The position numbers and the translations under genes were made by a program. A stretch of 64,000 bases of DNA from Candidatus Omnitrophota bacterium. GTDB taxonomy: Bacteria; Omnitrophota; Gorgyraeia; Zapsychrales; Fredricksoniimonadaceae. The notes beneath the pieces were generated by a model, which saw only the letters and a list, made by a program, of their open reading frames with translations, had not been told where the DNA came from and did no database searches. How positions within the stretch are numbered: the stretch's first letter is position 1; every line of letters begins with the position of its first letter. Below are positions 1 to 64,000 of this stretch, in pieces. The stretch lies in contig JAKFXC010000062.1 in the NCBI GenBank assembly GCA_021731625.1, forward strand, positions 4,479 to 68,478. The letters run 5' to 3'.

Positions 1-501
1 TTAAAAGACATCTACAGCGCTGAGAAACAAATCACCAAGGCCTTGCCCAAGTTGGCAAAAGCCGCATCTTCAGATGATTTAAAAAAGGGGTTTCAGGAGC
101 ATTTGAAACAGACCGAAGGTCAAATCAATCGGCTGGAGAAAATATTCCGCCGTCTGGGCGAAAGCACTTCCGGTCCCAAATGCAAGGGGATGGAAGGTTT
201 ATTAGAAGAAGGCAGCGACTTCACTGAGGAACCTGCTTCTGCGGAAGTCCTGGATGCCGGAATGATTGTGGCCGCTCAGAAGGTCGAGCATTATGAGATC
301 GCCGCGTACGGCAGTCTCTGTACGTTTGCCAAATTGCTCGGTTACGATGAGGATTTGGACCTCTTAAAAGAAAGCATTGCTGAAGAGGAGGAGACCGACC
401 AAAAATTGACGGTATTGGCGGAATCCTACATCAACCAGGCCGCTGAGGAAAGTTCCATAATTGAGGAATCCGGTGCGGGGCGTGGCAAATCTAGGCGATA
501 A
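1..501 (+). CDS. Ferritin-like DUF892 (YciE/YciF-family) protein, 5' partial; reading frame is open from base 1
   Basis: The ORF frame continues to the window edge (LKDIYSAEKQITKALPKLAKAA...). The all-helical acidic sequence with EHYEIAAYGSL and QKLT motifs is typical of YciF/DUF892. Confidence 0.55.
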   Translation, partial: LKDIYSAEKQITKALPKLAKAASSDDLKKGFQEHLKQTEGQINRLEKIFRRLGESTSGPKCKGMEGLLEEGSDFTEEPASAEVLDAGMIVAAQKVEHYEIAAYGSLCTFAKLLGYDEDLDLLKESIAEEEETDQKLTVLAESYINQAAEESSIIEESGAGRGKSRR

Positions 502-531
502 GAACCGAACGTGTTAGCACTGTGGTGCATT

Positions 532-564
532 GAAAGCCCTTCATCTGGGATGAAGGGCTTTCGC
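532..564. terminator. Perfect 13-bp inverted repeat hairpin (gaaagcccttcatc / gatgaagggctttc) downstream of the first gene; no U-tract
   Basis: Seen directly in the sequence. Lacking a T-run, it may be a terminator-like or regulatory hairpin. Confidence 0.3.
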
Positions 565-631
565 ACATCTGCGAGGGGAGAATGATAATCCAAAATTTAT
601 TGACCATGCACGGACCTATTTTCTGCGGGGT

Positions 632-1102
632 TTGCTAGCCGTTATCCCGATCCTGCTGTGTGCGTTGTCGCTCAATTTGCTTTATGTTTTGATTGATAAA
701 AAGATCGTGGGGTTCTTGGATCGATTTATTGAGGTGCGTCAAATTCCTGGCCTGGGGATTGTTTTGCTGGCGATTTGCCTGTATTTGATCGGGCTGGTGG
801 CCAGCAATATCATCGGCCGCCAAGTTTTGCGGTTTCTTGAAAACATTACTCAGAAGATCCCTTTTTTAGGTTCCATTTACGGGATCGGTAAACAACTGAC
901 CCGGGGGTTTTCCGCCACCGGTAAAAAGCAAGCTTTTAAAAAAGCCCTGCTCATTAAATTGAGTGGTAATGATTTGTGGGTCCCGGCTTTTGTGATGAAT
1001 ACCCTCAAAAGCCGCAAAACCGCCGAGGATTTGTTTTTAGTCTATGTCCCGACGGTACCCACACCCACCGGAGGTTTTGTTTTTATTGTTAAAGCGTCCT
1101 AA
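632..1102 (+). CDS. DUF502 family membrane protein (TTG/CTG start)
   Basis: N-terminal TM helices plus the conserved QIPGLG...KIPFLGSIYG..KQLT motif of DUF502. The ORF opens after a TGA at 602; the first in-frame starts are non-ATG. Confidence 0.5.
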   Translation: MLAVIPILLCALSLNLLYVLIDKKIVGFLDRFIEVRQIPGLGIVLLAICLYLIGLVASNIIGRQVLRFLENITQKIPFLGSIYGIGKQLTRGFSATGKKQAFKKALLIKLSGNDLWVPAFVMNTLKSRKTAEDLFLVYVPTVPTPTGGFVFIVKAS

Positions 1103-1266
1103 ACCATGGATCCCGGTTGGTCGGTGGAAGAATGCGTGAAGCTGATTGTGTCCATGGGCATCGTGACCCCCAAACATATTGAAATTTAATAAGTTTTTAA
1201 CCCTCTATTCATTATCAAAATGAGAAGCTATAGCCAATCGTTCAAATCCACTAAAGAGGAGCCGCT

Positions 1267-1812
1267 ATGAGACCTACCCTAGAGTTGCCCAGACTGACCA
1301 TGCCGGTAAGTACCCGAGACCACATCAGAGGCAATATCAACGCGCCTGTCACTTTATTGGAGTATGGCGATTTTGAGTGTTTGCATTGCGCGGCGGCCCA
1401 CAAGATTTTGAGTTTAATCCGCATCGAAAGCCAGGATTGGGTGCGCTTCGTGTATCGCCATTTTCCATTGGCGACCGTGCACCCGCACGCCACAGCTTCG
1501 GCGGAAGCGGCGGAAGCGGCCGGCGGCCAGGGAAAATTTTGGGACATGCACGATTTTTTGTTTGAGAACCAGGAGAGCTTGGGAGACACCGAGTTGATCG
1601 ACGAGGCCCACACGTTGGGGCTGGATACAGATCAGTTCGCTCAAGACATGGAGGAACACGTGTATTTGCGGCGCGTGCAAGAAGATTTTCGCAGCGGCAT
1701 CCGCAGCGGGGTCAATGGGACGCCGGCATTTTTCATCAACGGCCACCGCCACAATGGCGGATATGACCTGGAATCGTTGTGGGAAGCGGTTGTTATTGCC
1801 AAGAAAGGATAA
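1267..1812 (+). CDS. DsbA-family thioredoxin-fold thiol:disulfide oxidoreductase
   Basis: YGDFECLHCAAAH CXXC motif and NGTPAFFING motif; the ~180-aa length is typical of the DsbA/Thioredoxin_4 fold. Confidence 0.75.
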   Translation: MRPTLELPRLTMPVSTRDHIRGNINAPVTLLEYGDFECLHCAAAHKILSLIRIESQDWVRFVYRHFPLATVHPHATASAEAAEAAGGQGKFWDMHDFLFENQESLGDTELIDEAHTLGLDTDQFAQDMEEHVYLRRVQEDFRSGIRSGVNGTPAFFINGHRHNGGYDLESLWEAVVIAKKG

Positions 1813-1907
1813 AAGGCCGGCCGCTCCCTGCGACCAACCGGGAGTGCCCGATATGAGGGCCGGCCGGCACGTTATCGAATATGCAATAGGATAAACAGGA
1901 GACAGCT

Positions 1908-2240
1908 ATGAATAAAATGCTCATGACAACGTTTTTAGTGACAGGTCTGGCCTTGCCGGCTTTAGCGGCGGACCAATATAACAAAAACCAAAACAAGGGG
2001 ATTGTCAGCCGAGGCGACATGAGCATGCCCTCGGACTTAAACGTCAGAGGAATGGTCATGATGTTGGACCAGGCGACCAATACCATCACGATCAGTGAAT
2101 ACAATTCCGGCATAGATCGCACCTTTACAGTTGCCAACCAAAGCGACTTAAGGGACATTAAAACCGGGGATAAAGTCAGTGTGACGCCTCAGGAGAACAA
2201 TGAAAATACGGCCAGCAAGATCAGAAAAGACGTATCGTAA
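1908..2240 (+). CDS. CusF-like periplasmic metal-binding protein (signal peptide, small OB-fold)
   Basis: Signal peptide LALPALAA. Core VRGMVMMLDQATNTITISE...TFTVANQSDLRDIKTGDKVSV matches the CusF pattern (G.V..ID...ITI.H......MTM.F.......L..GD.V). RBS aggaga upstream. Confidence 0.55.
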   Translation: MNKMLMTTFLVTGLALPALAADQYNKNQNKGIVSRGDMSMPSDLNVRGMVMMLDQATNTITISEYNSGIDRTFTVANQSDLRDIKTGDKVSVTPQENNENTASKIRKDVS

Positions 2241-2275
2241 TCTGATCAGGCAGCTACCGTTCTCATGAGCACCAA

Positions 2276-2314
2276 GGGTCCTTTGTAATGAATGATTACA
2301 AAGGACCTTTTTTT
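2276..2314 (+). terminator. Rho-independent terminator (13-bp stem gggtcctttgtaat/attacaaaggacc, 5-nt loop, T7 tract)
   Basis: Perfect inverted repeat followed by ttttttt, immediately after the cusF-like stop. Confidence 0.75.
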
Positions 2315-2380
2315 ACTGCCGTGCAAGGCCCCAGCCATCGCTACTCATACCCATTCAGCAATTGACAGCGGGTCAAATTA

Positions 2381-2395
2381 TGATACACTGTATCA
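2381..2395. promoter_or_regulatory. 15-bp perfect palindrome TGATACAcTGTATCA immediately upstream of the fur-family start; candidate Fur/Zur-type operator
   Basis: A 7-1-7 inverted repeat seen in the sequence. It overlaps a TTGACA (2363-2368) promoter-like region and sits just 5' of ATG 2398. Confidence 0.4.
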
Positions 2396-2397
2396 CT

Positions 2398-2835
2398 ATG
2401 GACACGCGTATCGATCAAGAACAGCAAAGGTACCAATCTTATCTTAGCAACGAAGGCCTGCGGTTCAGCCGGGGCCGCCAGACTGTCTTCCGCCAGGCCA
2501 TCCATGCCCACGGCCATTTTAGCGCCGAAGAAATCTCCAAGATCTGCACGCAGTTAAACCCAGCAGTGTCCCGGGCCACGGTGTACCGCACTTTGCATGA
2601 AATGCTGGAGGCCGGCATCATCCGCGGCACCGCGTTTGGGGACAAACACCAGAATTATGAACATCTCTATGATGAGAAAAAGCACCATCATGCCCAGTGT
2701 GTGCGCTGCCATTGCTTTATTGAATTTCCGGATTTAGACGAGGATCGGCGCTACCACCCTTTATTAGAGAAACAAGGATTTAAGATCCTTGGCCATGAAA
2801 TGCATTTTTACGGGATTTGCCGGAGGTGCCAATGA
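2398..2835 (+). CDS. Fur-family metalloregulator (Fur/Zur/Mur-like), 145 aa
   Basis: HFSAEEI...RATVYRTLHEMLEAGI DNA-binding helix, HHHAQCVRCHC..HEMHFYGICRRC metal sites. The ORF track starts at 2362, but the 2398 start gives the typical Fur length and leaves the palindrome upstream. Confidence 0.75.
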   Translation: MDTRIDQEQQRYQSYLSNEGLRFSRGRQTVFRQAIHAHGHFSAEEISKICTQLNPAVSRATVYRTLHEMLEAGIIRGTAFGDKHQNYEHLYDEKKHHHAQCVRCHCFIEFPDLDEDRRYHPLLEKQGFKILGHEMHFYGICRRCQ

Positions 2836-3683
2836 CCTACAAATGGGTGGTTTTGATTGTCTTTATAAATAGTTGGGCCGGCAGCGCCTATGGAGCGGCC
2901 GCAGACAAGGGCGCATTTCATTTGTTAAATCCTACTCCGCGGGAATTGATGAGGGAAATGTCCACTGACCGGCCGGACAAAACCGAAAGCCCCTATACAG
3001 TGGATGCCGGGCACTTCCAAATGGAAGCGAGTTTGATGGACTACACGTACGATCATAAGAATACCGAACGCAGCGATGAAAGGGTGGATAATTATAGTGT
3101 ATTCCCGCTCAACCTAAAGGCTGGTTTGACCAACAATGTCGACCTGCAAGTGGTGTTAAACCCTTATATCCGGGAACATAACCGGGGAGAAGGAGCAAAA
3201 GCGACTAAAACGGGCTTCGGTGATGTCCAGACCCGATTGAAGATCAATGTCTGGGGCAATGACGAAGGGCCCACCGCGTTTGCACTTATGCCTTTTGTGA
3301 AATTTCCCACCAATACCGACGATCTTGGCAATAAAGCTATGGAAGGAGGCCTGATTGTGCCTTTGGCCGTTTCTTTGCCAGCAGGATGGGGTCTTGGTTT
3401 GATGACGGAATTTGACTTTAACCGCAATGCGGACAAGGATTACTATACAGATTTTATTAATACCATCACGCTGGGGCATCAGATCGTCGGCAATCTGGAT
3501 GGTTATGTGGAATTTTTTGGCAGTTTTAATGATGAGCCGGAGTCCCCATGGGTGGGCACCGTCGATTTAGGGCTCACCTATGCGCTGACCGAAGACATTC
3601 AGTTAGATACCGGGGTCAACATAGGGGTCACCCGTTCCGCTGATGATTTTAACCCTTTTATCGGGTGTTCGATAAGATACTGA
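2832..3683 (+). CDS. Outer-membrane beta-barrel protein of the MetA-pathway/transporter-like family (PF13557-like), signal peptide
   Basis: ATGA overlap with the fur stop and a ggaggtg RBS. Signal peptide WAGSAYGAAA and alternating beta-strand pattern; the conserved TDRPD N-terminal motif is typical of this barrel family. Confidence 0.5.
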   Translation: MTYKWVVLIVFINSWAGSAYGAAADKGAFHLLNPTPRELMREMSTDRPDKTESPYTVDAGHFQMEASLMDYTYDHKNTERSDERVDNYSVFPLNLKAGLTNNVDLQVVLNPYIREHNRGEGAKATKTGFGDVQTRLKINVWGNDEGPTAFALMPFVKFPTNTDDLGNKAMEGGLIVPLAVSLPAGWGLGLMTEFDFNRNADKDYYTDFINTITLGHQIVGNLDGYVEFFGSFNDEPESPWVGTVDLGLTYALTEDIQLDTGVNIGVTRSADDFNPFIGCSIRY

Positions 3684-3693
3684 AAGGAAATGT

Positions 3694-4623
3694 ATGATTT
3701 TATTTTTAGTCTTTGTGTTGATGGCGGTGCCCGCCGGTGCTGCCGTGGCAGCGACGGAAGAGGTTAAACCCAAACGCGTGGTCACCACCTTTACGATTTT
3801 ACAGGATATGGCGCAAAATGTGGCCGGCACCGTGGCCATTGTCGAATCCGTCACCAAACCCGGGGCGGAAATCCATGAATATGAGCCCACTCCGCTGGAC
3901 GTGGTCAAAGCTCAATCCGCTGATTTGGTTTTGTGGAACGGCCTCGGCCTCGAGCGATGGTTTGAAAAATTTTTCAGCAAAATCAAAAAGGTCCCCAGCG
4001 CGTATTTATCGGAAGGGATCGAACCTATGAGCATTGTGGAGGGCCCATACACCGGAAAAGCCAACCCCCATTCCTGGATGTCCCCGGCCAACGCGGTCAT
4101 TTATGTGGAGAACATACGTCAGGCCTTCATTGCCATGGACCCGGCCAACGCCGAAACCTATAATACCAACGCTGCCCTCTATATCGCCAAAATCAAAGCC
4201 GTGGACGAGCCTGTAAGGAAGAAATTGGAGGAAATCCCCCAGGACCAACGCTGGTTAGTCAGCAGCGAAGGGGCTTTTTCGTACCTTATTCGAAATTATG
4301 CCATGAAAGAACTTTATTTGTGGCCAGTCAATGCCGACAGCGAGGGCACTCCCAAACAGGTGCGCAAAGTGGTGGACACCGTGCGCAAAAATAAAATTCC
4401 GGTTGTTTTTGCGGAGAGCACCGTGAGTGACAAACCCATGCGGCAAGTGGCCAAGGAAACCGGGGCCCGGTTTGGCGGAGTGCTTTACGTGGACTCGCTG
4501 ACCGATGAGAACGGGCCAGCCTCCACATATCTTAAGCTCCTGCAATTTAATGCTAACACCATTGTCGAGGGGTTTGCCGGTAAAACGCATAAGGATGAGG
4601 GAGTTTCCAATGGATCAAAATGA
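3694..4623 (+). CDS. Metal ABC transporter substrate-binding protein (TroA/SitA/MntC/ZnuA cluster 9 family)
   Basis: Signal peptide; conserved [15 protein letters not shown] and DSL motifs. It lacks the His-rich ZnuA loop, and the two downstream permeases suggest an Mn/Fe/Zn SitABCD-type system. Confidence 0.8.
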
Positions 4624-5497
4624 AGGACCATTGACTTTGGAGCTTAAAGACCTCACCGTGGTCTATAACAACGGGTATGTGGGGTTGAAAAATGTCAGTT
4701 TTGACTTAGGCCCGGGCACGGTGTGCGCCTTGGTGGGTGTCAACGGCAGTGGCAAGTCGACTCTCTTTAAAGCGATCATGGGTTTTTTAAAACCGGCCCG
4801 GGGCAGTGTCCGGCTCGCCGGGCACTCGGTGGGGGCTGCCCTTCATAAAAATTTGGTGGCCTATGTGCCGCAATCCGAGGACGTGGATTGGACTTTTCCA
4901 GTAAGTGTTTGGGATGTGGTGCTGATGGGGCGTTATGGGTACATGAATTTTTTAAGGATCCCTAGCCTGGAAGATCAGAGCATCGCATTAAAGAGCCTGG
5001 AACGGGTGAATATGCAGGATTATCGCGACCGTCAGATCGGCGAATTGTCCGGCGGGCAGAAAAAGCGGGTCTTCTTGGCCCGGGCCTTAGCCCAGGGCGG
5101 GGGGATCATGCTGTTGGATGAGCCCTTTACCGGTGTGGATGTGAAAACAGAGTCCGCTATCATTGGACTTTTGCAGGAATTGCGTCGGGACGGACACATC
5201 ATTTTAGTCTCTACTCACAACCTGGGTTCGGTGCCGGATTTTTGTGACCAAGTGGTGCTTATTAATCGCACGGTGTTGGCGTTTGGGCCGACGGCGGAAG
5301 TCTTCACTGAGGCGAACTTGGGACGGGCTTTCGGTGGTGCCTTGAGACATTTGAAGTTTGACCACACCGATGTGCCGGGGGCGCGCAATGAAGTGGTGGT
5401 CTTAAGCGATGATGAGCGTCCGCTGGTCTTGGGACAGGACGGCCAGCCCAGCCATTTGGAAGACACGGAAAAAGATAAGAAGGACAAGGAACCATGA
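4610..5497 (+). CDS. Metal ABC transporter ATP-binding protein (SitB/MntB/TroB-like)
   Basis: Walker [10 protein letters not shown], signature LSGGQKKR, Walker B MLLDEP. Start set at ATG 4610 ([15 protein letters not shown]), overlapping the SBP stop by 14 nt. Confidence 0.8.
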
Positions 5498-6357
5498 TCG
5501 AGAATTTGTTGGTCCCTTTCCAATACGAATATATGCAAAAGGCGATTTTTGTCAGCGCCCTGATCGGCGGGGTCTGCGCGTTTCTGTCCTGCTATATCAT
5601 ACTCAAAGGCTGGTCGCTGATGGGGGATGCTTTGTCCCATTCCATTGTGCCAGGTGTTTCCATCGCCTATATGTTGGGTATTCCTTTTGCCTTCGGGGCA
5701 TTCTTTGCTGGGCTGGGCGCGGCTGGCCTCATGGCGTATCTCAAATCCAATACCCGCATCCGTGAGGACGCGGTCATCGGCGTGGTGTTCACCACTTTTT
5801 TTGCTTTAGGGCTGCTGTTGATTTCTCTTTATCCCAGCAACATTAATCTGCGCACCATTGTATTTGGAAATATTTTGGGAATATCGGACCCCGACACCAT
5901 GCAGGTGGTGATCATCTCGGCGCTTAGCTTATTGATCATCGGCTGCAAGTGGAAAGACTTGCTGCTTTTTTGTTTTGATGCCAACCACGCCCGCAGCCTT
6001 GGCCTGAATGTGCGGGCCCTGCACCTTATGCTCCTGACTTTGCTGGCAATGACCGCCGTAGCAGCTTTGCAGACGGTGGGGGCCTGTTTGGTGGTGGCGA
6101 TGCTGGTGACGCCGGGCGCCACCGCATATTTGTTGACCGACCGTTTCAGTAAAATGCTTATGCTGGCCTGTCTCATGGGGGTCGGCAGTTCCTTAGTCGG
6201 CGCCTATGTGAGCTATTTTATCGACGGCTCCACCGGGGGCTGCATTGTGGTGCTGCAGACGATGATATTTTTACTCGCCCTGTTTTTTGCCCCTAAACAC
6301 GGCATCATGGCCCACCGGTCGCAACGGCAATCGGCGTCGGCTTTATCAGCGCCATGA
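5494..6357 (+). CDS. Metal ABC transporter permease (SitC/TroC-like)
   Basis: ABC-3 family permease, 8-9 TM helices, paralogous to the next gene; ATGA overlap with the ATPase. Confidence 0.8.
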
Positions 6358-7187
6358 ATTTCTTAGCCCCCTTTCAATATGATTTTATGGTTCAGGCCCT
6401 GGCCGTGGGGGCGTTAGTCGGTGCCGTGTGTGCGGTTTTTTCCTGCTTTCTGGTCCTGAAAGGCTGGTCGCTCATGGGGGACGCTGTCTCGCACGCCGTG
6501 CTGCCGGGCATTGTGATCGCTTATATGGTTGGGTTGCCTTTGGCTTTGGGTGCTTTTTTATCCGGCCTTTTTTGCGCCGTGGCCACTGGGTTTATCAAGG
6601 AAAATACCCGGGTCAAAGAGGACACGTCGATGGGGATCGTATTTACCGGATTATTTGCTTTGGGTCTAGTCTTATTTACCAAAGTAGAAACGGACATCCA
6701 TTTAAACCACATCCTGTTCGGCAGCCTGCTGGGAATTTCCAAGCGGGACATCATCCAAACTTCCCTGGTTGCCACCATCACTCTGACAGTGATTTTATTA
6801 CTGCGCAAAGATCTGCTGCTGTTTTGTTTTGACCCCAGCCAGGCCCGCAGCATTGGCCTTAATACCAAATTGCTGTATTATGTGCTATTGTCCTTATTGT
6901 CCGCCACCATCGTGGCGGCATTGCAAGCGGTCGGCATCATCCTGGTCATCGCCATGTTGATTACGCCGGGATGCATTGCGTACCTTTTAAGTGACCGCTT
7001 TAACCATATGCTGATCATTGCCTCCGTTAGTGCGGTTTTTTCCTGTCTGGTCGGGACCTACATCAGTTATTTTATCAACGGCTCGACGGCGGGGTGCATT
7101 GTGCTCGTGCAGGCCCTATTATTTACCCTGGCGGTGATCTTTGCCCCCAAACATGGTTTGCTGGCGCAAAGATCCCGTTTGGTATAG
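6354..7187 (+). CDS. Metal ABC transporter permease (SitD/TroD-like)
   Basis: Paralog of the preceding permease ([13 protein letters not shown] motif in both); ATGA overlap. Confidence 0.8.
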   Translation: MNFLAPFQYDFMVQALAVGALVGAVCAVFSCFLVLKGWSLMGDAVSHAVLPGIVIAYMVGLPLALGAFLSGLFCAVATGFIKENTRVKEDTSMGIVFTGLFALGLVLFTKVETDIHLNHILFGSLLGISKRDIIQTSLVATITLTVILLLRKDLLLFCFDPSQARSIGLNTKLLYYVLLSLLSATIVAALQAVGIILVIAMLITPGCIAYLLSDRFNHMLIIASVSAVFSCLVGTYISYFINGSTAGCIVLVQALLFTLAVIFAPKHGLLAQRSRLV

Positions 7188-7210
7188 AATAGAAGGGTTT
7201 TTTCATAGGC

Positions 7211-7236
7211 AAGCCCCTTCGGGGGGTTACTTTGTC
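7211..7236 (+). terminator. Short GC hairpin (aagcccc ttcg ggggtt) after the permease operon; weak terminator candidate
   Basis: Stem-loop with a UUCG-type tetraloop; the downstream T content is modest. Confidence 0.3.
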
Positions 7237-7256
7237 GTAGAATAAACGGAGGGAAT

Positions 7257-7817
7257 ATGGATGACGCGTTAAAAGAACGGGGGCGTAGTCTGGAGGAAAT
7301 GTTTTTTAAGCAGCGGGATGCCGAGTTAATTGCCCAACGCAAAAAACTGGCCGAAATGAGCCAGACCCGCGAATCTTTGGCCCAGATTTCCGGGATCAAA
7401 AATCCCCAAGTGTTGGACAAATTGATCGAATCAGGAATTACTGCCAGCACTTTGGCGTCGCTTTCGCTGTTGCCTCTGGTTGAGGTGGCCTGGGCGGATG
7501 GGCAATTGAGCGAACCAGAGAAAAAAGCCGTGCTGACTGCCGCTGCCAAAGGCGGGCTCACCCAGGGGTCTGTCAATTATCAGCTGCTGGAAAATTGGCT
7601 CAAAGAGCGTCCTGCGGCCAAGCTTTTGGATGCTTGGGTGCACTACATCCGCGGCCTGCGGGATGTTCTCAACCCTCAGGAACTACGCGGGGTCAAATCC
7701 GATTTGCTGTCTCGGGCCCGGGCCGTGGCCGAGGCCGCCGGCGGGTTTATGGGCGTTTCCAAGATATCGCCGGAGGAACAGGCGGTTTTTAAGAAAATGG
7801 AAGATGCCTTCGCCTAG
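7257..7817 (+). CDS. TerB-like (tellurite-resistance TerB / DjlA N-domain-like) protein
   Basis: The motif LVEVAWADGQLSEPEKKAVL is characteristic of TerB-family helical bundles. Confidence 0.45.
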   Translation: MDDALKERGRSLEEMFFKQRDAELIAQRKKLAEMSQTRESLAQISGIKNPQVLDKLIESGITASTLASLSLLPLVEVAWADGQLSEPEKKAVLTAAAKGGLTQGSVNYQLLENWLKERPAAKLLDAWVHYIRGLRDVLNPQELRGVKSDLLSRARAVAEAAGGFMGVSKISPEEQAVFKKMEDAFA

Positions 7818-7825
7818 AGCATACG

Positions 7826-8404
7826 ATGACCACTAGCAAACAGCTGTTTTTTGTGGCGTTTATATTCGTTTCCGCCATTGCCCTGGCCTGGGCTTTTCAA
7901 GTCGGCCCGGTCGAATTTGCCAACCGAACCAGTGCCGGTCCCACCCTGTTGGTTTTAAAGGGCGCCGGATTAAAGAAATTCCTGGGCATACAAGTCGTGA
8001 CCGTGGCATTTTATATGCCCGCACGATTGAGTAGTCAACTCGCGCTCACCGATATTCCCAAACGCCTGGAAGTGGTCTACCTTCAGAACATCCCGCAAGA
8101 GGAACTGCAAAGAGCCACCAGCAAAGGGATCCGTAAAAATATTTCCAAAGAAGAGTATCTGCGGCTGCAACCCAAGATCGAGGCCGTCAACAGCATGTAC
8201 CCCGACGTGCGCAAAGGCGACAAGATCACCGTGGTCTATACACCCCAAGACGGGCTCAAACTATCGGTGAATGAAGTCTATAAGGGGACGGTGCCGGGTG
8301 CGGACATTGCCCGGGCCTTTTTTGCCATTTGGGTGGGGGAGGCCCCGGTCGATGCGGCCATGAAAGCCATATTGCTGGGAGAAAAGAATGGGCCAAACCT
8401 TTAA
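7826..8404 (+). CDS. Chalcone-isomerase-like (Chalcone_3 family) protein with signal peptide/anchor
   Basis: N-terminal hydrophobic segment; LLVLKGAGLKKFLGIQVVTVAFYMP and the C-terminal AFFAIWVGEAPVD pattern match bacterial chalcone-isomerase-like proteins. Confidence 0.5.
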   Translation: MTTSKQLFFVAFIFVSAIALAWAFQVGPVEFANRTSAGPTLLVLKGAGLKKFLGIQVVTVAFYMPARLSSQLALTDIPKRLEVVYLQNIPQEELQRATSKGIRKNISKEEYLRLQPKIEAVNSMYPDVRKGDKITVVYTPQDGLKLSVNEVYKGTVPGADIARAFFAIWVGEAPVDAAMKAILLGEKNGPNL

Positions 8405-8547
8405 AGGCAAAGAAGCCGTCCTGGCAAGCTTGGCAATTGGCATGGCTGTTGACGTATTATTTGCCGATTTATTTCTTACGCCGGTTGCAGCGCAAGTCCG
8501 CTGCCCGCCGTGGTGTTAACTAACCGACCAATCAGGAGAGGAGGCGT

Positions 8548-8862
8548 ATGGTTCTTACCAATATTGACAATATCCCAGGCCGAACGATCAAAGCGCATTA
8601 CGGTCTTGTCAGTGGGAGCACGGTGCGGTCCAAAAATGCGTTTAAGGATTTTGGCACTGGCTTAAAAAGTATTTTTGGGGGAGAGCTCAAAAGTTATACC
8701 CAACTTATGGAGGAAACCCGGAAAGAGGCATTGGAGCGCATGACGGAACAAGCCAGGCAAATGGGTGCCAATGCTGTGGTGAATGTTCGTTTTGCCACCG
8801 CCGACGTGGCGCCGGGAGCGGCGGAGATCTATGTGTATGGCACGGCCGTGACGCTGGAATAG
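8548..8862 (+). CDS. YbjQ/UPF0145 family (heavy-metal-binding-like) protein
   Basis: The ~104-aa sequence with GANAVVNVRF...YGTAV is the canonical YbjQ (DUF74) signature. Confidence 0.75.
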   Translation: MVLTNIDNIPGRTIKAHYGLVSGSTVRSKNAFKDFGTGLKSIFGGELKSYTQLMEETRKEALERMTEQARQMGANAVVNVRFATADVAPGAAEIYVYGTAVTLE

Positions 8863-8883
8863 CCCAAAACTTACGGAGGATGT

Positions 8884-9321
8884 ATGGCAGATTTTATTAA
8901 TCTGATGCTGTTCCTGGTCGCTCTGGGGACAGGGTATTTTTTCGGTTCGCGTATCGAAAAGAAACATTATCAAGAAATAGAGGCGAGGGAACAGGCCCTG
9001 CATCATTTGCCTGCCGTGACCGGTAAGAATTTTTTGGGGGATCGCCCGGTGGCGGCAGCCAACCTGGTCTCGGCCAACGTGGTCATTTGCACCGATTATT
9101 TTAAATTGGTGACCACGGCCTTGCGGAATATTTTGGGAGGCCGGGTCATGGCCTGCGAATCTTTGGTGGACCGGGCCCGACGGGAAGCGATCTTGCGCCT
9201 CAAAGAGCGGTCCGGCGGGGCAGACATCATCATCAACTTACGGGTGGTGTCTTCCCGCATCGGTGAAGGATATTCCGTGGAGGCTTTGGCGTATGGGACA
9301 GCCGTCACCTACAGCAAATGA
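8884..9321 (+). CDS. YbjQ/DUF74-family protein with N-terminal TM anchor
   Basis: TM helix followed by a DUF74 core (GADIIINLRV...YGTAVTY); paralog of the preceding gene. Confidence 0.6.
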   Translation: MADFINLMLFLVALGTGYFFGSRIEKKHYQEIEAREQALHHLPAVTGKNFLGDRPVAAANLVSANVVICTDYFKLVTTALRNILGGRVMACESLVDRARREAILRLKERSGGADIIINLRVVSSRIGEGYSVEALAYGTAVTYSK

Positions 9322-10175
9322 AGTTTGAATCCCGTCCTTTAAGCGGCAATGTCAACGTCGCACCCTGCAATCCTTTAAAGGATTTTCTAGATTTGGGTTT
9401 AAGGATTTTCGGGTGCGTCATCCTGCTGTATGTTCTCTTGGGCTGGGCCGCGGAAATTTTGGCGGTCCGCATTCCGCCGGCTTTTGAAGACAAACTGGCC
9501 AGGGCCCTCACCTTTGAGTTTAATAAAATTCCTCCCACCGCCTTGGAAGCGTATGCCACGGGGCTGACCAACAAGCTGGCTTCGTTAACGGAAGATTTAA
9601 AGGGACGCAATTTTGTGGTCCATATCATGCCCGAGAAGGAAGCCAATGCCTTGGCATGGCCCGGCGGGAATATTGTCTTGACGTCTGGCCTTTTTGAGGC
9701 GGTGCACTCGGAGAATGACCTGGCCATGGTGTTGGGGCATGAACTCGGGCATTATGCCCATCGGGACCACCTGCGGGGCTTAGGCCGGGGATTGGTGCTT
9801 TTGGCCATTTCCGTGACGGTGTTTGGGGCAGACACCAGGTCGGGGAGCTTATTTGCCAATCTGGTCTCCGACAGCGAAATGCACAATTCGCGGGAACGCG
9901 AAGCGGCCGCGGACGCCTATGGCCTCCAGGTATTGTTTAAATCCTACGGCCATGTTGGCGGGGCAGATGCGTTCTTCAATTATGCCAAAACCAAAGAAGA
10001 AAAAATGCCGGCGTGGATTCATTTTTTGTCCACGCATCCTTCCTCGCAGAAGCGCTTGGCAGCATTAAAAACAATTGCGGCGAATAGGCATTGGCCCACG
10101 GCGCCGGTGCAACCATTCCCGCCAACCTTGTCCAAAAACATTGAAGACATTCGCAAGCCGCTCAAGAAGCGCTGA
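9318..10175 (+). CDS. M48 family zinc metalloprotease (HtpX/Ste24-like)
   Basis: HELGH zinc-binding motif (GHELGHYAHRDH) plus a downstream E (NSRERE) and membrane segments. Confidence 0.8.
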   Translation: MKFESRPLSGNVNVAPCNPLKDFLDLGLRIFGCVILLYVLLGWAAEILAVRIPPAFEDKLARALTFEFNKIPPTALEAYATGLTNKLASLTEDLKGRNFVVHIMPEKEANALAWPGGNIVLTSGLFEAVHSENDLAMVLGHELGHYAHRDHLRGLGRGLVLLAISVTVFGADTRSGSLFANLVSDSEMHNSREREAAADAYGLQVLFKSYGHVGGADAFFNYAKTKEEKMPAWIHFLSTHPSSQKRLAALKTIAANRHWPTAPVQPFPPTLSKNIEDIRKPLKKR

Positions 10176-10875
10176 CAATGTCAGCATTGCCTTTGACCAT
10201 TATCAAAACCCGTCGGAAAAACTCATCATCATTGCCCCGGGTTTCTATAATAGCAAAGCTGCATTATTGCTTAAGGATTTGGCGCAGGCACTTGCCCCGG
10301 AGTATGATTGTATTGCTTTTGATTTCCGCGGGCACGGGCAGAGTGGGGGGGTGTTCTCTTGGGGGGCTAAGGAATATATGGACATGCAGGCGGTTTTGCA
10401 ATATGCTGCAAAAAGTTATGGCGCCATTGGCGTGATCGGGTTTTCTCTCGGCGCGGGCACCAGTTTGATCACTGCCGCGCGTTCGCAGCTCATCAAATCA
10501 GTCATTGCGGTCAGTGCGCCGTCGGATTTCGGAAAAATCGACTACCGTTTTTGGGAACTGGATTTTGAAAACGACATCCGTTACAGTCTTTTGAGCGAGG
10601 GCCGCATCGGCAAAGGGGCTAGGCCAGGGCCGTTTTGGTTGCCCAAGGAGAAGCCCTTGACGGCAGCGGCGCAATTGCGGGTCCCGGTGCTGTATATTCA
10701 TGGCACTCGGGATTGGGTCGTCAAACCATGGCATTCGCAGGCCTTGCTAGCCCAAACCGTTTCTAAAAAACGTCTGCAGGTCATCCAGGATGGCCCGCAT
10801 GCCGAATACTTACTGCGCCGCCATCGGGAGCAGTTGATCCGTTCAAGCCGGGAATGGTTTAAGGAAACTCTGTAG
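10075..10875 (+). CDS. Alpha/beta hydrolase fold protein (start ambiguous; overlaps M48 3' end by 100 nt)
   Basis: GFSLGAG nucleophile elbow; the conserved core begins near 10180 (IAFDHYQNPSEKLIIIAPGF); the HG...DW motifs are also present. Confidence 0.6.
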   Translation: MRRIGIGPRRRCNHSRQPCPKTLKTFASRSRSADNVSIAFDHYQNPSEKLIIIAPGFYNSKAALLLKDLAQALAPEYDCIAFDFRGHGQSGGVFSWGAKEYMDMQAVLQYAAKSYGAIGVIGFSLGAGTSLITAARSQLIKSVIAVSAPSDFGKIDYRFWELDFENDIRYSLLSEGRIGKGARPGPFWLPKEKPLTAAAQLRVPVLYIHGTRDWVVKPWHSQALLAQTVSKKRLQVIQDGPHAEYLLRRHREQLIRSSREWFKETL

Positions 10876-10877
10876 CA

Positions 10878-11756
10878 ATGCATGACCATCATCATTCAGA
10901 AAACAAAGCGAATATTGCCATCGCCTTTGGTCTGAATTTGGCGTTTGCCGTCATTGAATTTGTCGGCGGGTATTTGACCAACAGTCTGGCCGTTTTTGCC
11001 AACGCCTTGCACGATTTGGGCGATTCTTTTTCCATAGGACTTTCCTGGTATTTTGCCAAACTCTCCGAGCAAACCCCCACCAAACAATTTTCGTACGGCT
11101 TTAAACGTTTTTCATTGCTGGCGGCCTTCATCAACGGCATCATTTTACTGGTCGGGTCCTTGCTCATCCTATCCAAGGCCTTTCCGCGCGTCCTGCATCC
11201 TGAGCCCTCTCACCCGGGAGGCATGCTGGTGTTTGCCGTGATCGGGATTGCGGTCAACGCCTTGGCCATGCTGCGCCTACACCACGGCAAGACCATGAAC
11301 GAGAAAATGCTGGCCTGGCATTTTATCGAGGACATTCTGGGCTGGGTGGCCGTGCTTATTGCCGGAATCATCATGCTTTTTATAGATATTCCGGTGCTGG
11401 ACCCTATCCTTTCGATTTTGATCACCTGTTACGTGCTATGGAACGTTTTTAAGAATTTTAGAAAAACCATCGTGCTGTTCATGCAGGGCGTGCCCGAAGA
11501 GCTTAAAGTCGAGACCATTAACCAGAAAATGCGCTCGGTGGCCATGGTCCAAAGCATCCATGACACCCACATCTGGTCTTTAGACGGAGAGCATCATATT
11601 TTGACCGCGCATATCGTGGTAGAGTCGGCCTTGTCCAAAGAACAAATTTTGGCGGTCAAATGCCAGCTTAAGAAGATTTTATCCGGGCTGGGCATCCCGC
11701 ATGCTACCCTGGAAATTGAGTTGAAGGGCGAGGAATGTGCGGCGTGCGGGCTTTAA
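10878..11756 (+). CDS. Cation diffusion facilitator (CzcD/ZitB-type) divalent metal exporter
   Basis: N-terminal His-rich MHDHHHSE, six TM helices with HDLGDS and the A-site D motifs, and a C-terminal cytoplasmic domain. Confidence 0.85.
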   Translation: MHDHHHSENKANIAIAFGLNLAFAVIEFVGGYLTNSLAVFANALHDLGDSFSIGLSWYFAKLSEQTPTKQFSYGFKRFSLLAAFINGIILLVGSLLILSKAFPRVLHPEPSHPGGMLVFAVIGIAVNALAMLRLHHGKTMNEKMLAWHFIEDILGWVAVLIAGIIMLFIDIPVLDPILSILITCYVLWNVFKNFRKTIVLFMQGVPEELKVETINQKMRSVAMVQSIHDTHIWSLDGEHHILTAHIVVESALSKEQILAVKCQLKKILSGLGIPHATLEIELKGEECAACGL

Positions 11757-11820
11757 TGTTATTTTCATATTTTTTTAATGTGACGAAGGCTAGACTAACA
11801 TAATTAACTGGAGGTGGAAG

Positions 11821-12099
11821 ATGGCTAAATTTTTACTGCTAGGCAAATACTCTCTCGAAGGCATCAAAGGCATCAAATCGGAACGCACCAATAAAGCCGT
11901 GGTGGCCATTCAAAAATCCGGCGGCCGGGTCGATGCCATGTATGCCTTGTTGGGCGGTTTTGATTTGGCCTTGGTGGTTGACTTTCCAAGCAATATTGAT
12001 GCCCTCAAAGCTTCGATTGTCATCACCAAATTGACCGACATCGGCTTCACCACCTGTCCGGCCATTCCCGTCGAAGAGTTTGACAAAGTGTTGGGATGA
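11821..12099 (+). CDS. GYD domain protein
   Basis: MAKFLLLGKYSLEGIKGI is the diagnostic GYD start; ~92 aa; strong ggaggtgg RBS. Confidence 0.6.
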   Translation: MAKFLLLGKYSLEGIKGIKSERTNKAVVAIQKSGGRVDAMYALLGGFDLALVVDFPSNIDALKASIVITKLTDIGFTTCPAIPVEEFDKVLG

Positions 12100-12224
12100 C
12101 CGACGCCTCTATGCGCAAGAAGTTTAAAATATTGCACATTGAGGACAACCTGGCGGAAGTCAATTTGGTCCATCAGGCATTTGACTTATTCTTACGTGTT
12201 TACCTTCGGAATAAGTCAATGTGA
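12096..12224 (+). pseudogene. Truncated response-regulator receiver fragment (42 codons: KILHIEDNLAEVNLVHQAF...)
   Basis: It begins at the ATGA overlap with the GYD stop. It matches the N-terminus of REC domains (ILxVEDNxxD/E) but stops after ~40 aa. Confidence 0.3.
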
Positions 12225-12239
12225 TGTTCCGGTTTTTTT
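12181..12239 (+). terminator. Hairpin (11-bp perfect arms ttgacttattc/gaataagtcaa, 17-nt loop) followed at distance by a T7 run; weak terminator/attenuator candidate
   Basis: Seen in the sequence. The long loop and 13-nt gap to the T-tract make it atypical. Confidence 0.25.
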
Positions 12240-12330
12240 CTCCCGCCCGACTTAATATTGATTTAATCCTCCTTTAATCCGCAATTTTGTAGACTAACCT
12301 CAACCATCAATCAATTGACAACCATCGGAG

Positions 12331-12756
12331 GTGCCTATGTCATCTACAACTGTCAGTAAAATCATTGTCACGCTTATGTTCGGGTTCATAGCCTGCTTGG
12401 CCCACGCCACGAACACCAATGTGGGGCCGGTGGAAGGCAGAATCAAGGCTGTCTATTCCGATTTTATCACCATTGCGGTGCCGGACAGTGGGGCAAAATC
12501 CACCGATGCCAATATTGACAAAGGAGGGGATTTAAACTTTCGGATCAATTCCTCAGCGACGCTGTACAAGAATTTTAGCACATTGACGGATCTTAAAGAA
12601 GGTGATAAAGTAAGCATCGTCTACAGCGAGGAAAGAAATGGCAACATGGCTTCTATGATTACCAAGCTCGATTCCGCAGATGTGACGGCCGCCGGAATTG
12701 ACGCACCCTCGACAACGACAACCACCACGGTCACGACCACCACTTATCCGGGATAA
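12331..12756 (+). CDS. CusF-like periplasmic protein, paralog of 1908..2240, with Thr-rich C-terminal tail
   Basis: Signal peptide; the LTDLKEGDKVSIVYSEERNGNMASMI segment aligns with LRDIKTGDKVSVTPQENNENTASKI of the first copy. Confidence 0.5.
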   Translation: MPMSSTTVSKIIVTLMFGFIACLAHATNTNVGPVEGRIKAVYSDFITIAVPDSGAKSTDANIDKGGDLNFRINSSATLYKNFSTLTDLKEGDKVSIVYSEERNGNMASMITKLDSADVTAAGIDAPSTTTTTTVTTTTYPG

Positions 12757-12760
12757 CCTA

Positions 12761-13048
12761 ATGGCCCAAGCCTTTACGGCTGATAATGTCCAAGAACGCC
12801 TGAAGCAGCTCGACGGCTGGAAGTTGCAAAAGGACGGCAAGACCATTTACCGGGAATTTGCGGTCAAGAATTTTGTGGCGGCAGTGGACCTGATCAACCG
12901 CATTGCGCCTATTGCGGAAGGTTTAGGCCACCATCCGGACCTTCATCTTACCGGATACCGCCACTTGCGTGTGGAGCTCACCACCCATTCCACCGGTGGC
13001 CTTTCAGAAAAGGATTTCCTGGCAGCTGCCAAAATCAATGATCTTTAA
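12761..13048 (+). CDS. Pterin-4-alpha-carbinolamine dehydratase (PCD/DCoH)
   Basis: Canonical EGLGHHPDL...(hsTGGLS) motif; ~95 aa from ATG 12761. The ORF-track start at 12698 is an upstream extension. Confidence 0.8.
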   Translation: MAQAFTADNVQERLKQLDGWKLQKDGKTIYREFAVKNFVAAVDLINRIAPIAEGLGHHPDLHLTGYRHLRVELTTHSTGGLSEKDFLAAAKINDL

Positions 13049-13511
13049 GAAGCGTCTTCTCATCATCGACGACGAGCCATTGATCCCGAATTTATTGAAG
13101 GAAATCATTGAGGCAGACCAGGACCTGGAAATTGCCGGGGTGGCCACCAGAAAAACGGAGTTCTTGGCAATGATTTGGAAGGAAGCTTTTGATGCCCTCC
13201 TCATAGATCTTTCCATTGAGGAACGGGAAGGCGGACTGAAGTTGCTTTCTGCGTTGCAGAAAGAAAAGATAGTCATCCCATCCATTGTGTTCTCAGCCCA
13301 TGACGAACAGGATTACGCCCTCAAATGTTTAAAATTTGGGGCCAAAGGTTACATCAGCAAAAATTCTTTGGTCCCAGACCTGATCAGGGGAGTCAAAGAG
13401 GTATTAAACGGCAATTTGTTTGTGTCCGGTGAAAGCGGCAAGTACATCCTGGACCAGTATAAGCAGCACCACGCCAAAATCTATTACAATCCTCCGCCAT
13501 CGTCTTTTTAA
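13038..13511 (+). CDS. Single-domain response regulator (CheY-like receiver)
   Basis: LLIIDDEPL acidic pocket, phospho-acceptor LIDLS, and T/K (SIVFSAH...KGYISK) motifs. Start ATG 13038 overlaps the PCD stop. Confidence 0.75.
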   Translation: MIFKKRLLIIDDEPLIPNLLKEIIEADQDLEIAGVATRKTEFLAMIWKEAFDALLIDLSIEEREGGLKLLSALQKEKIVIPSIVFSAHDEQDYALKCLKFGAKGYISKNSLVPDLIRGVKEVLNGNLFVSGESGKYILDQYKQHHAKIYYNPPPSSF

Positions 13512-13541
13512 TTTAATTTTCACATTCTTTTAATCGCCACC

Positions 13542-15416
13542 GTGTTAAAAAATCACATGCCTGTACCACCTCCACAAGCGTCTAAACAGCTGGGAGCCAA
13601 GGTCTTGAAGCAGGGGGTGTTTTTTAAAGTGTGGGCCCCCAGATGCAAGCAGGTGGACGTGCTTATCGAACGGCAGCGGCTCTCGCCATTTCGCCTGCGG
13701 TCCCACGCCAATGGTTTTCACAGCGGGTTGTTCCCCGGCTTGGAAGCTGGCGCGTTGTACAAATTCCGTCTGAACCATAAGCATTCTTATCCCGATCCGG
13801 TTTCCCGTTACCAACCTGAAGGGCCGCACGGGCCCTCGATGGTCATTGACCCTACGAGCTATCGTTGGAAAGATCAATCCTGGCAAAGAAAGGGCATCCG
13901 CCTCCAGGGGCAGGTGTTTTATGAGGTCCACGTTGGGGCATTTACCGCTGAAGGGACTTTTGCGGCCATGGTCGACCAACTGGCCGCACTTAAAAAACTG
14001 GGCATCACCGCCATTGAGTTGATGCCGCTGGCCGAGTTTCCCGGGCGGTGGAACTGGGGATATGACGGGGTCAATTTATTTGCCCCTGCCCATGTGTATG
14101 GGGCCCCGGATGATCTGCGCCGGTTGGTGGATGCCGCCCACCGGCAGGGGATGGCGATGGTCCTGGACGTGGTGTACAACCATTTTGGTCCCGACGGAAA
14201 TTATTTAAAATTTTTTAGCCCCGATTATTTTACCAGGCGTTACAAGACCGACTGGGGGGAGGCGATCAATTTTGACGGCAAGAATGCCGCCCAGGTCAGA
14301 CAATTTTTTTTACAGAATGCCGCGTATTGGATCAAGGAGTTTCATTTTGACGGGCTGCGCCTGGATGCCACCCAGAATATTTATGACCAGGGCAAACCGC
14401 ATATCCTGGCGGAAATCACTAAAACCGTCCGGGCCGCGGCCTCCCCGAAGAAAGTTTTGCTGATTGGGGAAAACGAACCTCAGGAAGTCCGTTTGCTTAA
14501 ATCTCCCGCTCAAGGCGGTTATGGTTTGGATTCGCTATGGAATGATGATTTTCACCACACGGCGTATGTGCGCATGACCGGCCGTCGGGAAGCCTATTAC
14601 ACCGACTATCTGGGGCACGCGCAAGAATTCATTTCCATGGTCAAGCGGGGATTTATGTACCAGGGCCAATTTTATTCCTGGCAAAACCAACCCCGGGGAA
14701 CATATGTGGACGACCAAATCCCGGCCAGCGCTTTTACGGTCTATTTGGAAAATCATGACCAAGTGGCCAATAGTTTATACGGCCTGCGGATGGCTCATCA
14801 AACGGATATTGCGCTGTACCGCGCGCTGACCGCTTTGTTCCTTTTGGGCCCTCAGACGCCGCTGATTTTTATGGGCCAAGAATTTGCGGCCTCGACGCCG
14901 TTTTTATTTTTCACCGACCATGACAAAGAGCTGGGTCCCCTGGTGTTTAAAGGCCGCAAAGAATTCTTGTGCCAGTTTCCCAGCATTGCGGCCGCCGTGC
15001 ATAAGGTCCAGGACCCTCAGGACGCCAAGGCTTTCACGGCCTGCAAATTGAAATTCGAAGAACGCCGCACCCACAAAGAAATTTATGCTTTGCATGCCGA
15101 TTTATTAAAAATCCGTCGGGAAGACGATGTCATCAAGCGTCAAGATCATCAAGCCATCGAGGGCGCGGTCTTTACCCAGGATGCGTTTGTGCTGCGGTAT
15201 AAACATAAGGAGGCGCATCGCTTGCTGGTGGTGAATTTCGGCGACGATGTGCATTTTGTCCCTGTCTGTGAATCTTTATTGGCCCCGTTGCCGCACAGGC
15301 CCTGGGCGTTTCTTTGGTCCAGCGAAGACCCCAAGTACGGGGGCCGCGGCAAAATTCAAGCCCTGACACAGAAAGGGTGGTCTATTCCGGGCCGCTGCGC
15401 CCAATTGTATGGTTGA
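13542..15416 (+). CDS. treZ: Malto-oligosyltrehalose trehalohydrolase (GH13)
   Basis: GVFFKVWAP N-domain; GH13 regions GFHFDGLRLDA, GENEP and NHDQV; ~620 aa; adjacent to treY/treX. Confidence 0.85.
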   Translation: MLKNHMPVPPPQASKQLGAKVLKQGVFFKVWAPRCKQVDVLIERQRLSPFRLRSHANGFHSGLFPGLEAGALYKFRLNHKHSYPDPVSRYQPEGPHGPSMVIDPTSYRWKDQSWQRKGIRLQGQVFYEVHVGAFTAEGTFAAMVDQLAALKKLGITAIELMPLAEFPGRWNWGYDGVNLFAPAHVYGAPDDLRRLVDAAHRQGMAMVLDVVYNHFGPDGNYLKFFSPDYFTRRYKTDWGEAINFDGKNAAQVRQFFLQNAAYWIKEFHFDGLRLDATQNIYDQGKPHILAEITKTVRAAASPKKVLLIGENEPQEVRLLKSPAQGGYGLDSLWNDDFHHTAYVRMTGRREAYYTDYLGHAQEFISMVKRGFMYQGQFYSWQNQPRGTYVDDQIPASAFTVYLENHDQVANSLYGLRMAHQTDIALYRALTALFLLGPQTPLIFMGQEFAASTPFLFFTDHDKELGPLVFKGRKEFLCQFPSIAAAVHKVQDPQDAKAFTACKLKFEERRTHKEIYALHADLLKIRREDDVIKRQDHQAIEGAVFTQDAFVLRYKHKEAHRLLVVNFGDDVHFVPVCESLLAPLPHRPWAFLWSSEDPKYGGRGKIQALTQKGWSIPGRCAQLYG

Positions 15417-17394
15417 ACCCATCTTAAATATTCCCATCAATCCGGATGATTCCATAGAACGCTTAAGCTCCAGAGAGTGGTTAGTCACTAATGGTCTGGG
15501 CGGATACGCGTCGGGGACCATAATGGGACTCAACACCCGCCGGTATCATGGGCTGTTTGTCCCCAATTTGTCCGCCCCTTTGGGCCGCACCATGATGCTG
15601 CCGTTTCTGGCCGAAGACGTCCTTTTTGATCAGCAAAAAGTCGCCCTGGGCGCCATCGAATACAAGGATGGCCATATGGACAGCAAGGGCAAACAATTCC
15701 TGCGGGAGTTTCGCCTCGAGTGGCTCACACCTACCTGGATCTACGACTTTAACGGCCACATTTTGGAAAAAAGAATTTTTATGCCGTTTGCCAAAAATAC
15801 GGTTTATGCGTCCTACCGGTTAAGCGGGGGGAGAGGGCCTGTACGTTTGCAGTTGAGGCCGTATTGTTCCTGCCGTGTCCATGATGGATCCTTGGGTTAT
15901 CCTCCGGATTGGCCGTTCACCGTCAAGATTGAGAAAGAGCGCTATGAGATTTCAGCCTTCGAGGGGGCGCCAGCCTTACGGTTGTCGATCGATCCGTTCA
16001 AAGGATTTTTTGTGGCGGAAGGCGATTGGTTAAAAAATGTTTTTTACCGTCTAGAATTGCAGAGAGGCCTGGACTGCGTCGAGAATATTCATAGCCCCGG
16101 ATTTTTTTCTTTTGAGCTGGAGGACAATGCCGAGATGTTTTTTATGGCCAGCAACGAAGGTTGGGATTCTCTGGTCCGAGACCCGGCGGACATTTTTGAT
16201 GAGGAACTGAAACGGCGTAAAAATACCGTGGCCCAGGCCCAAGGCGTTGTTCATCACCACGTCACCAGCCAACTGGCCCTGGCTGCCGACCAATTCATTG
16301 CTTTGCCCCGCACCCGGGATGAAAAAAATGCCCGCACGGTCATGGCCGGTTACCATTGGTTTACCGACTGGGGTAGGGACACTATGATCAGTTTGGAAGG
16401 ATTGACATTGTGCACCGGCCGTAAGGCCGAGGCCCGGAAAATTTTGGAGACGTTTTCGCACTATGTGCGCAACGGGCTGTTACCCAACCATTTTCCCGAG
16501 GGGGAGACGCATCCTATTTATAACACGGCCGACGCCACTTTTTGGTTTTTTCACGCCATTGACCGCTATGTCCATTACACCCATGATCGGGGCATGGTGG
16601 AGCAGCTGTATCCCATTTTAGAATCTATCATTGATTGGCATGTGCAGGGGACCGATTTCGGGATATATATGGACCCTGCCGACGGTTTGATCCACGCCGG
16701 GACCGAAGGCCAGCAATTGACTTGGATGGATGCCAAAGTGGATGATTGGGTGGTCACTCCCCGCCGGGGAAAGCCGGTAGAAATTCAGGGTCTGTGGTTT
16801 AATGCCTTGCGGTTGATGGAAATGTGGAGCCAGTGGTTAGGCAAACCTTCGGATAAATACGCCCAGCTGGCCGAAAGAACGTTTGAGTCCTTTCATCGGA
16901 TTTTTTGGTACAAGGAGGGGGGTTATCTTTATGACGTGGTCAACGACCACCATGGCAATGATCACTCCCTGCGGCCGAACCAGATATTTGCGTTGTCATT
17001 GCATTTTCCGTTGCTGCACAAAGACCGTTGGAAAAATGTGGTGGATATCGTTGAAGAAAAATTGCTTACGCCCTTTGGGCTTCGGACCCTGGATGCGGGC
17101 CACAAAGATTACCATGCCCGTTATGAAGGTAACCGTTACCAGAGGGACGGCGCCTATCACCAGGGACTGGTCTGGGCCTGGTTGATCGGCCCTTTTCTGG
17201 ATGCCTGGGAAAAGGTCTACCATGACCCCAACAAGGCGCGGGAATTCTTCAAGGCCTTTGAAACACATTTGAAAGAAGCCGGCATTGGCACCGTTAGTGA
17301 AATCTTTGATGGGGATTGGCCTTATCTTCCCCGGGGATGCATGGCCCAGGCCTGGAGTGTGGCTGAGGTGCTGCGTTCCTTCTTGCGCCTTTAA
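15409..17394 (+). CDS. Glycogen debranching enzyme, amylo-alpha-1,6-glucosidase type (GDE N-domain + GDE_C six-hairpin)
   Basis: N-terminal TNGLGGYASGT...RRYHGLF (GDE_N_bis-like) and catalytic GYHWFTDWGRDTMISLEGL. Confidence 0.75.
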   Translation: MVEPILNIPINPDDSIERLSSREWLVTNGLGGYASGTIMGLNTRRYHGLFVPNLSAPLGRTMMLPFLAEDVLFDQQKVALGAIEYKDGHMDSKGKQFLREFRLEWLTPTWIYDFNGHILEKRIFMPFAKNTVYASYRLSGGRGPVRLQLRPYCSCRVHDGSLGYPPDWPFTVKIEKERYEISAFEGAPALRLSIDPFKGFFVAEGDWLKNVFYRLELQRGLDCVENIHSPGFFSFELEDNAEMFFMASNEGWDSLVRDPADIFDEELKRRKNTVAQAQGVVHHHVTSQLALAADQFIALPRTRDEKNARTVMAGYHWFTDWGRDTMISLEGLTLCTGRKAEARKILETFSHYVRNGLLPNHFPEGETHPIYNTADATFWFFHAIDRYVHYTHDRGMVEQLYPILESIIDWHVQGTDFGIYMDPADGLIHAGTEGQQLTWMDAKVDDWVVTPRRGKPVEIQGLWFNALRLMEMWSQWLGKPSDKYAQLAERTFESFHRIFWYKEGGYLYDVVNDHHGNDHSLRPNQIFALSLHFPLLHKDRWKNVVDIVEEKLLTPFGLRTLDAGHKDYHARYEGNRYQRDGAYHQGLVWAWLIGPFLDAWEKVYHDPNKAREFFKAFETHLKEAGIGTVSEIFDGDWPYLPRGCMAQAWSVAEVLRSFLRL

Positions 17395-17477
17395 TTTTTT
17401 CTTAATGCTGCATTCATTTCGGTTCACATAGAATAAAGGTCCAAGCATTTAAAATTAGTTAATTTAGGAGATGAATT

Positions 17478-17735
17478 ATGGCCGTTTTTAAGTCTATGGA
17501 CGGATCGCCTAAGGCCTTTCGCATCCTGCGTTTTTGTTATGTGGTTTTATCTTTGATTGCCGGATTGGACAAATTTTCTAATTCTTTGGTCAACTGGACC
17601 GCGTATTTGTCGCCGATCGTCAGCAGCAAGATGAATCCGTGTGCATTTATGAAGTTCGTGGGCGTCGTCGAAATCGCCTCCGGACTTTTGGCCATTGTCA
17701 ACCCCCGTAGTGCTGGTTATGTGATTGCCGCCTAG
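17478..17735 (+). CDS. DoxX-family membrane protein, interrupted by in-frame TAG at 17733-17735 (frame stays open to 17861)
   Basis: Two TM helices before the TAG. After it the frame continues LWGIILNLLTIPGYYD...LALANLARDHQHV without another stop for 41 codons, completing a typical ~127-aa DoxX. Confidence 0.5.
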   Translation: MAVFKSMDGSPKAFRILRFCYVVLSLIAGLDKFSNSLVNWTAYLSPIVSSKMNPCAFMKFVGVVEIASGLLAIVNPRSAGYVIAA

Positions 17736-17879
17736 CTTTGGGGGATCATCCTCAACCTTTTGACTATTCCCGGCTACTATGACGTCGCGGCGCGAGACTT
17801 TGCCTTGGCTCTGGGAGTGCTGGCCCTGGCCAATTTGGCCCGGGATCATCAACATGTTTAAATTGACTAAAGGGTCTAC

Positions 17880-19937
17880 ATGGTGCTATTGACGGGAACC
17901 CCGGAGCCCCTCGGCGCAACTTTCGCCAGCGAGGGGGTCAACTTTGCCATTTTTTCCAAATATGCCGCCGAAGTGAATCTCTTATTATTTGAACAGGCTG
18001 ACCAAGCTCCGGTGCAGACGATCAAACTCAACCGCAGCGGCGACATGTGGCATGCGTTTGTGCCGGGCTTGAAGGCGGGGCAGCTGTATGGCTATAAAAT
18101 CGACGGAGAATATAACCCCAGCCAGGGAAAAAGATTTAACCCCCACAAGCTGTTGCTGGATCCGTATGCCAAAGCCGTGACGGGAAAATTCAAGGACCAG
18201 GACCGGGTGATTTTTGCGTATGACGTGGCCGCGCCGGAAAAGGACCTGAAAATGGACCTTCGTGACACCGCTTTAGTCGCCCCGAAGGCCATTGTCATCG
18301 ACGACCAATTCGATTGGGGGGAGGACAGGCGCCCGCAGATTCCTGTGGAGGAACTGATCATTTACGAGACCCATGTCAAGGCCATGACTGCTCATCCTTC
18401 CTCATCGGTCGAAGCCGCCGGCACCTACTTGGGGTTCGTCGAAAAAATCCCTTACCTCAAAGAACTGGGCATTAATGCCGTGGAGTTTTTGCCCGTGCAT
18501 GAATTTTATATCCGCACAGAACTTTTGGATAAAGGGCTGACCGATTTTTGGGGGTATAACACCATCGGTTTTTTTGCCCCGGAGTTCTCCTACAGCACCC
18601 AGGCCAAACCCGGATGCCAGGTGCAGGAATTTAAAACTTTGGTGAAAGCGCTGCACGAGGCCGGCATCGAAGTCATCCTGGATGTGGTGTATAACCACAC
18701 CGGCGAGGGCAGTGAGCTAGGCCCGACGTTGTGTTTTAAGGGCATCGACAACCCCACCTATTATGCGTTGGTGCAGAACCCGCAAAACCCGCAGGAGCAG
18801 TACCGGTATTATTTAAACGACACCGGCACCGGCAATACCTTTAACGTCGAGCACCCACAAGTGTTGCGCCTGATCCTCGACTCCCTGAAATATTGGGCGA
18901 CCATCATGCGCGTCGATGGATTCCGTTTTGATCTGGCCCCCATTTTGGCCCGCACAAACGGCCTCTTCGACCCGCAGTCGCCCTTTTTTGAGGCAATTGC
19001 GAAAGACCCGGTTTTGAGTAAACTAAAAATGATCGCCGAGCCCTGGGATTTAACCACCTATCAGATGGGTCATTTTCCCGCGGGCTGGTTGGAGTGGAAC
19101 GGAAAATTCCGAGACACCAGCCGCTCGTTTATCAAAGGTGATGAGGGCCAGGCCCCGGAAATGGCCAAATGCCTGACCGGTTCTGCAGAAATTTTTCCGC
19201 CTCCCGATAAACGCAGCGTGAATTTTATCGCCTGCCATGACGGCTTTACCCTCCACGATGTGTTTGCTTATAACAGCAAACACAATGAAGCGAACCAGGA
19301 GGACAACCGCGATGGTTTAAACGATAACCATTCTTGGAATTGCGGGGTAGAGGGCGAGACCACAGACGCTGGCATCCTCCAGCTGCGTAAGCAAATGGTC
19401 AAAAATGGTTTGTGCGCGACTTTGTTTTCCTCCGGCACCCCTATGTTGCTTTATGGCGATGAGGTCTGGCGCACGCAGAAAGGAAATAACAATGCGTATT
19501 GCCAGGATAATGCCCGCACGTGGTTTCATTGGGAAGATTTAAAAAAACATGCCGATATTTTTAAGTTTTGCCAAAAGGCCATTGCGTTTAGAAAATCCTG
19601 TGGGCTGCTCAAGCCAGTGTCGGTGATATCCTGGTATAACCAGCGCCTGGCCCCACCACTCAACTGGCACAACCCGCGTTTAAAATTCCTGTGTTATGAA
19701 CTGGCCGACCCAGACATCGGCAAAGACGATTTCCTATTTATGGTCTGGAACATGAACCACCGCGGGACGTTAGTTGATCTGCCGCCGCATGAGAATTACC
19801 GGTGGTTCCGCCTGGTCGACACCGCGCAAAAAGCCGGCGAGGATTTTTTTCCGTCGGGGGAGGGGCGGCCATTGCGCCGGCTCCGCACCCATTGCCAGGC
19901 CCGCAGCGTGAGCATCTTCGTCGGAAGGAGGGCCTAG
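17880..19937 (+). CDS. glgX: Glycogen debranching enzyme GlgX/TreX (isoamylase, GH13_11)
   Basis: GATFASEGVNFAIFS CBM48 start; GH13 motifs DVVYNHT, GFRFDLA, EPWD, CHDGFTL; 685 aa. Confidence 0.85.
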   Translation: MVLLTGTPEPLGATFASEGVNFAIFSKYAAEVNLLLFEQADQAPVQTIKLNRSGDMWHAFVPGLKAGQLYGYKIDGEYNPSQGKRFNPHKLLLDPYAKAVTGKFKDQDRVIFAYDVAAPEKDLKMDLRDTALVAPKAIVIDDQFDWGEDRRPQIPVEELIIYETHVKAMTAHPSSSVEAAGTYLGFVEKIPYLKELGINAVEFLPVHEFYIRTELLDKGLTDFWGYNTIGFFAPEFSYSTQAKPGCQVQEFKTLVKALHEAGIEVILDVVYNHTGEGSELGPTLCFKGIDNPTYYALVQNPQNPQEQYRYYLNDTGTGNTFNVEHPQVLRLILDSLKYWATIMRVDGFRFDLAPILARTNGLFDPQSPFFEAIAKDPVLSKLKMIAEPWDLTTYQMGHFPAGWLEWNGKFRDTSRSFIKGDEGQAPEMAKCLTGSAEIFPPPDKRSVNFIACHDGFTLHDVFAYNSKHNEANQEDNRDGLNDNHSWNCGVEGETTDAGILQLRKQMVKNGLCATLFSSGTPMLLYGDEVWRTQKGNNNAYCQDNARTWFHWEDLKKHADIFKFCQKAIAFRKSCGLLKPVSVISWYNQRLAPPLNWHNPRLKFLCYELADPDIGKDDFLFMVWNMNHRGTLVDLPPHENYRWFRLVDTAQKAGEDFFPSGEGRPLRRLRTHCQARSVSIFVGRRA

Positions 19938-19938
19938 C

Positions 19939-22713
19939 ATGAAAGTCCCAGTGGCAACCTACCGCCTGCAGCTCCATCACCAATTCAACTTTGCGGACGC
20001 CCAAAACATTGTCGACTATATTTCCGTTCTGGGGATTTCCGACATTTATGCCTCGCCCATTTTTAAGGCGGTGGGCGACAGCATCCACGGGTATGACATT
20101 GTGGACCCCACGCAAATTAATCCGCAGCTGGGAGGCAAGGACGGCTTCGCGTCGCTCATGAGCAAAGTCAAAGACAAGGGCCTGGGATGGGTGCAAGACA
20201 TTGTGCCTAATCATATGGCCTTTGACAGCAGCAACCGGCTGCTCATGGACATTTTTGAAAGCGGGCCGCGCTCTAAGTTTTACCAATTTTTTGATGTCCA
20301 ATGGGACCATCCCTATGAACATTTGCGCGGCAAAATGCTGACCCCCATTTTAGGGGACATGTACGGCCTTTGCCTGGATAAAAATGAAATCAAAATCTTT
20401 TTTGATGAGAATGGATTTAGTGTGCGGGTGTCGGCCCAAGTGTTGCCGCTCAAAATTGATGGGTATGCGAAAATTTTGACTGCCAATCTGCCGTTGCTGG
20501 AGCAAAACATCCAGCGCCAGGATGAACACTTTATACAGTTCTTGGAAGTGATCGAAAGCCTGAAGAATATTTCCGAACTCATCCCTTACGATGAACGGTA
20601 TCATCGCATTTCTCTGGCCAAGACCCGGCTGTGGAAACTGTATATGGGTAATGCGACCATTAAGAATTATATCGATGGGATCATCACCTCTCTAAACGGC
20701 ACCCCCGGCGACCCGGCGTCGCTGAACCGTTTGGATGAATTGCTCTCCGAGCAAGTTTTTCGCTTGTCGTTCTGGAAGGTGGGCAATGAGGAATTGAATT
20801 ATCGGCGGTTTTTTACCATCAACAGTCTGCTCAGTTTGAAGATGGAACGCAAAGAAGTCTTTGATCTGACCCATGAGCTCATCATGCAGCTGGTCAAGGC
20901 CGGAGACTTTACCGGACTCCGGGTGGACCATGTGGATGGTTTGTATGATCCTCCAGCCTATTTAACCCGCATCCGGCAGCGGGAAGAGGACATTTACATT
21001 GTGATTGAAAAAATCTTGGATATCCACGAACATTTGCCCGCTTGCATGCCGGTGCAGGGGACCACGGGTTATGATTTTTTAAACGTGGTCAACGGGCTTT
21101 TTGTCGACACTCACACGGAAAAAATATTTGACCGCACGTATACGGCCTTCACCGGTCTGCGAACCCCTTACCGGGACTTAGTCAGCGAGAAGAAAAGATT
21201 TTTTATGGGCAAACACATGGCCGGAGACATCGACAACCTGGCCCATCTGCTCAAACACATTTTAAACCGCAATCGCTACGGCAAAGACATGACCATGTAT
21301 GCACTCCGTCGGGCAATTGTGGAAGTCATGGCCCAGTTTCCGGTGTACCGGGCCTATATGTGCGAAGGCCAAGGCATCGAGGAGGGCAGAGCCCACATCA
21401 AGGAAGCGGTGGCGCGGGCCCAAAATTTGAATCCCGGACTGTTGCACGAATTGGCTTACATGGGGAAGGTTTTGCTTTTGGATTTTCCCGCCGAGGTGGG
21501 GGTCGAGGAAAAGGAAGAATATTACCATTTTACTAAGAAGTTCCAGCAGTATTCCGGGCCCTTGATGGCCAAAGCCGCGGAGGACACCACATTTTACATT
21601 TACAACCGTTTTATTTCGCTGAATGAAGTTGGCGGAGATCCATCGGTGTTCGGGATTTCACCGGAGGATTTTCACGAGTTCATGCAGGAGCGCCAACGCC
21701 GCTGGCCCCTGGCGATCAATGCCACTTCCACCCACGACACCAAGCGCGGCGAAGACGCGCGGGCCCGTTTAAATGTGCTGACTGAAATGCCGGAGGCCTG
21801 GGAGCACATGGTCCGGATGTGGAGCAAAATCAACAAAAAAAAGAAGCGGTCCGTCGGCGCTCTAAAAGTGCCGGATAAAAATGAGGAGTATTTTATTTAC
21901 CAAGCTCTGGTCGGGGCCTATCCCTTCGACCAGCGGGAACATGCTGCATTTGCCGTGCGCCTGAAAGATTATATGATCAAGTCCCTGCGGGAAGCCAAGG
22001 TGCATACGGCGTGGATCAACCCCAACACTGCGTATGAGGAGGGCTGCCTGTATTTTATTGATGCCTTGCTTCGTCCAGGGGCGAACAATGCATTTTTAAA
22101 ATCATTTCTGGAGTTCCATCAAAAGGTGGCCTTACCGGGCGTGGGCAACTCCTTGGCCCAGGTGCTCCTTAAAATCACCTGTCCGGGCCTGCCGGATTTT
22201 TATCAAGGCAGCGAGCTATGGGATCTGTCCTTTGTGGATCCGGACAACCGCCGGCCGGTCGACTATGAGCGCCGGATGGAATTGCTGGACAAGATTAAGG
22301 GTCAGACCGGCAATGCCGATTTTCTAAGCGACCTTATAAAGAATAAGGAAGACGGCCGCCTGAAATTTTGGTTTACCTATAAAATGTTGCAGTTTCGGCA
22401 GGTGCACAAAGAGCTGTTCCTCAAAGGGGACTACATGCCGTTGGCTGCCAAGGGCACCGGCCAGAAACACATATTGGGCTTTGCCCGCAAATTGGGGCAA
22501 ACCTGGGTCGTGATCGCTGTTCCACGATTTAGCACCCAAATGACAGACGGCTGGCAGGACACTGCCTTGGTTTTGCCCGAGGGCGCGCCCTCGCAATGGG
22601 AACATGCCTTAACCGGGGCATGCAGTCATGCCGCGGGAGAAATTCAATTGGTACAACTTCTTCAGGAATTCCCGGTGGTGGTGTTGTCAGCTAAGGAGGC
22701 GCCAAAGATGTAA
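19939..22713 (+). CDS. treY: Malto-oligosyltrehalose synthase
   Basis: N-terminal ATYRLQL...ISDIYASPIF..GYD..DP is the TreY signature; 924 aa. Confidence 0.85.
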   Translation: MKVPVATYRLQLHHQFNFADAQNIVDYISVLGISDIYASPIFKAVGDSIHGYDIVDPTQINPQLGGKDGFASLMSKVKDKGLGWVQDIVPNHMAFDSSNRLLMDIFESGPRSKFYQFFDVQWDHPYEHLRGKMLTPILGDMYGLCLDKNEIKIFFDENGFSVRVSAQVLPLKIDGYAKILTANLPLLEQNIQRQDEHFIQFLEVIESLKNISELIPYDERYHRISLAKTRLWKLYMGNATIKNYIDGIITSLNGTPGDPASLNRLDELLSEQVFRLSFWKVGNEELNYRRFFTINSLLSLKMERKEVFDLTHELIMQLVKAGDFTGLRVDHVDGLYDPPAYLTRIRQREEDIYIVIEKILDIHEHLPACMPVQGTTGYDFLNVVNGLFVDTHTEKIFDRTYTAFTGLRTPYRDLVSEKKRFFMGKHMAGDIDNLAHLLKHILNRNRYGKDMTMYALRRAIVEVMAQFPVYRAYMCEGQGIEEGRAHIKEAVARAQNLNPGLLHELAYMGKVLLLDFPAEVGVEEKEEYYHFTKKFQQYSGPLMAKAAEDTTFYIYNRFISLNEVGGDPSVFGISPEDFHEFMQERQRRWPLAINATSTHDTKRGEDARARLNVLTEMPEAWEHMVRMWSKINKKKKRSVGALKVPDKNEEYFIYQALVGAYPFDQREHAAFAVRLKDYMIKSLREAKVHTAWINPNTAYEEGCLYFIDALLRPGANNAFLKSFLEFHQKVALPGVGNSLAQVLLKITCPGLPDFYQGSELWDLSFVDPDNRRPVDYERRMELLDKIKGQTGNADFLSDLIKNKEDGRLKFWFTYKMLQFRQVHKELFLKGDYMPLAAKGTGQKHILGFARKLGQTWVVIAVPRFSTQMTDGWQDTALVLPEGAPSQWEHALTGACSHAAGEIQLVQLLQEFPVVVLSAKEAPKM

Positions 22714-22796
22714 GCAGTTTAATTTTAACTTCATCTTGTTTTAATTTTCATTTTGGTACAGTAGGTCAGCATTTTCATCCCTAAAGGAGAAACGCC

Positions 22797-23168
22797 ATGG
22801 GTAGACATAAGAATCGTTTTAATAACAACCAACCCAATTCGATTCAGCCGCTTGATCATATAGGCCGTGAACCTTCTTATTTTGACATTCAACCCCGCGC
22901 GTATGCACTCCATGAGCAAAAAGGCGGCACTGAGCTGGAGAACTGCTGGAAGCGGAAAGGTAGCGTAAGGAGGCAAGGCATGCTGCTCGTTGAGCGCAAC
23001 CTTCTCAATACATGTGTCATCCTCGTGGCTGGATTTTGCCTCCTGCAGGGGTGCCGGGAGCAGAAGGCAACGTCGGACCCCAAGACCCAGTTTTCTAATT
23101 TTGTGAATGAAGGCAGTTCACATCAGGAAGAAGCGCCGGTGAATACTTGGGTGAACGTGGCATTTTAA
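22797..23168 (+). CDS. Hypothetical protein; C-terminal half could be an independent small lipoprotein (start 22980, lipobox LLQGC)
   Basis: RBS aaaggag before 22797 and aaggagg before the internal ATG 22980; no recognisable domain. Confidence 0.3.
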   Translation: MGRHKNRFNNNQPNSIQPLDHIGREPSYFDIQPRAYALHEQKGGTELENCWKRKGSVRRQGMLLVERNLLNTCVILVAGFCLLQGCREQKATSDPKTQFSNFVNEGSSHQEEAPVNTWVNVAF

Positions 23169-23200
23169 TATTTAAGGTCATCTAAACGACAATAACACCA

Positions 23201-23449
23201 ATGAAAGGAGCACGTATGATTAACCGAGAAGGCATCAACGATTATACCCAAGCCATTGATCAGGGTGAGAAAAAAGTCAAACAAGCGGTTCAAGAGGCCG
23301 AGAAAAAATTCCGCCAGACCCAGGAGCAATTGTCCCAGTGGGCTTCTAAAGTCGACCATCAAGTGCATGAAAATCCATGGCCGGCGCTGGCCGGGGTTGC
23401 GGTGGGATTTCTCATGTTGGGTTTGATCATGGGCAGATCACGCGAATGA
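23201..23449 (+). CDS. DUF883 (ElaB/YqjD-like) membrane-anchored stress protein
   Basis: Coiled-coil N-terminus and C-terminal NPWPALAGVAVGFLMLGLIMGRS, the DUF883 hallmark. Confidence 0.65.
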   Translation: MKGARMINREGINDYTQAIDQGEKKVKQAVQEAEKKFRQTQEQLSQWASKVDHQVHENPWPALAGVAVGFLMLGLIMGRSRE

Positions 23450-23889
23450 AAAAACAACTCCTGACCACGGCGTTTTTTTTGCTGAGCGCGTTCTCCAAAA
23501 TGCGGGCGCGCACCTCACTCAAGGACATCGCTGGTCTTCGAATGAAACTGTTGTACCTCAAACTGATCAAGACCAGCCGCATGCTCTTTATCAGTTTTTT
23601 AGGGGTGGGGCTATGCCTGCTTTTTTTGTGTGCCGGTTTGGTCCTGGCGCATGTGGTCTTCTTTGCTTATATGCCCTGGAGCAATGAGGCCAAAATATGG
23701 GTAGGGTTTGCCATGTCCGCCATCTACGTCGGTGCGGCCGCATGGATCTTTAGCTATGTCTTTGATCAACACAAGTGGATAGCCATGTTTCAGGCTAATG
23801 GGCTGTTGGATAATATCGCCGGAGACATGCCCTATCCGCAGAACCATAAGAATCATAAAAGAGAACCGGTAGATAGTTCTGCCCTATGA
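23446..23889 (+). CDS. YqjE-like (phage-holin-3_6 superfamily) inner-membrane protein
   Basis: ATGA overlap with the DUF883 gene, mirroring E. coli yqjD-yqjE synteny; two long hydrophobic helices. Confidence 0.5.
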   Translation: MKKQLLTTAFFLLSAFSKMRARTSLKDIAGLRMKLLYLKLIKTSRMLFISFLGVGLCLLFLCAGLVLAHVVFFAYMPWSNEAKIWVGFAMSAIYVGAAAWIFSYVFDQHKWIAMFQANGLLDNIAGDMPYPQNHKNHKREPVDSSAL

Positions 23890-26237
23890 TCGGCAGCATA
23901 GAGGGCCTTATTCGATCAACCCGGCGGAGGCTCAATCGCAGCTATTGGGCCATTCGGCTGTTGGGGCTTTCTAAACTCGACCAGCCGATTCAGGCCCCCG
24001 GCCTGATCATGGTGCAGATTGACGGACTTTCCTTGACGCAGGTGCAAAACGCCATGCGTCAAGGAAATGTCCCTTTCTTAAGCCGCTTGCTTTCCCGCGA
24101 ATCCTACGTTCTGCACACTTTTTTTTCCGGCATTCCTTCCAATACCCCTGCGGTGCAAGCGGAAATTTTTTACGGCGTTAAGACCTGCGTGCCGTCATTT
24201 TATTTTATGGACCGGAGGTTGTGTCGTCCGGTGAAAATGCAGGATGCCGCTTATGTTGAACAATTTGAACAGAAGCTAAAGGAAAAGAATGCCGGGCTGC
24301 TCTCCGGCGGGAGTTCCTATAGCAATATTTTCACCGGTGGGGCTTCCGAAGCCCATTTTTGCTGGGCCCAATTAGGGTTCGGCGGTGTGTTGCACGCGGC
24401 CAACCCTTTGGTATTTCCCTTTTTATTTCTTTTATATATTGATATTTTTGTCCGCACGTTTGTTTTGCTCATCGTGGAATTCTTGATCGCTTTTTATGAA
24501 TGCATCCGGGGCACCCTGAAGGGCCGCTTGTTTTTTGAAGAGCTGCGCTTTGTCATGCTGCGGGTTTTGGTATGCATATTTCTGAGGGAACTGATCGTGG
24601 CCGGGGTCTGCATTGACATCATGCGGGGTTTACCGGTCATTCATTGTAATTTTCTGGGCTACGATGAGCAGGCCCATTGCCGGGGCCCATCGTCGCGTTT
24701 TGCCCACTGGGCTTTGCAAGGCATTGATGCTGCCATCAAACGCATTGACCACACCATGAAACAATCGCCTTACCGTGAATATGACCTCTGGGTGTACGGG
24801 GACCATGGCCAGGAAACCACCACCCCGTATTTTATCCGCTACGGCCGCACCATCGAAGAGGCGGTGCAGGAACTCTTTGGCAAGAATCTGGATCCGGTGG
24901 TGCGTCGCCGCAATTTGCGGCAGCACAATGCCGACGGACGGGCCGATTTATTGGTCAGTCGAAAAGACAAACCATTGCCCCGGGGGGAGCAGCCAGAGAT
25001 TTTAGTCACCGCCATGGGGCCTTTGGGGCAAATTTACGTGAAGAAAAAACTCAGTCAGGCAGAATTGGAATTTTTTGGCAATGAATTGGCGACTAAGCTG
25101 CATATCCCGCTGGTGGTGATCCGCCAAGGCCAAAAGCTCTTGGCGTACACCCCGCACGGGTCTTATACCTTGCCGGACCAAACCGCCTTAGTGTTTGGCG
25201 AGGATCATCCTTTTCTTGAGGACATTCAGGTCGATTTTATGACTGCATGTTTCCATCCGGATGCCGGCGAGTTCATTATTGCGGGGTGGAGCAAAGGCGA
25301 GTCGCCGATCAGCTTTCCTTTAGAGTATGGGGCCCATGCCGCCATGAGTGTTGAGGAAACCCGGGCTTTTGCCCTCATGCCGGTTGATGCCCCTTTAAAA
25401 TCCCGGTCTAAAAAATATCTCCGACCCCTGGATTTGCGGGACACCGCCCTGCGGTACCTTAATAAGGAAGTGATCGGGCCGGCAGCGGCGCCGGAGGAAG
25501 TGCCTGGGGTGCTGCGCCTCATGAGCTACAATGTGCACGGGTGCAAGGGCATGGATGGTTATCTGTCCACGGAACGCATCGCGCGGGTCATTGCCCGGCA
25601 CCGTCCTGATGTCATTGCCCTGCAGGAACTCGACGTCGGACGGGCCCGGTCCCAAGGCATGGACCAGGTCCAAAAGGTGGCCAAGTATCTCGAGATGAAG
25701 TATCATTTTCATCCTGTTCTCTGCCAGGAAGCCGAGCAATACGGCAATGCCATTTTAAGCCGGTACCCTGTGACCTTGATCAAAGTCGCGACCCTGCCCG
25801 GGCTTCATGATCAAGAACCTCGAGGGGCCATGTGGGTCCAAATAGAGTTTCAAAACATTGGTGTTCATGTGATTAACACCCATTTGAGTATTTGGCCGAG
25901 GGAACGGATGCTGCAGGTGAAAGCCCTTTTAAGCGAACAGTGGATAGGTCAGCACGACCATCGCACTCCTTTGGTTTTATGCGGAGATTTTAATGCCATG
26001 CCCGGATCATCTTCCTATAAACGGATTTGCCAAAAATTAAAGGATAGCCAGACCCTGCTGAACGGACATCAACCCTTCCGCACTTGGTTTGGTCGATACC
26101 CGGTGTCCCAGATCGACCACGTCTTTGTGAACCCTCAATTGAAGGTCCACGCCGCGTCTGTTCCCCACACCAGCCTCGATAAGGTGGCCTCGGACCACCT
26201 ACCGCTCATCGTCGACCTTAAGATGTATGTAAATTAA
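23886..26237 (+). CDS. Fusion phosphoesterase: N-terminal alkaline-phosphatase-like (type I phosphodiesterase/nucleotide pyrophosphatase) domain, internal TM segments, C-terminal endonuclease/exonuclease/phosphatase (EEP) domain
   Basis: AlkP-core motifs VQIDGLS, SGIPSNTP and VYGDHGQ. EEP motifs LRLMSYNVHG, IALQELD, VINTHLS, CGDFNAMPGS, DHVF, SDHLPL. Hydrophobic stretch at residues ~190-250. Confidence 0.65.
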   Translation: MIGSIEGLIRSTRRRLNRSYWAIRLLGLSKLDQPIQAPGLIMVQIDGLSLTQVQNAMRQGNVPFLSRLLSRESYVLHTFFSGIPSNTPAVQAEIFYGVKTCVPSFYFMDRRLCRPVKMQDAAYVEQFEQKLKEKNAGLLSGGSSYSNIFTGGASEAHFCWAQLGFGGVLHAANPLVFPFLFLLYIDIFVRTFVLLIVEFLIAFYECIRGTLKGRLFFEELRFVMLRVLVCIFLRELIVAGVCIDIMRGLPVIHCNFLGYDEQAHCRGPSSRFAHWALQGIDAAIKRIDHTMKQSPYREYDLWVYGDHGQETTTPYFIRYGRTIEEAVQELFGKNLDPVVRRRNLRQHNADGRADLLVSRKDKPLPRGEQPEILVTAMGPLGQIYVKKKLSQAELEFFGNELATKLHIPLVVIRQGQKLLAYTPHGSYTLPDQTALVFGEDHPFLEDIQVDFMTACFHPDAGEFIIAGWSKGESPISFPLEYGAHAAMSVEETRAFALMPVDAPLKSRSKKYLRPLDLRDTALRYLNKEVIGPAAAPEEVPGVLRLMSYNVHGCKGMDGYLSTERIARVIARHRPDVIALQELDVGRARSQGMDQVQKVAKYLEMKYHFHPVLCQEAEQYGNAILSRYPVTLIKVATLPGLHDQEPRGAMWVQIEFQNIGVHVINTHLSIWPRERMLQVKALLSEQWIGQHDHRTPLVLCGDFNAMPGSSSYKRICQKLKDSQTLLNGHQPFRTWFGRYPVSQIDHVFVNPQLKVHAASVPHTSLDKVASDHLPLIVDLKMYVN

Positions 26238-26331
26238 TCTTGTTTTCATGTTCTCTTAATGGTGGGATTGGTAAATTAATCCGCGTTTAGGAACGCAATC
26301 ACAGAGAAAACCAGCTAAAAAGGAGACTCAC

Positions 26332-27096
26332 ATGTTTAAAGACTTTCGCTTACTGTTTGCGGTAGGAGTCATGGCTTTATCGTTTGCCGCGTCCGCACGG
26401 GCGGCAGATACGGATGGTCGTATTGAATCCTCGTTTAAGAATTCATACGTCTATAAAACTTATTTGAGAGACGATCAGATTGATATCCATGTCAAACACG
26501 GCGTGGTGACATTGACTGGCACGGTGGATCAAGAAAATCATCGGGGCTTGGCCCAAGAAACGGCGGCGGGTTTACCGGGAGTACAACGGGTGGAAAATAC
26601 CCTGGAAGTTCGTGGGGGGAAAGTACCGGAGCAATCGGACGCTTGGTTGGCTATGAAGGTCAAAGCCGCATTGGTGTTTCACCGCAGTGTTAGCGGTTTA
26701 AGGACCCAGGTGGAAACCAAAGACGGTATAGTAACTTTGAGAGGCGAAGCGGAAAGTCAAGCTGAAAAAGACCTGGCCGCCGAATATGCCAAGGATGTCG
26801 AGGGAGTGAAATCCGTCCGAAACGACATGGTCATCGCCAAGAACGACAATCCTGACCAGATAGACAAACAAACATTTAAGGAAAAAATTGATGATGCATC
26901 CATCACCGCGCAAGTCAAGACAGCCTTGTTGTCGCATCGCTCAACCAGCGCCATCGGGACTAAAGTCGAGACCCGTGACGGGGTTGTGACGGTCAGCGGC
27001 AATGCCAAAAACCAGGCTGAGAAAGACCTAGTGACCAAACTGGTGACCGACATCAAAGGTGTGGATAGAGTCGTTAATAATATGAACGTAAGCTAA
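26332..27096 (+). CDS. BON-domain protein with three BON repeats (OsmY-like), signal peptide
   Basis: Repeated ...V.HGVVTLTG.V....K..A...A..V.GV..V.N.L.V pattern three times. Confidence 0.8.
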   Translation: MFKDFRLLFAVGVMALSFAASARAADTDGRIESSFKNSYVYKTYLRDDQIDIHVKHGVVTLTGTVDQENHRGLAQETAAGLPGVQRVENTLEVRGGKVPEQSDAWLAMKVKAALVFHRSVSGLRTQVETKDGIVTLRGEAESQAEKDLAAEYAKDVEGVKSVRNDMVIAKNDNPDQIDKQTFKEKIDDASITAQVKTALLSHRSTSAIGTKVETRDGVVTVSGNAKNQAEKDLVTKLVTDIKGVDRVVNNMNVS

Positions 27097-27113
27097 TCAA
27101 ACGGAGAACATCA

Positions 27114-27251
27114 ATGCGGAACTTATTTGTTAAGTTAGTCGCCGTGGCCTTCATTGCCTCGATCGTTGGGTGCAATACGATGAAGGGGGCTGGCCAAGAT
27201 ATGGAACAAACCGGGAAAAACATCAAGGAAACCGTGGAGCATAACGATTAA
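27114..27251 (+). CDS. Entericidin A/B family small lipoprotein (45 aa)
   Basis: MRNLFVKLVAVAFIASIVGCNTMKGAGQDMEQTGKNIKE matches Ecn (lipobox VGC, NT.KG.G.D...G); RBS ggag. Not in the ORF track because it is under 60 aa. Confidence 0.6.
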   Translation: MRNLFVKLVAVAFIASIVGCNTMKGAGQDMEQTGKNIKETVEHND

Positions 27252-27269
27252 CCAATCAAGGAGGTACTT

Positions 27270-27437
27270 ATGTTAAGTTGGTCCATTAGCTTTTTATTGA
27301 TTGCCATCGTGGCAGCGTTTTTTGGGTTCGGCGGAATTGCGGGTACGGCCACCGAAATCGCCAAAGCATTGTTTGTAGTCTTTTTGGTCCTTTTCTTTAT
27401 TTCTTTGCTTTTAGGTCGACGCGTCCCATCGGTGTAA
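27270..27437 (+). CDS. UPF0391/DUF1328 small membrane protein (55 aa)
   Basis: [49 protein letters not shown] is the canonical family sequence; RBS aaggagg. Confidence 0.6.
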
Positions 27438-27522
27438 CGTCGCTCTCAAGATAACCGCCCGGATAGGTGAGGACATTCGCCGCGTTTAGCGGCGGTGCCT
27501 TGCCAAGGCGGAAGGGGGAACT

Positions 27523-27879
27523 ATGAAGAAACTTAAGACGCAGAAAAGGTTTGACATCGAGCAACACGTGCAGAGTTTTGAGTCGGTGTCCCGGTTCGTC
27601 AGTGAAGGGAATCCTCTCACGGGCGAGGCCATTGAAAAGGCCCGGCAGGACGTTTATCAGGACTTGAAATTGATCGAAGACACCAAAGAAGCCATAAAGA
27701 AAGAGCCAGCTCTGGCCGAGGCCCTCCCGTATGTGGCAGTGACCGCGTCTGAAGGAGTGATCGTCCTGAAAGGCACCGTGGAATCCGAAGTCGAGAAAAA
27801 GTCGGTGGGCGAACAAGCCACCGGAGTGGCTGGTTACGGAAAAGTCCATAACGATCTCCAGGTGTCCGAAGAAAAATGA
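27523..27879 (+). CDS. Small BON-domain protein
   Basis: VTASEGVIVLKGTVESEVEKKSVGEQATGVAGYGKVHNDLQV is a BON repeat. Confidence 0.55.
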   Translation: MKKLKTQKRFDIEQHVQSFESVSRFVSEGNPLTGEAIEKARQDVYQDLKLIEDTKEAIKKEPALAEALPYVAVTASEGVIVLKGTVESEVEKKSVGEQATGVAGYGKVHNDLQVSEEK

Positions 27880-30125
27880 TATGGAACCGGTGGTCTCTCA
27901 TGGGGTTTTTCTTGACCCGCATGGCAAAGGCCCAAGGATTTTTGGATCCCCGGGTGCTTTTTGGTCAGTTGCAACGTTTTGCCCGCCCCTCGGAGGTTTG
28001 GGTGCCGTCGGAACTCTTACGTTCCGGCATGACACTGCAAGCCCGGGGGGTGTTAAACAGCCAGGCCATCCAGCACAACCTCGATTGGATATGGCCGTTC
28101 TGGGTCTATCATCAGTTCAATCCCCACGATCCGGCATTTCTGCCGCGGGCTTTTAATCTTTCCCACATCAATTTGACGCATCGCAATTGGACGGCGCTGG
28201 GTGTTCCGGATTATGCGGATTATCCTTTAGTAGACCCGCGTGGATTAGTGACTCCTTTTTTTGACGGATGGTCTCTAGATGCCTGGATCATTGCGGAGAA
28301 CGGAGCATCGCTCATCCCAGCCCAAATGCCTTATGTCCATCAGCAATTGAATTTGGACGGGTTAAGGGTGCTCACCTCATCAACGTCTGAAGGCATGTAC
28401 TTGCGCTCCCAGGCGGAAGTCATTGTGGACCAATCCATTCCCAAATGCGTGGTGTGCTATCAAGCCCTCACGTCGAGCCAGGCCTGGCTGTTGGTGTGCG
28501 TGCGGCCGTTTAATACCGAGGGGGTGAGTTTTGTCCACGACCTGGACCGTTTAAGCGACGAGGAAGGATGGCTGGTCAATGGCGAACATAATGTCCGCCT
28601 GCGCCTGCCCCCGCAAAGTTACGCGTTTTCCAACTATCATGATGGAGACATTGCCCGGCCCGGCCCTTCGCCTCGGGAGCAGGTGGCCATTGCCACAGAC
28701 AAAATCCATTGCCCGGTGGGCATGGCCACGGCTGCCGCGCTTTATGCTTTGTCCCCGCATCAAAATTTTGAAGTGACGGTGGAAGTGCCATTGTCCAAGG
28801 CGCCGGTCAGGACCACCCTGTGGAAAGAGCATTTGCATAATTATTGCCGTATAGAAGTCCCTGATCAATCTTTTCAGTGTTTGTACGAAACAGCCTTGCG
28901 CACCTTGATTTTGCATTCGCCCGGCGATGTTTATCCAGGGCCATTCACCTATAAGCGTTTTTGGTTTCGCGACGCGGCTTTTATCCTGGATGCCATGCTG
29001 GCCACAGGACTCATGAAGAACATGGAAGCCATTGTGCATGCGTTTCCCAAACGGCAAACCCCTTTAGGGTATTTTAAATCGCAGGACGGCGAATGGGATT
29101 CGAATGGCCAGGCCTTGTGGATCATCCACCGCTACAGCACCATGGCCCCGGCGGTCATTGGTCCGGATTTGTTAAAAAGTGTCGCCGCCGGTGCCGCCTG
29201 GATCAGACGCAAGCGCTTGAGCGGTACTACCACCGGCGCGCATGCCGGCCTCATGCCGGCGGGTTTCAGTGCCGAACATTTGGGTCCAAGTGATTTTTAC
29301 TATTGGGATGATTTTTGGTCGGTGGCGGGTTTGCGTGCGGCAGCGGCCTTGATGGTTTCTCATCGAGAAGTTGCCGAGGGATTTGCCGCCGAGGCGACCG
29401 AACTCACCCGGGCCATTGAGCAAAGCCTGGAACATGTCCGTCAACGGCAGTGCCGAGGCATCCCGGCGTCCCCTTACCGGCGGATGGACGGTGGTGCGGT
29501 GGGGTCCTTGGCAGCCAGCTATCCGTTGCGGCTGCTGCCTCCCGATGATGAGCGGATGAAATGCACTGTGGACTTTCTGTTGGAAAAATATTTGTTCGAC
29601 GGCGTTTATTACCATGAAGTCAGCCATTCCGGTATTAACGCGTATTTGAGTTTGCACTTAGCCCAGGTGTTGTTGCGGGCCGGTGATCCGAGGTTTTTTG
29701 AGATTGTCCGCAAAGTCGCGGAATGGGCCAGCCCCACAGGGCAATGGCCCGAGGCGATCCACCCGCAAACCAAGGGTGGATGTATGGGCGACGGACAGCA
29801 TGTGTGGGCGGCCGCCGAATGGGTTTTGATGCTGCGCAATATGTTTGTGCGTGAGGAAAAAGACACTTTGATTTTATGTTCCGGCCTGCCAGCGGAATGG
29901 CTGGAGAAAGGACAGATCTTGTTTTTGGGACCCACCCGGACCTCATTCGGCAAAATATCTGTGACTGTGCATACTAAGGACCGGTTGCGGGTTGCATGGG
30001 CAGCCGAGTGGCACGCGGCCGCGCCGACCATTGAAGTGCATTTGCCGGGAGGACCCAAAGGCGTGGCTGAGCCGGGGATGTCGGCAATGGAATTCGGGAG
30101 TCGGACCGCAGGAGGAGTGCGATGA
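27876..30125 (+). CDS. Six-hairpin (alpha/alpha)6 glycoside hydrolase-like protein (GDE_C/GH15-related)
   Basis: The FTYKRFWFRDAAFILDAM motif (W.RD catalytic region of the GDE/GH15 clan) and a large helical C-domain; N-domain unknown. Confidence 0.5.
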   Translation: MIWNRWSLMGFFLTRMAKAQGFLDPRVLFGQLQRFARPSEVWVPSELLRSGMTLQARGVLNSQAIQHNLDWIWPFWVYHQFNPHDPAFLPRAFNLSHINLTHRNWTALGVPDYADYPLVDPRGLVTPFFDGWSLDAWIIAENGASLIPAQMPYVHQQLNLDGLRVLTSSTSEGMYLRSQAEVIVDQSIPKCVVCYQALTSSQAWLLVCVRPFNTEGVSFVHDLDRLSDEEGWLVNGEHNVRLRLPPQSYAFSNYHDGDIARPGPSPREQVAIATDKIHCPVGMATAAALYALSPHQNFEVTVEVPLSKAPVRTTLWKEHLHNYCRIEVPDQSFQCLYETALRTLILHSPGDVYPGPFTYKRFWFRDAAFILDAMLATGLMKNMEAIVHAFPKRQTPLGYFKSQDGEWDSNGQALWIIHRYSTMAPAVIGPDLLKSVAAGAAWIRRKRLSGTTTGAHAGLMPAGFSAEHLGPSDFYYWDDFWSVAGLRAAAALMVSHREVAEGFAAEATELTRAIEQSLEHVRQRQCRGIPASPYRRMDGGAVGSLAASYPLRLLPPDDERMKCTVDFLLEKYLFDGVYYHEVSHSGINAYLSLHLAQVLLRAGDPRFFEIVRKVAEWASPTGQWPEAIHPQTKGGCMGDGQHVWAAAEWVLMLRNMFVREEKDTLILCSGLPAEWLEKGQILFLGPTRTSFGKISVTVHTKDRLRVAWAAEWHAAAPTIEVHLPGGPKGVAEPGMSAMEFGSRTAGGVR

Positions 30126-31399
30126 ACATTTTGATGATGACCAACACGTATAAGCCGCTCTTGGGGGGTTTGGAAAAATCCGTGGAATATTTTAGCGAAG
30201 AATTTCGTCAAAGGGGGCACCGCGTGGTCATCGTTACTCCGGAATATGAGGGCGCCCCTGCTTCGGAAAAGGACATCATCCGCATTCCAGCGGTGCAAAG
30301 ATTCAACGGCTCGGATTTTTCTGTGCAACTTCCCATCCCCGGCGGACTGGCCGAAGCCCTGGGGAGTTTTAAGCCACACATCGTGCATTCGCATCATCCG
30401 TTCTTTATTGGCGACACGGCCCTGCGGGTGGCGGCCCGGTACAATGTCCCGCTGGTATTTACCCATCACAGTTTATATGAAGAGAACGTGCATTACCTGC
30501 CCGGCAACGAGCAAGCCCTGAAACAATTTGTCATTGCGCTTTCAACCGGTTATGCCAACCTCGCCGACCAAGTGTTTGCACCCAGCATAAGTGTGGCGAA
30601 ATTGATCAAAGAACGAGGGGTGGAGACTCCCATCGAGGTCATCCCCACCGGTTTGCGGGTCAATGAATTTTCCCGCGGAGCCGGCAGGGCGTTCCGTAAA
30701 AAGCAGGGTATCCCGGCGGACGCCTTTGTGGTGGGGCATTTGGGCCGTTTGGCCCCGGAGAAGAATATGGAATTCTTGACGCGGGCGGTGACGTTGTTTG
30801 TGCGTAAGCATCCCCAGGCGTATTTTTTGCTGCTCGGTAGCGGTCCGTCGGAAGCTGTCATCAAGGAGATCGCTGCCAAGGAGGGGGTCAGTGAGCGTTT
30901 GCGCATGGCAGGCACGGTGGAGGGGAAAGAAAAGACCGCGGCCTACCACGCCATGGATGTGTTTGCTTTTGCGTCTCAAAGTGAGACCCAGGGACTGGTC
31001 TTGACCGAAGCGTTCGCCGCCAAGGTGCCGATCGTGGCCGTGGATGCTTGCGGGGTCAGGGACGTGGTAGAAGACAAAATCAACGGCCGTCTGCTTGAGA
31101 AAGAGGATGCTGATGCTTTTGTTGCCGCCCTGGATTGGATCAAGGAACGTTCCGGCCCGGAACGGACCAAAATCCGGCAAGCTTGCCGCAAAACCGCCGG
31201 TCAGTTTCAAATGGACAAGATCGTCGAGAACGCTTTAGCAGCGTATACGTCTTTATCGGTGCGGCATGGTTTCATACGTCGGGCTGTTGGTGACAGCAAG
31301 TGGAGTAAAACCCGGCGTTTGATCCAAGCCGAATTTGGTTTGGTGAGAAATCTCACTAAGGCGGCCCGCCGCTTAGTGTCCGTTACCTTGCAAGGATAA
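30122..31399 (+). CDS. Glycosyltransferase family 4 (GT-B, Glycos_transf_1)
   Basis: N-terminal GGLEKSV..F and C-terminal E(x7)E region (FASQSETQGLVLTEAFAAKVPIVAVDACGVRDVV). Confidence 0.8.
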   Translation: MNILMMTNTYKPLLGGLEKSVEYFSEEFRQRGHRVVIVTPEYEGAPASEKDIIRIPAVQRFNGSDFSVQLPIPGGLAEALGSFKPHIVHSHHPFFIGDTALRVAARYNVPLVFTHHSLYEENVHYLPGNEQALKQFVIALSTGYANLADQVFAPSISVAKLIKERGVETPIEVIPTGLRVNEFSRGAGRAFRKKQGIPADAFVVGHLGRLAPEKNMEFLTRAVTLFVRKHPQAYFLLLGSGPSEAVIKEIAAKEGVSERLRMAGTVEGKEKTAAYHAMDVFAFASQSETQGLVLTEAFAAKVPIVAVDACGVRDVVEDKINGRLLEKEDADAFVAALDWIKERSGPERTKIRQACRKTAGQFQMDKIVENALAAYTSLSVRHGFIRRAVGDSKWSKTRRLIQAEFGLVRNLTKAARRLVSVTLQG

Positions 31400-31402
31400 C
31401 AT

Positions 31403-33046
31403 ATGAAAGCATCGGATCTTTTTGTGAAGTGTTTGGAAAATGAAGGGGTAAAATACATCTTTGGCATCCCGGGGGAAGAGACCGAAGACCTGCTGTTTTC
31501 TCTACAGGCATCGTCCATTAAATTCATTCCCACCCGCCACGAACAGGGCGCGGCTTTTATGGCAGATATGTGGGGACGTTTGAGCGGGAAGGCCGGTGTG
31601 TGCTTATCCACGTTAGGGCCCGGCGCAACCAATTTAGTCACCGGCGTGGCGGATGCGAATTTGGACAAGAGTCCGGTGGTGGCCATCTCCGCCCAGGCCG
31701 GATTGAATCGGTTGTACAAAGAGAGTCATCAATATGTCAACCTCGTCGAGCTGTTTCGTCCCATCACCAAATGGAACACCACCATTGCCAGCCCGGACGT
31801 GATTCCTGAAGTTGTGCGCAAAGCTTTTAAAGTGGCGGAAAGCGAAAAACCAGGGGCCACCCACATTGAATTTCCCGAGGACATCGCCGGGATGGAAACC
31901 ACCGGCAAACCCATCCGCGCTACTCGAGTTCGACGGCCTGACCCGGATCAACACGCCTTGAAGGAAGCGGTGGACTTTCTGAAGGCGGCCAAATATCCTT
32001 TGATCATCGCCGGCAACGGGGCCGTGCGCAAGCTTGCCTCCGAAGAGTTGAGCGCGTTTGTGCGGCGGTACAACATTCCAGTGGTGCACACGTTTATGGG
32101 CCAGGGGGCTGTGGCCGACAGTCAGCCGCAACTCCTTTTTACCATTGGCTTCGGATTCCGCGAGATTGTCATGGAAGCGGTGGACAAAGCGGATGTGGTG
32201 GTCACCGTCGGGTATGACATTGCGGAATATGCCCCTGATCAATGGAACCCTAAGAAGGACAAGAAAATCATCCATGTGGATTTCACTTCCGCGGAAGTGT
32301 ACGCCCATTACCAGCCCTGCGTCGAGATCGTGGCGGACATTCCAGCCACTTTAAGGGAACTCAACCAGGCCCTGGCAAAGGACGGCCACCGCTTTGATGG
32401 TCAATGGTATGCGCCGGTGCGCCAACGCATCATTGAGGACATTGCGGGATACGCGCCTCATGGGGAAACCTTCACGGTGCCAGGGGTCATTCATGTGCTC
32501 AATGAGCTCATGCACGGCGACGACCTTTTGATCAGCGACGTGGGCACCCATAAAATTTGGGTGGCCAGGAATTTTTCCGCCAAATGCCCCAACGGCTGCA
32601 TCATTTCCAACGGCTTGGCCAGCATGGGGATTGCTTTGCCCGGCGCTGTCGCGGCAGCGTTGTATGAGCCGCAGCGCCGGATTGTGGCGGTCATGGGCGA
32701 CGGAGGATTTATGATGAACGCCCAGGAATTGGAAACCGCCAAACGCCTAAAGGTTGCCTTTACCGCCATCATTTTCAACGACAATGACTACGGCTTGATC
32801 AGCTGGAAGCAGCAGATGAGCCGCGGCCGCAGCACCGGTACTCAGTTGACCAATCCCGATTTTCCTAAATTTGTGCAAAGCTTTGGCATCCAATCTTATC
32901 GACCCCGCACAGTTTCTGAAATGAAGACCCAGTTGACCAAGGCGCTGAGCGACCGGGAGCTGTGCGTTTTTGAAGTTCCCATCGACAACAGCGTCAATGC
33001 CGAGCTCATTCAAAAACTTAAAGCCATTGTCTCGAGGAAGAAATGA
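31403..33046 (+). CDS. Thiamine-pyrophosphate enzyme of the acetolactate synthase large-subunit family (catabolic AlsS-like)
   Basis: TPP_enzyme N, M and C domains with the GDGGF...NN TPP-binding motif; 547 aa and no small regulatory subunit nearby. Confidence 0.75.
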   Translation: MKASDLFVKCLENEGVKYIFGIPGEETEDLLFSLQASSIKFIPTRHEQGAAFMADMWGRLSGKAGVCLSTLGPGATNLVTGVADANLDKSPVVAISAQAGLNRLYKESHQYVNLVELFRPITKWNTTIASPDVIPEVVRKAFKVAESEKPGATHIEFPEDIAGMETTGKPIRATRVRRPDPDQHALKEAVDFLKAAKYPLIIAGNGAVRKLASEELSAFVRRYNIPVVHTFMGQGAVADSQPQLLFTIGFGFREIVMEAVDKADVVVTVGYDIAEYAPDQWNPKKDKKIIHVDFTSAEVYAHYQPCVEIVADIPATLRELNQALAKDGHRFDGQWYAPVRQRIIEDIAGYAPHGETFTVPGVIHVLNELMHGDDLLISDVGTHKIWVARNFSAKCPNGCIISNGLASMGIALPGAVAAALYEPQRRIVAVMGDGGFMMNAQELETAKRLKVAFTAIIFNDNDYGLISWKQQMSRGRSTGTQLTNPDFPKFVQSFGIQSYRPRTVSEMKTQLTKALSDRELCVFEVPIDNSVNAELIQKLKAIVSRKK

Positions 33047-34410
33047 AACTCACATCCATCAATCCTGCCACCGGGCAGATCATCCAATCCTACGACGAGC
33101 ACACCCAGGAGGGTCTTGAAAACATCGTGCACCAGGCCAAATCTGCCTTCCTGATTTGGCACCGCCTTCCGTTTAAGGAGCGGGCCGTGAAAATGAAGGC
33201 CATGGCCGCCGCCTTACAAAAGAACCGGGCCTTGCTGGCCCAACTCATGGCGAATGAGATGGGCAAACCCTTAAAACAGGGGGAGGGAGAAATTGACAAA
33301 TGCGCCTGGGTGTGTGAATTTTACGCCGACACTGCGGCGGCGTTTTTGGCCGATGAGCCCGTTGCCACCGACGCCCAAAAAAGTTATGTGCATTTTTCAC
33401 CCTTGGGCACGGTCCTGGCCGTGATGCCCTGGAATTATCCCTTTTGGCAGGTGTACCGTTGCGCGGCCCCGATTCTAATGGCAGGCAATGCCTTGGTCCT
33501 CAAACACGCGTCCAATGTTTCGGGCGTGGCCTTGGCCATCGAGAACCTCTTTAAATTGTGCGGCTTTCCCGACGGATTAATGCGCGCGGTGCTGGTCAAA
33601 AGTGAACGCGTGGAAAAACTCATCGAGCATCCGCTGGTGCATGCGGTGACGGTCACCGGCAGTGTGCAGGCCGGCAAAGCCGTGGCCGCGAAAGCCGGAG
33701 CCATGATCAAGAAGACGGTGCTGGAACTTGGCGGCAGCGACGCCTACATCGTGCTGCCTGATGCGGACCTCGAAGCGGCCGCCCAAACCTGTGCGGCCTC
33801 GCGACTCATTAATGCGGGGCAAAGCTGCGTGTCGGCCAAACGTTTCATTGTCCCGAATGCCATTTTAAGCAAATTTGAAGTCCTATTCGTCGAGCAAATG
33901 CGGCAGCAGGTCATGGGCCCGCCGACGAAAGAGGGGGTCACCTTAGGTCCGCTGGCCCGCCATGATTTAAGAGATCAGTTGCATCGCCAGGTGCAGGAAT
34001 CTTTTAAAGCGGGAGCGCGGCTGTTGCTCGGGGGATCTATCCCCGACGGCCCCGGGGCTTTTTATCCGCCCACCGTGCTCTCCGACGTCAAACCCGGGAT
34101 GCCGGCCTATCATGACGAATTCTTTGGTCCGGTGGCGTCGATCATTCCGGTCACGGATGACAAAGAAGCCATTCGGGTGGCCAATGACACGGTCTTCGGC
34201 CTGGGTGCTGCGGTATTCACCCGCGACGTGGAGCGCGCGGAACACATCGCCGCGCATGAACTGGAAGCGGGATGCTGTTTTGTGAACACCGCGGTCAAAT
34301 CTGACCCTCGCCTGCCCTTTGGCGGGATCAAGGAATCCGGGTATGGACGCGAGTTGTCCGGTTTCGGCATCCGTGAATTCATCAACATTAAGACCGTCTA
34401 TATTCAATAA
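33043..34410 (+). CDS. NAD(P)+-dependent aldehyde dehydrogenase (succinate-semialdehyde dehydrogenase-like)
   Basis: ALDH motifs PWNYPFWQ, GSVQAGK, ELGGSDA and the catalytic Cys region QSCVSAKR; 455 aa. Confidence 0.85.
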   Translation: MKLTSINPATGQIIQSYDEHTQEGLENIVHQAKSAFLIWHRLPFKERAVKMKAMAAALQKNRALLAQLMANEMGKPLKQGEGEIDKCAWVCEFYADTAAAFLADEPVATDAQKSYVHFSPLGTVLAVMPWNYPFWQVYRCAAPILMAGNALVLKHASNVSGVALAIENLFKLCGFPDGLMRAVLVKSERVEKLIEHPLVHAVTVTGSVQAGKAVAAKAGAMIKKTVLELGGSDAYIVLPDADLEAAAQTCAASRLINAGQSCVSAKRFIVPNAILSKFEVLFVEQMRQQVMGPPTKEGVTLGPLARHDLRDQLHRQVQESFKAGARLLLGGSIPDGPGAFYPPTVLSDVKPGMPAYHDEFFGPVASIIPVTDDKEAIRVANDTVFGLGAAVFTRDVERAEHIAAHELEAGCCFVNTAVKSDPRLPFGGIKESGYGRELSGFGIREFINIKTVYIQ

Positions 34411-34499
34411 CCTGCCGAGTTTAATATTCTATTAACCCAGCATTCATCTGCATTCCTCTATAATTTGATCAATGAGACACGCAAAAAAGAGAGGATGAT

Positions 34500-34685
34500 A
34501 TGAAAGTTTATGTTGTGGTGATGTTGATTATCGTCGGGATATGGACAACCATGAGCCATGCTCAGAATACCACTTCCCCAAGCGGGGCAGCGGGCGGCTC
34601 GGGCAGCCTCGCAAACACCAACACCGGTATGAACTGGTCAAGCAAGACCAACAGTCAAACCGGTCTCCCAATTCCGCGGTTATAG
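34500..34685 (+). CDS. Possible small secreted peptide (signal peptide + Gly/Ser/Thr-rich tail)
   Basis: ORF only, hydrophobic N-terminus, RBS gagagg; no homology evidence. Confidence 0.2.
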   Translation: MKVYVVVMLIIVGIWTTMSHAQNTTSPSGAAGGSGSLANTNTGMNWSSKTNSQTGLPIPRL

Positions 34686-34826
34686 AAAAACCGTTTATCA
34701 TAAAAATACGCTGGATTAAATTTCCATGGCATTCATGGAAAACCCAGCGTATAGTCTTTCAAGCGACGCTTTTATCGGAAGTCAGCAAGGGGTCCACATT
34801 CTATTTTACACTCAGCGCAATTTAAC

Positions 34827-36602
34827 TACGCCATTATCGGCAATTGCACCACCGCTGCCCTGGTTAACGACGATTGTTCCATTGACTGGCTGTGCCTGCC
34901 TTTTTTTGACTCCCCGTCGATTTTTGCCCGTCTCCTGGACCAAAAAATAGGCGGCCATTTCAAGATTTGGGCCAAGGACGTGGTCAGTGTCGAGCAGGCC
35001 TACATCACCCATACTCCCATCTTAAAAACCATTTTCACCACCAAAGACGGCATTTTTGAGGTCCGCGATTACATGCCCCGCTTTGAACTCGCCGAAGGGG
35101 AGGTGTATTGCCCGTCCGAAATCCACCGCATCATCCGTCTGGTCCAGGGGAATCCAAAAATGACCGTTGAGCTTCAACCGCGCCCCAACTATGCCTTAAG
35201 CGAGGCGCACTTTGTCCATTCGAGCGAATATTTAAAAATCACCTCGATGAGCGGAGAGTACAACAGTTTTTATCTGTACTCGAATTTGAATCTCCACGAT
35301 GTCCTGAGTAATAAGGAAATGGAAATCAAGGAGTCATCCTATTTTTTATTGTCCTACCATGAGAAACTGGAAACGATAAACCCCGAAAAGATCCTGGTCG
35401 AGTATGAACGCACCAAGAGCCATTGGATGTACTGGGTGTACCGCACCAAAATTCCGGAGAGATACCGGGAAATGCTCATCCGTTCGATCATCACCTTAAA
35501 ACTCTTGATGTTCCAACGCACCGGCGCGGTGATTGCGGCCCCGACCACGTCTTTGCCTGAAATTATCGGGAAGGACCGCAACTGGGATTACCGTTATTGC
35601 TGGATGCGCGATTCAGCCATGATCATTTATCTATACACGCATTTGGGTCACGCGCGTTCCGCGTCCCGGTACATTTCATTCATTTTAAACCGGATGCTGC
35701 TTAAACATGAGGACATCGCGGTGATGTACGGCATCAACGGCGAACGCCTGCTGGAGGAGAGGGTCCTGGAGCATCTTAGCGGTTACGCAAATTCCCGCCC
35801 GGTGCGCGTGGGCAATGACGCCTATAGGCAAAAACAGAACGATGTGTACGGCGAATTGATTGAAACCATCTATGCGTTTTTTATTGCCAACCCTAAGGAG
35901 GTCATAGGGGTCAATGAGGAAATCTGGACCCTGGTGCGTTCCCTCGTCAATCGCGTGCTGGCCACCTGGCGAGACCCTGACAGCGGCATTTGGGAGAGGC
36001 GGGGGCCCATGCGGCATTTTGTGCATTCCAAACTGATGAATTGGGTGGCCATGGACCGGGCCGCCAAAATCGCGCAATTCGTCGGGAAAACCCGGTATGT
36101 GCCGGGGTATCTAAAAGTGGCGGATGAAATCAAGGACGATATTTTAAAAAATGGATGGAACCAGGACCAGCAAAGTTTTATGATGTATTATGGAGGAGGG
36201 GAGCTGGATGCTTCCAGCCTTTTGATGTTGCACTACGGCTTTTTGGACCGCAAAGACCCCCGCATGGTCAGCACCGTGCAGACCTTGCACCGGGAATTGA
36301 CCAGGGAAGGATTTGTGTTGCGTTACAAAGCTGCGGATGAGTTTGGGGTTCCGGAAAACGCCTTCATTGTGTGCACTTTTTGGATGATCAATGCCCTCTA
36401 TTTAATTGGGCAAGAACAGCAGGCCAGAGTCATGCTAGAAAAAATGATTTCCTTCGCGAACAAATTCGGACTTTATTCCGAAGACATTGAGCCGGCCACC
36501 GGGCGTTTGACCGGAAATTTTCCCCAGGGGTATTCGCATCTGGCCTTCATCCAAACTATTTTTTTGCTGGAAACCCAATACGACTGGAGCGATGCGGCCT
36601 AA
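34827..36602 (+). CDS. Glycoside hydrolase family 15 (glucoamylase/trehalase-type); true start lies upstream of the annotated ATG 34980 and is non-canonical or disrupted
   Basis: The conserved GH15 N-terminus YAIIGNCTTAALVNDDCSIDWLCLPFFDSPSIFARLLD is encoded from 34827, in frame with the 34980 ORF. There is no ATG/GTG/TTG between the upstream stop (34752) and this motif. The catalytic region SLPEIIGKDRNWDYRYCWMRDSA is present. Confidence 0.7.
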   Translation, partial: YAIIGNCTTAALVNDDCSIDWLCLPFFDSPSIFARLLDQKIGGHFKIWAKDVVSVEQAYITHTPILKTIFTTKDGIFEVRDYMPRFELAEGEVYCPSEIHRIIRLVQGNPKMTVELQPRPNYALSEAHFVHSSEYLKITSMSGEYNSFYLYSNLNLHDVLSNKEMEIKESSYFLLSYHEKLETINPEKILVEYERTKSHWMYWVYRTKIPERYREMLIRSIITLKLLMFQRTGAVIAAPTTSLPEIIGKDRNWDYRYCWMRDSAMIIYLYTHLGHARSASRYISFILNRMLLKHEDIAVMYGINGERLLEERVLEHLSGYANSRPVRVGNDAYRQKQNDVYGELIETIYAFFIANPKEVIGVNEEIWTLVRSLVNRVLATWRDPDSGIWERRGPMRHFVHSKLMNWVAMDRAAKIAQFVGKTRYVPGYLKVADEIKDDILKNGWNQDQQSFMMYYGGGELDASSLLMLHYGFLDRKDPRMVSTVQTLHRELTREGFVLRYKAADEFGVPENAFIVCTFWMINALYLIGQEQQARVMLEKMISFANKFGLYSEDIEPATGRLTGNFPQGYSHLAFIQTIFLLETQYDWSDAA

Positions 36603-37273
36603 TGCGCACATTCATTTTGGTCGTGTCTTTGTTCTCTTTCCCGGTAACAGCCGTCGCGGCGCCGGCCTACGGCACCCGTATGCCCGAGAGCCGTCATGCG
36701 ACCGTGGGTTTGCAAGCCTACAATATTTTTTACAGCAAATTGGAAAAAGATTATGGCAAAATCAGCAGTTTGCAGCATTTTGGTCTGCTCACCCTGGGGA
36801 TATTTGACTGGTTGTGTTTGGATTTGAAGGGCGGGGCGGGCCATGTGCATTCTCGCAATGCCGCGGCCGGAGACATCAATTACACCCCGTTTTTAGGCGG
36901 CGGGTATGGGTTTAGGGTGCGGGTCCTGGAACACGAGCAAACCAAGGCCGTGATTGGATTTCAACATATCAGCATTCACCCCTATTCAAAGGTGATCGGC
37001 AACGGCAGAAATAAAGCCGTGCTGGACGATTGGCAATTTTCCGGCCTGGTTTCTTATGAACTTAAAGCATTGACCCCCTACATTGGAGGCCGGTGGTCCA
37101 GGGTGGACCACATCCACTGGATCAATGATCAACGCAAAAGAGAACAACCCGTCCGCACCGCCGGTTTGATCACCGGCTTCGACATTCCGCTGAACGCGAA
37201 AACCTGGCTGAACATCGAAGGCCAGTTCTTGGACGCCACTGCCGTCGCTGCCAGCATCAATTTTTCCTTCTGA
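36602..37273 (+). CDS. Outer-membrane beta-barrel protein (signal peptide, C-terminal aromatic F)
   Basis: Signal peptide FPVTAVAAPA, amphipathic strands, terminal INFSF typical of OMP C-termini. Confidence 0.5.
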   Translation: MRTFILVVSLFSFPVTAVAAPAYGTRMPESRHATVGLQAYNIFYSKLEKDYGKISSLQHFGLLTLGIFDWLCLDLKGGAGHVHSRNAAAGDINYTPFLGGGYGFRVRVLEHEQTKAVIGFQHISIHPYSKVIGNGRNKAVLDDWQFSGLVSYELKALTPYIGGRWSRVDHIHWINDQRKREQPVRTAGLITGFDIPLNAKTWLNIEGQFLDATAVAASINFSF

Positions 37274-37391
37274 CCAATCCCTCGACTTAAAAATTTTTAA
37301 TTTACGATTCATGTTCTCTTCATTTTTATTTTAGTACGATAACATCCATAGTTCGCAAACAACCCCGTCCTTACTAGGGAAAGGAGTAGTC

Positions 37392-37628
37392 ATGAGAAAG
37401 AATATCCACCAAAGGAAATGGCAGCAGGATCGATCGGCAGCGGAATTGTTCCCCACACAGCAGAAAGACGATGATGATATTTTCGCGTCCCGCTACGCCA
37501 ACAACGATCCTCTGGAGCCGCAGGATTTGCAATTGCCGTATTACAGCTATACAGATGAGGCAGACTTTTTAGAAGGCAAAGTCACCACCTATGTCAGCTT
37601 TCCCTGGGAGGACGATGAAGAGGAATAG
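37392..37628 (+). CDS. Small acidic hypothetical protein
   Basis: ORF with a strong downstream intrinsic terminator; highly acidic C-terminus (WEDDEEE). Confidence 0.35.
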   Translation: MRKNIHQRKWQQDRSAAELFPTQQKDDDDIFASRYANNDPLEPQDLQLPYYSYTDEADFLEGKVTTYVSFPWEDDEEE

Positions 37629-37653
37629 CCCCTTCCTGTGTGATCTTTCCTTC

Positions 37654-37683
37654 GGCCGGTCTGTCCAAGACCGGCCTTTTTTT
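37654..37683 (+). terminator. Rho-independent terminator (ggccggtc-tgtccaa-gaccggcc + T7)
   Basis: Perfect 8-bp GC stem and a 7-T tract. Confidence 0.75.
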
Positions 37684-37685
37684 GA

Positions 37686-37725
37686 CATGAAAATATTTTC
37701 ATGAAGAATTCATGTCCGGTTCATG
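37686..37725. promoter_or_regulatory. 18-bp perfect palindrome CATGAAAATATTTTCATG followed by three TTCATG direct repeats at 11-bp phasing (37698, 37709, 37720); candidate response-regulator operator upstream of the RR/HK pair
   Basis: Seen in the sequence. The direct-repeat spacing equals one helical turn, as in OmpR/PhoB-family sites. Confidence 0.4.
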
Positions 37726-37891
37726 GCGGATGTGATAAATCTATTCAACTTCATGTGTAAGTGTCTTAGTCTTCACCGGTTGCGGCACAATCAACAGCGT
37801 TGGGGACGTCAAACGATAACCATTGACAATTTTTTGTTTCAGGACTAAAGTTTCCTATTAACGGAAATGTACCCCAAGCGGAGGAGAATAC

Positions 37892-38560
37892 ATGCGCATC
37901 TTAGTCATAGATGATGAAAAAAGGGTGACTGGCTTTATTGCCCGTGGTTTGAAAGAGCGCCATTATGTGGTGGATGTGGCCAACGACTCTCAGGAAGCCC
38001 AGGAAAAGGCCGAAATTAACCCATATGACCTGATTATTCTCGATATCCTTATGCCTGACAAGGACGGGATCTCTATTTGCAGAGAGTTGAGAAAGAACAA
38101 AATCGCCACCCCTATTTTGATGCTGACGGCCCGCAGCGGGGTCAGGGACAAGGTGCGGGGTTTGGACGTGGGGGCGGACGATTATTTGACCAAGCCGTTT
38201 GTCTTTGATGAGCTCTTGGCCAGAGTCAGGGCCTTGTTGCGCCGCGAAGTTAAAGAAAAACAGAATATGTTGCGAGTTGCCGACCTCGAACTCAACCAAT
38301 TGACGAGGGAAGTTAAACGCCAGGACAGGGCCATTACCTTGACCAGCAAAGAATACGCGTTGCTGGAATATTTTATGTTGAATGCCAATGAAGTCATCAC
38401 CCGCACCATGATTTCCGAGCATGTTTGGCAGGAGGATTTCGATAGTTTCACCAATGTCATTGACGTCTATGTCAAACATTTGCGGGACAAGATTGACCGG
38501 GGGTTTGGTAGTTCCTTGATCCAGACCATTCGAGGCACCGGTTATATCCTTAAAGAATGA
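37892..38560 (+). CDS. OmpR-family winged-helix response regulator (CusR/CopR-like)
   Basis: REC domain (DD...D53 ILD, T/K) plus Trans_reg_C; the C-terminal IQTIRGTGYIL resembles the heavy-metal RR subgroup. Confidence 0.85.
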   Translation: MRILVIDDEKRVTGFIARGLKERHYVVDVANDSQEAQEKAEINPYDLIILDILMPDKDGISICRELRKNKIATPILMLTARSGVRDKVRGLDVGADDYLTKPFVFDELLARVRALLRREVKEKQNMLRVADLELNQLTREVKRQDRAITLTSKEYALLEYFMLNANEVITRTMISEHVWQEDFDSFTNVIDVYVKHLRDKIDRGFGSSLIQTIRGTGYILKE

Positions 38561-40104
38561 AGGCATCCTTTTTATCCTCACCGCTCAAAAGTTTAGCAGC
38601 CGCCATTAAATTCAATTCTATCAAGTTCAAGTTCAGCGTGCTCTACACGGTTATCCTGGGCATCATCTTGGTGGTTTTTAGTGTGGTGTTGTATGCCATC
38701 CTCGCTTTTTACCTCTATCAAAATATTGACTTCAGCTTAAAGCTCAAGGCCCGGGAAGTCATGGCCGCAATTGAAAATTATGCTTCACTCGGCGACAAAC
38801 CCCAGGTCTTGGATGCGGCGGTCAAGAAAACGCTGCTTTATCCGGTGGAGAATTTTCCGGTGGGCATGTTTGAGCAGGGCAAGCTCAAGCGCCTGGAAAC
38901 CAAGTGGGAGGAACGGGCCGATGCCATGCGTTTAAGCGACACGGTTATCGCCTTCATTTCGCTGCAGCCGACCCGCGCCATCAAAAGTCGGAATTTTCCC
39001 GCCAAAATGGTCCCTCAATTCGTCACCCTGGCACAACTGTCGATGGGCAGCAAACAGCCGATGTTTTATAACCAGCGGTTTAGCGGGAATGCGTACCGGG
39101 TGATCGCGGTTCCCTATGCTCGGGAAGGCCAGCGAGTTTCGGTCTTAACCATAGGCACGTCTTTAAAACCGATTGAACGCGTGCTGGGCAGCTTTTTGCA
39201 AGCCACCGGTTTGGGGATCCCGCTGGTCTTGATCCTGACCAGTTTTGTGGGGCTATTTTTTGTCAAACGGCTGCTGGGCCCCATCGAGGAAATCGCCCGC
39301 ACCGCCAACCGCATCACCCACGAAGACCTGGACGCGCGCATCAAAACCGAACACTTAGATAGCGAAATTGAATATCTAGTGGGTTCGTTTAATGACATGA
39401 TCGGGCGGCTGGAACGTTCCTTCACCCACATCAATGAATTCAGCTCCCAGGTGGCGCATGAACTCAAAACGCCCTTGGCCATCATTAAAGGCGAGTCGGA
39501 GCTGGCACTGGGGCAGCCCCGCGACGTGGATGAGTACCGTTCCACCATCCGCATCAATATGGAGGAGGCCAGCCGCATGCGCAAGACCATTGAAGACCTC
39601 TTGCTGCTGGCCCGGCTAGACTACCATCCGGAGGGTTTTAATTTTCAGAGTTTTGACTTTGTGGAATTTTTCCGCGAGATTTGCGAGCAGACCGAAATCC
39701 TGGCCGCCGATAAGGGCCATCAGATCAAGGCCGTGTTGCCGGACAGCAAAATCCTCATCACTGCGGACAAACTGCATTTGCGGCGGATGTTTTTTAACAT
39801 CATCGACAATGCGCTAAAGTACACTTTGCCGCCGGGGGAGATTAAGCTGCAGGTGGCCTGCAAAAGAAAAAAAATCCTGGTTTTGATCTCTGACAACGGG
39901 GTGGGCATTCCCGCCCAGGACATTTCCAAAATTTTTGACAAATTTTACCATTCCGACCGCACCGGACAAAATGAGTTCCGCAGCAATGGTTTGGGCCTCA
40001 GCATTGTGCACTCCATTTTGAAAATCCACCATGGCCAGGTGAGGGTCACCAGCCGCATCAACCAGGGGACCACCTTTCACATCATGCTTCCCGCACAGCT
40101 TTGA
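38557..40104 (+). CDS. Sensor histidine kinase (heavy-metal sensor kinase architecture: 2 TM + periplasmic loop + HAMP + HisKA + HATPase_c)
   Basis: H-box SQVAHELKTPL, N/G boxes IIDNALKY, DNGVGI and GLGLSIV. Confidence 0.85.
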   Translation: MKASFLSSPLKSLAAAIKFNSIKFKFSVLYTVILGIILVVFSVVLYAILAFYLYQNIDFSLKLKAREVMAAIENYASLGDKPQVLDAAVKKTLLYPVENFPVGMFEQGKLKRLETKWEERADAMRLSDTVIAFISLQPTRAIKSRNFPAKMVPQFVTLAQLSMGSKQPMFYNQRFSGNAYRVIAVPYAREGQRVSVLTIGTSLKPIERVLGSFLQATGLGIPLVLILTSFVGLFFVKRLLGPIEEIARTANRITHEDLDARIKTEHLDSEIEYLVGSFNDMIGRLERSFTHINEFSSQVAHELKTPLAIIKGESELALGQPRDVDEYRSTIRINMEEASRMRKTIEDLLLLARLDYHPEGFNFQSFDFVEFFREICEQTEILAADKGHQIKAVLPDSKILITADKLHLRRMFFNIIDNALKYTLPPGEIKLQVACKRKKILVLISDNGVGIPAQDISKIFDKFYHSDRTGQNEFRSNGLGLSIVHSILKIHHGQVRVTSRINQGTTFHIMLPAQL

Positions 40105-40223
40105 TGTATTTATATTATTAAAATAAATTAATTTTAATTTCACGTTTTGTTCATACCTCCCTTGGTATCTTTAATACGCCAGCTGACGTGCATTTGACAT
40201 TGTCATAACTAAGGTAAAATATC

Positions 40224-40577
40224 ATGAAAAAAGTACTCATTGTGGAGGACGAACAGAGGATCACCGACATCTATTTGCGTTTACTGGTGCCGGCGGGCTA
40301 TATTGTCCGCTGCGCCAATAATGCGCAGGCTGCCACCAGCATCTTGGTCAGGGAAAACATTGACCTGGTCTTGCTGGACATTAAGATGCCGAAAATCAAC
40401 GGCCAAAAGATATTTGAAATCATCGAAGAGTATAACCCTGACATTAAAGTCATTGTCAGCAGTGTGTATCCGGTCGAGAAGCAGAAGGAGTTGCTGCCGC
40501 AGGCGGAGAATTATTTTGACAAATCCGAAGGTCCCATGAACCTTTTGGCCAAAGTCCAGCATGCTTTGGCAGGCTGA
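40224..40577 (+). CDS. Single-domain response regulator (receiver only)
   Basis: VLIVEDE, LLDIKMP and VIVSS motifs; 117 aa. Confidence 0.75.
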   Translation: MKKVLIVEDEQRITDIYLRLLVPAGYIVRCANNAQAATSILVRENIDLVLLDIKMPKINGQKIFEIIEEYNPDIKVIVSSVYPVEKQKELLPQAENYFDKSEGPMNLLAKVQHALAG

Positions 40578-43110
40578 AACGTCTCGTCTCATGTTTAAAA
40601 AAATCATTCTTACCCAATCCTCACGTGTGTTCCCCACCGTAGATCCTCGCCGGGTGTACGATGTTTTGCGCATCCTGGCGCTGGCCTGGCTCTATTATGT
40701 GGCAGCGATGTGGAGTCTTCAGTTTGCCTTTAAAGAAACCAATGCCTCGCCGGTGTGGTTGCCGTCGGGCATTGCCTTTACTGGCCTGCTGATTTTTGGT
40801 TTCCAGCTGTGGCCGGGCATTTGGCTGGGGGCGTTCCTGGCCAATCTGCATATTTCTTTAGCCAGCCACTTTTTGACAGTCCCCGCCGCTTCGTTTGTGC
40901 TGGCCTTTCTCATCGCCTGGGGCAACACCGCCGAAGCCGTGTTGGGGGTATTTTTACTCAACACGCTGATTGGACGCCGCCTGCCCCGCTTTCGCATCCC
41001 GCACATTCTTAAATTGGCCGGCGTGATTCTGGTCGCCGCTTTAGTCAGCGCCTCGGTGGGGGTGACGGCGGTTAGTTTATTCAAAAGTTTTCCGCCGGCG
41101 GAATATCAGACGATGTGGTACGTGTGGTGGATGGGCGATGTCTTAAGTATTTTGATTTTGACCCCGCTGTTTTTGGCGGCCCGCTATGCGCCGCTGAAAA
41201 TCCAGTCGGCCAAACGTTTTGTGGAGACATTGGCCATGCTGGTGGTCATTGCTTTGGTCAACAGCGTCATTTTTGGCACCAAGCCGGGGATCAATACGCC
41301 GTTTTTTCCAACCATCTATTTGAGTTTACCGATCATGGTGTGGTCCACCTATCGCTTCGGGTATTGGGGGACCATTGCCACGTCGTTTATCACTTTGGTT
41401 TGCGGATTGCAGGGGACCACCAATGGGCTGGGTCCCTTTGTCAGCGCTGATCCGGTGTTGTCGATGCTGCTGTTGCAGTCGTTTGTCGGCATCTTGACGT
41501 TGACAGGGCTGGTTTTGGCCGTGGCGTTGAATGAACGGGAGCGGGCGGAAGAGGAAGTGCGGCGGGGGAGTCTGAGGTTTCAGGGTCTAGTGGAAAACAG
41601 CCAGGATATGATTGTGCTCATGGACGACCAGGCCAGGGTAACTTACATCAGTCCGTCGGTGACTAAAATGCTGGGCTATTCGCTGGAGGAATTTCGTGAT
41701 TACATGGCCTATGTCCATCCCGGGGACAATGCGTATGTGCAGGGTCGGCTAGGCCAAGCTCTTGCCGCCACCGGAAACATCGTGGACGGCCAATGCCGCT
41801 TCCGTCACAAGAACGGGGATTGGCGGTGGATCGAAGGCACGGGCCACAATTTATTGCATGACCCGGCCATGCGCGCGGTGGTTTTCAATTACCGCGACAT
41901 CACGCACCGCAAGGAATGGGAAGAGGACCAGCAGCGCTCGAAATTATCTTTGCAGGAAAGTGAACAGCGGTTCCGATCCATGGCCGACACCGCTCCGGTC
42001 ATGATCTGGATGTCCGGGGCGGACATGATCTGCACGTTTTTTAACCAGGAATGGCTGGATTTCCGGGGCCAAAGCATGGAAGAAGAGTTGGGACACGGCT
42101 GGATCCAGGGCCTTTTCCCCGACGACATCAAGCGCTGCTGGACCCAGTATATGAAATCCTTCAAGGCCCATGAAAAATTCACCATGGACTACCGCCTGCG
42201 CCGGGCCGACGGGAACTACCGATGGATTCTAGCCACCGGCGTGCCGCGCTTTACGGCGGACGGTCATTTTTCCGGGTTCATCGGTTCCTGCATCGACATC
42301 ACCGAGCGCAAATTGGCCGAGGAAGTCTTAAAACGGGACAAAGAAAGCCTGGAGCAGCTCGTCGATGAACGTTCCCGGCAGTTGGTCCAGACCCAGCAGG
42401 AACTCAAACACGCAAGCCGTCTGGCGGACATCGGAACTTTGGCCGCCACCGTGGCCCATGAATTGCGCAACCCGCTGGGGGTCATCCACATGGCGGCCTA
42501 TAATTTGAAACGCAAGAACCAAAATTTCGAGAATGACAAACACCTCATCAACATCGAGAAAAAAGTCTGGGAGGGCAATCGCATCATTGACAATTTGCTC
42601 AGTTATTCGCGCATCAAAATCCCTTCCTATGAGCAGGTGCCGCTCAACAGCCTCATTGAGGAATGCATCGGCGTCACCCGCAGCAAATTCCACGACCATG
42701 ACATCATCATCAAAAAGGAGTACCAGGCCCCGGCGATCAACTTCATTGAGGCAGACCCGCACCAGATGAGGGAAGTGTTTGTTAATATTTTAAACAATGC
42801 CTGCCAGGCCTTCCCAAATAAAACCGGGCAGGTAGAAATCCTGGCCCGGGCTGAAGACTCAAATCAAGTGCGGGTGGTTTTTAAAGACAATGGGGCCGGC
42901 ATTGAGCAGGAAGACTTACAAAAAGTTTTTGAGCCGTTTTTTACCCGTAAGTCCAAGGGGACCGGACTTGGCTTGACGATTTGTAATGAGCTGGTGACCC
43001 TTCACCACGGCAAAATTGAAATTGCCAGCCGCACCGGGGAAGGCACCAGCGTTAACGTGATTTTGCCGATCAGCCGGAGGCATAGTGAACAAGAGGTTGC
43101 TCATCATTGA
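40561..43110 (+). CDS. Hybrid-type sensor histidine kinase with N-terminal MASE1 membrane domain, two PAS domains, HisKA and HATPase_c
   Basis: MASE1-like 7-TM N-terminus (LAWLYYVAAMWSLQFAF...), PAS repeats (DWRWIEG.., NYRWILAT..), H-box VAHELRNPL, G-boxes DNGAGI and GTGLGL. Confidence 0.8.
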   Translation: MLWQAETSRLMFKKIILTQSSRVFPTVDPRRVYDVLRILALAWLYYVAAMWSLQFAFKETNASPVWLPSGIAFTGLLIFGFQLWPGIWLGAFLANLHISLASHFLTVPAASFVLAFLIAWGNTAEAVLGVFLLNTLIGRRLPRFRIPHILKLAGVILVAALVSASVGVTAVSLFKSFPPAEYQTMWYVWWMGDVLSILILTPLFLAARYAPLKIQSAKRFVETLAMLVVIALVNSVIFGTKPGINTPFFPTIYLSLPIMVWSTYRFGYWGTIATSFITLVCGLQGTTNGLGPFVSADPVLSMLLLQSFVGILTLTGLVLAVALNERERAEEEVRRGSLRFQGLVENSQDMIVLMDDQARVTYISPSVTKMLGYSLEEFRDYMAYVHPGDNAYVQGRLGQALAATGNIVDGQCRFRHKNGDWRWIEGTGHNLLHDPAMRAVVFNYRDITHRKEWEEDQQRSKLSLQESEQRFRSMADTAPVMIWMSGADMICTFFNQEWLDFRGQSMEEELGHGWIQGLFPDDIKRCWTQYMKSFKAHEKFTMDYRLRRADGNYRWILATGVPRFTADGHFSGFIGSCIDITERKLAEEVLKRDKESLEQLVDERSRQLVQTQQELKHASRLADIGTLAATVAHELRNPLGVIHMAAYNLKRKNQNFENDKHLINIEKKVWEGNRIIDNLLSYSRIKIPSYEQVPLNSLIEECIGVTRSKFHDHDIIIKKEYQAPAINFIEADPHQMREVFVNILNNACQAFPNKTGQVEILARAEDSNQVRVVFKDNGAGIEQEDLQKVFEPFFTRKSKGTGLGLTICNELVTLHHGKIEIASRTGEGTSVNVILPISRRHSEQEVAHH

Positions 43111-43465
43111 CGATGACGAAGAGCTGTGTATGGAGCTTAAAGAGATTTTAGGCGACGAGGGGTACGAGGTGCACGTGGCCATGGACGGGTTTAAGGCCAC
43201 CGCTCTTATAGAACGTGACCAATATGCCGTGATCATTTTGGACCTTAAGCTGCCGAAAATGAACGGATATCAAGTATTGGAAACCGTCAAGCGCCGGGCC
43301 CCGAACCTTAAAGTCATTGTGTTGTCCGGACGCCCGATGGGAGAAACGGCCTTAAACAACACAGCCGATCCCGAGGTGGAAAAGTCGCTGCAATTCGCCG
43401 ATGCGGTCATGAATAAGCCGGTACTCATTCCGGTATTGGTGAAAGAGATTAAGAAATACGCCTAA
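43085..43465 (+). CDS. Single-domain response regulator (GTG start)
   Basis: LLIIDDDEEL, ILDLKLP and VIVLSG motifs; 126 aa. Confidence 0.75.
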   Translation: MNKRLLIIDDDEELCMELKEILGDEGYEVHVAMDGFKATALIERDQYAVIILDLKLPKMNGYQVLETVKRRAPNLKVIVLSGRPMGETALNNTADPEVEKSLQFADAVMNKPVLIPVLVKEIKKYA

Positions 43466-43490
43466 CGAACGCAAAAATAAGGAGAATCCT

Positions 43491-43919
43491 ATGTTCACCA
43501 AAGATTTTGCCGTCGACCATCCCAGGATCATGATTGTAGATGACAATGTGGAGTTTTTAGAGGAATTGGAAGAAATCCTCTCTCAAAGCGGATACGACAC
43601 CCAGACGCTGCCGGACAGCACCAAAGCGTTGGAGCTGGCCAATGAAACCAATCCAGACCTTATCCTGCTGGATTTGAAGATGAGCCCCAAAAGCGGCTTT
43701 CAATTGGCGGACCAATTGCGGCATTCGGAGAAAATGAAGGATGTCCCGATTGTGGCCATGACGGGGTTTTTTACCGAGCAAGAGCATGTGCTCATGATGA
43801 AACTTTGCGGCATCCGGAATTTTATCCTTAAACCTTTTATGCCGCTTAATTTGATCGCCAAAATTGAATTCGCGCTGGGCCGGCGTCCTTCGAATGAATT
43901 TGACGAAGACACCACGTGA
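43491..43919 (+). CDS. Single-domain response regulator
   Basis: IMIVDDN, LLDLKMS and IVAMTG motifs; 142 aa. Confidence 0.75.
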   Translation: MFTKDFAVDHPRIMIVDDNVEFLEELEEILSQSGYDTQTLPDSTKALELANETNPDLILLDLKMSPKSGFQLADQLRHSEKMKDVPIVAMTGFFTEQEHVLMMKLCGIRNFILKPFMPLNLIAKIEFALGRRPSNEFDEDTT

Positions 43920-44007
43920 AGTTTTTTTAATGGTATATTCATGCCCTCTTCACATGGGGTTTAGTAATCTACATCCAGTAGATTCACTTAAAACTAACGG
44001 GAGGGCC

Positions 44008-44304
44008 ATGATGCGATTTTTAATGATTTGTGTTTTACTTACCATGCCTGTGCTTTCCGCAACCGGCTGTGCGCACCGGGCCAGCACCACCCGGACAGAA
44101 ACAACCACCACCACAGACCGGGCCAGCAACATCGAGCCGGCGCAAGACACCACAATCCAGACCAAGACCCAGACCACCGAAACGAACACCACCGACACAC
44201 CTCACAGCGAGGGGGGTATTTTGGGCGGGACTTTCCATGTGGTGGGGGAAATTTTGGCGTTGCCGTTTAGGGTCATTGCCGGTGTTTTTGACGCCATTTT
44301 TTAA
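44008..44304 (+). CDS. Thr-rich lipoprotein
   Basis: Lipobox LSATGC after a signal peptide, then a TTTTTD/TQTTETNTTDT low-complexity region. The ORF-track start at 43864 is an upstream extension lacking signal logic. Confidence 0.5.
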   Translation: MMRFLMICVLLTMPVLSATGCAHRASTTRTETTTTTDRASNIEPAQDTTIQTKTQTTETNTTDTPHSEGGILGGTFHVVGEILALPFRVIAGVFDAIF

Positions 44305-44321
44305 GAAGGGGGGAGAGGGCC

Positions 44322-44855
44322 ATGAATCTTATTGCTTCGAGCATGATTTTCGGATTTCTGTTGTTATTTTTGGGCCGGAAATTGTTCTGGCTTATGGTGG
44401 GCCTCGCCGGCTTCTGGGTCGGTATGCACTATTCCGCCGTTTGGTGGCCGCAAAACACCCCAGCTATGCAAATGGGCCTAGCGTTGTTCTTCGGCATCAT
44501 GGGCGCGGTCCTGGCCATGGCCTTTGAATGGGCGGCGGTCATGTTGGCCGGGTTTGGGGCCGGCGGGTATTTGAGTTTATATTTTGTCGGGCCTATCCTG
44601 GATCCGTCCTATACGATGTGGATGTTTTTGGCCGCAGGGGTGATCGGCATGGTGGTGATGTATTTTGTTTTTGATAGGGCCTTGATCCTCATTTCCGCGG
44701 TCACCGGGGCGGCGCTGATTGTAACCCATTTAAGCCTGGCGCCGATATGGCAGAGCGTCGTGTTCATTGGCCTAGCGATCGGCGGGGCTGCGGTGCAGTA
44801 CTATAGTTTAGGGGAACGGGAAACGCATTTGGCAGAGCCGCACCCCCAGACCTAA
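44322..44855 (+). CDS. Polytopic membrane protein (6 predicted TM helices), unknown family
   Basis: Hydrophobicity pattern only. Confidence 0.45.
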   Translation: MNLIASSMIFGFLLLFLGRKLFWLMVGLAGFWVGMHYSAVWWPQNTPAMQMGLALFFGIMGAVLAMAFEWAAVMLAGFGAGGYLSLYFVGPILDPSYTMWMFLAAGVIGMVVMYFVFDRALILISAVTGAALIVTHLSLAPIWQSVVFIGLAIGGAAVQYYSLGERETHLAEPHPQT

Positions 44856-44884
44856 TATTTATTCTGGCCCAAACCCAGAATTTT

Positions 44885-45337
44885 TTGTACAATGGCGCTG
44901 TGAATGGCGCCATTGTCTTTTTTTTAACTGTGTCGATGTCCCTCTTAAGCAGCGGGCCCTTGCAGGCGGACCCCTATTCCGTCAAAAAATACAGTCCGAT
45001 TTCTTTAAAAATTGAATTGCCCAAAGACACCTATGCCGTGGGCGAGCGCATCGACGCTAAAATTGTGGTGAGCAGCACCCGCGGCGGGGGTTATCCCGCC
45101 ACATTCAATATCCGTCTCTACCATGGCAAAGACCTTTTCGATGAATACCGGACCAATTTTCCGCGGATTTTTATGGGCCGCACCGAATATGCCTTAAATG
45201 ATTTTGGCATCCCGCCGTTTAATGATTCTCCGGCGGCGGTGGGGGACTGGAACATCAGCATTTTGCAGCAAGACCTGGATGTGTCGAACGCGGCGTGGGC
45301 GACCATCCATGTGGTGATGCCGGAAAGGGAAGAGTAA
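44885..45337 (+). CDS. Hypothetical exported protein
   Basis: Hydrophobic N-terminus; no recognised domain. Confidence 0.35.
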   Translation: MYNGAVNGAIVFFLTVSMSLLSSGPLQADPYSVKKYSPISLKIELPKDTYAVGERIDAKIVVSSTRGGGYPATFNIRLYHGKDLFDEYRTNFPRIFMGRTEYALNDFGIPPFNDSPAAVGDWNISILQQDLDVSNAAWATIHVVMPEREE

Positions 45338-45855
45338 TGCCAGACCTGGACCTGGAAAAAATTTATCTGCTCTTTATCCAATATGGCATGAACGTGCTCG
45401 CTGCGGTGGTCATTTTTATCATTGGCCGCTGGGCAGCGCACCTTATCTCCAACTTTTTTGGGGCTGTATTGGAACGGACCAAGGTCAACTTGACCTTAGT
45501 CTCCTTTGCCAAGCACTTGGCTTTTTACGGGATCATGACCTTTGTGATCATTGCCGCGCTGAACAAGCTGGGGGTGGAAACCACGTCGTTCATAGCGGTT
45601 TTGGGGGCAGCTTCTTTGGCGGTGGGGCTGGCTCTGCAGGGCTCCTTGTCCAATTTTGCCTCGGGCGTGCTGCTTATCGTGTTTCACCCGTTTAGAGTGG
45701 GCGACCACATCGAGGCCGGCGGGGCGAACGGCCGGGTGGTGGAGATCCAGATTTTTAATACCCTGATGGTGACCGATGACTATAAACGCATCATTGTACC
45801 CAACTCCAAAATTACCGCAGATAAAATTGTCATTTTTCCTCCTGCAGCTGCTTAA
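45337..45855 (+). CDS. Small MscS-family mechanosensitive channel protein (TM3 + beta-domain only, 172 aa)
   Basis: The pore-helix motif AVLGAASLAVGLALQGSLSNFASGVLLIVFHPFRVGD..E is the MscS TM3/beta-domain signature. Confidence 0.7.
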   Translation: MPDLDLEKIYLLFIQYGMNVLAAVVIFIIGRWAAHLISNFFGAVLERTKVNLTLVSFAKHLAFYGIMTFVIIAALNKLGVETTSFIAVLGAASLAVGLALQGSLSNFASGVLLIVFHPFRVGDHIEAGGANGRVVEIQIFNTLMVTDDYKRIIVPNSKITADKIVIFPPAAA

Positions 45856-45860
45856 AAATT

Positions 45861-45890
45861 ACCTGCTGATACCTGCTGATACCTGCTGAT
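45861..45890. repeat. Perfect 3x tandem repeat of 10-bp unit ACCTGCTGAT in the promoter region of the first giant paralog
   Basis: Seen directly: acctgctgat acctgctgat acctgctgat. Confidence 0.9.
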
Positions 45891-45930
45891 AAAATTTGCA
45901 TATCCGATAAAATTATGGCACACTTTCTCT

Positions 45931-48710
45931 ATGTTAGATTATCTATATAAGAAGATGGTCAGCCTGGCGCTAGTCACCGCCTTTGTCGGCTCTTTCGTGT
46001 ATTTACCCCCATCTCAGGCCCACGCGGATGTCCTTTTAGGGCTGCCTGCCCCCGGTACTATGGTCAGCTTAAGCCCCGGCTATGCCACAGCTTTAATCAA
46101 AGGTTTAACCCTTCGTAAAGACAATCCTTTTTTGTTTGATTTCGTGGTGGACACCGGGGATAGCGGCCTCTCCGCTGAGGCTTAAAAATAGAAGGGGACC
46201 GTTTAGTCAAATATTTCTTTGCCTGTTTGACCATTCCTGAAAAAGATCTCTGGGTCAACTTAAGCCCCTATGAAAAAGATCGAATAGTCCCGGAAGCCTT
46301 AGGACAAACCGCTTTGGGCCGGGATCTACTCGCCCAAGACTATTTCCTCAAACAATTAACCGCTTCGCTGATTTATCCAGAGAAAGGCCTGGGCAAAACG
46401 TTTTGGGACCGCGTCTATGCCCAAGCCCAGCAAAAATTTGGGACTTCGCAGATTCCCGTCAATACTTTCAATAAAGTCTGGATCATGGCAGATAAAGCCA
46501 ACGTTTATGAGAGCGGTCAAACCGCCTTTGTGCTCGACGGTCATTTAAAGGTGATGCTCGAAGAGGACTACCTAGCGCTGCAGAAGAATGCCAAACCGAA
46601 ACAAAATGCCGGGACCTCTCAAATTGTCCGCGAAATCCCGGCTTCCATATCAACGGCTCATGCCCAGGAAAGCCGGGATTCCCTGCTGGCTAAAAGTATT
46701 CTGCAGGAAATCATCATCCCGGAGCTTGAGCGGGAAGTGAATACGGGTAAGAATTTTGCCACTTTGCGCCAAATTTATAATTCCCTTATCCTGGCCAGCT
46801 GGTACAAGAAGAATCTCAAGGAAGCATTACTCAATGAAGTTTACACCGATAAGAGCATGGTCAAAGGGGTGGATCTTTCTGACCCTTCTATAAAAGAAAA
46901 GATTTATGAGCAATATCTGAAAGCGTATAAGCAAGGCGTATTTAACTATATTAAGGAGGAACCCCGGGGTGACGGGCAAACTCTTCCTAAGAAGTATTTC
47001 TCCGGTGGATTTGGCGTTGCCCAGAATTTTCAGGCCACGTACCATTCTAATTCTCCTGGCAGTAGACCACTCTTAAATAGAGCCATGCAAAGCCTTTCAA
47101 AGACCTTAGCGGTGGTTGCCGTTGCGTTGGTGATGAATAGTCCGTTAGCTGTTTCGGCCGCTGGCTATGATGCGAAAACAGACACCATTATTGATTTTAG
47201 CGGGCGAGCGCACAAGGCTCCGACTTTGGATGAAATGATAGAGCGAGGTATGGATCCGAGGGATCCTCGGAGTTTCCTGCCCCCAGATTATTTTCGTGAT
47301 CTTTTTGGATTTGAAGAAATGATGCTGGCAGATCCTAAAATAAAGACGGAGGTCCTGAGAAGGATAGCGGAGGCGGTCAACCCGCGTGGGGCAATGTCCG
47401 CCGAAGAACTGGCGTATTTAACCAAATTTTCCAGCGAATTGTTGAGGAGACTGGCAGGATATGATCAGCCTCCTTCGCCGTGGTATACCGCACCAGGAGT
47501 AACTATTCCCAATGATGTCCAAGTCGACGCTCAAAAGGCAAAAAGAACGGCGGGTTTCAAAACAACCCAAGAGTGGGTGGATTATTTGGAAAACGAACTG
47601 CGCTTACCGCGGTTGATGGTTGAAGAATTGAGGGAGCTCAATGAAAAAGGCAAAGATGTTTTTGCTATCATCGATGCGTTGCCCCTGAAAGGATTCTCAC
47701 CACGGGTCGCCGATTTAGCCAGAGGGTTTCTCAAGGCGAGGTTTGCCAACGATCAAAAAACCCAGCTGCAGACGATCATGGACTTGATAAGAATACGAGA
47801 GGAAGCCCTAATTCTACGATCAGATGATCTGCTTCTGCTGGCTGTTTTTAAGGCGGGGTATTTTACCATACTCGAGACGAAGCGATTAGATCAAATAGCT
47901 GGTATTGCCGCAGAGGATGTAAGCCGCTATAACAGTGTGTTTTTTGGTCATTTGCTGGCCCAAATGATGGGGGACTCAGACCAAAAAGCGGAATTAAAGC
48001 AACGCATCAGGCAAATGTATGTGACAGCGTATGCCCGCGCATGGGCAGCCAAGCGAAACACCCTAAACGGACTATTTGCGGACAACGGTATTTACACCCG
48101 ACCCATGTTTAATTCCGCAGGCATGGACAACACCGAATTGCGGCGTATGAATGACATAGCCCAAGGCATTATCACGGCGGCGACGGCCTTAAGACTAGCC
48201 AATGGCAGTCAGGATCGCCTGGAGTCTTTAATCAGAGAATGGGACAAGGCTAAAGGCAATGTCTCATTTGCTTTCTCGAGAATTTTCCATGCCGTAGTCA
48301 TGGGACGACAAGCCGGTGATGTGCAGAATATAGATTTCCCAGGAATATTGGACACATTGAATGCTCTCCCGCCCAATAGAAGACCGGACCGTGACGATCT
48401 TCGAAGATGGGCCGAGCTTGTCCAAAAAAATAGAACTAAGCAAGAGAAGGCAATGGTGGCGCCGGACGAGGCCGATCAAGCCGTAATCACGGAGACCAGC
48501 GATGCCGTATCACCCGGCGGTATCGACTTAAAAACGGCCAACCTGGCCATGACGGTCACCAAAGACGGGAACGGCGGTGTGCAGGTGCTATTTGACCCGT
48601 TACTGCTGGAGGATCTCAGAACTCAAGGTATAAAATCTGCAAACCCCATCATTGTGGATATTAAGCTCATGAGTTCGGCGCAGATTCCCGCTCTCCTTTC
48701 TACACCATGA
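45931..48710 (+). CDS. Giant-protein family paralog 1 (~925 aa if the frameshift is repaired): signal peptide + shared N-domain + unique middle + shared C-terminal module; frameshifted at 46181-46189
   Basis: ORFs 45931..46185 and 46227..48710 are collinear with paralogs 2 and 3: ...DSGLSAEA | LKIEGDRLVKYFFACLTIPEKDLWVNLSPYEK versus LSGEALKQESLKLIKYFLAGLTVPQKDLWVNLSPYEK. One extra nucleotide in the ctt-aaaaa run would restore the frame. Confidence 0.6.
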
Positions 48711-51700
48711 GTCTACGACGCTATATTCTTATTTTGATAATCAGCACAAACTTGATGGCTCCATTGCCGGCACCGCAGGCCTCCGAACTGATTTTGCCGC
48801 AGCCGGGCAGTATGCTCACGCCTACAAAAGCATACAATTCGGTATCGGTCAAAGGCCTAACCATTGACCCTAAAAATCCACTGCGATTTAGTTTTATTGT
48901 TGAACCCGGGGATACGGGATTAAGCGGCCTGCAGCTTAAAGATGAATCCCTCAAGCTTATTAAATATTTTCTTTCGGCATTAACCATACCGGAAGACGAA
49001 ATGTGGGTCAACCTTTCGCCTTACGAAAAAAATCGCATCATTACCGATCAATTCGGATCAACTCAAATGGGCCGGGATTTATTGGCCCAAGACTACATCC
49101 TTAAACAGCTCAGCGCTTCTTTGATCTATCCGGAACATGCTTTAGGAAAGGCGTTTTGGCAAAAAGTATATTCTCAGGTTAAGGATCAATTTAGAACCAC
49201 GCAAATGCCGGTTAATATGTTCAACAAAATTTGGATCGTTCCGGACCAAGCGTCAATCTATGAGCATCAAAACAGCGCGTTTATTGTTAACTCGAGATTA
49301 AAAGTGTTAATGGAACAAGACTATCTGGCCACTCAAAAGAATGATCAGGTTATTTCAAAAGAGCCGCAGGATCGCGGGCTATCTCAAATCATACGCGATA
49401 ATATCGTGCCTGCGATCGAAAAAGAGGTCAACGAAGGGGCCCACTTTGCCAATTTACGGCAAATCTATCAAGCCATGATATTAGCGGTTTGGTATAAAAT
49501 TCGGCTCAAAGACAGCCTCTTGGGAAAGACGTATGTCAATTTGCATAAAGTCAAAGGTGTGGCACTGGCGAACACCAAAGACAATGACATGATTTATCAG
49601 AATTATCTTCGGGCTTTTAAAAAAGGAGTCTTTAACTACATCAAGGAAGAAGAGAATTTGGCAAATCACGAAATGGTTTCCAGAAAATATTTTTCCGGGG
49701 GATTTATGCCGGCTCAATTAGCCCCCATCGTAAAGCAAGGTTTAGTATTCAACCTGCCAGATAGGGCGATCCTAAGCCCAGAGGCTCAAACTGTCACCTG
49801 GGAAGCGGAGGCACTGACCTCGGACCAGGGGATGACTGGAGAATTGCAACAAAGTCTAAAAATGTCGGATCAAGATTTTCAAGTCCTGCTGGGTAGACTG
49901 GCCAAAGATAAGTACATCACCGCAAATTCGGAAGTGGATTTAGAGTTTAAAGGCCTGAAGCCGGCTTACGCCAGGCTTTATCCTGCTCACCATGACCGAA
50001 TTTCAAAGTTACTTTCCGACGGACGTTTAAAACGGCTGGAAAAAATGGAACAAGACCGCAGAGCTTCCATCAAGCAGGAGCTAGGTGATTGGACAGAGAA
50101 AGTCAATGCGGCGGTAAAGCGGAATCAGCAAACAGAAGCAACCAAAAGGGAGGCCTTGGTCCAAAAATGGACACCAACATTTAAAAGATACGGCATTTAT
50201 TATTTTTATTTATTTAAATATATGTCAGAACGTATATTCCACATGCCGTTTAGGTATGAGCTGGAAGATTTTCTCCAAGAATCTGTTGTTGCTTGCCATG
50301 GCGTTGCTGAATTGGGAAAGACAGATGACATTTCGTTTATCATAGCTGCCCAACGGCATTTTCTGCAGTTTTTCGCGGAAGAAGACAGGATACCCTACAA
50401 AACAAAAGTTGGCGTGGTTACAAAGTTGCGGGCTTTGATCGAAAATTATTCTGCCTCCAAGCTTCAAGTGGTGCCAAATAGGTACCTTGTGCCTGCGCTA
50501 CGAGCTGAGTTTCCTAAGCTCCAGCGGTATGTACGCCCCAATGACCCGTTGGAAGGGGAGGTTGAGGCGGGTCATTTCGGATTAATTCCCCTGGAGGAAA
50601 CGTCACGGGAACTATATTTGCAAGCGGCTCTACCTAGAGTCTTGGATCAAACGAAGAAAGCCAATCGTCTTGTCGCTCTGCAATTTGGCCTTGGTGATGA
50701 CATAGAAAAGAGCAATGCATGGATTGCCAAAGAGTTGGGGTATCAGTTCGAAAATAGTGTGCGCTCAAGGTCGTACGAAATCCGGGTGACATTAAGCAAG
50801 AATAAGGCCTTGCGGGACCTTACTGTTTATGATCATCAATGGGTACTGTTCAATGATACTCTAGATTTTTTGCGTTATCAAGAGCGCGCCGCACAGAGTT
50901 CCTCGCCCAAAAAAATTCCTCATGAGCCGGCATTGAATTTTGAAGACGAGCGGCGATTGATGGATTTGGTGCATTTGTGGTTTGCTGCAAGTCAGCTGCG
51001 ATTTCTGCGGGCACTGTATTTAGGAGACAATACCGATAGCTTCAACGAGGGGGTGCAACGAGAAGCTAAACGAAGGATCAATTTATTCCTCACGCTCGGT
51101 GTGTTGTCTGAATTTGGTTTGGGGGAGCAATTAATCCCCACCATTGTCCGCTTGAGCGCCGAAACCCCACTGCAGCGCATGTTTCGTCATGCGGGAGTAG
51201 AGCAATTGTTAAGAATTTCCAATGGGGACATTAATGCCGTGGTTGAATTCGTCATGCAAATGTTTCCCGAGGTATATAAGGAAGAGGATGTTCGGCGTTT
51301 AGCTCGAGGCTATTTTGATTTACCCAAGATTCCGCAAAGTCCCCATGTTGCTCCTCAACAAGTCCTTAGAATTGTTCATAACGTCATTAGTAAAATGGAA
51401 GGTGGCGAGAGTAGACGTAGATATTTGGTCAAAAGACGCTTAGTCCGTGATCTCTACTACCATTCGATCGTAAACAATACATCGCAAGCATTAGAGGGTC
51501 TTAATGCTGCTATCGGCGAAGCCGGCAGCGATCAAGAATGGCAAAATCTTTTAAAAGACACGTATGACTACTATCAACAAGCGACCGCGTTTTATCCACG
51601 CGGCTTTCAGGAGGAAACTGAGGTGGGTCAGGAGCCGATGCTGCCCGCGCAGAGATTTGGTATTTGGGAGGCAGTTTTGTCCCTATCCAATCCTCGTTTG

Positions 51701-53347
51701 GAAAGTGCGGTGCATATGAGTGAAGCCCGTATCGGCAAAACCATTATGGCGATTTTGTCCGTCTTTAATGTGCGCAAGCCGAATAGCAATGACTATGCGG
51801 TGCGGAAGGTCCTCTACACCACCACCAATAGCGCCAAATATGAGGTTTACAATGAGCTTGTGCGGCGTACGAATAAAGAGTTGGATTTGCATGTTATTGT
51901 GGTCGACCGTCAAAACGGCAATCGTGAGCAGCAAGTCGAAGAAGCCATTAAGTTAGCGGAAGATCCAACCAAAAACGTGGTGTTAATCGCCAATTATGAC
52001 GCCGTGAGATTATCACCGGAGGCATTTTCTAAATTTGCTCCTGACGCGCACATTGTTGACGAGGTGGAGTCGCTAAAAAGTGGTGATGCCAAGCGCACTC
52101 CTATCATTTTCGGTATTCCAGCGAAATATCGGGTTGCGGTCAGTGCCCGCGCCGTAGTCAATCGCTCAGAGGATGTCCATGAATTAATTTTGTGGACCCA
52201 GCACCGCGAATTCTTGCCTTGGGGAAGAAAGAAAGAAGACGCATTGCAGGAGCTTAAAGACATGTCCCAAGATCGAGTATTTGAGGTGTTAAGCAGGAAT
52301 CAGAGTCGATGGCGCCGTAGTACCGTTATGCCTGAGGTCAAAGAACCCGTATTTACCAATGAGCCTATTGAATATTCACTGGAGCAGCAACAAAGCATTC
52401 TGAAAATCAGCAGCGTGGATGAATTTGAGGATTGGCAATTAAACGAAGCGCGGGAAGACAAGGGAGACATGAACGATAGTGTTCTGACAAGGATTGATTT
52501 ACTGAGAAGAGCCAGTATTGAGCTGGGCTTGGTTCAAAAAGAAGCCTATTTCGGACAATATATGGACGCGTCCCCAAAAATTCAGCGCCTGGATGCCATC
52601 ATTGACAATGAATTCAAGAGTCAGGGAAAAGTATACGTCGAAGCAGATTTTCCCGAAGCCATTGACCGATTGGTGGCGCGTTATGCCCAAAAATACGGGC
52701 CGCGAGCAGCGGCAGGAATCCATGGTCAAACGCTCGTTAAGGACCGAGTTGATATTATTCGCCGGTTCCGCAGTGACCCGGAATTAAAAATATTGATAGG
52801 GACACCGCATACAACAGCTTCTTCCTTGAATTTGTCTCAGCTGCGAGGTAGTTCTTTCCACAATTCTTTGTTAGTGCGATTAGATTTGCCCGCTCGCAAT
52901 GTCGATGATGGCGATCGTTTGATCGATCCTTGGCAAGATAAGCAAGTCCGGGTGATCTCATTAATAGGCGTCTTTCGAAAGGATGATCTTGCCAAATACA
53001 AGCGATCCATTGATGAGCAGTTCTTCGACTTGCGGTCGGAGAAGCAACGGGTCTTCGAGCATGTTATTGATGGAAAACCCCTCGTTTCGGATGAGGAAAC
53101 GGAAGAAATTAAGGATATGGTTGAGGAGTTTATGGAGCCGTCGGAAATCGACGCTGCCATGATGGAAAAGGGTGGTATCGATTTAAATTCCAAATCCTTG
53201 AAGCTGCACATGAATGGTGATCAACCGGCTGCCTCGTTTAGGGGTACGTTCCTCCCTGCATTTGATGGTCTTTACCCGGTGCTTGTCGATATACAGCCAG
53301 CGAATACTGGTTCGAAATACCCCCCCGGATTATTTGAAAAGCATTAA
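48707..53347 (+). CDS. Giant-protein family paralog 2 (1546 aa, intact): signal peptide + shared N-domain + SNF2-like SF2 ATPase module + shared C-terminal module
   Basis: Shares the N-terminal ~330 aa with the other two paralogs. Internal SNF2 motifs: I SEARIGKTIMAI, II HIVDEVESLKS, III RVAVSARAVVNRSEDVHELILW..FLP; helicase-C-like GIHGQT..ILIGTPHTTASSLNLS and DKQVRVISLIG. Confidence 0.7.
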   Translation: MSLRRYILILIISTNLMAPLPAPQASELILPQPGSMLTPTKAYNSVSVKGLTIDPKNPLRFSFIVEPGDTGLSGLQLKDESLKLIKYFLSALTIPEDEMWVNLSPYEKNRIITDQFGSTQMGRDLLAQDYILKQLSASLIYPEHALGKAFWQKVYSQVKDQFRTTQMPVNMFNKIWIVPDQASIYEHQNSAFIVNSRLKVLMEQDYLATQKNDQVISKEPQDRGLSQIIRDNIVPAIEKEVNEGAHFANLRQIYQAMILAVWYKIRLKDSLLGKTYVNLHKVKGVALANTKDNDMIYQNYLRAFKKGVFNYIKEEENLANHEMVSRKYFSGGFMPAQLAPIVKQGLVFNLPDRAILSPEAQTVTWEAEALTSDQGMTGELQQSLKMSDQDFQVLLGRLAKDKYITANSEVDLEFKGLKPAYARLYPAHHDRISKLLSDGRLKRLEKMEQDRRASIKQELGDWTEKVNAAVKRNQQTEATKREALVQKWTPTFKRYGIYYFYLFKYMSERIFHMPFRYELEDFLQESVVACHGVAELGKTDDISFIIAAQRHFLQFFAEEDRIPYKTKVGVVTKLRALIENYSASKLQVVPNRYLVPALRAEFPKLQRYVRPNDPLEGEVEAGHFGLIPLEETSRELYLQAALPRVLDQTKKANRLVALQFGLGDDIEKSNAWIAKELGYQFENSVRSRSYEIRVTLSKNKALRDLTVYDHQWVLFNDTLDFLRYQERAAQSSSPKKIPHEPALNFEDERRLMDLVHLWFAASQLRFLRALYLGDNTDSFNEGVQREAKRRINLFLTLGVLSEFGLGEQLIPTIVRLSAETPLQRMFRHAGVEQLLRISNGDINAVVEFVMQMFPEVYKEEDVRRLARGYFDLPKIPQSPHVAPQQVLRIVHNVISKMEGGESRRRYLVKRRLVRDLYYHSIVNNTSQALEGLNAAIGEAGSDQEWQNLLKDTYDYYQQATAFYPRGFQEETEVGQEPMLPAQRFGIWEAVLSLSNPRLESAVHMSEARIGKTIMAILSVFNVRKPNSNDYAVRKVLYTTTNSAKYEVYNELVRRTNKELDLHVIVVDRQNGNREQQVEEAIKLAEDPTKNVVLIANYDAVRLSPEAFSKFAPDAHIVDEVESLKSGDAKRTPIIFGIPAKYRVAVSARAVVNRSEDVHELILWTQHREFLPWGRKKEDALQELKDMSQDRVFEVLSRNQSRWRRSTVMPEVKEPVFTNEPIEYSLEQQQSILKISSVDEFEDWQLNEAREDKGDMNDSVLTRIDLLRRASIELGLVQKEAYFGQYMDASPKIQRLDAIIDNEFKSQGKVYVEADFPEAIDRLVARYAQKYGPRAAAGIHGQTLVKDRVDIIRRFRSDPELKILIGTPHTTASSLNLSQLRGSSFHNSLLVRLDLPARNVDDGDRLIDPWQDKQVRVISLIGVFRKDDLAKYKRSIDEQFFDLRSEKQRVFEHVIDGKPLVSDEETEEIKDMVEEFMEPSEIDAAMMEKGGIDLNSKSLKLHMNGDQPAASFRGTFLPAFDGLYPVLVDIQPANTGSKYPPGLFEKH

Positions 53348-53386
53348 GAATATGTTATACTTTCATAGATTCACAGGGAAATCCTC

Positions 53387-56300
53387 ATGAACAAATCCAA
53401 AAAAACCGCATACCTTGCTTCCTTTATTATAGTTTCTTTCGTCACCAGTTTTTCGCAAACGCCGGTCTACGCCCAGGAACTGATCCTGCCGTTGCCCGGG
53501 ACCATGGTCACGGCCAGCCCTAAATTTGCGCCAGCCATTATACGCGGTATCCAGTTTAACGCCAAAAACCCCTTCCAATTTGATTTTATCATTGACCGCG
53601 GGGACGACAAGCTCTCCGGGGAGGCTTTGAAACAGGAGTCCTTGAAACTCATCAAGTATTTCCTGGCCGGCTTGACTGTGCCGCAAAAGGACTTGTGGGT
53701 CAACCTCTCGCCGTACGAAAAAGGCCGCATTGTGCCGGACGGCTTTGGCCAAACCGACATGGGCCGCGACCTGTTGGCGCAGGATTACCTTTTGAAACAA
53801 CTGACCGCGTCGCTGGTGTACCCAGAAAAAGAATTAGGCAAAAAGTTTTGGGAAAAAGTCTACGCTAGGGCCAAAGAGCAGTTCGGTTCGGCCCAAATAC
53901 CCGTTAATACCTTTAATAAGGTGTGGATCGTGCCGGACAAGGCCGTGGTGTTGGAGCGTAAAGGCGGCGTGTATGTGTCTCAAAGCCATTTGAAGGTGAT
54001 GCTGGAACAAGACTACCTGGCTTCTCAAAAAAACGTTAAGGTAGCTAGGTCCCAGAAGGGGATTACCACTGCTTCAGACAAGGCCGTGTCTTCCCAAACC
54101 ATCCGCGACATCATTCTCCCCGAGATCGAACAGGAAGTCAATGAAGGCGCCAATTTCGCCGCCTTGCGCCAGGTGTTCAATTCTCTAATTTTGGCCATCT
54201 GGTATAAAAAGAACCTCAAAGATGCGGTGCTCAATAGAGTTTATGCTAACTCCAACAAAATCAACGGCATTGATATTGAAGATAAAGACAGCAAGGAGAA
54301 AATTTACCAGCAGTACCTGCAGGCGTTTAAAAAAGGTGTGTATAGCTATATTAAGGAAGATGCTACGCCTGCGGGTCAGTCAGCCGCCAGGAAATATTTT
54401 TCCGGCGGCGTCAACGTGGAAAACTTGGTTGTGGAAACCGAAAAAGAAAACCAGGCCATGGCCCTCACCATCGCTGAACGGAGCCGCAATGGCGATCTGG
54501 CTCAAATTAGCTGGTTGACCCAGGAGGTTAAAAATCCTAGGTATAGACAAAATTACACACAGGCCCGGTATACCTTCTTAATGAGCACCAAAGGCTATCA
54601 GGAGAGCCTGGGTCGTAAATTTGCACTGCAACTGGATGCTAATCGTGGTGATGGTGTGCTCTCGTATCATCAGCAATTATTGCAAAAAGCATTTAGCCTC
54701 GACCTGAAGAAGCAGAAGGAATTCCTGGCTGCATATAAAGATTATTTTAAATATAACCGCTATGGGATGGAAAATTCATCGATCCCCCGGACCTCGAAAA
54801 ATTGGTGGGTACGGAGCCCGCATTCGGATACTACGAGGGTGAGCATTTCACTTCCTATGCGACCGATGAACTGCTGGCTGTGGATTATCTTAAGACTTTT
54901 GCCCCGGCAGATTTTGACCGCGAACTCAACTGGCTGCTCGTGGAAGTTCCCGCCTTAACGGACGAGCAGGATATGAGTTCCGAAAAGCTGCTGCAATATT
55001 TGGACGAGGCCATTAAGCGCTTGTTCTCCTTTGCAGACCTTAAGCTTCATACGGATGTCCGCTTTCAAGTAGAGCAAGACTTACGCACCTATTTTTATAA
55101 ACAGCTGCTAAATCGCAAAAGTACTTCCCAGCGTATAATCCGGTTGTCCAACACCACGTCGCGCGATGGCCAGCAATCTAACAAAGGCACAAACCTGACA
55201 GGTCTTGACCAGTGGAAACTATTGTCCTGGATTGTAAAATTTGGCAATGTATCCACGATTGAATCCTGGGGCGGGGCTGCAAATCAATCCGCGGTCTTAA
55301 AGACCAAGCGCATTTATCAAGTGCCCGGACAGGAAGAGCCGCTGAAAAATTGGGCCGAGGACCCTTTTTTTAATTTAAGAGAGCAGACAAAATTGTTGGA
55401 AGATAACCTCAAGGAAGCTTTTGGGGAAGACCTGGATCGGTTGGAGGATGATGACCGCGAAAGGATTTTCAATCGGTACAAGCGCGACTTTGACCGCAAA
55501 ATCTTATCCGAATTTGACCTTAATGCGATTCTGAAAAGATACAATCTCAGTGAACAGGTGAAGAATCGCGTCCGTAAAGTCTATGAGATTAAGCAGGAAA
55601 TGCTTTTACGCGGGACTTTTCTGGTTGCCCTGGATCAGTTTCCGGAACCGGTGGTGAAGGAATTTGTGGAGGTGGCATGGCGGAATGGAGTCGATGTTTT
55701 TCGTATTTTTGATGCCATGAACCGGATCAACGAAATCGATGGGCCGCTTAAATACGCCCGGGCCCTGGGAGCTAAAGTCCAGCCTGCCATTCATTACACC
55801 AAAGGTTTTCCTAGGGGGATTCCTAAATATGTGGAGCTAGCCAAGGAATTGGTCAGAATCAGCGGGCACGCCCTGGATAGTTTAGTGATCAAGGATGCCG
55901 CAGGCCAGTTGGAGCCGGAGGAAGCCTATAAACTGGTTAAAGCTTTGCGTCAGGCGGGCATCACTGTTCCGATTCAAATCCATACCCATGATACCAATGG
56001 TAATCGGCAATTGACGTTGTTGGAAGCTATCCGAGCCAACGGGGAAGATTATCCCATTATTGTGGATGTGTCCACCGGTGAGTTGGCCGCACCCTTGGCC
56101 CAGCCCAATGACCGCCATTTTTTAAACATTGTGCAGGGAACAAAGTGGGAGGGGACGCTCATTAAAGATGTGGATTTTGAGCAAATGGAGCAAGCGGAAT
56201 TTTTTATAAAAAGCGACATTAACCTTCACAGTCCCTCTGTGCCAATGACGACCGAAGATCGTTTACGCATCGTGAGAGCGAACATTCCCGGAGGTTTAAA

Positions 56301-57489
56301 AACGAATAATGACAATGATATCAACAATGCCTTACATATGTATGAAAAACTCATCCGTAAAGTTTTCGATATTATTTTTTGGGATCCGCGTGGGAACTTG
56401 ACCGCCAAGGGCCAGGCCTTTAGAGCTGCCTTAGTACGGCTTATGGAGGAAGAAATACCAAGGGTTCGTAAGGACATGGGCAATTTCTCATTGGTCACGC
56501 CCACCAGCGAGTGGGTGGTCAAGCAGTCGCTAAATAATGTTATAGGGTGGATTATTGCAGACCAAACGGTTTTGAACACCAGCAATCCGCAGCAGTGGCA
56601 GCTGTCCATCAAAGAAGATCTCCTCCGTAAAAACCGTAAGAGCCAATATCTGTACAGTGTTGGTTTGGCCGCTCATTTGCATGAAGATCTGCAAAATTAC
56701 CTGGTTGAGTGGACCCAGGACACGGAATTGCAGGATATGTATCCGGATATAAACACAGAGTTGCTGGCTTGGGCGTTTGATATCGAAGGCATTAATATTG
56801 AATTGGATGATCAAAATCGGTTGACTGATAGTCCGCTCGAAAAATTTCAAAATTTAAGAAAATTTTTTGAAAAAAGATTTGTGGATGTGCCTACCATCAA
56901 AGTTTTGCATAAAATGGAAAAATTACGGGAAGGCGGCGATGCGGACGCTCTAGAGAATCTGGAATCTCAAGAATTTTCTTGGGACCTGATCAATAGGATT
57001 TTAAAAAACGAAAAACCCATGAATATCATCAAAAGGCCGGAAGATTATGTCCAGAACTACCAACAGCTGCGGAATAAATATCCTCAGGTCAAGGGTTCAC
57101 CGGAAGATAAAATCTTGGCCAGAGTTTTTCCCAAGGAAGGTCAGTTTTCAAATTTAATTGAAACCAGGAGGATCTTAGAAGAGCAGATCGACCAAGCCCG
57201 CCAAAACTTGCCGGCAGATCATGAGAAGATTCGCAGTTTAGCTGCGGCTTATAAACGTGCCGGCGGTCGCAGCGGAGAGCGGCGTAGCGCAGCGAGTGCC
57301 GCCATGATCGGTGATGACAAAGACGGCGGCATCAATTTGAATCCGGATTTTTATGATCTGCAGATTAATCGCGAAGGTAAAAGAGCTATTGATTTTGCCA
57401 TGCAGGGACCTGCTTTAACTCCGCAGCAAGTCCAAGGCCTCACCCCTGTCATCCTCGGCGTCAAGATCTTGACGCATTTGGAAATTTAA
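53387..57489 (+). CDS. Giant-protein family paralog 3 (~1367 aa if the frameshift is repaired): signal peptide + shared N-domain + pyruvate-carboxylase-type carboxyltransferase TIM-barrel domain + shared C-terminal module; frameshifted in C5 tract 54784-54788
   Basis: ORFs 53387..54958 and 54802..57489. One extra C gives a continuous ...YGMENSSIPPDLEKLVGTEPAFGYYEGEHF. The internal region NGVDVFRIFDAMN...AIHYTKG...LVIKDAAGQLEPEEAYKLVKALRQAGITVPIQIHTHDTNGN...DVSTGELA aligns with the PC/OadA carboxyltransferase domain. Confidence 0.6.
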
Positions 57490-57514
57490 CCTGATTTGAT
57501 GCTATAATTCTAAA

Positions 57515-58063
57515 ATGGATTTCGAAGCGGTTTCCAAAATGGTCATGGATCAGTTTGGGAAACACCAGGTGCGGTGTGCCATTATCGGTGGTTTTGCCCT
57601 GCATGCGGCGGGGTTCCATCGGGCTACCGTCGATATTGATTTTCTTGTCCATGTTCAGGACATGCCGAAGGTTAAGGCCACTTTGGCAGCTTTAGGGTAC
57701 GACCTTAAGCATGAAAGCAAAGACGCCGCCAATTTTTGGGGTAAAATGGATACCTTGGGCAACATTGATTTCATCATTGCCCACCGCAAGTATGCTCTGG
57801 CCATGCTTGAGCGTTCTAAACCTTTTGAAATCGTCAAAGGCTGCACAGTCAATGTGATTGTCCCCGAGGATATCATTGGGTTAAAAGTCCAAGCGTTTAG
57901 CAATGATCCTGACCGCTACCGCCAAGATATAGCCGATATTTACTGGTTAATCAAGAATTACCGTGAACAATTGGATTTAAATTTACTCCGGGAATATTTC
58001 GGATTATTTAATTGTTCAGATAAGTTAGAGCAAATTTTAAAAGAGACGAACAATGCTCAGTGA
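57515..58063 (+). CDS. Minimal nucleotidyltransferase-fold protein (AbiEii/AbiGii toxin-like family)
   Basis: The IGGFALHAAGFHRATVDIDFLV motif is GG(x)...DxD of the NTase fold, as in AbiEii-type proteins. Confidence 0.55.
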   Translation: MDFEAVSKMVMDQFGKHQVRCAIIGGFALHAAGFHRATVDIDFLVHVQDMPKVKATLAALGYDLKHESKDAANFWGKMDTLGNIDFIIAHRKYALAMLERSKPFEIVKGCTVNVIVPEDIIGLKVQAFSNDPDRYRQDIADIYWLIKNYREQLDLNLLREYFGLFNCSDKLEQILKETNNAQ

Positions 58064-58247
58064 CGAAGAGAAAAGAGAGATGTTGGAAGACGCGCGCAGT
58101 CCATCGCGACGAAAAGAGTTTGCGCAGGCAAAGAAAAATCAACCGCTTTCCTGGGGGCAATATTTTGGTTTTCTAAAAGCAATAGGGAATCTTTTTCCGC
58201 AGAAAAAATCGCTTAAAAAAATCGAAGGCAATATGTTTAGACTCTAA
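58053..58247 (+). CDS. Small hypothetical protein overlapping the NTase gene 3' end by 11 nt
   Basis: ORF only; basic and charged; possible partner of the NTase. Confidence 0.25.
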   Translation: MLSDEEKREMLEDARSPSRRKEFAQAKKNQPLSWGQYFGFLKAIGNLFPQKKSLKKIEGNMFRL

Positions 58248-58519
58248 TGGATATGCGGACGCAAGGCTTTTTTGATTTGAGTCCTTGCCTCTTCGGATAG
58301 TTTTTGTTCTGTTGTTGATGAATTGCTATATGCCTGCACTATTTTTTGTAATCCCTTAATTTGTACCTCAAACCGCTGGCACAATCCACACACCAATGCA
58401 TGCAGCCGCATATCCATCCATTCTTTAAACGAAAGACGGCGGTCGAGGGACAGGGACATCAAACGCGTGGCCTCCTGGCAGGAGACCCCGGGAATTTTAT
58501 CTAGGAGTTTATCAATCAT
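58244..58519 (-). CDS. Anti-sigma factor, zf-HC2 (ChrR/RsrA-like) type
   Basis: The H-x3-C-x2-C motif (MRLHALVCGLCQRF) and an ATGA start/stop overlap with the upstream ECF sigma gene. The ORF track extends it to 58585. Confidence 0.6.
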   Translation of the reverse strand: MIDKLLDKIPGVSCQEATRLMSLSLDRRLSFKEWMDMRLHALVCGLCQRFEVQIKGLQKIVQAYSNSSTTEQKLSEEARTQIKKALRPHIH

Positions 58520-59031
58520 TGTTTGAACCAGTTCTGTTCCAGGCATTGCCGCAGCTGCAAGCGGGCCCGATAGAGCAGTACCCATAGATTAGTCGAAGAT
58601 ACCCCTAAAATCTTACAAATTTCCTCGCTTTGCATCGCTTCCAGTTTGCGCAGACGGAAGGCTTGCGCAGCTTTGTCCGGCAAACGCCCCATGCAGTCCT
58701 GGAACAGCTGCCAAAACTCCTTGTTTTCCAGCAAGGCGGCGGGGTTAAATTGCCAATTGCCGGGGGCTTTGGCCAAATGGCCATAATCGGCATTGTCAAA
58801 AAATTGCTCCACGTGCATGTCAGCTTCGACCAGTTGCGAGGCCGGCACTTCCCTATATGTAAGACGCAGATAATCTGCGATTTTATGTTTGAGGATGCCG
58901 ATCAACCAAGTTTGTTCGCTGGATTTACCTTGGAAATGGGCACGGTTCTGCAAAGCAGAAAGCAAGGTTTCCTGTACCAGGTTTTGGGCTTGGTCTGGCT
59001 GGGCGATCGATTTGAGGGCGTAGGCATACAA
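58516..59031 (-). CDS. ECF-subfamily RNA polymerase sigma-70 factor (TTG start)
   Basis: Region 2 (LVQETLLSALQNRAHFQGKSSEQTWLIGILKHKIADYLR) and region 4 HTH (SEEICKILGVSSTNLWVLLYRARLQLRQCL). Confidence 0.8.
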   Translation of the reverse strand: MYAYALKSIAQPDQAQNLVQETLLSALQNRAHFQGKSSEQTWLIGILKHKIADYLRLTYREVPASQLVEADMHVEQFFDNADYGHLAKAPGNWQFNPAALLENKEFWQLFQDCMGRLPDKAAQAFRLRKLEAMQSEEICKILGVSSTNLWVLLYRARLQLRQCLEQNWFKQ

Positions 59032-59199
59032 GCTCGCCGTATAAATCGACCCAATCCTCGGGATCTGAAGAAGATGCGGAAGACATCAGCCCTCATTCAA
59101 CCTGAGACGGACAAAAAAGGCAAGAATTTTGTAAGGATTTGCTGGTATAATCGACTAATACGCAAAGGCAAAGAAAATCAGGAAAGGCCGGTCCCATTG

Positions 59200-60738
59200 A
59201 TGAATGCCCCTGCAAACCATGATATTCTTAATTTCATAGGATTCTTTTTCGCCGGCTTGACAGTCAACCTTACCCCGTGCGTGTACCCCATGCTTGCGGT
59301 GACGGCGTCGCTATTTAAGCCAAAACCTGAATTGCGGGAAGACCTTCGGCATTCTTTTGCCAGGGCCCTGGCGTATTTTTTGGGCATTGTCTTTACCTAT
59401 TGCGCCCTGGGGTATTTTGCCGCTTCGACAGGTAAGTTATTCGGCAGCGCTCTGCAAAGCCAGTGGGTGCAGGGGGTTGTCGGCCTGTTCATGCTGGGTT
59501 TAGCCCTGTCTATGTTTGGCTTTTTCCACTTGCGTATTCCGGCTGGAATTCTAAGCCATCTGGGTAAATTCCGCAAAGCCGATTATCCGGGGCTGTTTGC
59601 CTCCGGGATGCTAGTCGGCGTTTTTGCGGCGCCGTGCATCGGCCCGCCGGTGCTGGCCCTGCTGGCGGCCGTGGCGGACAACGGCAATCCGCAATACGGG
59701 TTCACGGCGTTCTTGACATTTTCTTCCGGGTTGGGGTTGCCCTATTTGCTTTTGGGGACTTTTGAGAATTTGATTGTCAAATTGCCCAAAACTGGGACGT
59801 GGCTCATTTGGATGCAGCGTTTCTTTGGGGTGGTCTTGCTGGGTTTTTCTTTTTTCTATTTGTCGGTGGCGTTTGGCCCACATTCAATCAAGAAAAATAG
59901 GGACTCGATTTGGAAACCGTACAGCGTTGAAGCGGTGCAAGGGGCTTTGGCGGCGCATACGCCGGTCATCATCGACCTTTTTGCCGAATGGTGTTTGAGC
60001 TGTTATGAATTGGAAGACCAGGTGTTTGCCAAACCAGCGGTCAAGGCAGAGCTGGCCAAGGCCGTCACGTTGCGGGTGGACATGACGGACGTTAATACCC
60101 CGGAAAATCGGCAATTTGGCGAACAATATGAGATCATTGGCTTGCCGACGGTGATTTTTTTAGGGCCGGACGGCAAAGAGATTCGAGAGGCGCGGGTGGA
60201 GGGGGTCAGTTCTTTGAAGGATTTTTTGAAGTCGCTGGACATGCAGCAGAAAAGTTTTGGCGTAACCCCGGTAAAGGAGGGTCCGATGAGCGATGCCCAA
60301 TCCAACAGGGTCCGCATTTTTGATGCGGCGAGTCAAACATATAAGGTGGTGGACAAAGTCGTTAAATCCGACGAGGAGTGGAAGAAAATCTTGACCCCGG
60401 AGCAGTTGCGCGTGACCCGCGGCCACGGCACCGAGCGGGCTTTTTGCGCCCTGCCCACCAAGCACACCAAAGGCATTTACAAATGCGTGGGTTGCGGCAC
60501 CGATTTATTTTTGGTGGGTAATAAATTTGAGTCTGGCACCGGTTGGCCGAGCTTTTGGCAGCCGCTCGATGAGGCCAATGTGGGTACCCAAGTGGACAAG
60601 CAATTCGGCATGGTGCGCACGGAAGTGCATTGCGCACGGTGCAATGGGCATTTGGGGCATGTGTTTGATGACGGCCCACCGCCTACCGGAAAACGCTACT
60701 GCATCAATTCTGTGGCCTTGAAATTTGAGGAGGCATAA
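59200..60738 (+). CDS. Fusion protein: DsbD/CcdA-like transmembrane thiol-disulfide transporter + thioredoxin-like domain (WCLSC) + methionine-R-sulfoxide reductase MsrB
   Basis: CcdA-type TM region with LTPCVYPML and AAPCIGP cysteine motifs; Trx CXXC AEWCLSCYELED; MsrB RGHGTERAF...CVGCG...GWPSF...CARCNGHLGHVF. The ORF-track N-terminus (58630) overlaps the antisense sigma gene and is rejected. Confidence 0.75.
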   Translation: MNAPANHDILNFIGFFFAGLTVNLTPCVYPMLAVTASLFKPKPELREDLRHSFARALAYFLGIVFTYCALGYFAASTGKLFGSALQSQWVQGVVGLFMLGLALSMFGFFHLRIPAGILSHLGKFRKADYPGLFASGMLVGVFAAPCIGPPVLALLAAVADNGNPQYGFTAFLTFSSGLGLPYLLLGTFENLIVKLPKTGTWLIWMQRFFGVVLLGFSFFYLSVAFGPHSIKKNRDSIWKPYSVEAVQGALAAHTPVIIDLFAEWCLSCYELEDQVFAKPAVKAELAKAVTLRVDMTDVNTPENRQFGEQYEIIGLPTVIFLGPDGKEIREARVEGVSSLKDFLKSLDMQQKSFGVTPVKEGPMSDAQSNRVRIFDAASQTYKVVDKVVKSDEEWKKILTPEQLRVTRGHGTERAFCALPTKHTKGIYKCVGCGTDLFLVGNKFESGTGWPSFWQPLDEANVGTQVDKQFGMVRTEVHCARCNGHLGHVFDDGPPPTGKRYCINSVALKFEEA

Positions 60739-60800
60739 GGATAGCAGTTTGGCAGGAGAGCATTGCTGACTTTAACTACACATTTGCCGAGGATAAGACC

Positions 60801-61337
60801 ATGAGCGATGCCAATTATCAAAAAGCCACTTTTGCCGGGGGCTGCTTCTGGTGCATGCAGCCTTTTTTGGAAAAGCTTAAAGGGGTCAAAAAAGTCACGG
60901 TTGGCTATACCGGCGGCCAGACCGTCAATCCAACCTATGAGCAAGTGACCTCCGGCAACACCGGACATGCCGAAGCGGCAGAAGTTTTGTTTGACCCGCA
61001 GGAGATTTCCTACGCCAAATTGCTCGACGTGTTCTGGCGCAACATTGATCCCACCACCGAGAATCAGCAATTTGTGGACATCGGCACCCAGTACCGCAGT
61101 GCGGTGTATTATCACGATGCCCAGCAGAAGCGTCTGGCGGAAGAATCCAAGAAGCAGCTAGAGGCTTCAGGCAAGTTCGATAAGCCGATTGTCACTGAGA
61201 TTTCCGCCGCTTTGCCGTTTTATCCGGCCGAGAATTACCATCAGGACTATTACAAGAAAAGCCCGCTGCATTACAAAATGTACAGCACCGGCTCCGGCCG
61301 AGAGCAGTTCTTGCAGAAGGCATGGGGCAAGGACTGA
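60801..61337 (+). CDS. msrA: Peptide methionine-S-sulfoxide reductase
   Basis: Canonical GGCFWC active site, YHQDYY and the whole-length MsrA pattern. Confidence 0.9.
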   Translation: MSDANYQKATFAGGCFWCMQPFLEKLKGVKKVTVGYTGGQTVNPTYEQVTSGNTGHAEAAEVLFDPQEISYAKLLDVFWRNIDPTTENQQFVDIGTQYRSAVYYHDAQQKRLAEESKKQLEASGKFDKPIVTEISAALPFYPAENYHQDYYKKSPLHYKMYSTGSGREQFLQKAWGKD

Positions 61338-61348
61338 TGAGTGTCCCC

Positions 61349-61376
61349 TTGACATGTGGGTTGTTCATGATATAAT
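61349..61376 (+). promoter_or_regulatory. Consensus sigma-70-type promoter TTGACA-N16-TATAAT upstream of the MarR-fusion gene
   Basis: Exact hexamers with a 16-bp spacer, seen in the sequence. Confidence 0.5.
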
Positions 61377-61388
61377 TTATCAAGTTAA

Positions 61389-61407
61389 TAGTTAATCGAG
61401 TTAACTA
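61389..61407. promoter_or_regulatory. Palindrome TAGTTAA-tcgag-TTAACTA between the promoter and the start codon; candidate MarR operator
   Basis: 7-bp perfect inverted arms; the position is typical of MarR autoregulation. Confidence 0.4.
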
Positions 61408-61419
61408 GATAGAGGTCCC

Positions 61420-63129
61420 GTGGACATCCAGGATTTCAGCCGCCGCATGATCGAGCTCTTGCCCAAATGCATCCGCGGCTTTCAGGGCTACGAAAGCAAT
61501 TATCTCTCCCGAGGTCAGATCAGCTTGCCGCAGTTTTGGGCCTTGGAATACCTCTCCCGGCACGGCCACTGCCTGATGAGTGAATTGGCCGTTTTTTTGG
61601 GGATCTCCCGGCCGGCTGCCACCGGCCTCATCAACCGCCTGATCGCCCAAAAATTGGTGGACCGCCGCAGCGAACAGAAAGACCGCCGCACCGTGCGGGT
61701 CAGCATTTCCGCCAAGGGCAAAAAGATTGTTACCCACGTTTGGCAGCAAAAACGCCGCGGCATGGAAACCGTCTTTGCCAAAATTTCGGCTGCTGAGCGT
61801 AAACAGTATCTGGATATCTTAGAGAAGGTGGTCAATAATTTCAGCCCTAAAATACTGATCGGGGCGGTGGTGTTGGGGGCGGCTTTTGTGGGTGCGGATT
61901 GCGGCCAAGCACAGGAGGCCCCCCTAGCCAATTTGACCTTGCGGCAGGCTTACGAACTTGCACTCAAGCGCAGTGAAACCCTCGCCATACAAAAGCAGGT
62001 GATTGAAGAGGCGCATGGCCGGCTCAGCCAAACCATCAGCCGGTCTTTGCCGCAGGTGTCTTTTACCGACACGGAGAAATTTCAAGACCGCTTTTCCAGC
62101 TCATCCTCCTCAGAAAATAGTTCCCGGGTGTATGTGCCGACCCGGACGTTCACCTTTAGCCAACCTTTGTTTTCCGGTTTTCGAGAATTTGCCGCCATCG
62201 CTGCCAACAAAGCTGAGCGTAAACAGCGCGAACAGGAGTTGGAACGGGCTAAACAATTGCTGTTTACCGATGTTTCCGACGCCTTTTATTTGTCCATCGG
62301 CTATCAGCAGCAATTGGGCATTCTGCTCGAAGTCAATAAAGTCTTGCAGGGACGGTCCGACGAATTGAGCCAGCGGCTGTCCATTGGCCGGTCGCGCCCC
62401 AGCGAAGTGGCCAACACCGAATCCAAATTTTACCAAAACGAGGCGGACATTGAATCCTTGCGCGGCCAGCAGGATTCTTCTTTTGAACTGATGGAGTTCT
62501 TGGTCGGCCATAAAATTGAGTCCTTGGCAGAGACAAAGGTCCTGCCGGCGGGCCTTCCGACCCGGGAGGAATATTTGGCCAGGGTAGCCCAGAGGGCGGA
62601 TGTGCTGGCGGCAAAGCATGCCAGCGTGGCCGCAGAAAAAAACATCACGGTGCAAAGGGCAGGGTATTTTCCATCCGTCAATGTCACCGGCAATTCGTAC
62701 TTGAAGCGGGTGGGCCCGATAGGTGATTCGGATTGGGATGTGACCGTCAATATTTCGGTGCCCCTTTTTAATGCCAAAGAGACAGCCGGGGCCGTGACCA
62801 TTGCCAGGGCCCAGGCCGAGCAGGCTAAATTGCGCCTTAGCCAGGCCCAGCGTCAGGCCGATTTGGACATCAAAAATGCATACACTAATCTGTCGGCAGG
62901 CATGAAGCGGATGGAGGCATATCACAAAGCCGTTCAAGCCGCCGAGAAGAATTATGCGCTGCAGTCTGGTGATTACACCAAAAGTCTGGTCAACAACCTG
63001 GACGTGCTGCAGGCCTTGGAAGATCTGCAAAGCGTGCGCGGGGATTACATCTCGGTTAAAAATGAAACCCAACGGGCTTATTGGTCCCTCAAGGTAGCGG
63101 CAGGAGATATTTCCGATGACACTCTCTGA
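61420..63129 (+). CDS. MarR-family transcriptional regulator N-terminal domain fused in frame (no stop) to a TolC-like outer-membrane efflux protein
   Basis: Residues 1-145 form a MarR wHTH (MSELAVFLGISRPAATGLINRLIAQKLVDRRSEQKDRRTVRVSISAKGKKIV). A signal-peptide-like KILIGAVVLGAAFVGADCGQAQ segment follows, then OEP repeats (LTLRQAYELALKRSETL...), with no intervening stop codon. Confidence 0.6.
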   Translation: MDIQDFSRRMIELLPKCIRGFQGYESNYLSRGQISLPQFWALEYLSRHGHCLMSELAVFLGISRPAATGLINRLIAQKLVDRRSEQKDRRTVRVSISAKGKKIVTHVWQQKRRGMETVFAKISAAERKQYLDILEKVVNNFSPKILIGAVVLGAAFVGADCGQAQEAPLANLTLRQAYELALKRSETLAIQKQVIEEAHGRLSQTISRSLPQVSFTDTEKFQDRFSSSSSSENSSRVYVPTRTFTFSQPLFSGFREFAAIAANKAERKQREQELERAKQLLFTDVSDAFYLSIGYQQQLGILLEVNKVLQGRSDELSQRLSIGRSRPSEVANTESKFYQNEADIESLRGQQDSSFELMEFLVGHKIESLAETKVLPAGLPTREEYLARVAQRADVLAAKHASVAAEKNITVQRAGYFPSVNVTGNSYLKRVGPIGDSDWDVTVNISVPLFNAKETAGAVTIARAQAEQAKLRLSQAQRQADLDIKNAYTNLSAGMKRMEAYHKAVQAAEKNYALQSGDYTKSLVNNLDVLQALEDLQSVRGDYISVKNETQRAYWSLKVAAGDISDDTL

Positions 63130-64000
63130 TCTGTCGATTAACCGCCCGGTGTTTGCGTGGATGGTCATGGGGGCCTTGATCCTGTTTGGGGCCATGGGTT
63201 TTTCCCGCATGGGGGTCAGCCAATTGCCGGACGTGGAATTTCCGGTCATTTCCATCAGCGTCACCTGGTCGGGGGCGGCTCCGGAGGTCATGGAATCGGA
63301 AGTGGTGGATGTTATTGAACAGGCGGTGATGTCGGTTCAGGGGATCCGCGATGTTTCCTCGTCGGTGTCAAACGGGTCCGCTTCGATCACCATCGAGTTG
63401 CAGTTGGACCGCAAGATTGATTTTGCGGTCCAGGAAGTGCAAAGCAAAATCGCCCAGGCCCAGCGCCTGTTGCCCAAAGACATTGACCCGCCCATTGTCA
63501 CGAAGGCCAACCCCACCCAACAGCCCATCACTTGGCTGGCTTTGACCGGCGAGCGGCCGGCCCGTGAGCTCATGGCCTTCGTTCAAGACCATTTGAAAGA
63601 TAAATTTTCCACCGTGGCCGGCGTGGGGGACATTGCTTTGGGAGGGTTTGTGGCGCCGGCATTGCGGGTGTGGGTTGATGCGGACAAGCTGCTTGCCAAG
63701 GAATTGACCGTCGATGATGTGATCAATACCATCCAATCTGAACATTCGGAACTTCCAGCCGGGCGCATTGAAACCCAGCTGAAGGAACAAAATGTGCGGG
63801 CCATGGGAGAAGCCAAGACAGCCGAAGAATTCGGTAACATTGCCATTACCAAGCGCAACGGCCAGCCTGTGTACGCGCCCATTTACTTGAAAGACGTGGC
63901 CACCATTGAAGATGGCCTCGACGATGTGCGCCGTATTTCGCGCAGTGACGGCAAGTCCGCCGTCGGGTTGGGGATCCGCAAACAAGTCGGTTCCAATGAA
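63118..64000 (+). CDS. RND efflux transporter permease (AcrB/CzcA family), 3' partial; continues beyond the window
   Basis: The N-terminal LSDLSINRPVFAWMVMGALILFGAMGFSRMGVSQLPDVEFPVISISV is the universal RND start; the frame is open to the window edge. Confidence 0.8.

Follow-up and report, generated by a model that had tools for sequence, protein, structure and literature searches.

Promoters of the Pho-box/pmra-box class carry tandem direct repeats approximately one helical turn apart, which overlap or replace the -35 box approximately 10 bp upstream of the -10 element and are bound by a cognate winged-helix regulator in its phosphorylated form. The PmrA site, XTTAAY-N5-XTTAAY, has an 11-bp period, takes the place of the -35 box, and is bound by a dimer of this OmpR/PhoB-family response regulator (RR) that contacts the sigma-70 holoenzyme (PMC10570014); PhoB occupies -41 to -25 at pstS (PMC10570014). 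Cyanobacterial SphR uses at least three tandem 8+3-bp Pho boxes with the consensus CTTAACCT (PMC1906773), and the putative site of Synechocystis CopR is TTCAT-N4-5-TTCAT (PMC4182526). CusR/AgrR-type regulators of Proteobacteria have boxes close to -35, from which they act as type II activators, and extra in-phase direct repeats at some operators (PMC7380067).

Here, we compare these systems with a family of repeat sites found in a 64,000-nt stretch of DNA (hereafter, the window) from a Candidatus Omnitrophota bacterium. To our knowledge, this phylum has no cultured representative. A literature search found nothing on transcriptional regulation in Candidatus Omnitrophota.

Twelve phased repeat sites and the genes behind them

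The pattern TTMAY-N6-TTMAY-N6-TTMAY occurred 12 times on the + strand of the window and not at all on the - strand, whereas 200 shuffles that preserved dinucleotides averaged 0.01 occurrences per strand. The two-unit form TTCAY-N6-TTCAY gave five matches versus 0.34 expected, and N6 was the only enriched spacing, pentamers separated by N3-N5 or N7-N9 remaining at the background level of the shuffles. A matrix built from the 12 sites scored them at 34-52 and gave no more than 12 for the rest of the window on either strand, so that the scores were bimodal; its most conserved element was the first repeat, at about -50. The repeat unit approximates TTMATcTTcTt (11 bp), and TTAAT is the commonest pentamer among the 12 sites. 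All of them lie upstream of genes, at 34-194 bp from the next + strand start codon. The recurrent promoter motif of the original prediction is thus real but was understated: the seven sites listed there all fall within this one family, and five are new. The repeats described at that stage exist and are mostly repeats 2 and 3, whereas the TTAAT repeat ahead of them and the -10 at its constant position had been missed. The proposed direct-repeat geometry of one helical turn was confirmed in a stricter form, with three repeats, a period of exactly 11 bp, and a fixed distance to the -10. The 13-mer TTCATGTTCTCTT, said to occur twice, was found at 37308-37320 as claimed, but its other copy lies at 26245-26257 rather than 26246-26258; with five matches at no more than two mismatches versus 1.5 expected, it is only weakly significant alone. 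Similarly, TTCACA-N5-TTAATC is present before treZ, at 13519-13535 instead of 13510-13526, and the strings reported at 17413-17428, 34443-34464, 40139-40155, and 43938-43954 were recovered unchanged.

The 12 sites, all on the + strand, are described below with their three pentamers in order, the predicted -10, and the matrix score. Site 1186-1229 (TTAAT-N6-TTAAC-N6-TTCAT; weak -10 GAAGCT after TG; 37.6) precedes a DsbA-like thioredoxin gene (1267-1812; Pfam). Sites 11753-11796 (TTAAT/TTCAT/TTAAT; TAGACT; 43.3) and 12252-12295 (TTAAT three times; TAGACT; 49.5) are followed by a GYD-domain gene (11821-12099; Pfam) and by a small secreted-protein ORF (12331-12756) with a REC gene behind it (12969-13511), respectively. 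A candidate second motif, TTTAAT-N11-TAGACTAAC at 11775 and 12274, was rejected, being repeat 3 plus the -10 of these same two sites. Site 13508-13551 (TTAAT/TTCAC/TTAAT; TG-extended TAAAAA; 44.0) lies before treZ-like and GDE genes (Pfam), and site 17391-17434 (TTAAT/TTAAT/TTCAT; TAGAAT; 43.5) before a small ORF at 17478, a glgX-like gene at 17880, and a treY-like gene at 19939 (Pfam). An ATG at 13557 would leave the transcript from site 13508 nearly leaderless. Site 22719-22762 (TTAAT/TTCAT/TTAAT; TG-extended TACAGT; 50.0) heads a + strand gene run from the ORF at 22797 through a phosphodiesterase/Exo_endo_phos gene (23886-26237; Pfam). The CDF gene at 10878 had no site in the matrix scan.

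Site 26234-26277 (TTAAT/TTCAT/TTAAT; TG-extended TAAATT; 51.7) precedes a gene at 26332 encoding an OsmY-like protein with three BON domains (Pfam), after which short ORFs, a second BON gene, a 749-aa ORF, and genes for a GT4 protein, a TPP enzyme, and an ALDH continue on the + strand to 34410. A megablast search of 26000-30000 against plasmids returned no match. Downstream of site 34421-34464 (TTAAT/TTAAC/TTCAT; TATAAT; 37.4) are a small ORF at 34500 and a GH15 gene (34980-36602; Pfam), and site 37297-37340 (TTAAT/TTCAT/TTCAT; TACGAT; 48.0) is followed by a small acidic protein gene (37392-37628) with a terminator-like hairpin at its end (37654-37676). Site 37698-37741 (TTCAT three times; TG-extended TAAATC; 34.4) lies 194 bp upstream of an RR gene and overlaps a palindrome at 37686-37703; a canonical sigma-70 promoter upstream of the same gene, at 37823-37851, is separate from it. 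Site 40128-40171 (TTAAT/TTCAC/TTCAT; TG-extended TATCTT; 42.2) is placed between the stop codon of a histidine kinase (HK) gene and a single-domain REC gene. Its predicted targets (40224-43919, + strand; Pfam) are a REC-only protein (40224-40577), a MASE1-PAS histidine kinase (40561-43110), and two further REC-only proteins (43085-43465 and 43491-43919). Finally, site 43927-43970 (TTAAT/TTCAT/TTCAC; TAATCT; 40.4) precedes a lipoprotein-like gene (start at approximately 44008), a TM7S3-like membrane protein gene at 44322, and an MscS-like gene (45295-45855; Pfam).

The candidate regulator and its neighborhood in related contigs

The RR encoded at 37892-38560 (+ strand) belongs to the OmpR/PhoB family, with REC and winged-helix Trans_reg_C domains (Pfam), and is a putative binder of the repeats; its proposed cognate sensor is the HAMP-HisKA-HATPase histidine kinase encoded at 38557-40104 (+ strand; Pfam). 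The NCBIfam model nearest to the RR was that of heavy-metal RRs, TIGR01387 (253 bits, below the 279.2 cutoff), and its nearest families were CusR/CopR, RppA (212 bits), HprR, PmrA, and PhoB. Scores of 201 bits against the PhoB model TIGR02154 (cutoff, 296.2) and 201.9 bits against the PmrA model NF007928 (cutoff, 330) indicated that it is an orthologue of neither. A PDB comparison found its recognition helix, TNVIDV, to be common to PcoR and CovR; in PmrA, the residues that contact the bases are T187, N188, and V192. The HK reached 267.6 bits against TIGR01386 (cutoff, 292.55) in an alignment starting only at residue 146, its N-terminal sensor region lying outside the coverage of this CusS-type model.

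The pair thus differs from the heavy-metal CusRS/CopRS systems: neither protein reaches its subfamily cutoff, and the HK has a sensor domain unlike that of CusS. Genes for CopA, CusCBA, or a multicopper oxidase were absent downstream of the 12 sites, arguing against a metal efflux or detoxification regulon. Synechocystis CopR, which belongs to the RR subfamily scoring best here, shares the TTCAT pentamer in direct repeat; the N6 spacing and the third unit set the present sites apart. The RR subfamily is also related to CusR/AgrR, and a single copy of the palindrome CATGAAAATATTTTCATG lies ahead of the RR gene; however, the core site of AgrR is the inverted repeat ATKACANNNNTGTMAT, whereas the motif described here is strictly a direct repeat.

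The same architecture stands upstream of homologous stress genes in related contigs, which named homologues of two proteins link to Candidatus Omnitrophica/Omnitrophota MAGs, with strong sites and an unchanged -10 offset in L028, L030, and L154 to L160. Nine genomes were ascertained through orthologues of the RR (67-80% identity), and in eight of these a site directly flanks the RR-HK operon, either between the HK gene and the next gene (seven genomes) or in the divergent upstream region (one genome). The placement of site 40128 was the most conserved, orthologous sites being present in L028, L030, L154, L155, L156, L158, and L120. In L155, L156, L157, and L158, the site beside RR-HK was the only strong one in approximately 20 kb each, and in approximately 60 kb of non-stress DNA of related contigs sites occurred only where they flank the regulator operon. 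The RR orthologue locus L032/L033 (77% identity) had no site nearby, and L032 had none in 20 kb.

A DNA-pattern search of metagenomes listed mostly chance matches in AT-rich contigs, and we kept those with a GC content of at least 0.41 and a high matrix score. Among the matches listed, strong sites in L050, L111, L120, and L125 preceded genes homologous to those of the window (TM7S3-like, BON, REC, and DUF892), and in L050, L120, and L038, which were all picked up from the DNA pattern alone, the motif comes right behind a homologue of RR-HK or of HK. Because the search pattern included the -10, these sites provide no independent support for that element. Approximately 450 kb of loci from unrelated phyla gave matrix scores of at most 14.8. 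A contig search with the BON protein returned only distant relatives from other phyla (at most 61% identity), which served as negative controls.

The binder of the repeats is most likely the RR at 37892-38560 working with the kinase at 38557-40104. The original prediction had named this RR as a candidate, and the motif flanking RR-HK in all but one of the nine genomes lends it strong comparative support. Site 37698 may reflect positive autoregulation of the RR. Autoregulation as a general feature was rejected because the motif precedes the RR gene in only two of 11 loci (the window and L028), the others having an ordinary promoter. This scarcity would also fit a different OmpR/PhoB-type regulator encoded elsewhere, such as a true PhoB/SphR-like RR, which would bind the repeats and have the RR-HK-REC cluster as no more than one conserved member of its regulon. 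The motif indeed closely resembles the cyanobacterial Pho boxes, in which CTTAACCT is repeated in tandem three times, once every 11 bp (PMC1906773); the island contains a phosphodiesterase/Exo_endo_phos gene; L032 has the RR without a site; and the adjacency of sites to RR-HK could also mean that the REC gene is a conserved target of another regulator, a point that we count against our own proposal together with the number of repeats, three being odd for a dimer. However, apart from that one gene, no phosphate-acquisition genes (pst, phoA/X/D, or phoU) lie downstream of the 12 sites. Moreover, the flanking position recurs across the RR-ascertained genomes, four of which have no other strong site nearby, the matches in L050 and L120, found by pattern only, fall beside RR-HK orthologues, and neither the window nor the related loci examined encode another DNA-binding RR. 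We therefore regard a regulator encoded elsewhere as unlikely.

The predicted -10 element and the probable promoter class

The 12 sites were chosen on their repeats alone, without reference to the -10. A predicted -10, TAnnnT, begins 11 nt after repeat 3 in 11 of the 12, with TA at positions 39-40 in the same number and T at position 44 in 10; the TG of an extended -10 is present at -15/-14 in six. Counted from this predicted, unmapped -10, the repeats stand at about -50, -39, and -28 (centers near -48, -37, and -26). If the degenerate tTTGg were counted as a fourth repeat, it would run into the extended -10. No -35 match was found at any of the 12 sites, and none was called by a sigma-70 scan.

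The sites accordingly show two features of the Pho-box/pmra-box class, namely tandem direct repeats approximately one helical turn apart and, taking the -10 as predicted, replacement of the -35 box by repeats approximately 10 bp upstream of it. As part of the explanation that we consider probable, they would form a class of activator-dependent promoters without a -35 box. With PmrA/BasR of Enterobacteria they share the XTTAAY-N5 half-site geometry (TTAAT being the commonest pentamer here), the replacement of the -35 box, and the orientation towards the -10. They differ in having three repeats instead of two, in the alternation of TTCAT with TTAAT, and in their targets, which are stress-protection genes here and LPS-modification genes for PmrA. 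Like the Pho boxes of E. coli PhoB and of SphR, they are 11-bp tandem direct repeats approximately 10 bp upstream of a TAN3T -10 with no -35, and repeats 2 and 3, predicted at -39 to -24, resemble the region occupied by PhoB at pstS. Unlike in the Pho regulon, the RR is not a PhoB orthologue, as its TIGR02154 score shows.

We also considered an alternative sigma promoter that needs no activator, with -35 TTCAYG and -10 TTRGTA at 17-nt spacing or similar. TTCAYG-N17-TTRGTA occurs exactly four times, all on the + strand, versus 0.01 expected, and the genes concerned resemble those of general-stress regulons under sigma-S or sigma-B. The E. coli sigma-S (RpoS) regulon includes osmY, trehalose synthesis, poxB, aldB, yciE/F, and mscS, and the parallel here extends to a poxB-like TPP enzyme, an aldB-like dehydrogenase, and a yciE/F-type DUF892 protein (Pfam). 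This reading was dropped after alignment of the 12 sites, as only five of them contain TTRGTA; conservation lies instead in TAnnnT, located 4 nt downstream and present in 11. Measured from TAnnnT, TTCAYG is 21 nt upstream, too far for a -35; instead of two elements with a 16-18-nt spacer, there are three pentamers, two of them 21 and 11 nt ahead of the -10 and the other at about -50, where conservation is highest. A sigma factor does not read DNA as three pentamers of equal conservation that recur every 11 bp exactly. No sigma gene was found in the window, and, unlike in the sigma-S regulon, control appears to depend on repeat operators and a two-component activator instead of a sigma-specific -10. 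An alternative sigma factor is thus a very improbable explanation.

Hardly any credence can be given to a generic lineage-specific promoter or UP-element architecture of phased A/T tracts with no regulon specificity: although the repeats are A/T-rich and about half of the transcription-unit starts in the first part of the window (1-46 kb) have the motif, the matrix scan found no sites from 46 to 64 kb, other intergenic regions of the window lack it, some of them having canonical sigma-70 promoters, L032 has none in 20 kb, and L155 to L158 have one each, always beside the RR-HK operon. The original prediction had allowed that the motif might simply reflect the generic -35/-10 consensus of the organism. 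This can be set aside because the sites have no -35 match and no sigma-70 call while canonical promoters of the TTGACA-N16/17-TATAAT type exist elsewhere in the window, at 37823-37851 and 61349-61376.

Proposed control of a stress-protection regulon

In the explanation that we favor, three 11-bp-phased direct repeats followed by a TAnnnT -10, often with an extended TG, would stand in for the -35 box, and a regulator at the repeats would recruit or re-position a holoenzyme of the sigma-70 type in the manner of PhoB at Pho boxes and PmrA at pmra-boxes. The regulator would most likely be the RR at 37892-38560 with its kinase. Its regulon would be a stress-protection set comprising trehalose synthesis and turnover (treZ/treY/glgX-like, GH15), OsmY-like BON proteins, the TPP enzyme, the aldehyde dehydrogenase, the DsbA-like protein, the MscS channel, small acidic and secreted proteins, and a second signaling module of REC proteins and the MASE1-PAS kinase. 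We consider this joint explanation, of -35-less activator promoters, this RR, and a stress-protection regulon, to be probable. From the sequence we infer the identity of the binding protein, activation over repression, and the positions of the transcription starts. Computationally, the interpretation given in the original prediction is supported; its label of an osmotic/envelope-stress regulon reflects gene content only, as does our guess that osmotic or envelope stress is the inducing signal.

The proposed mechanism would add another phylum to those in which the -35 is replaced in the manner of PhoB/PmrA and involves no new principle. The promoter code, sharply defined at approximately 36 bits, would be tied to one two-component system, so that the regulon could be predicted directly from MAGs. 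The motif sites could serve as they stand as DNA probes for in vitro experiments with recombinant regulator. The RR-HK pair would be a concrete candidate for the switch by which these bacteria induce trehalose synthesis, OsmY-like proteins, and mechanosensitive channels. More tentatively, and in our view less likely than not, this CusR/PmrA-like two-component system may govern a general stress, osmoprotection, or desiccation response throughout Omnitrophota as its master switch, replacing sigma-S/sigma-B/EcfG. If so, the code of three TTMAT repeats of 11 bp and an extended -10 would be simple enough to make the whole regulon readable from MAGs of this uncultivated phylum.

A triple repeat with a fixed -10 offset

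The original prediction described TTCATG-type direct repeats at seven sites. On alignment, each proved to be a piece of a longer regular structure, consisting of three pentamers, TT[A/C]A[C/T], whose starts lie exactly 11 bp apart. TTAAT almost always comes first, followed at the second and third places by TTCAT, TTAAT, TTCAC, or TTAAC. A search of the window with TTMAY-N6-TTMAY-N6-TTMAY returned 12 matches on the + strand (starts 1186, 11753, 12252, 13508, 17391, 22719, 26234, 34421, 37297, 37698, 40128, and 43927) and none on the - strand, compared with a mean of 0.01 per strand in 200 dinucleotide-preserving shuffles; TTCAY pairs were enriched at the N6 spacing only. The spacers are pyrimidine-rich, so that the repeating unit is approximately TTMATcTTcTt. 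The recurrent motif was confirmed and enlarged: the family contains all seven sites and five new ones. The strings reported at 43938, 40139, 17413, and 34443 were found as given. The 13-mer TTCATGTTCTCTT, which by itself barely exceeds chance in the window, is present on the + strand at 37308-37320, and its other copy, at 26245-26257, is one base off the position first reported; the treZ string exists, but at 13519-13535 rather than at 13510-13526.

The 12 sites were chosen by their repeats alone, without reference to a -10 element. At a constant offset from the repeats, positions 39-44 form a TAnnnT hexamer (TA at positions 39-40 in 11 of 12 sites, T at position 44 in 10), with TG at the extended -10 position in six. 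If TAnnnT is the -10 element, as predicted from the sequence, the pentamers would lie at about -50/-46, -39/-35, and -28/-24. A 46-nt matrix built from the sites (about 36 bits) scored 34-52 at the 12 sites and at most 12 elsewhere in the 64 kb on both strands. Every site is located upstream of a gene, with 34-194 bp separating it from the next start codon on the + strand. At the treZ site, the predicted -10 (TAAAAA, 13546-13551) is only 5 nt before ATG 13557 and comes after GTG 13542, which opens the longest ORF; the treZ mRNA may therefore be leaderless or near-leaderless.

Neither chance nor a generic -35/-10 consensus accounts for the repeats. A sigma-70 consensus scan called none of the 12 sites, indicating that they lack a -35 element, and canonical promoters were found elsewhere: TTGACA-N17-TAAAGT at 37823-37851, immediately upstream of the gene for a response regulator of the OmpR/PhoB family (RR, 37892-38560, + strand), and TTGACA-N16-TATAAT at 61349-61376. 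The latter precedes a 569-aa ORF (61420-63129) whose N-terminal domain is MarR and whose C-terminal domain is of the outer-membrane efflux (OEP) type; this ORF is an unusual fusion, or else an upstream GTG start has joined two genes. The motif is absent from many intergenic regions of the window, including 502-631, 7188-7256, 8405-8547, and 45856-45930, and the matrix scan found no site in the 46-64 kb part. Before ORF 45931-46185 lies the sole tandem array of the window, a perfect repeat of TACCTGCTGA (x3.2, 45860-45891).

The segment 46227-58063, in which the matrix scan likewise found no site, has a GC content of 0.45-0.48 compared with about 0.50-0.55 over most of the remaining window. It encodes an 827-aa protein without a family match, an SNF2-type protein of 1546 aa that is weakly similar to ZorD/DpdE, and a nucleotidyltransferase resembling AbiEii; the segment possibly represents a defence island that was acquired. 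Coding-like stretches outside the retained ORF set (4031-4504, 10436-10877, and 53348-54801) could represent pseudogenes, frameshifts, or errors of assembly.

Downstream genes and related contigs

The genes downstream of the sites, all on the + strand, encode a DsbA-like thioredoxin and a GYD protein (Pfam); a small secreted protein followed by a receiver-domain (REC) protein; treZ-like and debranching enzymes; glgX-like and treY-like enzymes; a phosphodiesterase/Exo_endo_phos protein; GH15; a small acidic protein; the RR and its kinase (HK); a REC protein, a MASE1-PAS kinase, and two more REC proteins; and a lipoprotein-like protein, a membrane protein, and MscS. One run comprises a 3xBON OsmY-like gene, short ORFs, a second BON gene, a 749-aa ORF, and genes for GT4, a TPP enzyme, and ALDH.

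Among RR homologues (66-83% identity) and TPP-enzyme homologues (70-76% identity), those with an organism name come almost entirely from Candidatus Omnitrophica/Omnitrophota MAGs; by this homology, the window would belong to the same phylum. Related contigs carry the same motif architecture with the same -10 offset: five sites in L028/29, two each in L030/31, L154, and L159, and one each in L155, L156, L157, L158, and L160. Their - strand sites precede - strand genes, for example at 17304 in L028 and 9791 in L157. L160, with its site before a DUF892 gene, and the RR locus L156 lie on different contigs of one assembly, which indicates that the predicted regulon extends beyond the neighbourhood of the regulator. 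In a metagenome DNA-pattern scan, the matches listed were mostly AT-rich chance matches; contigs with a GC content of at least 0.41 and high matrix scores were used, and these carried homologues of window genes downstream of the site, encoding DUF892 (L125), a 3xBON protein (L111), a REC protein (L120), and a TM7S3-like membrane protein (L050). Sites outside the window that were selected by matrix or pattern carry a bias in favour of the model, from which the statistics of the window itself and the adjacency counts in loci ascertained through the RR are free.

The small, very acidic protein (37392-37628) had no match in Pfam or NCBIfam. Its counterparts in the pattern-found contigs L125 and L065, whose ORFs lie 88 nt downstream of motif sites, have the same C-terminal signature, DFLxGK..WE(D/E)EE. 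Three different genomes have this protein downstream of a motif site.

The BON protein, which is widely transferred, led to 26 loci of other phyla with a combined length of about 450 kb, and the best matrix score in them was 14.8. A different recurrent motif, GGT[AC]GGGTTACACCCCATRG, was observed in BON-encoding loci of Verrucomicrobia/Lentisphaerae-type MAGs (L004 at 8806, 9158, 9885, and 11225; L005 at 9260, 9511, and 9910; L009 at 1288 and 1513; L024 at 6226 and 9847; L006 at 9866; L007 at 1046; L025 at 581; L002 at 1116). Several copies occur per locus, one of which precedes the BON gene by about 90-160 bp; the motif appears to be an analogous promoter or operator of a stress regulon in another phylum.

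Motif sites beside the two-component operon

The RR is the only DNA-binding response regulator within the window, and its partner is a HAMP kinase (38557-40104). Nine distinct genomes were obtained through RR orthologues (the window, L028, L030, L032, L154, L155, L156, L157, and L158), and in eight of them a strong site directly flanks the RR-HK operon. Seven of these sites fall between the HK stop codon and the gene that follows, usually one for a single-domain REC protein; the eighth, in L157, occupies the divergent region on the upstream side of the RR. L155, L156, L157, and L158 have no strong site other than the flanking one in about 20 kb; if each locus has some 12-17 intergenic regions of appreciable size, all four sites would adjoin the operon by chance with a probability of the order of 1e-4 to 1e-3 (rough estimate). 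In L120 and L050, retrieved by DNA pattern only, RR-HK orthologues (64-65% identity) end just before the motif, and in L038 the HK C-terminus ends 6 bp before a weaker match. L032/33 has an RR of 77% identity, yet no motif site was found there. Statistics, promoter geometry, and comparative genomics thus support both the OmpR/PhoB reading and the regulator put forward in the original prediction, and, judged from sequence, this RR is probably the binder of the repeats.

The motif precedes the RR gene itself only in the window (37698, TTCAT x3) and L028 (9917), and an ordinary promoter occupies this position in the other loci. A perfect 18-bp palindrome, CATGAAAATATTTTCATG (37686-37703), directly follows a terminator-like hairpin (37654-37676) and overlaps repeat 1 of site 37698, which lies upstream of the RR gene; the palindrome is reminiscent of the inverted-repeat boxes used by regulators of the CusR/AgrR type.

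In nearly all sampled genomes (L028, L030, L154, L155, L156, L158, L120, and window 40224-40577) the RR-HK operon is followed, usually in the next gene, by a receiver protein with a single domain and a length of about 115-160 aa, which is the most constant motif target. This constancy suggests built-in feedback or a phosphate-sink branch of the two-component system.

Proposed activation and the predicted regulon

The best family match of the RR was TIGR01387, the heavy-metal RR subfamily, at a sub-threshold 253 bits (cutoff 279), followed by CusR, RppA, HprR, PmrA, and PhoB. The solved structures closest to its DNA-binding domain were those of PcoR, DrrD, M. tuberculosis PhoP, and CovR, with which it has the recognition helix TNV(I/V)DV in common; the sensor region of the kinase is not CusS-like. 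The geometry of the motif matches OmpR/PhoB-type activation with the -35 replaced. PhoB covers -41 to -25 at pstS, and the pmra-box consists of two XTTAAY hexamers with 5 nt between them in place of the -35 (PMC10570014). In E. coli, Pho boxes are placed 10 bp upstream of a -10 of the form TAN3T, and cyanobacterial SphR needs at least three tandem 8+3-bp units, CTTAACCT (PMC1906773). The putative site of Synechocystis CopR is TTCAT-N4-5-TTCAT (PMC4182526); CopR is a member of the heavy-metal subfamily that was the best, sub-threshold match of the window RR.

Based on this geometry and these family matches, we propose a model of activation by the RR. The phosphorylated RR would bind the repeats head-to-tail and activate a sigma-70-type holoenzyme at promoters relying on an extended -10. 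The three repeats might be occupied by an RR dimer plus a further subunit, or by two dimers using the degenerate tTTGg at positions 34-38.

A literature search on transcriptional regulation in Omnitrophota found nothing, and regulation in this phylum appears to be unstudied. The motif is a new example of a well-known kind of promoter/operator. The gene content of the predicted window regulon parallels that of the E. coli RpoS regulon and supports a role in stress protection.

Follow-up and report, generated by a model that had tools for sequence, protein, structure and literature searches.

A widespread polypeptide uniting NPP-type and EEP phosphoesterase domains, conserved beside a glycosyltransferase and a candidate for membrane-lipid remodelling

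PlcP is a single-domain enzyme of the metallophosphoesterase fold and, to our knowledge, the one enzyme type for which diacylglycerol generation and the exchange of phospholipid for glycolipid are known outside a few model bacterial groups. Phospho-head groups are transferred from phospholipids by LtaS, EptA and OpgB, and PGAP2IP/CWH43 has a role in GPI lipid remodelling. The PlcP-Agt operon for phospholipid-to-glycolipid remodelling has been described in Sinorhizobium, SAR11, Phaeobacter and Pseudomonas, and its clusters carry putative Pho boxes (PMC4796936).

The gene described here lies in a 64,000-nucleotide stretch of a Candidatus Omnitrophota bacterium (GenBank GCA_021731625.1, contig JAKFXC010000062.1), hereafter the window. 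Its product is laid out as follows.

23886..26237, + strand: whole gene, an open reading frame for a predicted 783-aa NPP-type/hairpin/EEP bifunctional phosphoesterase
23886..23975, + strand: N-terminal basic amphipathic helices, residues 1-30 (model helices 2-15 and 18-26)
23994..24404, + strand: NPP-type core, first half, with metal ligand D46 (VQIDGLS) and nucleophile T87 (PSNTP)
24405..24626, + strand: hydrophobic helical hairpin inside the NPP core, residues 174-247 (hydropathy and model)
24627..25475, + strand: NPP-type core, second half, with D260/H264 (GYDEQAH), D306/H307 (GDHGQ) and H484
25506..26234, + strand: EEP domain, residues 541-783, with N549, E581, H666, D701/N703, D744 and D770/H771

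The first-pass annotation of this DNA read the gene as two different phosphoesterase folds in one polypeptide, and this reading stands: both profile matches lie above cutoff, and the catalytic residues of both halves are identical in all 80 homologues over which conservation was counted. Judged from these signatures, the polypeptide contains two complete phosphoesterases that are apparently catalytically competent. The same combination, sought elsewhere, recurs in more than 120 full-length homologues (46-64% identity), and relatives of the gene occur in the genomes of at least 571 species from more than ten phyla, including Omnitrophota, Desulfobacterota, Nitrospirota, Nitrospinota, and Gamma- and Alphaproteobacteria. 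Because the fusion is real and conserved, neither a single catalytic domain with a non-catalytic partner nor a mis-assembled fusion, the two alternatives the annotation had raised against itself, holds. A degenerate domain is ruled out by the invariance of both catalytic sets, and a mis-assembly or chimera by the homologues, the breadth of species and the smooth GC content along the gene. The family's sole database name is "endonuclease/exonuclease/phosphatase family protein". Full-text literature searches found no paper on the NPP-hairpin-EEP architecture or its operon, and neither the lipocone paper nor the Desulfovibrio phosphate-limitation paper mentions them. The architecture, which the annotation had called unusual, is thus undescribed yet common. 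A tblastn search of a plasmid collection returned only three distant Streptomyces matches (23-25% identity) without useful annotation.

The N-terminal half has the core alpha/beta fold of the alkaline phosphatase superfamily, NPP type, and carries, in the canonical order, the Thr nucleophile and the six Asp/His residues that bind the two metals. D46, T87, D260, H264, D306, H307 and H484 are identical in 80 of 80 homologues; H484 is assigned as a ligand by position only. The PF01663 match is marginal in the protein itself (25.0 bits against a cutoff of 23, with only residues 253-320 aligned) and reaches 29-42 bits in homologues. Searched against the PDB, the family profile matches Xac NPP (E 2.7e-4), aligning D260/H264 and D306/H307 with the DxxGH and DHG motifs of that enzyme and D46 with its DG motif. 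Asn111 of Xac NPP, which we take to be the transition-state Asn following the nucleophile helix, has no obvious counterpart: a hand count from T87/G97, made without superposition, lands on M108/D109, D109 being present in 69 of 80 homologues and replaced by E, N or H in the remainder, and an invariant N255 lies elsewhere in the sequence than expected for this residue. Residues 334-370, in the second half of the core, form a variable insert that is disordered in the model (pLDDT <50).

The hydrophobic segments noted in the first-pass annotation do form two helices, but these lie within the NPP domain and do not separate it from the EEP domain as had been proposed. Their Kyte-Doolittle peaks are 2.44 and 2.31, and the long helices of the model span residues 185-211 and 216-247 around a polar tip (205-221). 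Hydrophobic positions interchange among L, I, V and F, and R190, E198, E219, R226, R234, E235, D244 and R247 are kept in 77-80 of 80 homologues. Six residues of the second helix are charged, an unusual number for a transmembrane helix. Residues 1-30 contain neither a signal peptide nor a transmembrane segment; R18, W21 and L28 are invariant among homologues.

The C-terminal half has the four-layer alpha/beta sandwich of the EEP fold and matches PF03372 over its whole profile (positions 1-225 of 225, residues 546-771, 105.7 bits against a cutoff of 24.5). N549, E581, H666, D701, N703, D744, D770 and H771 are identical in 80 of 80 homologues. Its closest structures are uncharacterised proteins. 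Compared with the neutral sphingomyelinase/phospholipase-C branch (human nSMase1 8j2f, nSMase2 5uvg and Streptomyces SMase C 7cne), the domain is not closer to sphingomyelinases, since TDP2 and nocturnin score equally well; structural matches to TDP2, CNOT6L and AP endonucleases are also good. Among more specific profiles, the YbhP-type model NF003842 aligns with the entire EEP domain at model positions 30-257 of 259 (E 8.7e-11), with 41.7 bits, far short of its equivalog cutoff of 144. PF23226, the C-terminal EEP domain of PGAP2IP/CWH43, scores 31.9 bits against a gathering score of 27 with only part of the profile covered, and exonuclease III models match partially (47 bits against a cutoff of 99).

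The gene is embedded in a run of same-strand genes.

23201..23449, + strand: ElaB/YqjD-like 82-aa tail-anchored stress protein, upstream (NCBIfam ElaB, E 4.8e-4)
23446..23889, + strand: 147-aa membrane protein, translationally coupled to the phosphoesterase gene (ATGA overlap at both ends)
26332..27096, + strand: triple-BON-domain protein, OsmY-like (PF04972, E 4.5e-49, three stretches)
27523..27879, + strand: single-BON-domain protein (PF04972, E 2.4e-10), its stop overlapping the U750 start
27876..30125, + strand: U750, 749 aa, beta-sandwich plus (alpha/alpha)6 barrel like GH15/GH65/GH94 (fold search)
30122..31399, + strand: GT4 glycosyltransferase partner, 425 aa (PF00534 and PF13439, E ~1e-34)
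31403..34410, + strand: acetolactate-synthase-like TPP enzyme and NADP succinate-semialdehyde-dehydrogenase-like gene (Pfam, NCBIfam)

The ATG of the phosphoesterase gene overlaps the stop of the 147-aa gene by 4 bp, and the ATG of the latter is in turn overlapped by the stop of the ElaB-like gene. The 147-aa protein has no Pfam match; its cluster ('Mem170') lies directly upstream of the phosphoesterase gene in nine loci of the closest lineage, and relatives of the ElaB-like gene (cluster c23) occur in seven related loci. The TPP-enzyme and dehydrogenase-like companions are lineage-specific, being found in nine and seven related loci, mostly of Omnitrophota type. With TreZ, GDE, GlgX, TreY and GH15 genes also nearby in the window, the flanking genes are of general-stress or osmotic type, and the stress neighbourhood that had been described is borne out by TreY/TreZ/GlgX and by the ElaB-like and BON genes. 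A promoter and terminator scan of 22600-35100 gave counts not above those of shuffled sequence and did not set the operon boundaries.

The canonical order is DedA/VTT, U750, GT4 and then the phosphoesterase gene. Among 80 loci, the GT4 gene adjoins the phosphoesterase gene on the same strand in 58, and U750 stands on that strand beside both in 55; in the window, two BON genes sit between the phosphoesterase gene and the U750-GT4 pair. This conserved operon context is a new result. Elsewhere, the operon is repeatedly flanked by Hsp20, DUF892-like, ElaB-like and BON-MscS genes, and a CDP-alcohol phosphatidyltransferase or an Aas-like acyltransferase is an occasional neighbour. PADLOC returned no match for the phosphoesterase, U750, GT4 or the 147-aa protein, on which ground a role as a defence system is ruled out.

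U750 belongs to a family of about 5000 database matches, in which all homologues listed carry the name 'hypothetical'; the window protein and its counterpart in a Rhodospirillales locus share 49% identity. The first 100 residues of U750 are conserved, although disordered. It has no Pfam or NCBIfam match, its profile finds only glucoamylase in the PDB (E 0.94), and hhalign against the GH15 protein of the window gives a probability of 1.5%, with the WPEAIHPxT region aligned to the GH15 catalytic-base region. The model (pLDDT 77) has Foldseek matches to glucodextranase, glucoamylase and GH116, to cellobiose, kojibiose and glucosylglycerol phosphorylases, and to the GH94 domain of cyclic glucan synthase. 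For this protein the fold search was informative and the sequence-level searches were not.

The best NCBIfam match of the GT4 protein is alpha-monoglucosyldiacylglycerol synthase, over the full length; a diacylglycerol acceptor is not established, because the score (125 bits) falls far below the equivalog cutoff of 400. GlcNAc-PG synthase, MshA and BgsA come next, Corynebacterium-type GlgA is also matched, and weaker matches include TuaC, WcaI and PglJ-type enzymes. In some species GT4, NPP and EEP form a single chain of 1211-1237 aa that retains the segment of residues 1-30 as a linker and has no intervening transmembrane segment, which argues that all its catalytic domains are cytoplasmic; we infer that those of the protein in the window also face the cytoplasm. 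Forms of the protein that lack the EEP domain occur as well and appear to be genuine. At locus L087 a convergent OsmC gene lies 11 bp beyond the EEP-less gene, and tblastn found no EEP remnant at L086 or L087. The EEP step would thus be dispensable in some lineages.

The protein probably remodels membrane lipids, given that its gene set pairs it with a lipid-type GT4, with an enzyme of a sugar-cleaving type and with a protein of the lipid-flippase type. The two folds with their intact catalytic residues, the inserted hairpin, the operon and the fusions are established. We tentatively propose, at a little short of an even chance, that the gene encodes the cytoplasm-facing, membrane-inserted, phospholipid-cleaving component of a four-gene lipid module. 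The hairpin in the NPP core would anchor the protein at or within the inner membrane, where the two metal-dependent sites would jointly remove the phosphorylated head group of a glycerophospholipid by two successive reactions. These could be a phospholipase-C-type cut to diacylglycerol and a phospho-alcohol and then hydrolysis of a phosphomonoester or diester, or a D-type cut followed by dephosphorylation of phosphatidate. Diacylglycerol would pass to the adjacent, sometimes fused, GT4 to yield an alpha-glycosyl-diacylglycerol-type glycolipid, whose glycosyl head group U750 might trim or turn over and which DedA might redistribute across the bilayer. Judging by the neighbouring genes, the likely trigger is stress of a general, osmotic or stationary-phase kind. 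This trigger, the substrate class and how NPP and EEP share the work are hypothetical. Of the lipid, teichoic-acid or nucleic-acid roles suggested in the first-pass annotation, the lipid role is favoured by GT4, DedA/VTT and the occasional CDP-alcohol phosphatidyltransferase or Aas-like context, but there is no sign of teichoic- or nucleic-acid processing.

Several observations sit awkwardly with a lipid module. U750 folds like the soluble glycoside hydrolases and phosphorylases, and its place in a lipid pathway is ad hoc. Also awkward are the charges in the second hairpin helix, the intervening BON genes and adjoining trehalose genes in the window, and an EEP domain that TDP2 and nocturnin match as well as sphingomyelinases do and that some lineages lack.

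A different chemistry is also conceivable, in which Thr87 would take a phospho-alcohol, such as glycerophosphate or phosphoethanolamine, covalently from a phospholipid and hand it to a glycoside or glycolipid of GT4 and U750, giving a phosphoglycolipid or substituted glucan and released diacylglycerol, with EEP trimming or recycling. The alkaline-phosphatase-superfamily fold, the Thr nucleophile and the membrane element are consistent with such a transferase, as are the tight coupling or fusion to GT4, a GH94/GH15-like partner that recalls cyclic glucan synthase, and the production of diacylglycerol from PG by MdoB in E. coli (PMC4796936). In LtaS, EptA and OpgB a sulfatase-type domain (PF00884) follows an N-terminal multi-TM domain and faces outside, whereas the present protein has no PF00884 match, carries its hairpin inside the catalytic domain and, to judge from the GT4 fusions, is cytoplasmic. 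We regard a transferase as unlikely. We find it unlikely, too, that the genes serve a soluble stress solute, with GT4 making a phosphorylated glycoside by a reaction of the sucrose-phosphate, MshA or maltose-1-phosphate type, NPP and EEP dephosphorylating it, U750 hydrolysing or phosphorolysing it when stress ends, and the hairpin acting only as a tether or oligomerisation element. The trehalose, glucan, BON and ElaB-like genes of the window, the stress genes that recur beside the operon, the resemblance of U750 to glucosylglycerol and kojibiose phosphorylases and glucoamylase, and the MshA and GlgA matches of GT4 all point that way. Such a pathway nevertheless does not account for DedA/VTT, for the strict conservation of the hydrophobic hairpin, for the CDP-alcohol phosphatidyltransferase and Aas-like neighbours or for the need for two phosphoesterase sites, and the canonical operon of other phyla lacks trehalose genes.

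NPP enzymes cleave pyrophosphate bonds, which, with the DedA-family gene and the weaker TuaC, WcaI and PglJ-type matches, would suit a polyprenyl-phosphate-linked glycan route: GT4 would act on an undecaprenyl-(pyro)phosphate-linked sugar, NPP and EEP would split the pyrophosphate or phosphodiester bond, freeing the carrier or returning it for reuse, and DedA would flip undecaprenyl phosphate. This route is improbable, as neither an initiating phosphoglycosyl transferase nor Wzx/Wzy nor an ABC exporter is a recurrent feature of the 80 loci, and the best full-length GT4 matches are enzymes with diacylglycerol and PG acceptors. Highly improbable is nucleic-acid or nucleotide processing at the membrane (for DNA scavenging, for turnover of signalling nucleotides or as a defence effector, for example) by an EEP nuclease and an NPP nucleotide pyrophosphatase/phosphodiesterase. 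The partial exonuclease III matches, the TDP2, CNOT6L and AP endonuclease structures and the identity of the closest solved NPP as a nucleotide pyrophosphatase are in its favour. The exonuclease III scores are nonetheless far under cutoff, a non-specific nuclease would be harmful at the probable cytoplasmic site, the conserved partners are GT4, a GH-like protein and DedA, and genes for nucleic-acid functions, transport or defence are not recurrent neighbours, in keeping with the PADLOC result.

Returning to the lipid module, its broadest form is possible but doubtful: an unrecognised four-gene system of many phyla, U750 being a new GH15/65/94-like family, would use a polypeptide of two unrelated metallo-phosphoesterase folds to strip phospholipid head groups on the cytoplasmic side and channel diacylglycerol directly to a glycolipid synthase, with general or osmotic stress rather than Pho as its control. 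If this is true, the protein would be the first NPP-type enzyme that is both intracellular and membrane-inserted, the module would perform the PlcP-Agt task by a second, non-homologous route, and U750, without a Pfam match, would gain its first functional handle. Lipid remodelling would give four uncharacterised families a directly testable function at once, and a solute or head-group-transfer reading would still mean a new stress pathway. Cultured hosts exist in Rheinheimera (R. pacifica), Arsukibacterium (A. ikkense) and Congregibacter variabilis.

Set against described systems, the NPP half is only 11-18% identical to Xanthomonas NPP (2gsn/7mw8), the alkaline sphingomyelinase ENPP7 (5udy) and ENPP6 (5ege), and differs from that family in the 74-residue hydrophobic helical hairpin inserted before the DxxxH strand, in its fusion to an EEP domain and in its probable cytoplasmic location, known NPPs being secreted or ecto-enzymes. 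E. coli YbhP (24% pairwise identity to the EEP domain, E 4e-13) is likewise an EEP protein whose gene accompanies those of a phospholipid-synthesis enzyme and a putative lipid translocase (ybhP-clsB-ybhN), but it is a stand-alone protein of 253 aa and unknown function whose partners are ClsB and a PplT-domain protein rather than GT4, U750 and DedA. PGAP2IP/CWH43 also joins an EEP domain to a membrane region and also belongs to a glycolipid context; this eukaryotic protein has a multi-pass membrane domain and lacks an NPP domain. The nearest parallel in logic is PlcP-Agt, in which a phosphoesterase gene again lies directly beside a GT4-type glycosyltransferase gene and a head-group-removing enzyme feeds diacylglycerol to a glycolipid synthase, as we propose here. 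Pfam finds only the EEP and NPP-type domains and no PlcP-type domain in our protein, so the likeness is one of functional analogy and not homology. Nor does the analogy extend to regulation, since a crude consensus scan of the DNA preceding the operon in 20 proteobacterial loci finds the Pho box CTGTCATAWAWCTGTCAY with 5 or more mismatches at best, which is no improvement on shuffled sequence; other forms of phosphate control are compatible with this result. Unlike PlcP-Agt, the present module adds U750 and DedA and brings two phosphoesterase domains to the task.

The focal open reading frame (window positions 23886-26237, + strand) is real and encodes a product of 783 residues, in which all nine motifs quoted in the first-pass annotation occur at the expected residues. 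Residues 546-771 match the complete EEP profile of Pfam (E 3.8e-30), and the match to PF01663 (type I phosphodiesterase / nucleotide pyrophosphatase) lies barely above its cutoff (25.0 bits against 23). Comparisons with NCBIfam and PDB sequences likewise show EEP clearly and NPP/PhnA only faintly. A profile built from residues 1-530 matched the Xanthomonas NPP at E 2.7e-4, placing GYDEQAH on the DxxGH metal motif, DHGQ on DHG, and IDGL on IDGL. The NPP set (D46, T87, D260, H264, D306, H307, and H484) and the EEP set (N549, E581, H666, D701, N703, D744, D770, and H771) are each identical in 80 of 80 species-level homologues. Because both sets are invariant, the counter-case raised with the original proposal of a fusion, namely that only one domain is catalytic, can be set aside. 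With the defining features of both families tested and found, the focal protein belongs to two superfamilies, EEP and NPP-type alkaline phosphatase.

The hydrophobic stretches noted earlier are present (Kyte-Doolittle peaks of 2.44 at residues 179-197 and 2.31 at 227-245) and do interrupt the NPP core; contrary to the first-pass annotation, the predicted model does not place them between the two catalytic domains. Instead, two long antiparallel helices (residues 185-211 and 216-247) sit inside the NPP core, directly ahead of the strand bearing D260. Hydrophobic positions of this hairpin exchange L, I, V, and F without constraint across the 80 homologues, as on lipid-exposed faces, the tip (residues 205-221) is polar, and R190, E198, E219, R226, R234, E235, D244, and R247 are kept in 77-80 of the 80. 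Matching depths in the antiparallel hairpin suggest the predicted ion pairs R190-E235 and E198-R226. On this model, the hairpin would be either truly transmembrane or else buried or oligomerizing. No signal peptide was found in the sequence.

The same domain combination, sought elsewhere as the first-pass annotation proposed, occurs in many phyla. Among 1465 matches to the whole protein, the best 120 are full-length, share 46-64% identity, and carry the same Pfam pair; the sole name given to any listed homologue is "endonuclease/exonuclease/phosphatase family protein". At least 571 relatives were confirmed when a single genome of each species was scanned, with hosts including Omnitrophota, Desulfobacterota, Nitrospinota, Nitrospirota, Gamma- and Alphaproteobacteria, Sumerlaeota, and Elusimicrobia, and cultured carriers including Rheinheimera, Arsukibacterium ikkense, and Congregibacter variabilis. 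The closest relatives among the matches listed come from Omnitrophota (50-62% identity) or from MAGs labelled "Planctomycetales". An exhaustive HMMER search with focal residues 1-530 (E<=1e-30) gave 487 clusters at 50% identity, in four length classes.

Length classes of proteins related to focal residues 1-530
NPP + EEP: about 800 aa, the majority class
NPP only: 510-590 aa
GT4 + NPP: 960-990 aa
GT4 + NPP + EEP: 1210-1240 aa

The fusions to GT4, a glycosyltransferase, were confirmed by Pfam and comprise natural GT4-NPP-EEP triple fusions (P0248 and P0249, 1211-1237 aa) and GT4-NPP proteins without an EEP domain (P0250 and P0265). Two further NPP-hairpin proteins lack the EEP domain (L086, 6001-7674, 557 aa; L087, 210-1928, 572 aa). 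These EEP-less forms appear genuine: 11 bp after one of them comes a convergent OsmC gene, and tblastn found no EEP remnant near either. The EEP domain is therefore an add-on to a core formed by the NPP-hairpin module. Together with the gene context below, these results point directly to a metallo-phosphoesterase that has two sites and a hydrophobic hairpin conserved among homologues, and that is coupled genetically, and sometimes physically, to a GT4.

The conserved gene context is the main new result. Open reading frames were called in 80 non-redundant loci and the window and clustered by BLASTP; calling was crude in the related loci, the longest frame being taken, and in some high-GC loci antisense artefacts (cluster c6, for example) displaced GT4. 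In at least 58 loci the focal gene has a same-strand GT4 gene (~430 aa) as its neighbour, U750, a partner of ~755 aa, adjoins GT4 in at least 55, and a 257-aa VTT/DedA protein lies immediately upstream of U750 in at least 29, all minima because contig ends cut off many loci. The order DedA, U750, GT4, focal gene is canonical and recurs across phyla, and in L045, L067, L077, and L080 an enlarged focal gene directly follows U750. In the window lineage the pieces are rearranged yet linked, and at several junctions a start overlaps the preceding stop by 4 bp; the order is ElaB-like, 147-aa membrane protein, focal gene, BON, BON, U750, GT4, TPP enzyme, aldehyde dehydrogenase. Genes of general-stress type (Hsp20, DUF892-like, ElaB-like, BON, and BON-MscS) recur in the flanks; a CDP-alcohol phosphatidyltransferase (best, weak match archaetidylinositol-phosphate synthase) lies near the module in 7 loci and an Aas-like acyl-ACP synthetase/acyltransferase in 5.

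Features surrounding the focal gene
13542-22713, + strand, directly upstream: complete glycogen-to-trehalose set
within it, + strand: TreZ-like (alpha-amylase + CBM48 + DUF3459)
within it, + strand: GDE-type amylo-alpha-1,6-glucosidase
within it, + strand: GlgX/isoamylase
within it, + strand: TreY (TIGR02401, 920 bits)
23201-23889, + strand: ElaB/YqjD-like 82-aa protein and 147-aa membrane protein, then the focal gene, with two ATGA stop/start overlaps
26332-27096 and 27523-27879, + strand: two BON-domain (OsmY-like) genes, between the focal gene and U750/GT4
27876-30125, + strand: U750, 749 aa, of a very large family
31403-34410, + strand: acetolactate-synthase-like TPP enzyme (NF006187, 695 bits) and NADP succinate-semialdehyde-dehydrogenase-like gene
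34980-36602: GH15 enzyme, downstream of the focal gene

The ElaB-like and 147-aa pair, the latter without a Pfam match, also precedes the focal gene in its closest (Omnitrophota-type) relatives. The second BON gene and the start of U750 share 4 bp; the TPP enzyme and dehydrogenase genes follow GT4 with ends overlapping or abutting, and in 7-9 related loci they again come after GT4 or the focal gene. Farther off lie a MASE1-PAS histidine kinase and OmpR-type two-component pair (37892-43110) and very long frames of 827, 1546, 523, and 895 aa (46227-57489). Across positions 1-64000, nearly all frames of at least 200 aa are on the + strand, most minus-strand frames just overlapping longer + strand ones; no tRNA genes were found, and promoter and terminator scans were uninformative.

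The best NCBIfam match of the window GT4 (30122-31399) is, over its full length, alpha-monoglucosyldiacylglycerol synthase, followed by N-acetylglucosaminyl-phosphatidylglycerol synthase, MshA, and BgsA; its PDB relatives are BshA, MshA, and PimA/PimB. All NCBIfam scores fall far under the equivalog cutoffs, so the label suggested by sequence stops at a "lipid-acceptor-like GT4". U750 matches no Pfam or NCBIfam model, and its 4963 matches are, where listed, all named "hypothetical"; the window copy is 49% identical to its counterpart in a Rhodospirillales locus. Its model (pLDDT 77) has three parts: a beta-sandwich, an (alpha/alpha)6 barrel, and, at the C terminus, a beta domain. It resembles glucodextranase and glucoamylase of family GH15; cellobiose phosphorylase of GH94, as well as the GH94 domain of cyclic glucan synthase; kojibiose phosphorylase and glucosylglycerol phosphorylase of GH65; and GH116. 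The first ~100 residues of U750, highly conserved yet modelled at pLDDT <50, may form a partner-binding region.

GT4 enzymes draw on cytoplasmic nucleotide sugars. Given this, and since GT4 is fused ahead of the NPP core with no hydrophobic segment found between them in the fusion proteins, both catalytic domains of the focal protein are probably cytoplasmic, and the hairpin probably lies within or against the inner membrane. The favoured reading, held tentatively, is that the protein could there strip phospholipid head groups to supply GT4 with diacylglycerol. Against such head-group removal count the failure to find a Pho box upstream of the operon in 20 proteobacterial loci, a GT4 acceptor that is only putative, the ad hoc role that it assigns to U750, the high charge of the second hairpin helix, and an EEP domain that could be placed in no subfamily. 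That the protein instead transfers head groups is possible but unlikely, and service in a soluble stress-solute pathway is unlikely as well. We consider a polyprenyl-linked glycan route quite improbable, and processing of nucleic acids or nucleotides would be a very surprising function.

Among known systems, PlcP-Agt would be the analogue of head-group removal; the focal protein was rejected as a PlcP homologue, belonging instead to the EEP and NPP-type superfamilies. It was also rejected as a sulfatase-type head-group transferase, and is not assignable to the sphingomyelinase branch of EEP. Its catalytic folds are ordinary. Full-text searching found no literature on the NPP-hairpin-EEP architecture or the DedA-U750-GT4 operon, and the intradomain hairpin, the NPP-EEP combination, a presumptively intracellular NPP, and the four-gene module appear to be undescribed. 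In E. coli K-12 (L085, 821542-824497), the EEP protein YbhP, still given as of unknown function in a 2022 preprint, shares an operon of overlapping genes with cardiolipin synthase B and YbhN, a flippase-like protein. This may represent a simpler relative of the NPP-EEP module arrangement.

Follow-up and report, generated by a model that had tools for sequence, protein, structure and literature searches.

Organization of the locus

The window, meaning the whole 64,000-nucleotide stretch of DNA that was analysed (Candidatus Omnitrophota bacterium, GCA_021731625.1, JAKFXC010000062.1:4479-68478, positions counted from its first letter), contains an operon for a response regulator (RR) and a sensor histidine kinase (HK), which is preceded by a compact set of sequence elements. 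The genes and the features upstream of them are as follows.

37654..37683, plus strand: intrinsic terminator of the preceding gene for a 78-aa protein (stem-loop 37654-37676, followed by a T-run)
37682..37709, plus strand: sigma-70-like match TTGACA-N16-AAGAAT of uncertain status (10/12 matches), spanning the palindrome and repeat 1
37686..37691, minus strand: half-site 0 in inverted orientation, CATGAA (TTCATG on the other strand), which forms the left palindrome arm
37692..37697, no strand: A/T-rich, self-complementary 6-nt spacer AATATT (consensus across boxes AAAATT, 0.3-0.9 bits per position)
37698..37725, plus strand: direct repeats TTCATG-N5-TTCATG-N5-TTCATG, predicted core RR-binding box in the -35 region of promoter P1
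37733..37741, plus strand: predicted extended -10 element of P1, TG-a-TAAATC (hexamer 37736-37741, exactly 10 nt past repeat 3)
37823..37851, plus strand: sigma-70-like promoter P2, TTGACA-N17-TAAAGT, 41 nt before the RR ATG
37892..38560, plus strand: OmpR/PhoB-family response regulator, 222 aa, receiver and winged-helix domains (Response_reg, Trans_reg_C)
38557..40104, plus strand: sensor histidine kinase, 515 aa, with HAMP, HisKA, and HATPase_c domains

Both proteins find their best family-level matches below the respective cutoffs, the RR with TIGR01387 (253 bits, cutoff 279.2) and the HK with TIGR01386 (267.6 bits, cutoff 292.55). The closest solved chains to the RR are DrrD (1kgs) in first and Mtb PhoP in second place (E = 9e-52). 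As read from the translated sequence rather than from a topology prediction, the HK appears to carry a periplasmic sensor domain between an N-terminal hydrophobic stretch and the HAMP domain, which begins at residue 234. Among the regulators seen in the window, the RR alone has a DNA-binding output domain; the other four receiver proteins (at 12969, 40224, 43085, and 43491) lack an output domain. Two helix regions of the RR, ITRTMISEHVW and TNVIDVY.K.LR.K, are nearly invariant among its orthologs, and this near-invariance of the helix-turn-helix region, its recognition helix included, fits a conserved DNA specificity. The relatives of the HK come almost exclusively from metagenome-assembled genomes of Candidatus Omnitrophota and from metagenomes, and since the closest of them shows only 60% identity, there is no near-identical strain for comparison.

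A preliminary description of this DNA had reported an 18-bp palindrome joined to phased hexamers, located some 170 bp before the RR start and behind the terminator of the preceding gene, and direct reading of the sequence bears out each of these elements. The sequence CATGAAAATATTTTCATG at 37686-37703 is a perfect palindrome of 18 bp, and its right arm is the first of three TTCATG copies (37698-37703, 37709-37714, and 37720-37725), which follow each other at a period of exactly 11 bp. The distance from the last repeat to the RR start codon at 37892 amounts to 167 bp. The preceding terminator, GGCCGGTCT-gtcca-AGACCGGCC, consists of a 9-pair stem with seven GC pairs followed by T7, the fold of the region 37640-37730 has a z-score of -3.4, and the palindrome begins 3 nt past the T-run. 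A fourth TTCATG at 37750-37755 is out of phase with the others; lacking a phased partner, it was taken as not significant.

The phased arrangement is strongly overrepresented. Pairs of the type TTCATG-N5-TTCATG with at most one mismatch occur five times in the window against 0.59 expected (0/100 shuffles reach five), and intergenic DNA contains six phased triples with at most 4/18 mismatches, compared with 0.04 expected from dinucleotide-preserving shuffles (0/1000). Perfect 18-bp palindromes number two in the whole window (0.29 expected) and one in intergenic DNA (0.025 expected, p ~0.025). On its own, the palindrome is thus statistically borderline, and it becomes convincing through the comparison across genomes given below.

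Downstream of the repeats, the predicted promoter P1 combines an extended -10 element with a hexamer (TAAATC) that lacks the usual final T, and a -35 element is absent. Transcription from P1 would start near 37748, giving a predicted leader of about 144 nt, which is unusually long: the -10 hexamer lies 150 nt from the start codon at the RR site vs 24-54 nt at eight of nine other boxes of this type in the window, the exception being the one at 13508. The putative 150-nt leader (37742-37891) folds no more stably than its shuffles (z = -0.79) and thus gives no evidence for a riboswitch or attenuator, and a scan of 37250-37950 against Rfam 15 (E <=1) returned only sub-threshold matches, the best of which (21.7 bits, threshold 41) falls on the terminator hairpin. 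The second promoter, P2, is probably the basal promoter of the RR-HK operon.

A family of equally built boxes in the window

Prompted by the extra matches to the TTCATG pair, a scan for three-unit arrays and then a scan with a position weight matrix (PWM) were carried out, which retrieved at least ten boxes of one layout, all on the plus strand and just upstream of plus-strand ORFs. Each consists of three TT(C/A)AT units at an 11-bp period, 10 nt of intervening sequence that often ends in TGn, and a -10 element of the type TAnnnT, with no -35 consensus at the proper distance. Written out for the window, the pattern is TTAATn-N5-TT(C/A)A(T/C)n-N5-TT(C/A)A(T/C)n, exactly 10 nt, and a -10-like hexamer, which is present at N10 in 10/10 boxes (TAGACT, TAGACT, TAAAAA, TAGAAT, TACAGT, TAAATT, TACGAT, TAAATC, TATCTT, and TAATCT). 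The box at the RR site scores 29.0 with the PWM and 25.5 with a 10-site PWM. Columns that had not been used in selecting the sites are also conserved among 33 boxes from several genomes, namely TTTG at +34 to +37, TA at +39/+40, and T at +44; the TA at 39-40 and the T at 44 are found in 26-28 of the 33, and the TTTG corresponds to the TGn of an extended -10 element. One operator design is predicted to drive at least nine further promoters in the window. The boxes other than that of the RR gene are listed here, including a weaker eleventh member.

11753..11796, plus strand: box before a GYD-domain gene, 11821-12099 (PWM/three-unit scan)
12252..12295, plus strand: box before a 141-aa ORF, 12331-12756 (PWM scan)
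13508..13551, plus strand: box before a TreZ-like gene, followed by a gene for a glycogen debranching enzyme (GDE) (PWM scan)
17391..17434, plus strand: box before an 85-aa membrane ORF (17478), a TreX/GlgX gene (17880), and a TreY-like gene (19939)
22719..22762, plus strand: box before a 123-aa ORF, 22797-23168 (PWM scan)
26234..26277, plus strand: box before a gene with three BON domains (OsmY-like), 26332-27096 (PWM 35.0)
34421..34464, plus strand: eleventh and weaker box (PWM 17.2), upstream of the 61-aa ORF at 34500 and followed at N10 by a perfect TATAAT
37285..37340, plus strand: box before a 78-aa acidic ORF, 37392-37628 (ACTTAA-aaattt-TTAATT-N5-TTCATG-N5-TTCATT-N10-TACGAT)
40116..40171, plus strand: box just after the HK stop codon (TATTAA-aataaa-TTAATT-N5-TTCACG-N5-TTCATA-N10-TATCTT)
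43915..43970, plus strand: box before a gene run starting with a 98-aa ORF, 44008-44304 (CGTGAA-gttttt-TTAATG-N5-TTCATG-N5-TTCACA-N10-TAATCT)

The box at 40116-40171 is predicted to drive the gene for a CheY-like protein (40224-40577) together with that for a PAS histidine kinase (40561-43110). The gene run behind the box at 43915 comprises the 98-aa ORF, a TM7S3/TM198-like membrane protein, and, as its last member, an MscS gene (45295-45855). The probable true start of the TreZ-like gene is the ATG at 13557, only 5 nt past the -10 element, which suggests a leaderless transcript or one with a very short leader. Among the small ORFs, the 61-aa one at 34500 has a signal-peptide-like N terminus, and that at 44008-44304 was read as a lipoprotein from its N-terminal sequence.

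A view on the genes behind the window boxes shows a set with TreX/Y/Z-like trehalose genes, which are located in the units of the TreZ-like protein plus GDE (13557 and 15409) and of the small membrane protein, TreX/GlgX, and the TreY-like enzyme (17478-22713), together with the triple-BON protein (26332), the GYD protein (11821), the CheY-like protein and PAS kinase (40224-43110), the MscS unit (44008-45855), and several small secreted or acidic proteins. No genes for metal efflux or detoxification stand behind any of the boxes, the sole cation-efflux gene (10878-11756) being located upstream of a box, and there are no pst or pho genes behind the window boxes either. From the trehalose, BON, and MscS targets, we infer osmotic or desiccation stress as the inducing signal rather than a metal challenge, and the site before the RR gene is probably the autoregulatory member of such a stress regulon.

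The inverted half-site

The left arm of the palindrome is not peculiar to the RR site. Read on the opposite strand, the repeat core YT(C/A)AT (TTCAT, TTAAT, or CTCAT) gives AT[GT]A[AG], whose background frequency in DNA rich in A/T amounts to about 1%. Of 33 boxes from the genomes compared, 18 have this pentamer at offset -11, and any other offset between -40 and -5 is occupied in 0-2 boxes. The inverted half-site sits 6 nt upstream of repeat 1. At the RR site, the centres of the cores of half-site 0 (ATGAA) and repeat 1 are 11 bp apart, which places all four half-sites on one helical face. The 12 nt preceding repeat 1 read as follows, with the half-site in capitals, the spacer in lower case, and L numbers designating the loci compared.

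L001: GATTAA-aaaaat
L003, L010, L033, L037: AATGAG-aaaatt
L004, L005: AATGAG-agaatt
L008: AATGAA-aaaatt
L011: CATTAA-aatctt
L026: CATGAA-tttttt
L046: CATTAA-taataa
L048, three times: G/CATGAA-(t/a)aaa(t/a)(t/a)
L049: CATTAA-aaattc, GATTAA-aaaatt
Window: CATGAA-aatatt, TATTAA-aataaa, ACTTAA-aaattt, CGTGAA-gttttt

Within a box, the inverted copy and the repeats show matching variants, as seen in the combinations GATTAA/TTAATC, CATTAA/TTAATG, AATGAG/CTCATT, and CATGAA/TTCATG. Six window boxes have no clear inverted copy; in five of these (11753, 13508, 17391, 22719, and 26234) the upstream part belongs to the coding sequence of the gene before it, the sixth being the box at 12252. As long as only the window was considered, the palindrome could be regarded as unique to the RR site and incidental, but the cross-genome table and the offset test overturned that view. 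A function of the A/T spacer as an UP element was considered as well, given that the spacer is conserved, but the half-site reading was preferred in view of the high specificity of the neighbouring ATGAA and its co-variation with the repeats. As judged from these alignments, the palindrome is best described as the canonical junction of half-site 0 and repeat 1 and as part of a regulon-wide operator. That it is perfect at the RR site results from two consensus half-sites and from a spacer, AATATT, that is self-complementary by coincidence.

Linkage of the box to the two-component system in relatives

The association of the box with the RR-HK pair was followed in 30 loci that encode an HK ortholog (22 of them distinct, HK identity 31-60%), which were scanned with a PWM derived from the window sites only. 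A box (PWM >=14) is present on the same strand within -30 to +200 of the HK stop codon in 23/30 loci, a proportion for which binomial p-values overstate the independence of the loci, which are phylogenetically related. The HKs followed by a box show identities of 36-60%, and these 23 boxes represent more than half of all 43 PWM matches in 360 kb. The box stays beside the RR-HK pair in 16-18 of the 22 distinct loci, where no other neighbour is constant. In most loci, the gene behind the post-HK box codes for an orthologous receiver-only CheY-like protein of 116-122 aa, which has its counterpart in the box at 40128 of the window and the 117-aa CheY-like protein encoded at 40224-40577. The recurrence of the box behind the HK gene in these loci ties the motif to this two-component system.

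The neighbourhoods of L046-L050 share with the window the BON, DUF1328, MscS, and TM7S3-like genes, and also contain genes for a TPP enzyme, an aldehyde dehydrogenase, OtsA/OtsB, a GH15 enzyme, and an Exo_endo_phos protein. In these closer relatives, L048 and L049 among them, boxes are located before the BON and DUF1328 genes and before further small genes of this island, and in L049/L050 the CheY-like gene is followed by those for OtsA, OtsB, and a GH15 trehalase-like enzyme.

The position of the box before the RR gene itself is much less conserved. A box upstream of the RR ortholog is absent in L002-L012, L026/L027, and L028-L038, including RR orthologs of 61-77% identity (L026/L027 and most others), and phylogenetic footprinting of the autoregulatory site failed except in L049/L050. 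In these two loci, which represent a second lineage, the RR gene is preceded at a distance of 84 nt by a box that includes an inverted half-site, and a TTGACA is missing there. Conversely, L046 and L048 lack the box upstream of the RR gene and have only a TTGACA-type promoter, its hexamer being located at a distance from the gene similar to that in the window. The absence of the box before the RR gene from most relatives indicates that autoregulation would be lineage-specific.

Comparison with known systems

The closest parallels to the layout of the site are found among the PhoB-type operators. The PhoB boxes of E. coli have an 11-bp period and are located 10 bp upstream of a -10 element of the type TAN3T, the cyanobacterial SphR requires three tandem boxes with a TTAA-containing core (CTTAACCT), and the phoBR operon of E. 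coli is autoregulated (PMC1906773). As at the site described here, tandem direct 11-bp repeats replace the -35 element in these systems and end 10 bp before the -10 element. In contrast to them, the operator described here has an inverted distal half-site, and the kinase carries an apparent periplasmic sensor domain. Assignment to a PhoB/PhoR phosphate regulon was rejected, since the scores fall below the cutoffs (TIGR02154, 201 vs 296.2; PhoR, 167 vs 334), the core is TT(C/A)AT here vs CTGTCAT in PhoB boxes, and pst/pho targets are missing.

The PhoP proteins of actinobacteria use operators of 11-nt units as well. Streptomyces PhoP binds 2-6 11-nt direct repeat units cooperatively (PMC2275107), and in cryo-EM complexes tandem dimers of Mtb PhoP, the second-closest structure to the RR, displace the contact of the -35 element with sigma R4 (PMC11825685). 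The consensus and the regulons of S. coelicolor and Mtb PhoP are different, and the number of units is fixed here at three direct ones plus one inverted one. In the phoPQ operons of E. coli and Salmonella, whose PhoP box is unrelated in sequence to the box described here, a promoter activated by PhoP-P and a constitutive promoter precede the genes of the RR and HK (PMC3750022). These dual promoters parallel the predicted box-dependent P1 and the predicted P2 (TTGACA-17-TAAAGT), so that the window appears to pair a basal with a feedback promoter at the RR-HK operon in a similar manner as phoPQ.

The families of CusR, CopR, and CzcR are the closest NCBIfam entries for both the RR and the HK, although below the cutoffs. 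CusR reportedly recognises an inverted repeat, a finding attributed to Yamamoto and Ishihama (2005). It is also autoregulated through the cusR box (PMC10920338). The half-site sequence and spacing differ from those of the operator described here, in which three direct repeats form the main body and which is associated with trehalose, BON, and MscS targets. An assignment to the heavy-metal CusRS/CopRS/CzcRS family (TIGR01387/TIGR01386) was thus discarded on the basis of both the scores and the target genes.

TorR, an OmpR-family RR, binds several decameric tor boxes (CTGTTCATAT) before its target promoter (PMC9239176). Its likeness to the system described here is confined in sequence to the common TTCAT core; the 25 best NCBIfam matches of the RR do not include TorR, and tor genes are not present nearby. 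Finally, HP1043 and OmpR show head-to-head binding, with TTAA-type half-sites that are readable in both orientations (PMC8345958), and thus provide a precedent for inverted-orientation binding by DNA-binding domains of the OmpR/PhoB family. HP1043 is an orphan regulator that acts independently of phosphorylation on two half-sites, whereas here an inverted unit appears to be added to a direct array of three.

Proposed function of the site and alternative explanations

The preliminary description had put the site forward as a candidate operator for autoregulation of the OmpR-type two-component system next to it, and the regulon and the comparative data support this proposal. The 11-bp repeats lie on one face of the helix, the box occupies the -35 position at a fixed distance from the -10 element, a winged-helix RR is linked to it, and the RR-HK operon has an operator of the regulon in its own promoter region. 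With a probability of roughly 0.7, the site would therefore represent the operator and promoter P1 by which the adjacent OmpR/PhoB-family RR controls its own RR-HK operon. Its elements are arranged as in promoters that depend on an activator, and this points to positive autoregulation more than to a generic operator function. In the proposed mechanism, the phosphorylated RR would bind cooperatively to four half-sites, one inverted (37686-37691) and three direct (37698, 37709, and 37720), and four protomers, most simply two dimers, would cover the DNA from about -62 to -23 relative to the predicted start near 37748. [quoted passage not shown]

An opposite direction of regulation is unlikely, but it is the strongest of the competing explanations. 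The RR bound to the palindrome and repeats may occlude a promoter formed by the TTGACA at 37682 and the AAGAAT at 37709, or may block read-through from upstream, and would in this way repress its own operon rather than activate it. The 10/12 match to the sigma-70 consensus indeed spans the palindrome and repeat 1 and could be such an occluded promoter, and the extra TTCATG at 37750-37755 lies near the predicted P1 start. Self-repression also has precedents, since several OmpR-family regulators repress their own genes, for example, TorR and Mtb PhoP. However, the geometry of box, N10, and extended -10 element equals that of the nine other boxes in the window, where the genes behind have no alternative promoter. 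Moreover, sigma-70-like matches are not significantly enriched in the region (3 vs 1.6 expected in shuffles), and the strong terminator already stops transcription arriving from upstream. Activation and repression could also coexist at the site.

[quoted passage not shown] Only 64 kb of the genome are in view, so another OmpR-type regulator may lie elsewhere; most RR orthologs lack a box before their own gene; and the conserved box is located downstream of the HK, which shows linkage rather than the identity of the binder. Against these points stand the persistence of the box beside the RR-HK pair through changing neighbourhoods, the 11-bp phasing of TTCAT-type units, which is a signature of winged-helix response regulators, and the position of the RR as the sole regulator with a DNA-binding domain seen in the window. 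That the arms of the palindrome equal the repeat half-site and co-vary with it argues against a separate palindrome-binding protein. An external binder is therefore still less probable than self-repression, and we infer the adjacent RR as the cognate protein.

A role of the palindrome as a structure in RNA or DNA, either as a hairpin or cruciform or as part of a terminator or leader, with incidental repeats, is highly improbable. The palindrome can form a 7-bp A/U-rich hairpin (-6.1 kcal/mol, z = -2.8), but this hairpin is weak, follows a complete and strong terminator, and is located upstream of both predicted promoters, with no Rfam family reaching its threshold in the scanned region. In the relatives, the spacer is A-rich and not self-complementary, only the arms of 5-6 nt are kept, and no compensatory changes were seen that would maintain a stem longer than the half-site arms. 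A structural role would also leave the 11-bp phasing and the fixed distance to the -10 element unexplained. Finally, although TTAAT-like words are common in A/T-rich intergenic DNA and a single 18-bp palindrome is borderline, chance is effectively refuted by the excess of phased triples over shuffled intergenic DNA, the constancy of position, strand, and -10 distance, and the recurrence of the layout at the same genomic position in relatives with diverged flanks.

Implications for a putative stress regulon in Omnitrophota

Positive autoregulation by an RR box that replaces the -35 element would follow the textbook mechanism of the OmpR/PhoB family, and the novelty is correspondingly modest: it resides in a conserved operator of one inverted and three direct units, in the RR-HK-box-CheY-like module, which is conserved as well, and in a predicted regulon for trehalose synthesis and envelope stress in an uncultured phylum. 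To our knowledge, Omnitrophota have remained uncultured and their gene regulation experimentally uncharacterised, and a search of the literature on two-component regulation in Omnitrophota returned nothing relevant.

A more far-reaching reading, which is tentative and somewhat less probable than its converse, regards the operator as the mark of an undescribed regulon conserved across the Omnitrophota. A CusRS-like system would have been redirected to genes for trehalose synthesis (TreXYZ or OtsAB), BON/OsmY-like proteins, DUF1328 proteins, and MscS, the CheY-like receiver would always be induced with them, and the operator would be occupied by a mixed assembly of four protomers. If this applies, the trehalose, BON/OsmY-like, DUF1328, and MscS set would constitute a response to osmotic or desiccation stress, the CheY-like receiver behind the kinase may serve as a phosphate sink or connector, and the inverted distal half-site would reflect an unusual combination of head-to-head and head-to-tail contacts among the four RR protomers.

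These assignments are of value for annotation and physiology more than for general concepts: a consensus, its putative cognate regulator, and coherent targets would make a stress regulon of Omnitrophota predictable from metagenomes. The operator consensus derived from the boxes is nATGAA-AAAATT-TTMATn-N5-TTCATn-N5-TTMATn-N10(TGn)-TAnnnT, and the prediction can be checked in vitro with one purified protein.

Conserved gene order and receiver-only proteins

The order of response regulator, sensor histidine kinase, box (three phased TT(C/A)AT repeats before a -10 hexamer) and CheY-like receiver-only gene is kept across the Omnitrophota loci, the last two elements occupying 40105-40577 in the window and the region just 3' of the histidine kinase orthologs in the related loci L001-L050. 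The receiver-only proteins of the window and these loci consist of 116-122 amino acids and carry the motif SSVYPV..Q...P.A.DY(F/Y)DK; the two-component system itself could induce them as a connector or phosphate sink. Two more receiver-only proteins (126 and 142 amino acids) are encoded at 43085-43919, after the PAS histidine kinase gene (40561-43110), which brings the output-less receivers of the window to four within 31 kb.

Trehalose genes

A gene set for trehalose formation from glycogen extends over 13508-22713, with two boxes ahead of its genes:

13557-15416, TreZ-like gene
15409-17394, GDE gene
17880-19937, TreX/GlgX gene
19939-22713, TreY-like gene

The relatives L049 and L050 have, in place of this set, OtsA, OtsB and GH15 genes beside the two-component system. 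In the stretch 13542-13560, the -10 hexamer of the box at 13508 (TAAAAA, 13546-13551) falls within the TreZ-like ORF as listed with a GTG start. Since the in-frame ATG at 13557 follows this hexamer by just 5 nt, the sequence suggests a leaderless mRNA or one with a very short leader.

Upstream genes and other inverted repeats

The response regulator gene is preceded by a small acidic ORF of 78 codons (37392-37628) with its own box and no match in Pfam or NCBIfam. The related loci L046 and L047 contain a 64-codon ORF at the equivalent position (9050-9244 in L046), and a C-terminal pattern, DFL...V..F.P.EDDE, appears by eye to be common to these products. The window (36602-37273), L046 (8342-9013) and L047 also share, in syntenic position 5' of the two-component system, a gene for a 223-amino acid protein with a signal peptide-like N-terminus; its product gave no family match and is possibly an outer-membrane beta-barrel.

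The closest metagenomic response regulator orthologs (77% identity; L026 and L027) lack the TTCATG box 5' of their genes, where a long imperfect inverted repeat, GGTAGATGGccGATGGTtACCATCgactATCTACC, is present instead (5160-5250 and 5190-5280, respectively). A second perfect 18-bp palindrome of the window, GCGTCAAGATCTTGACGC (57458-57475), shows no sequence relationship with the TTCATG operator and lies close to the 3' end of an 895-codon ORF (54802-57489).
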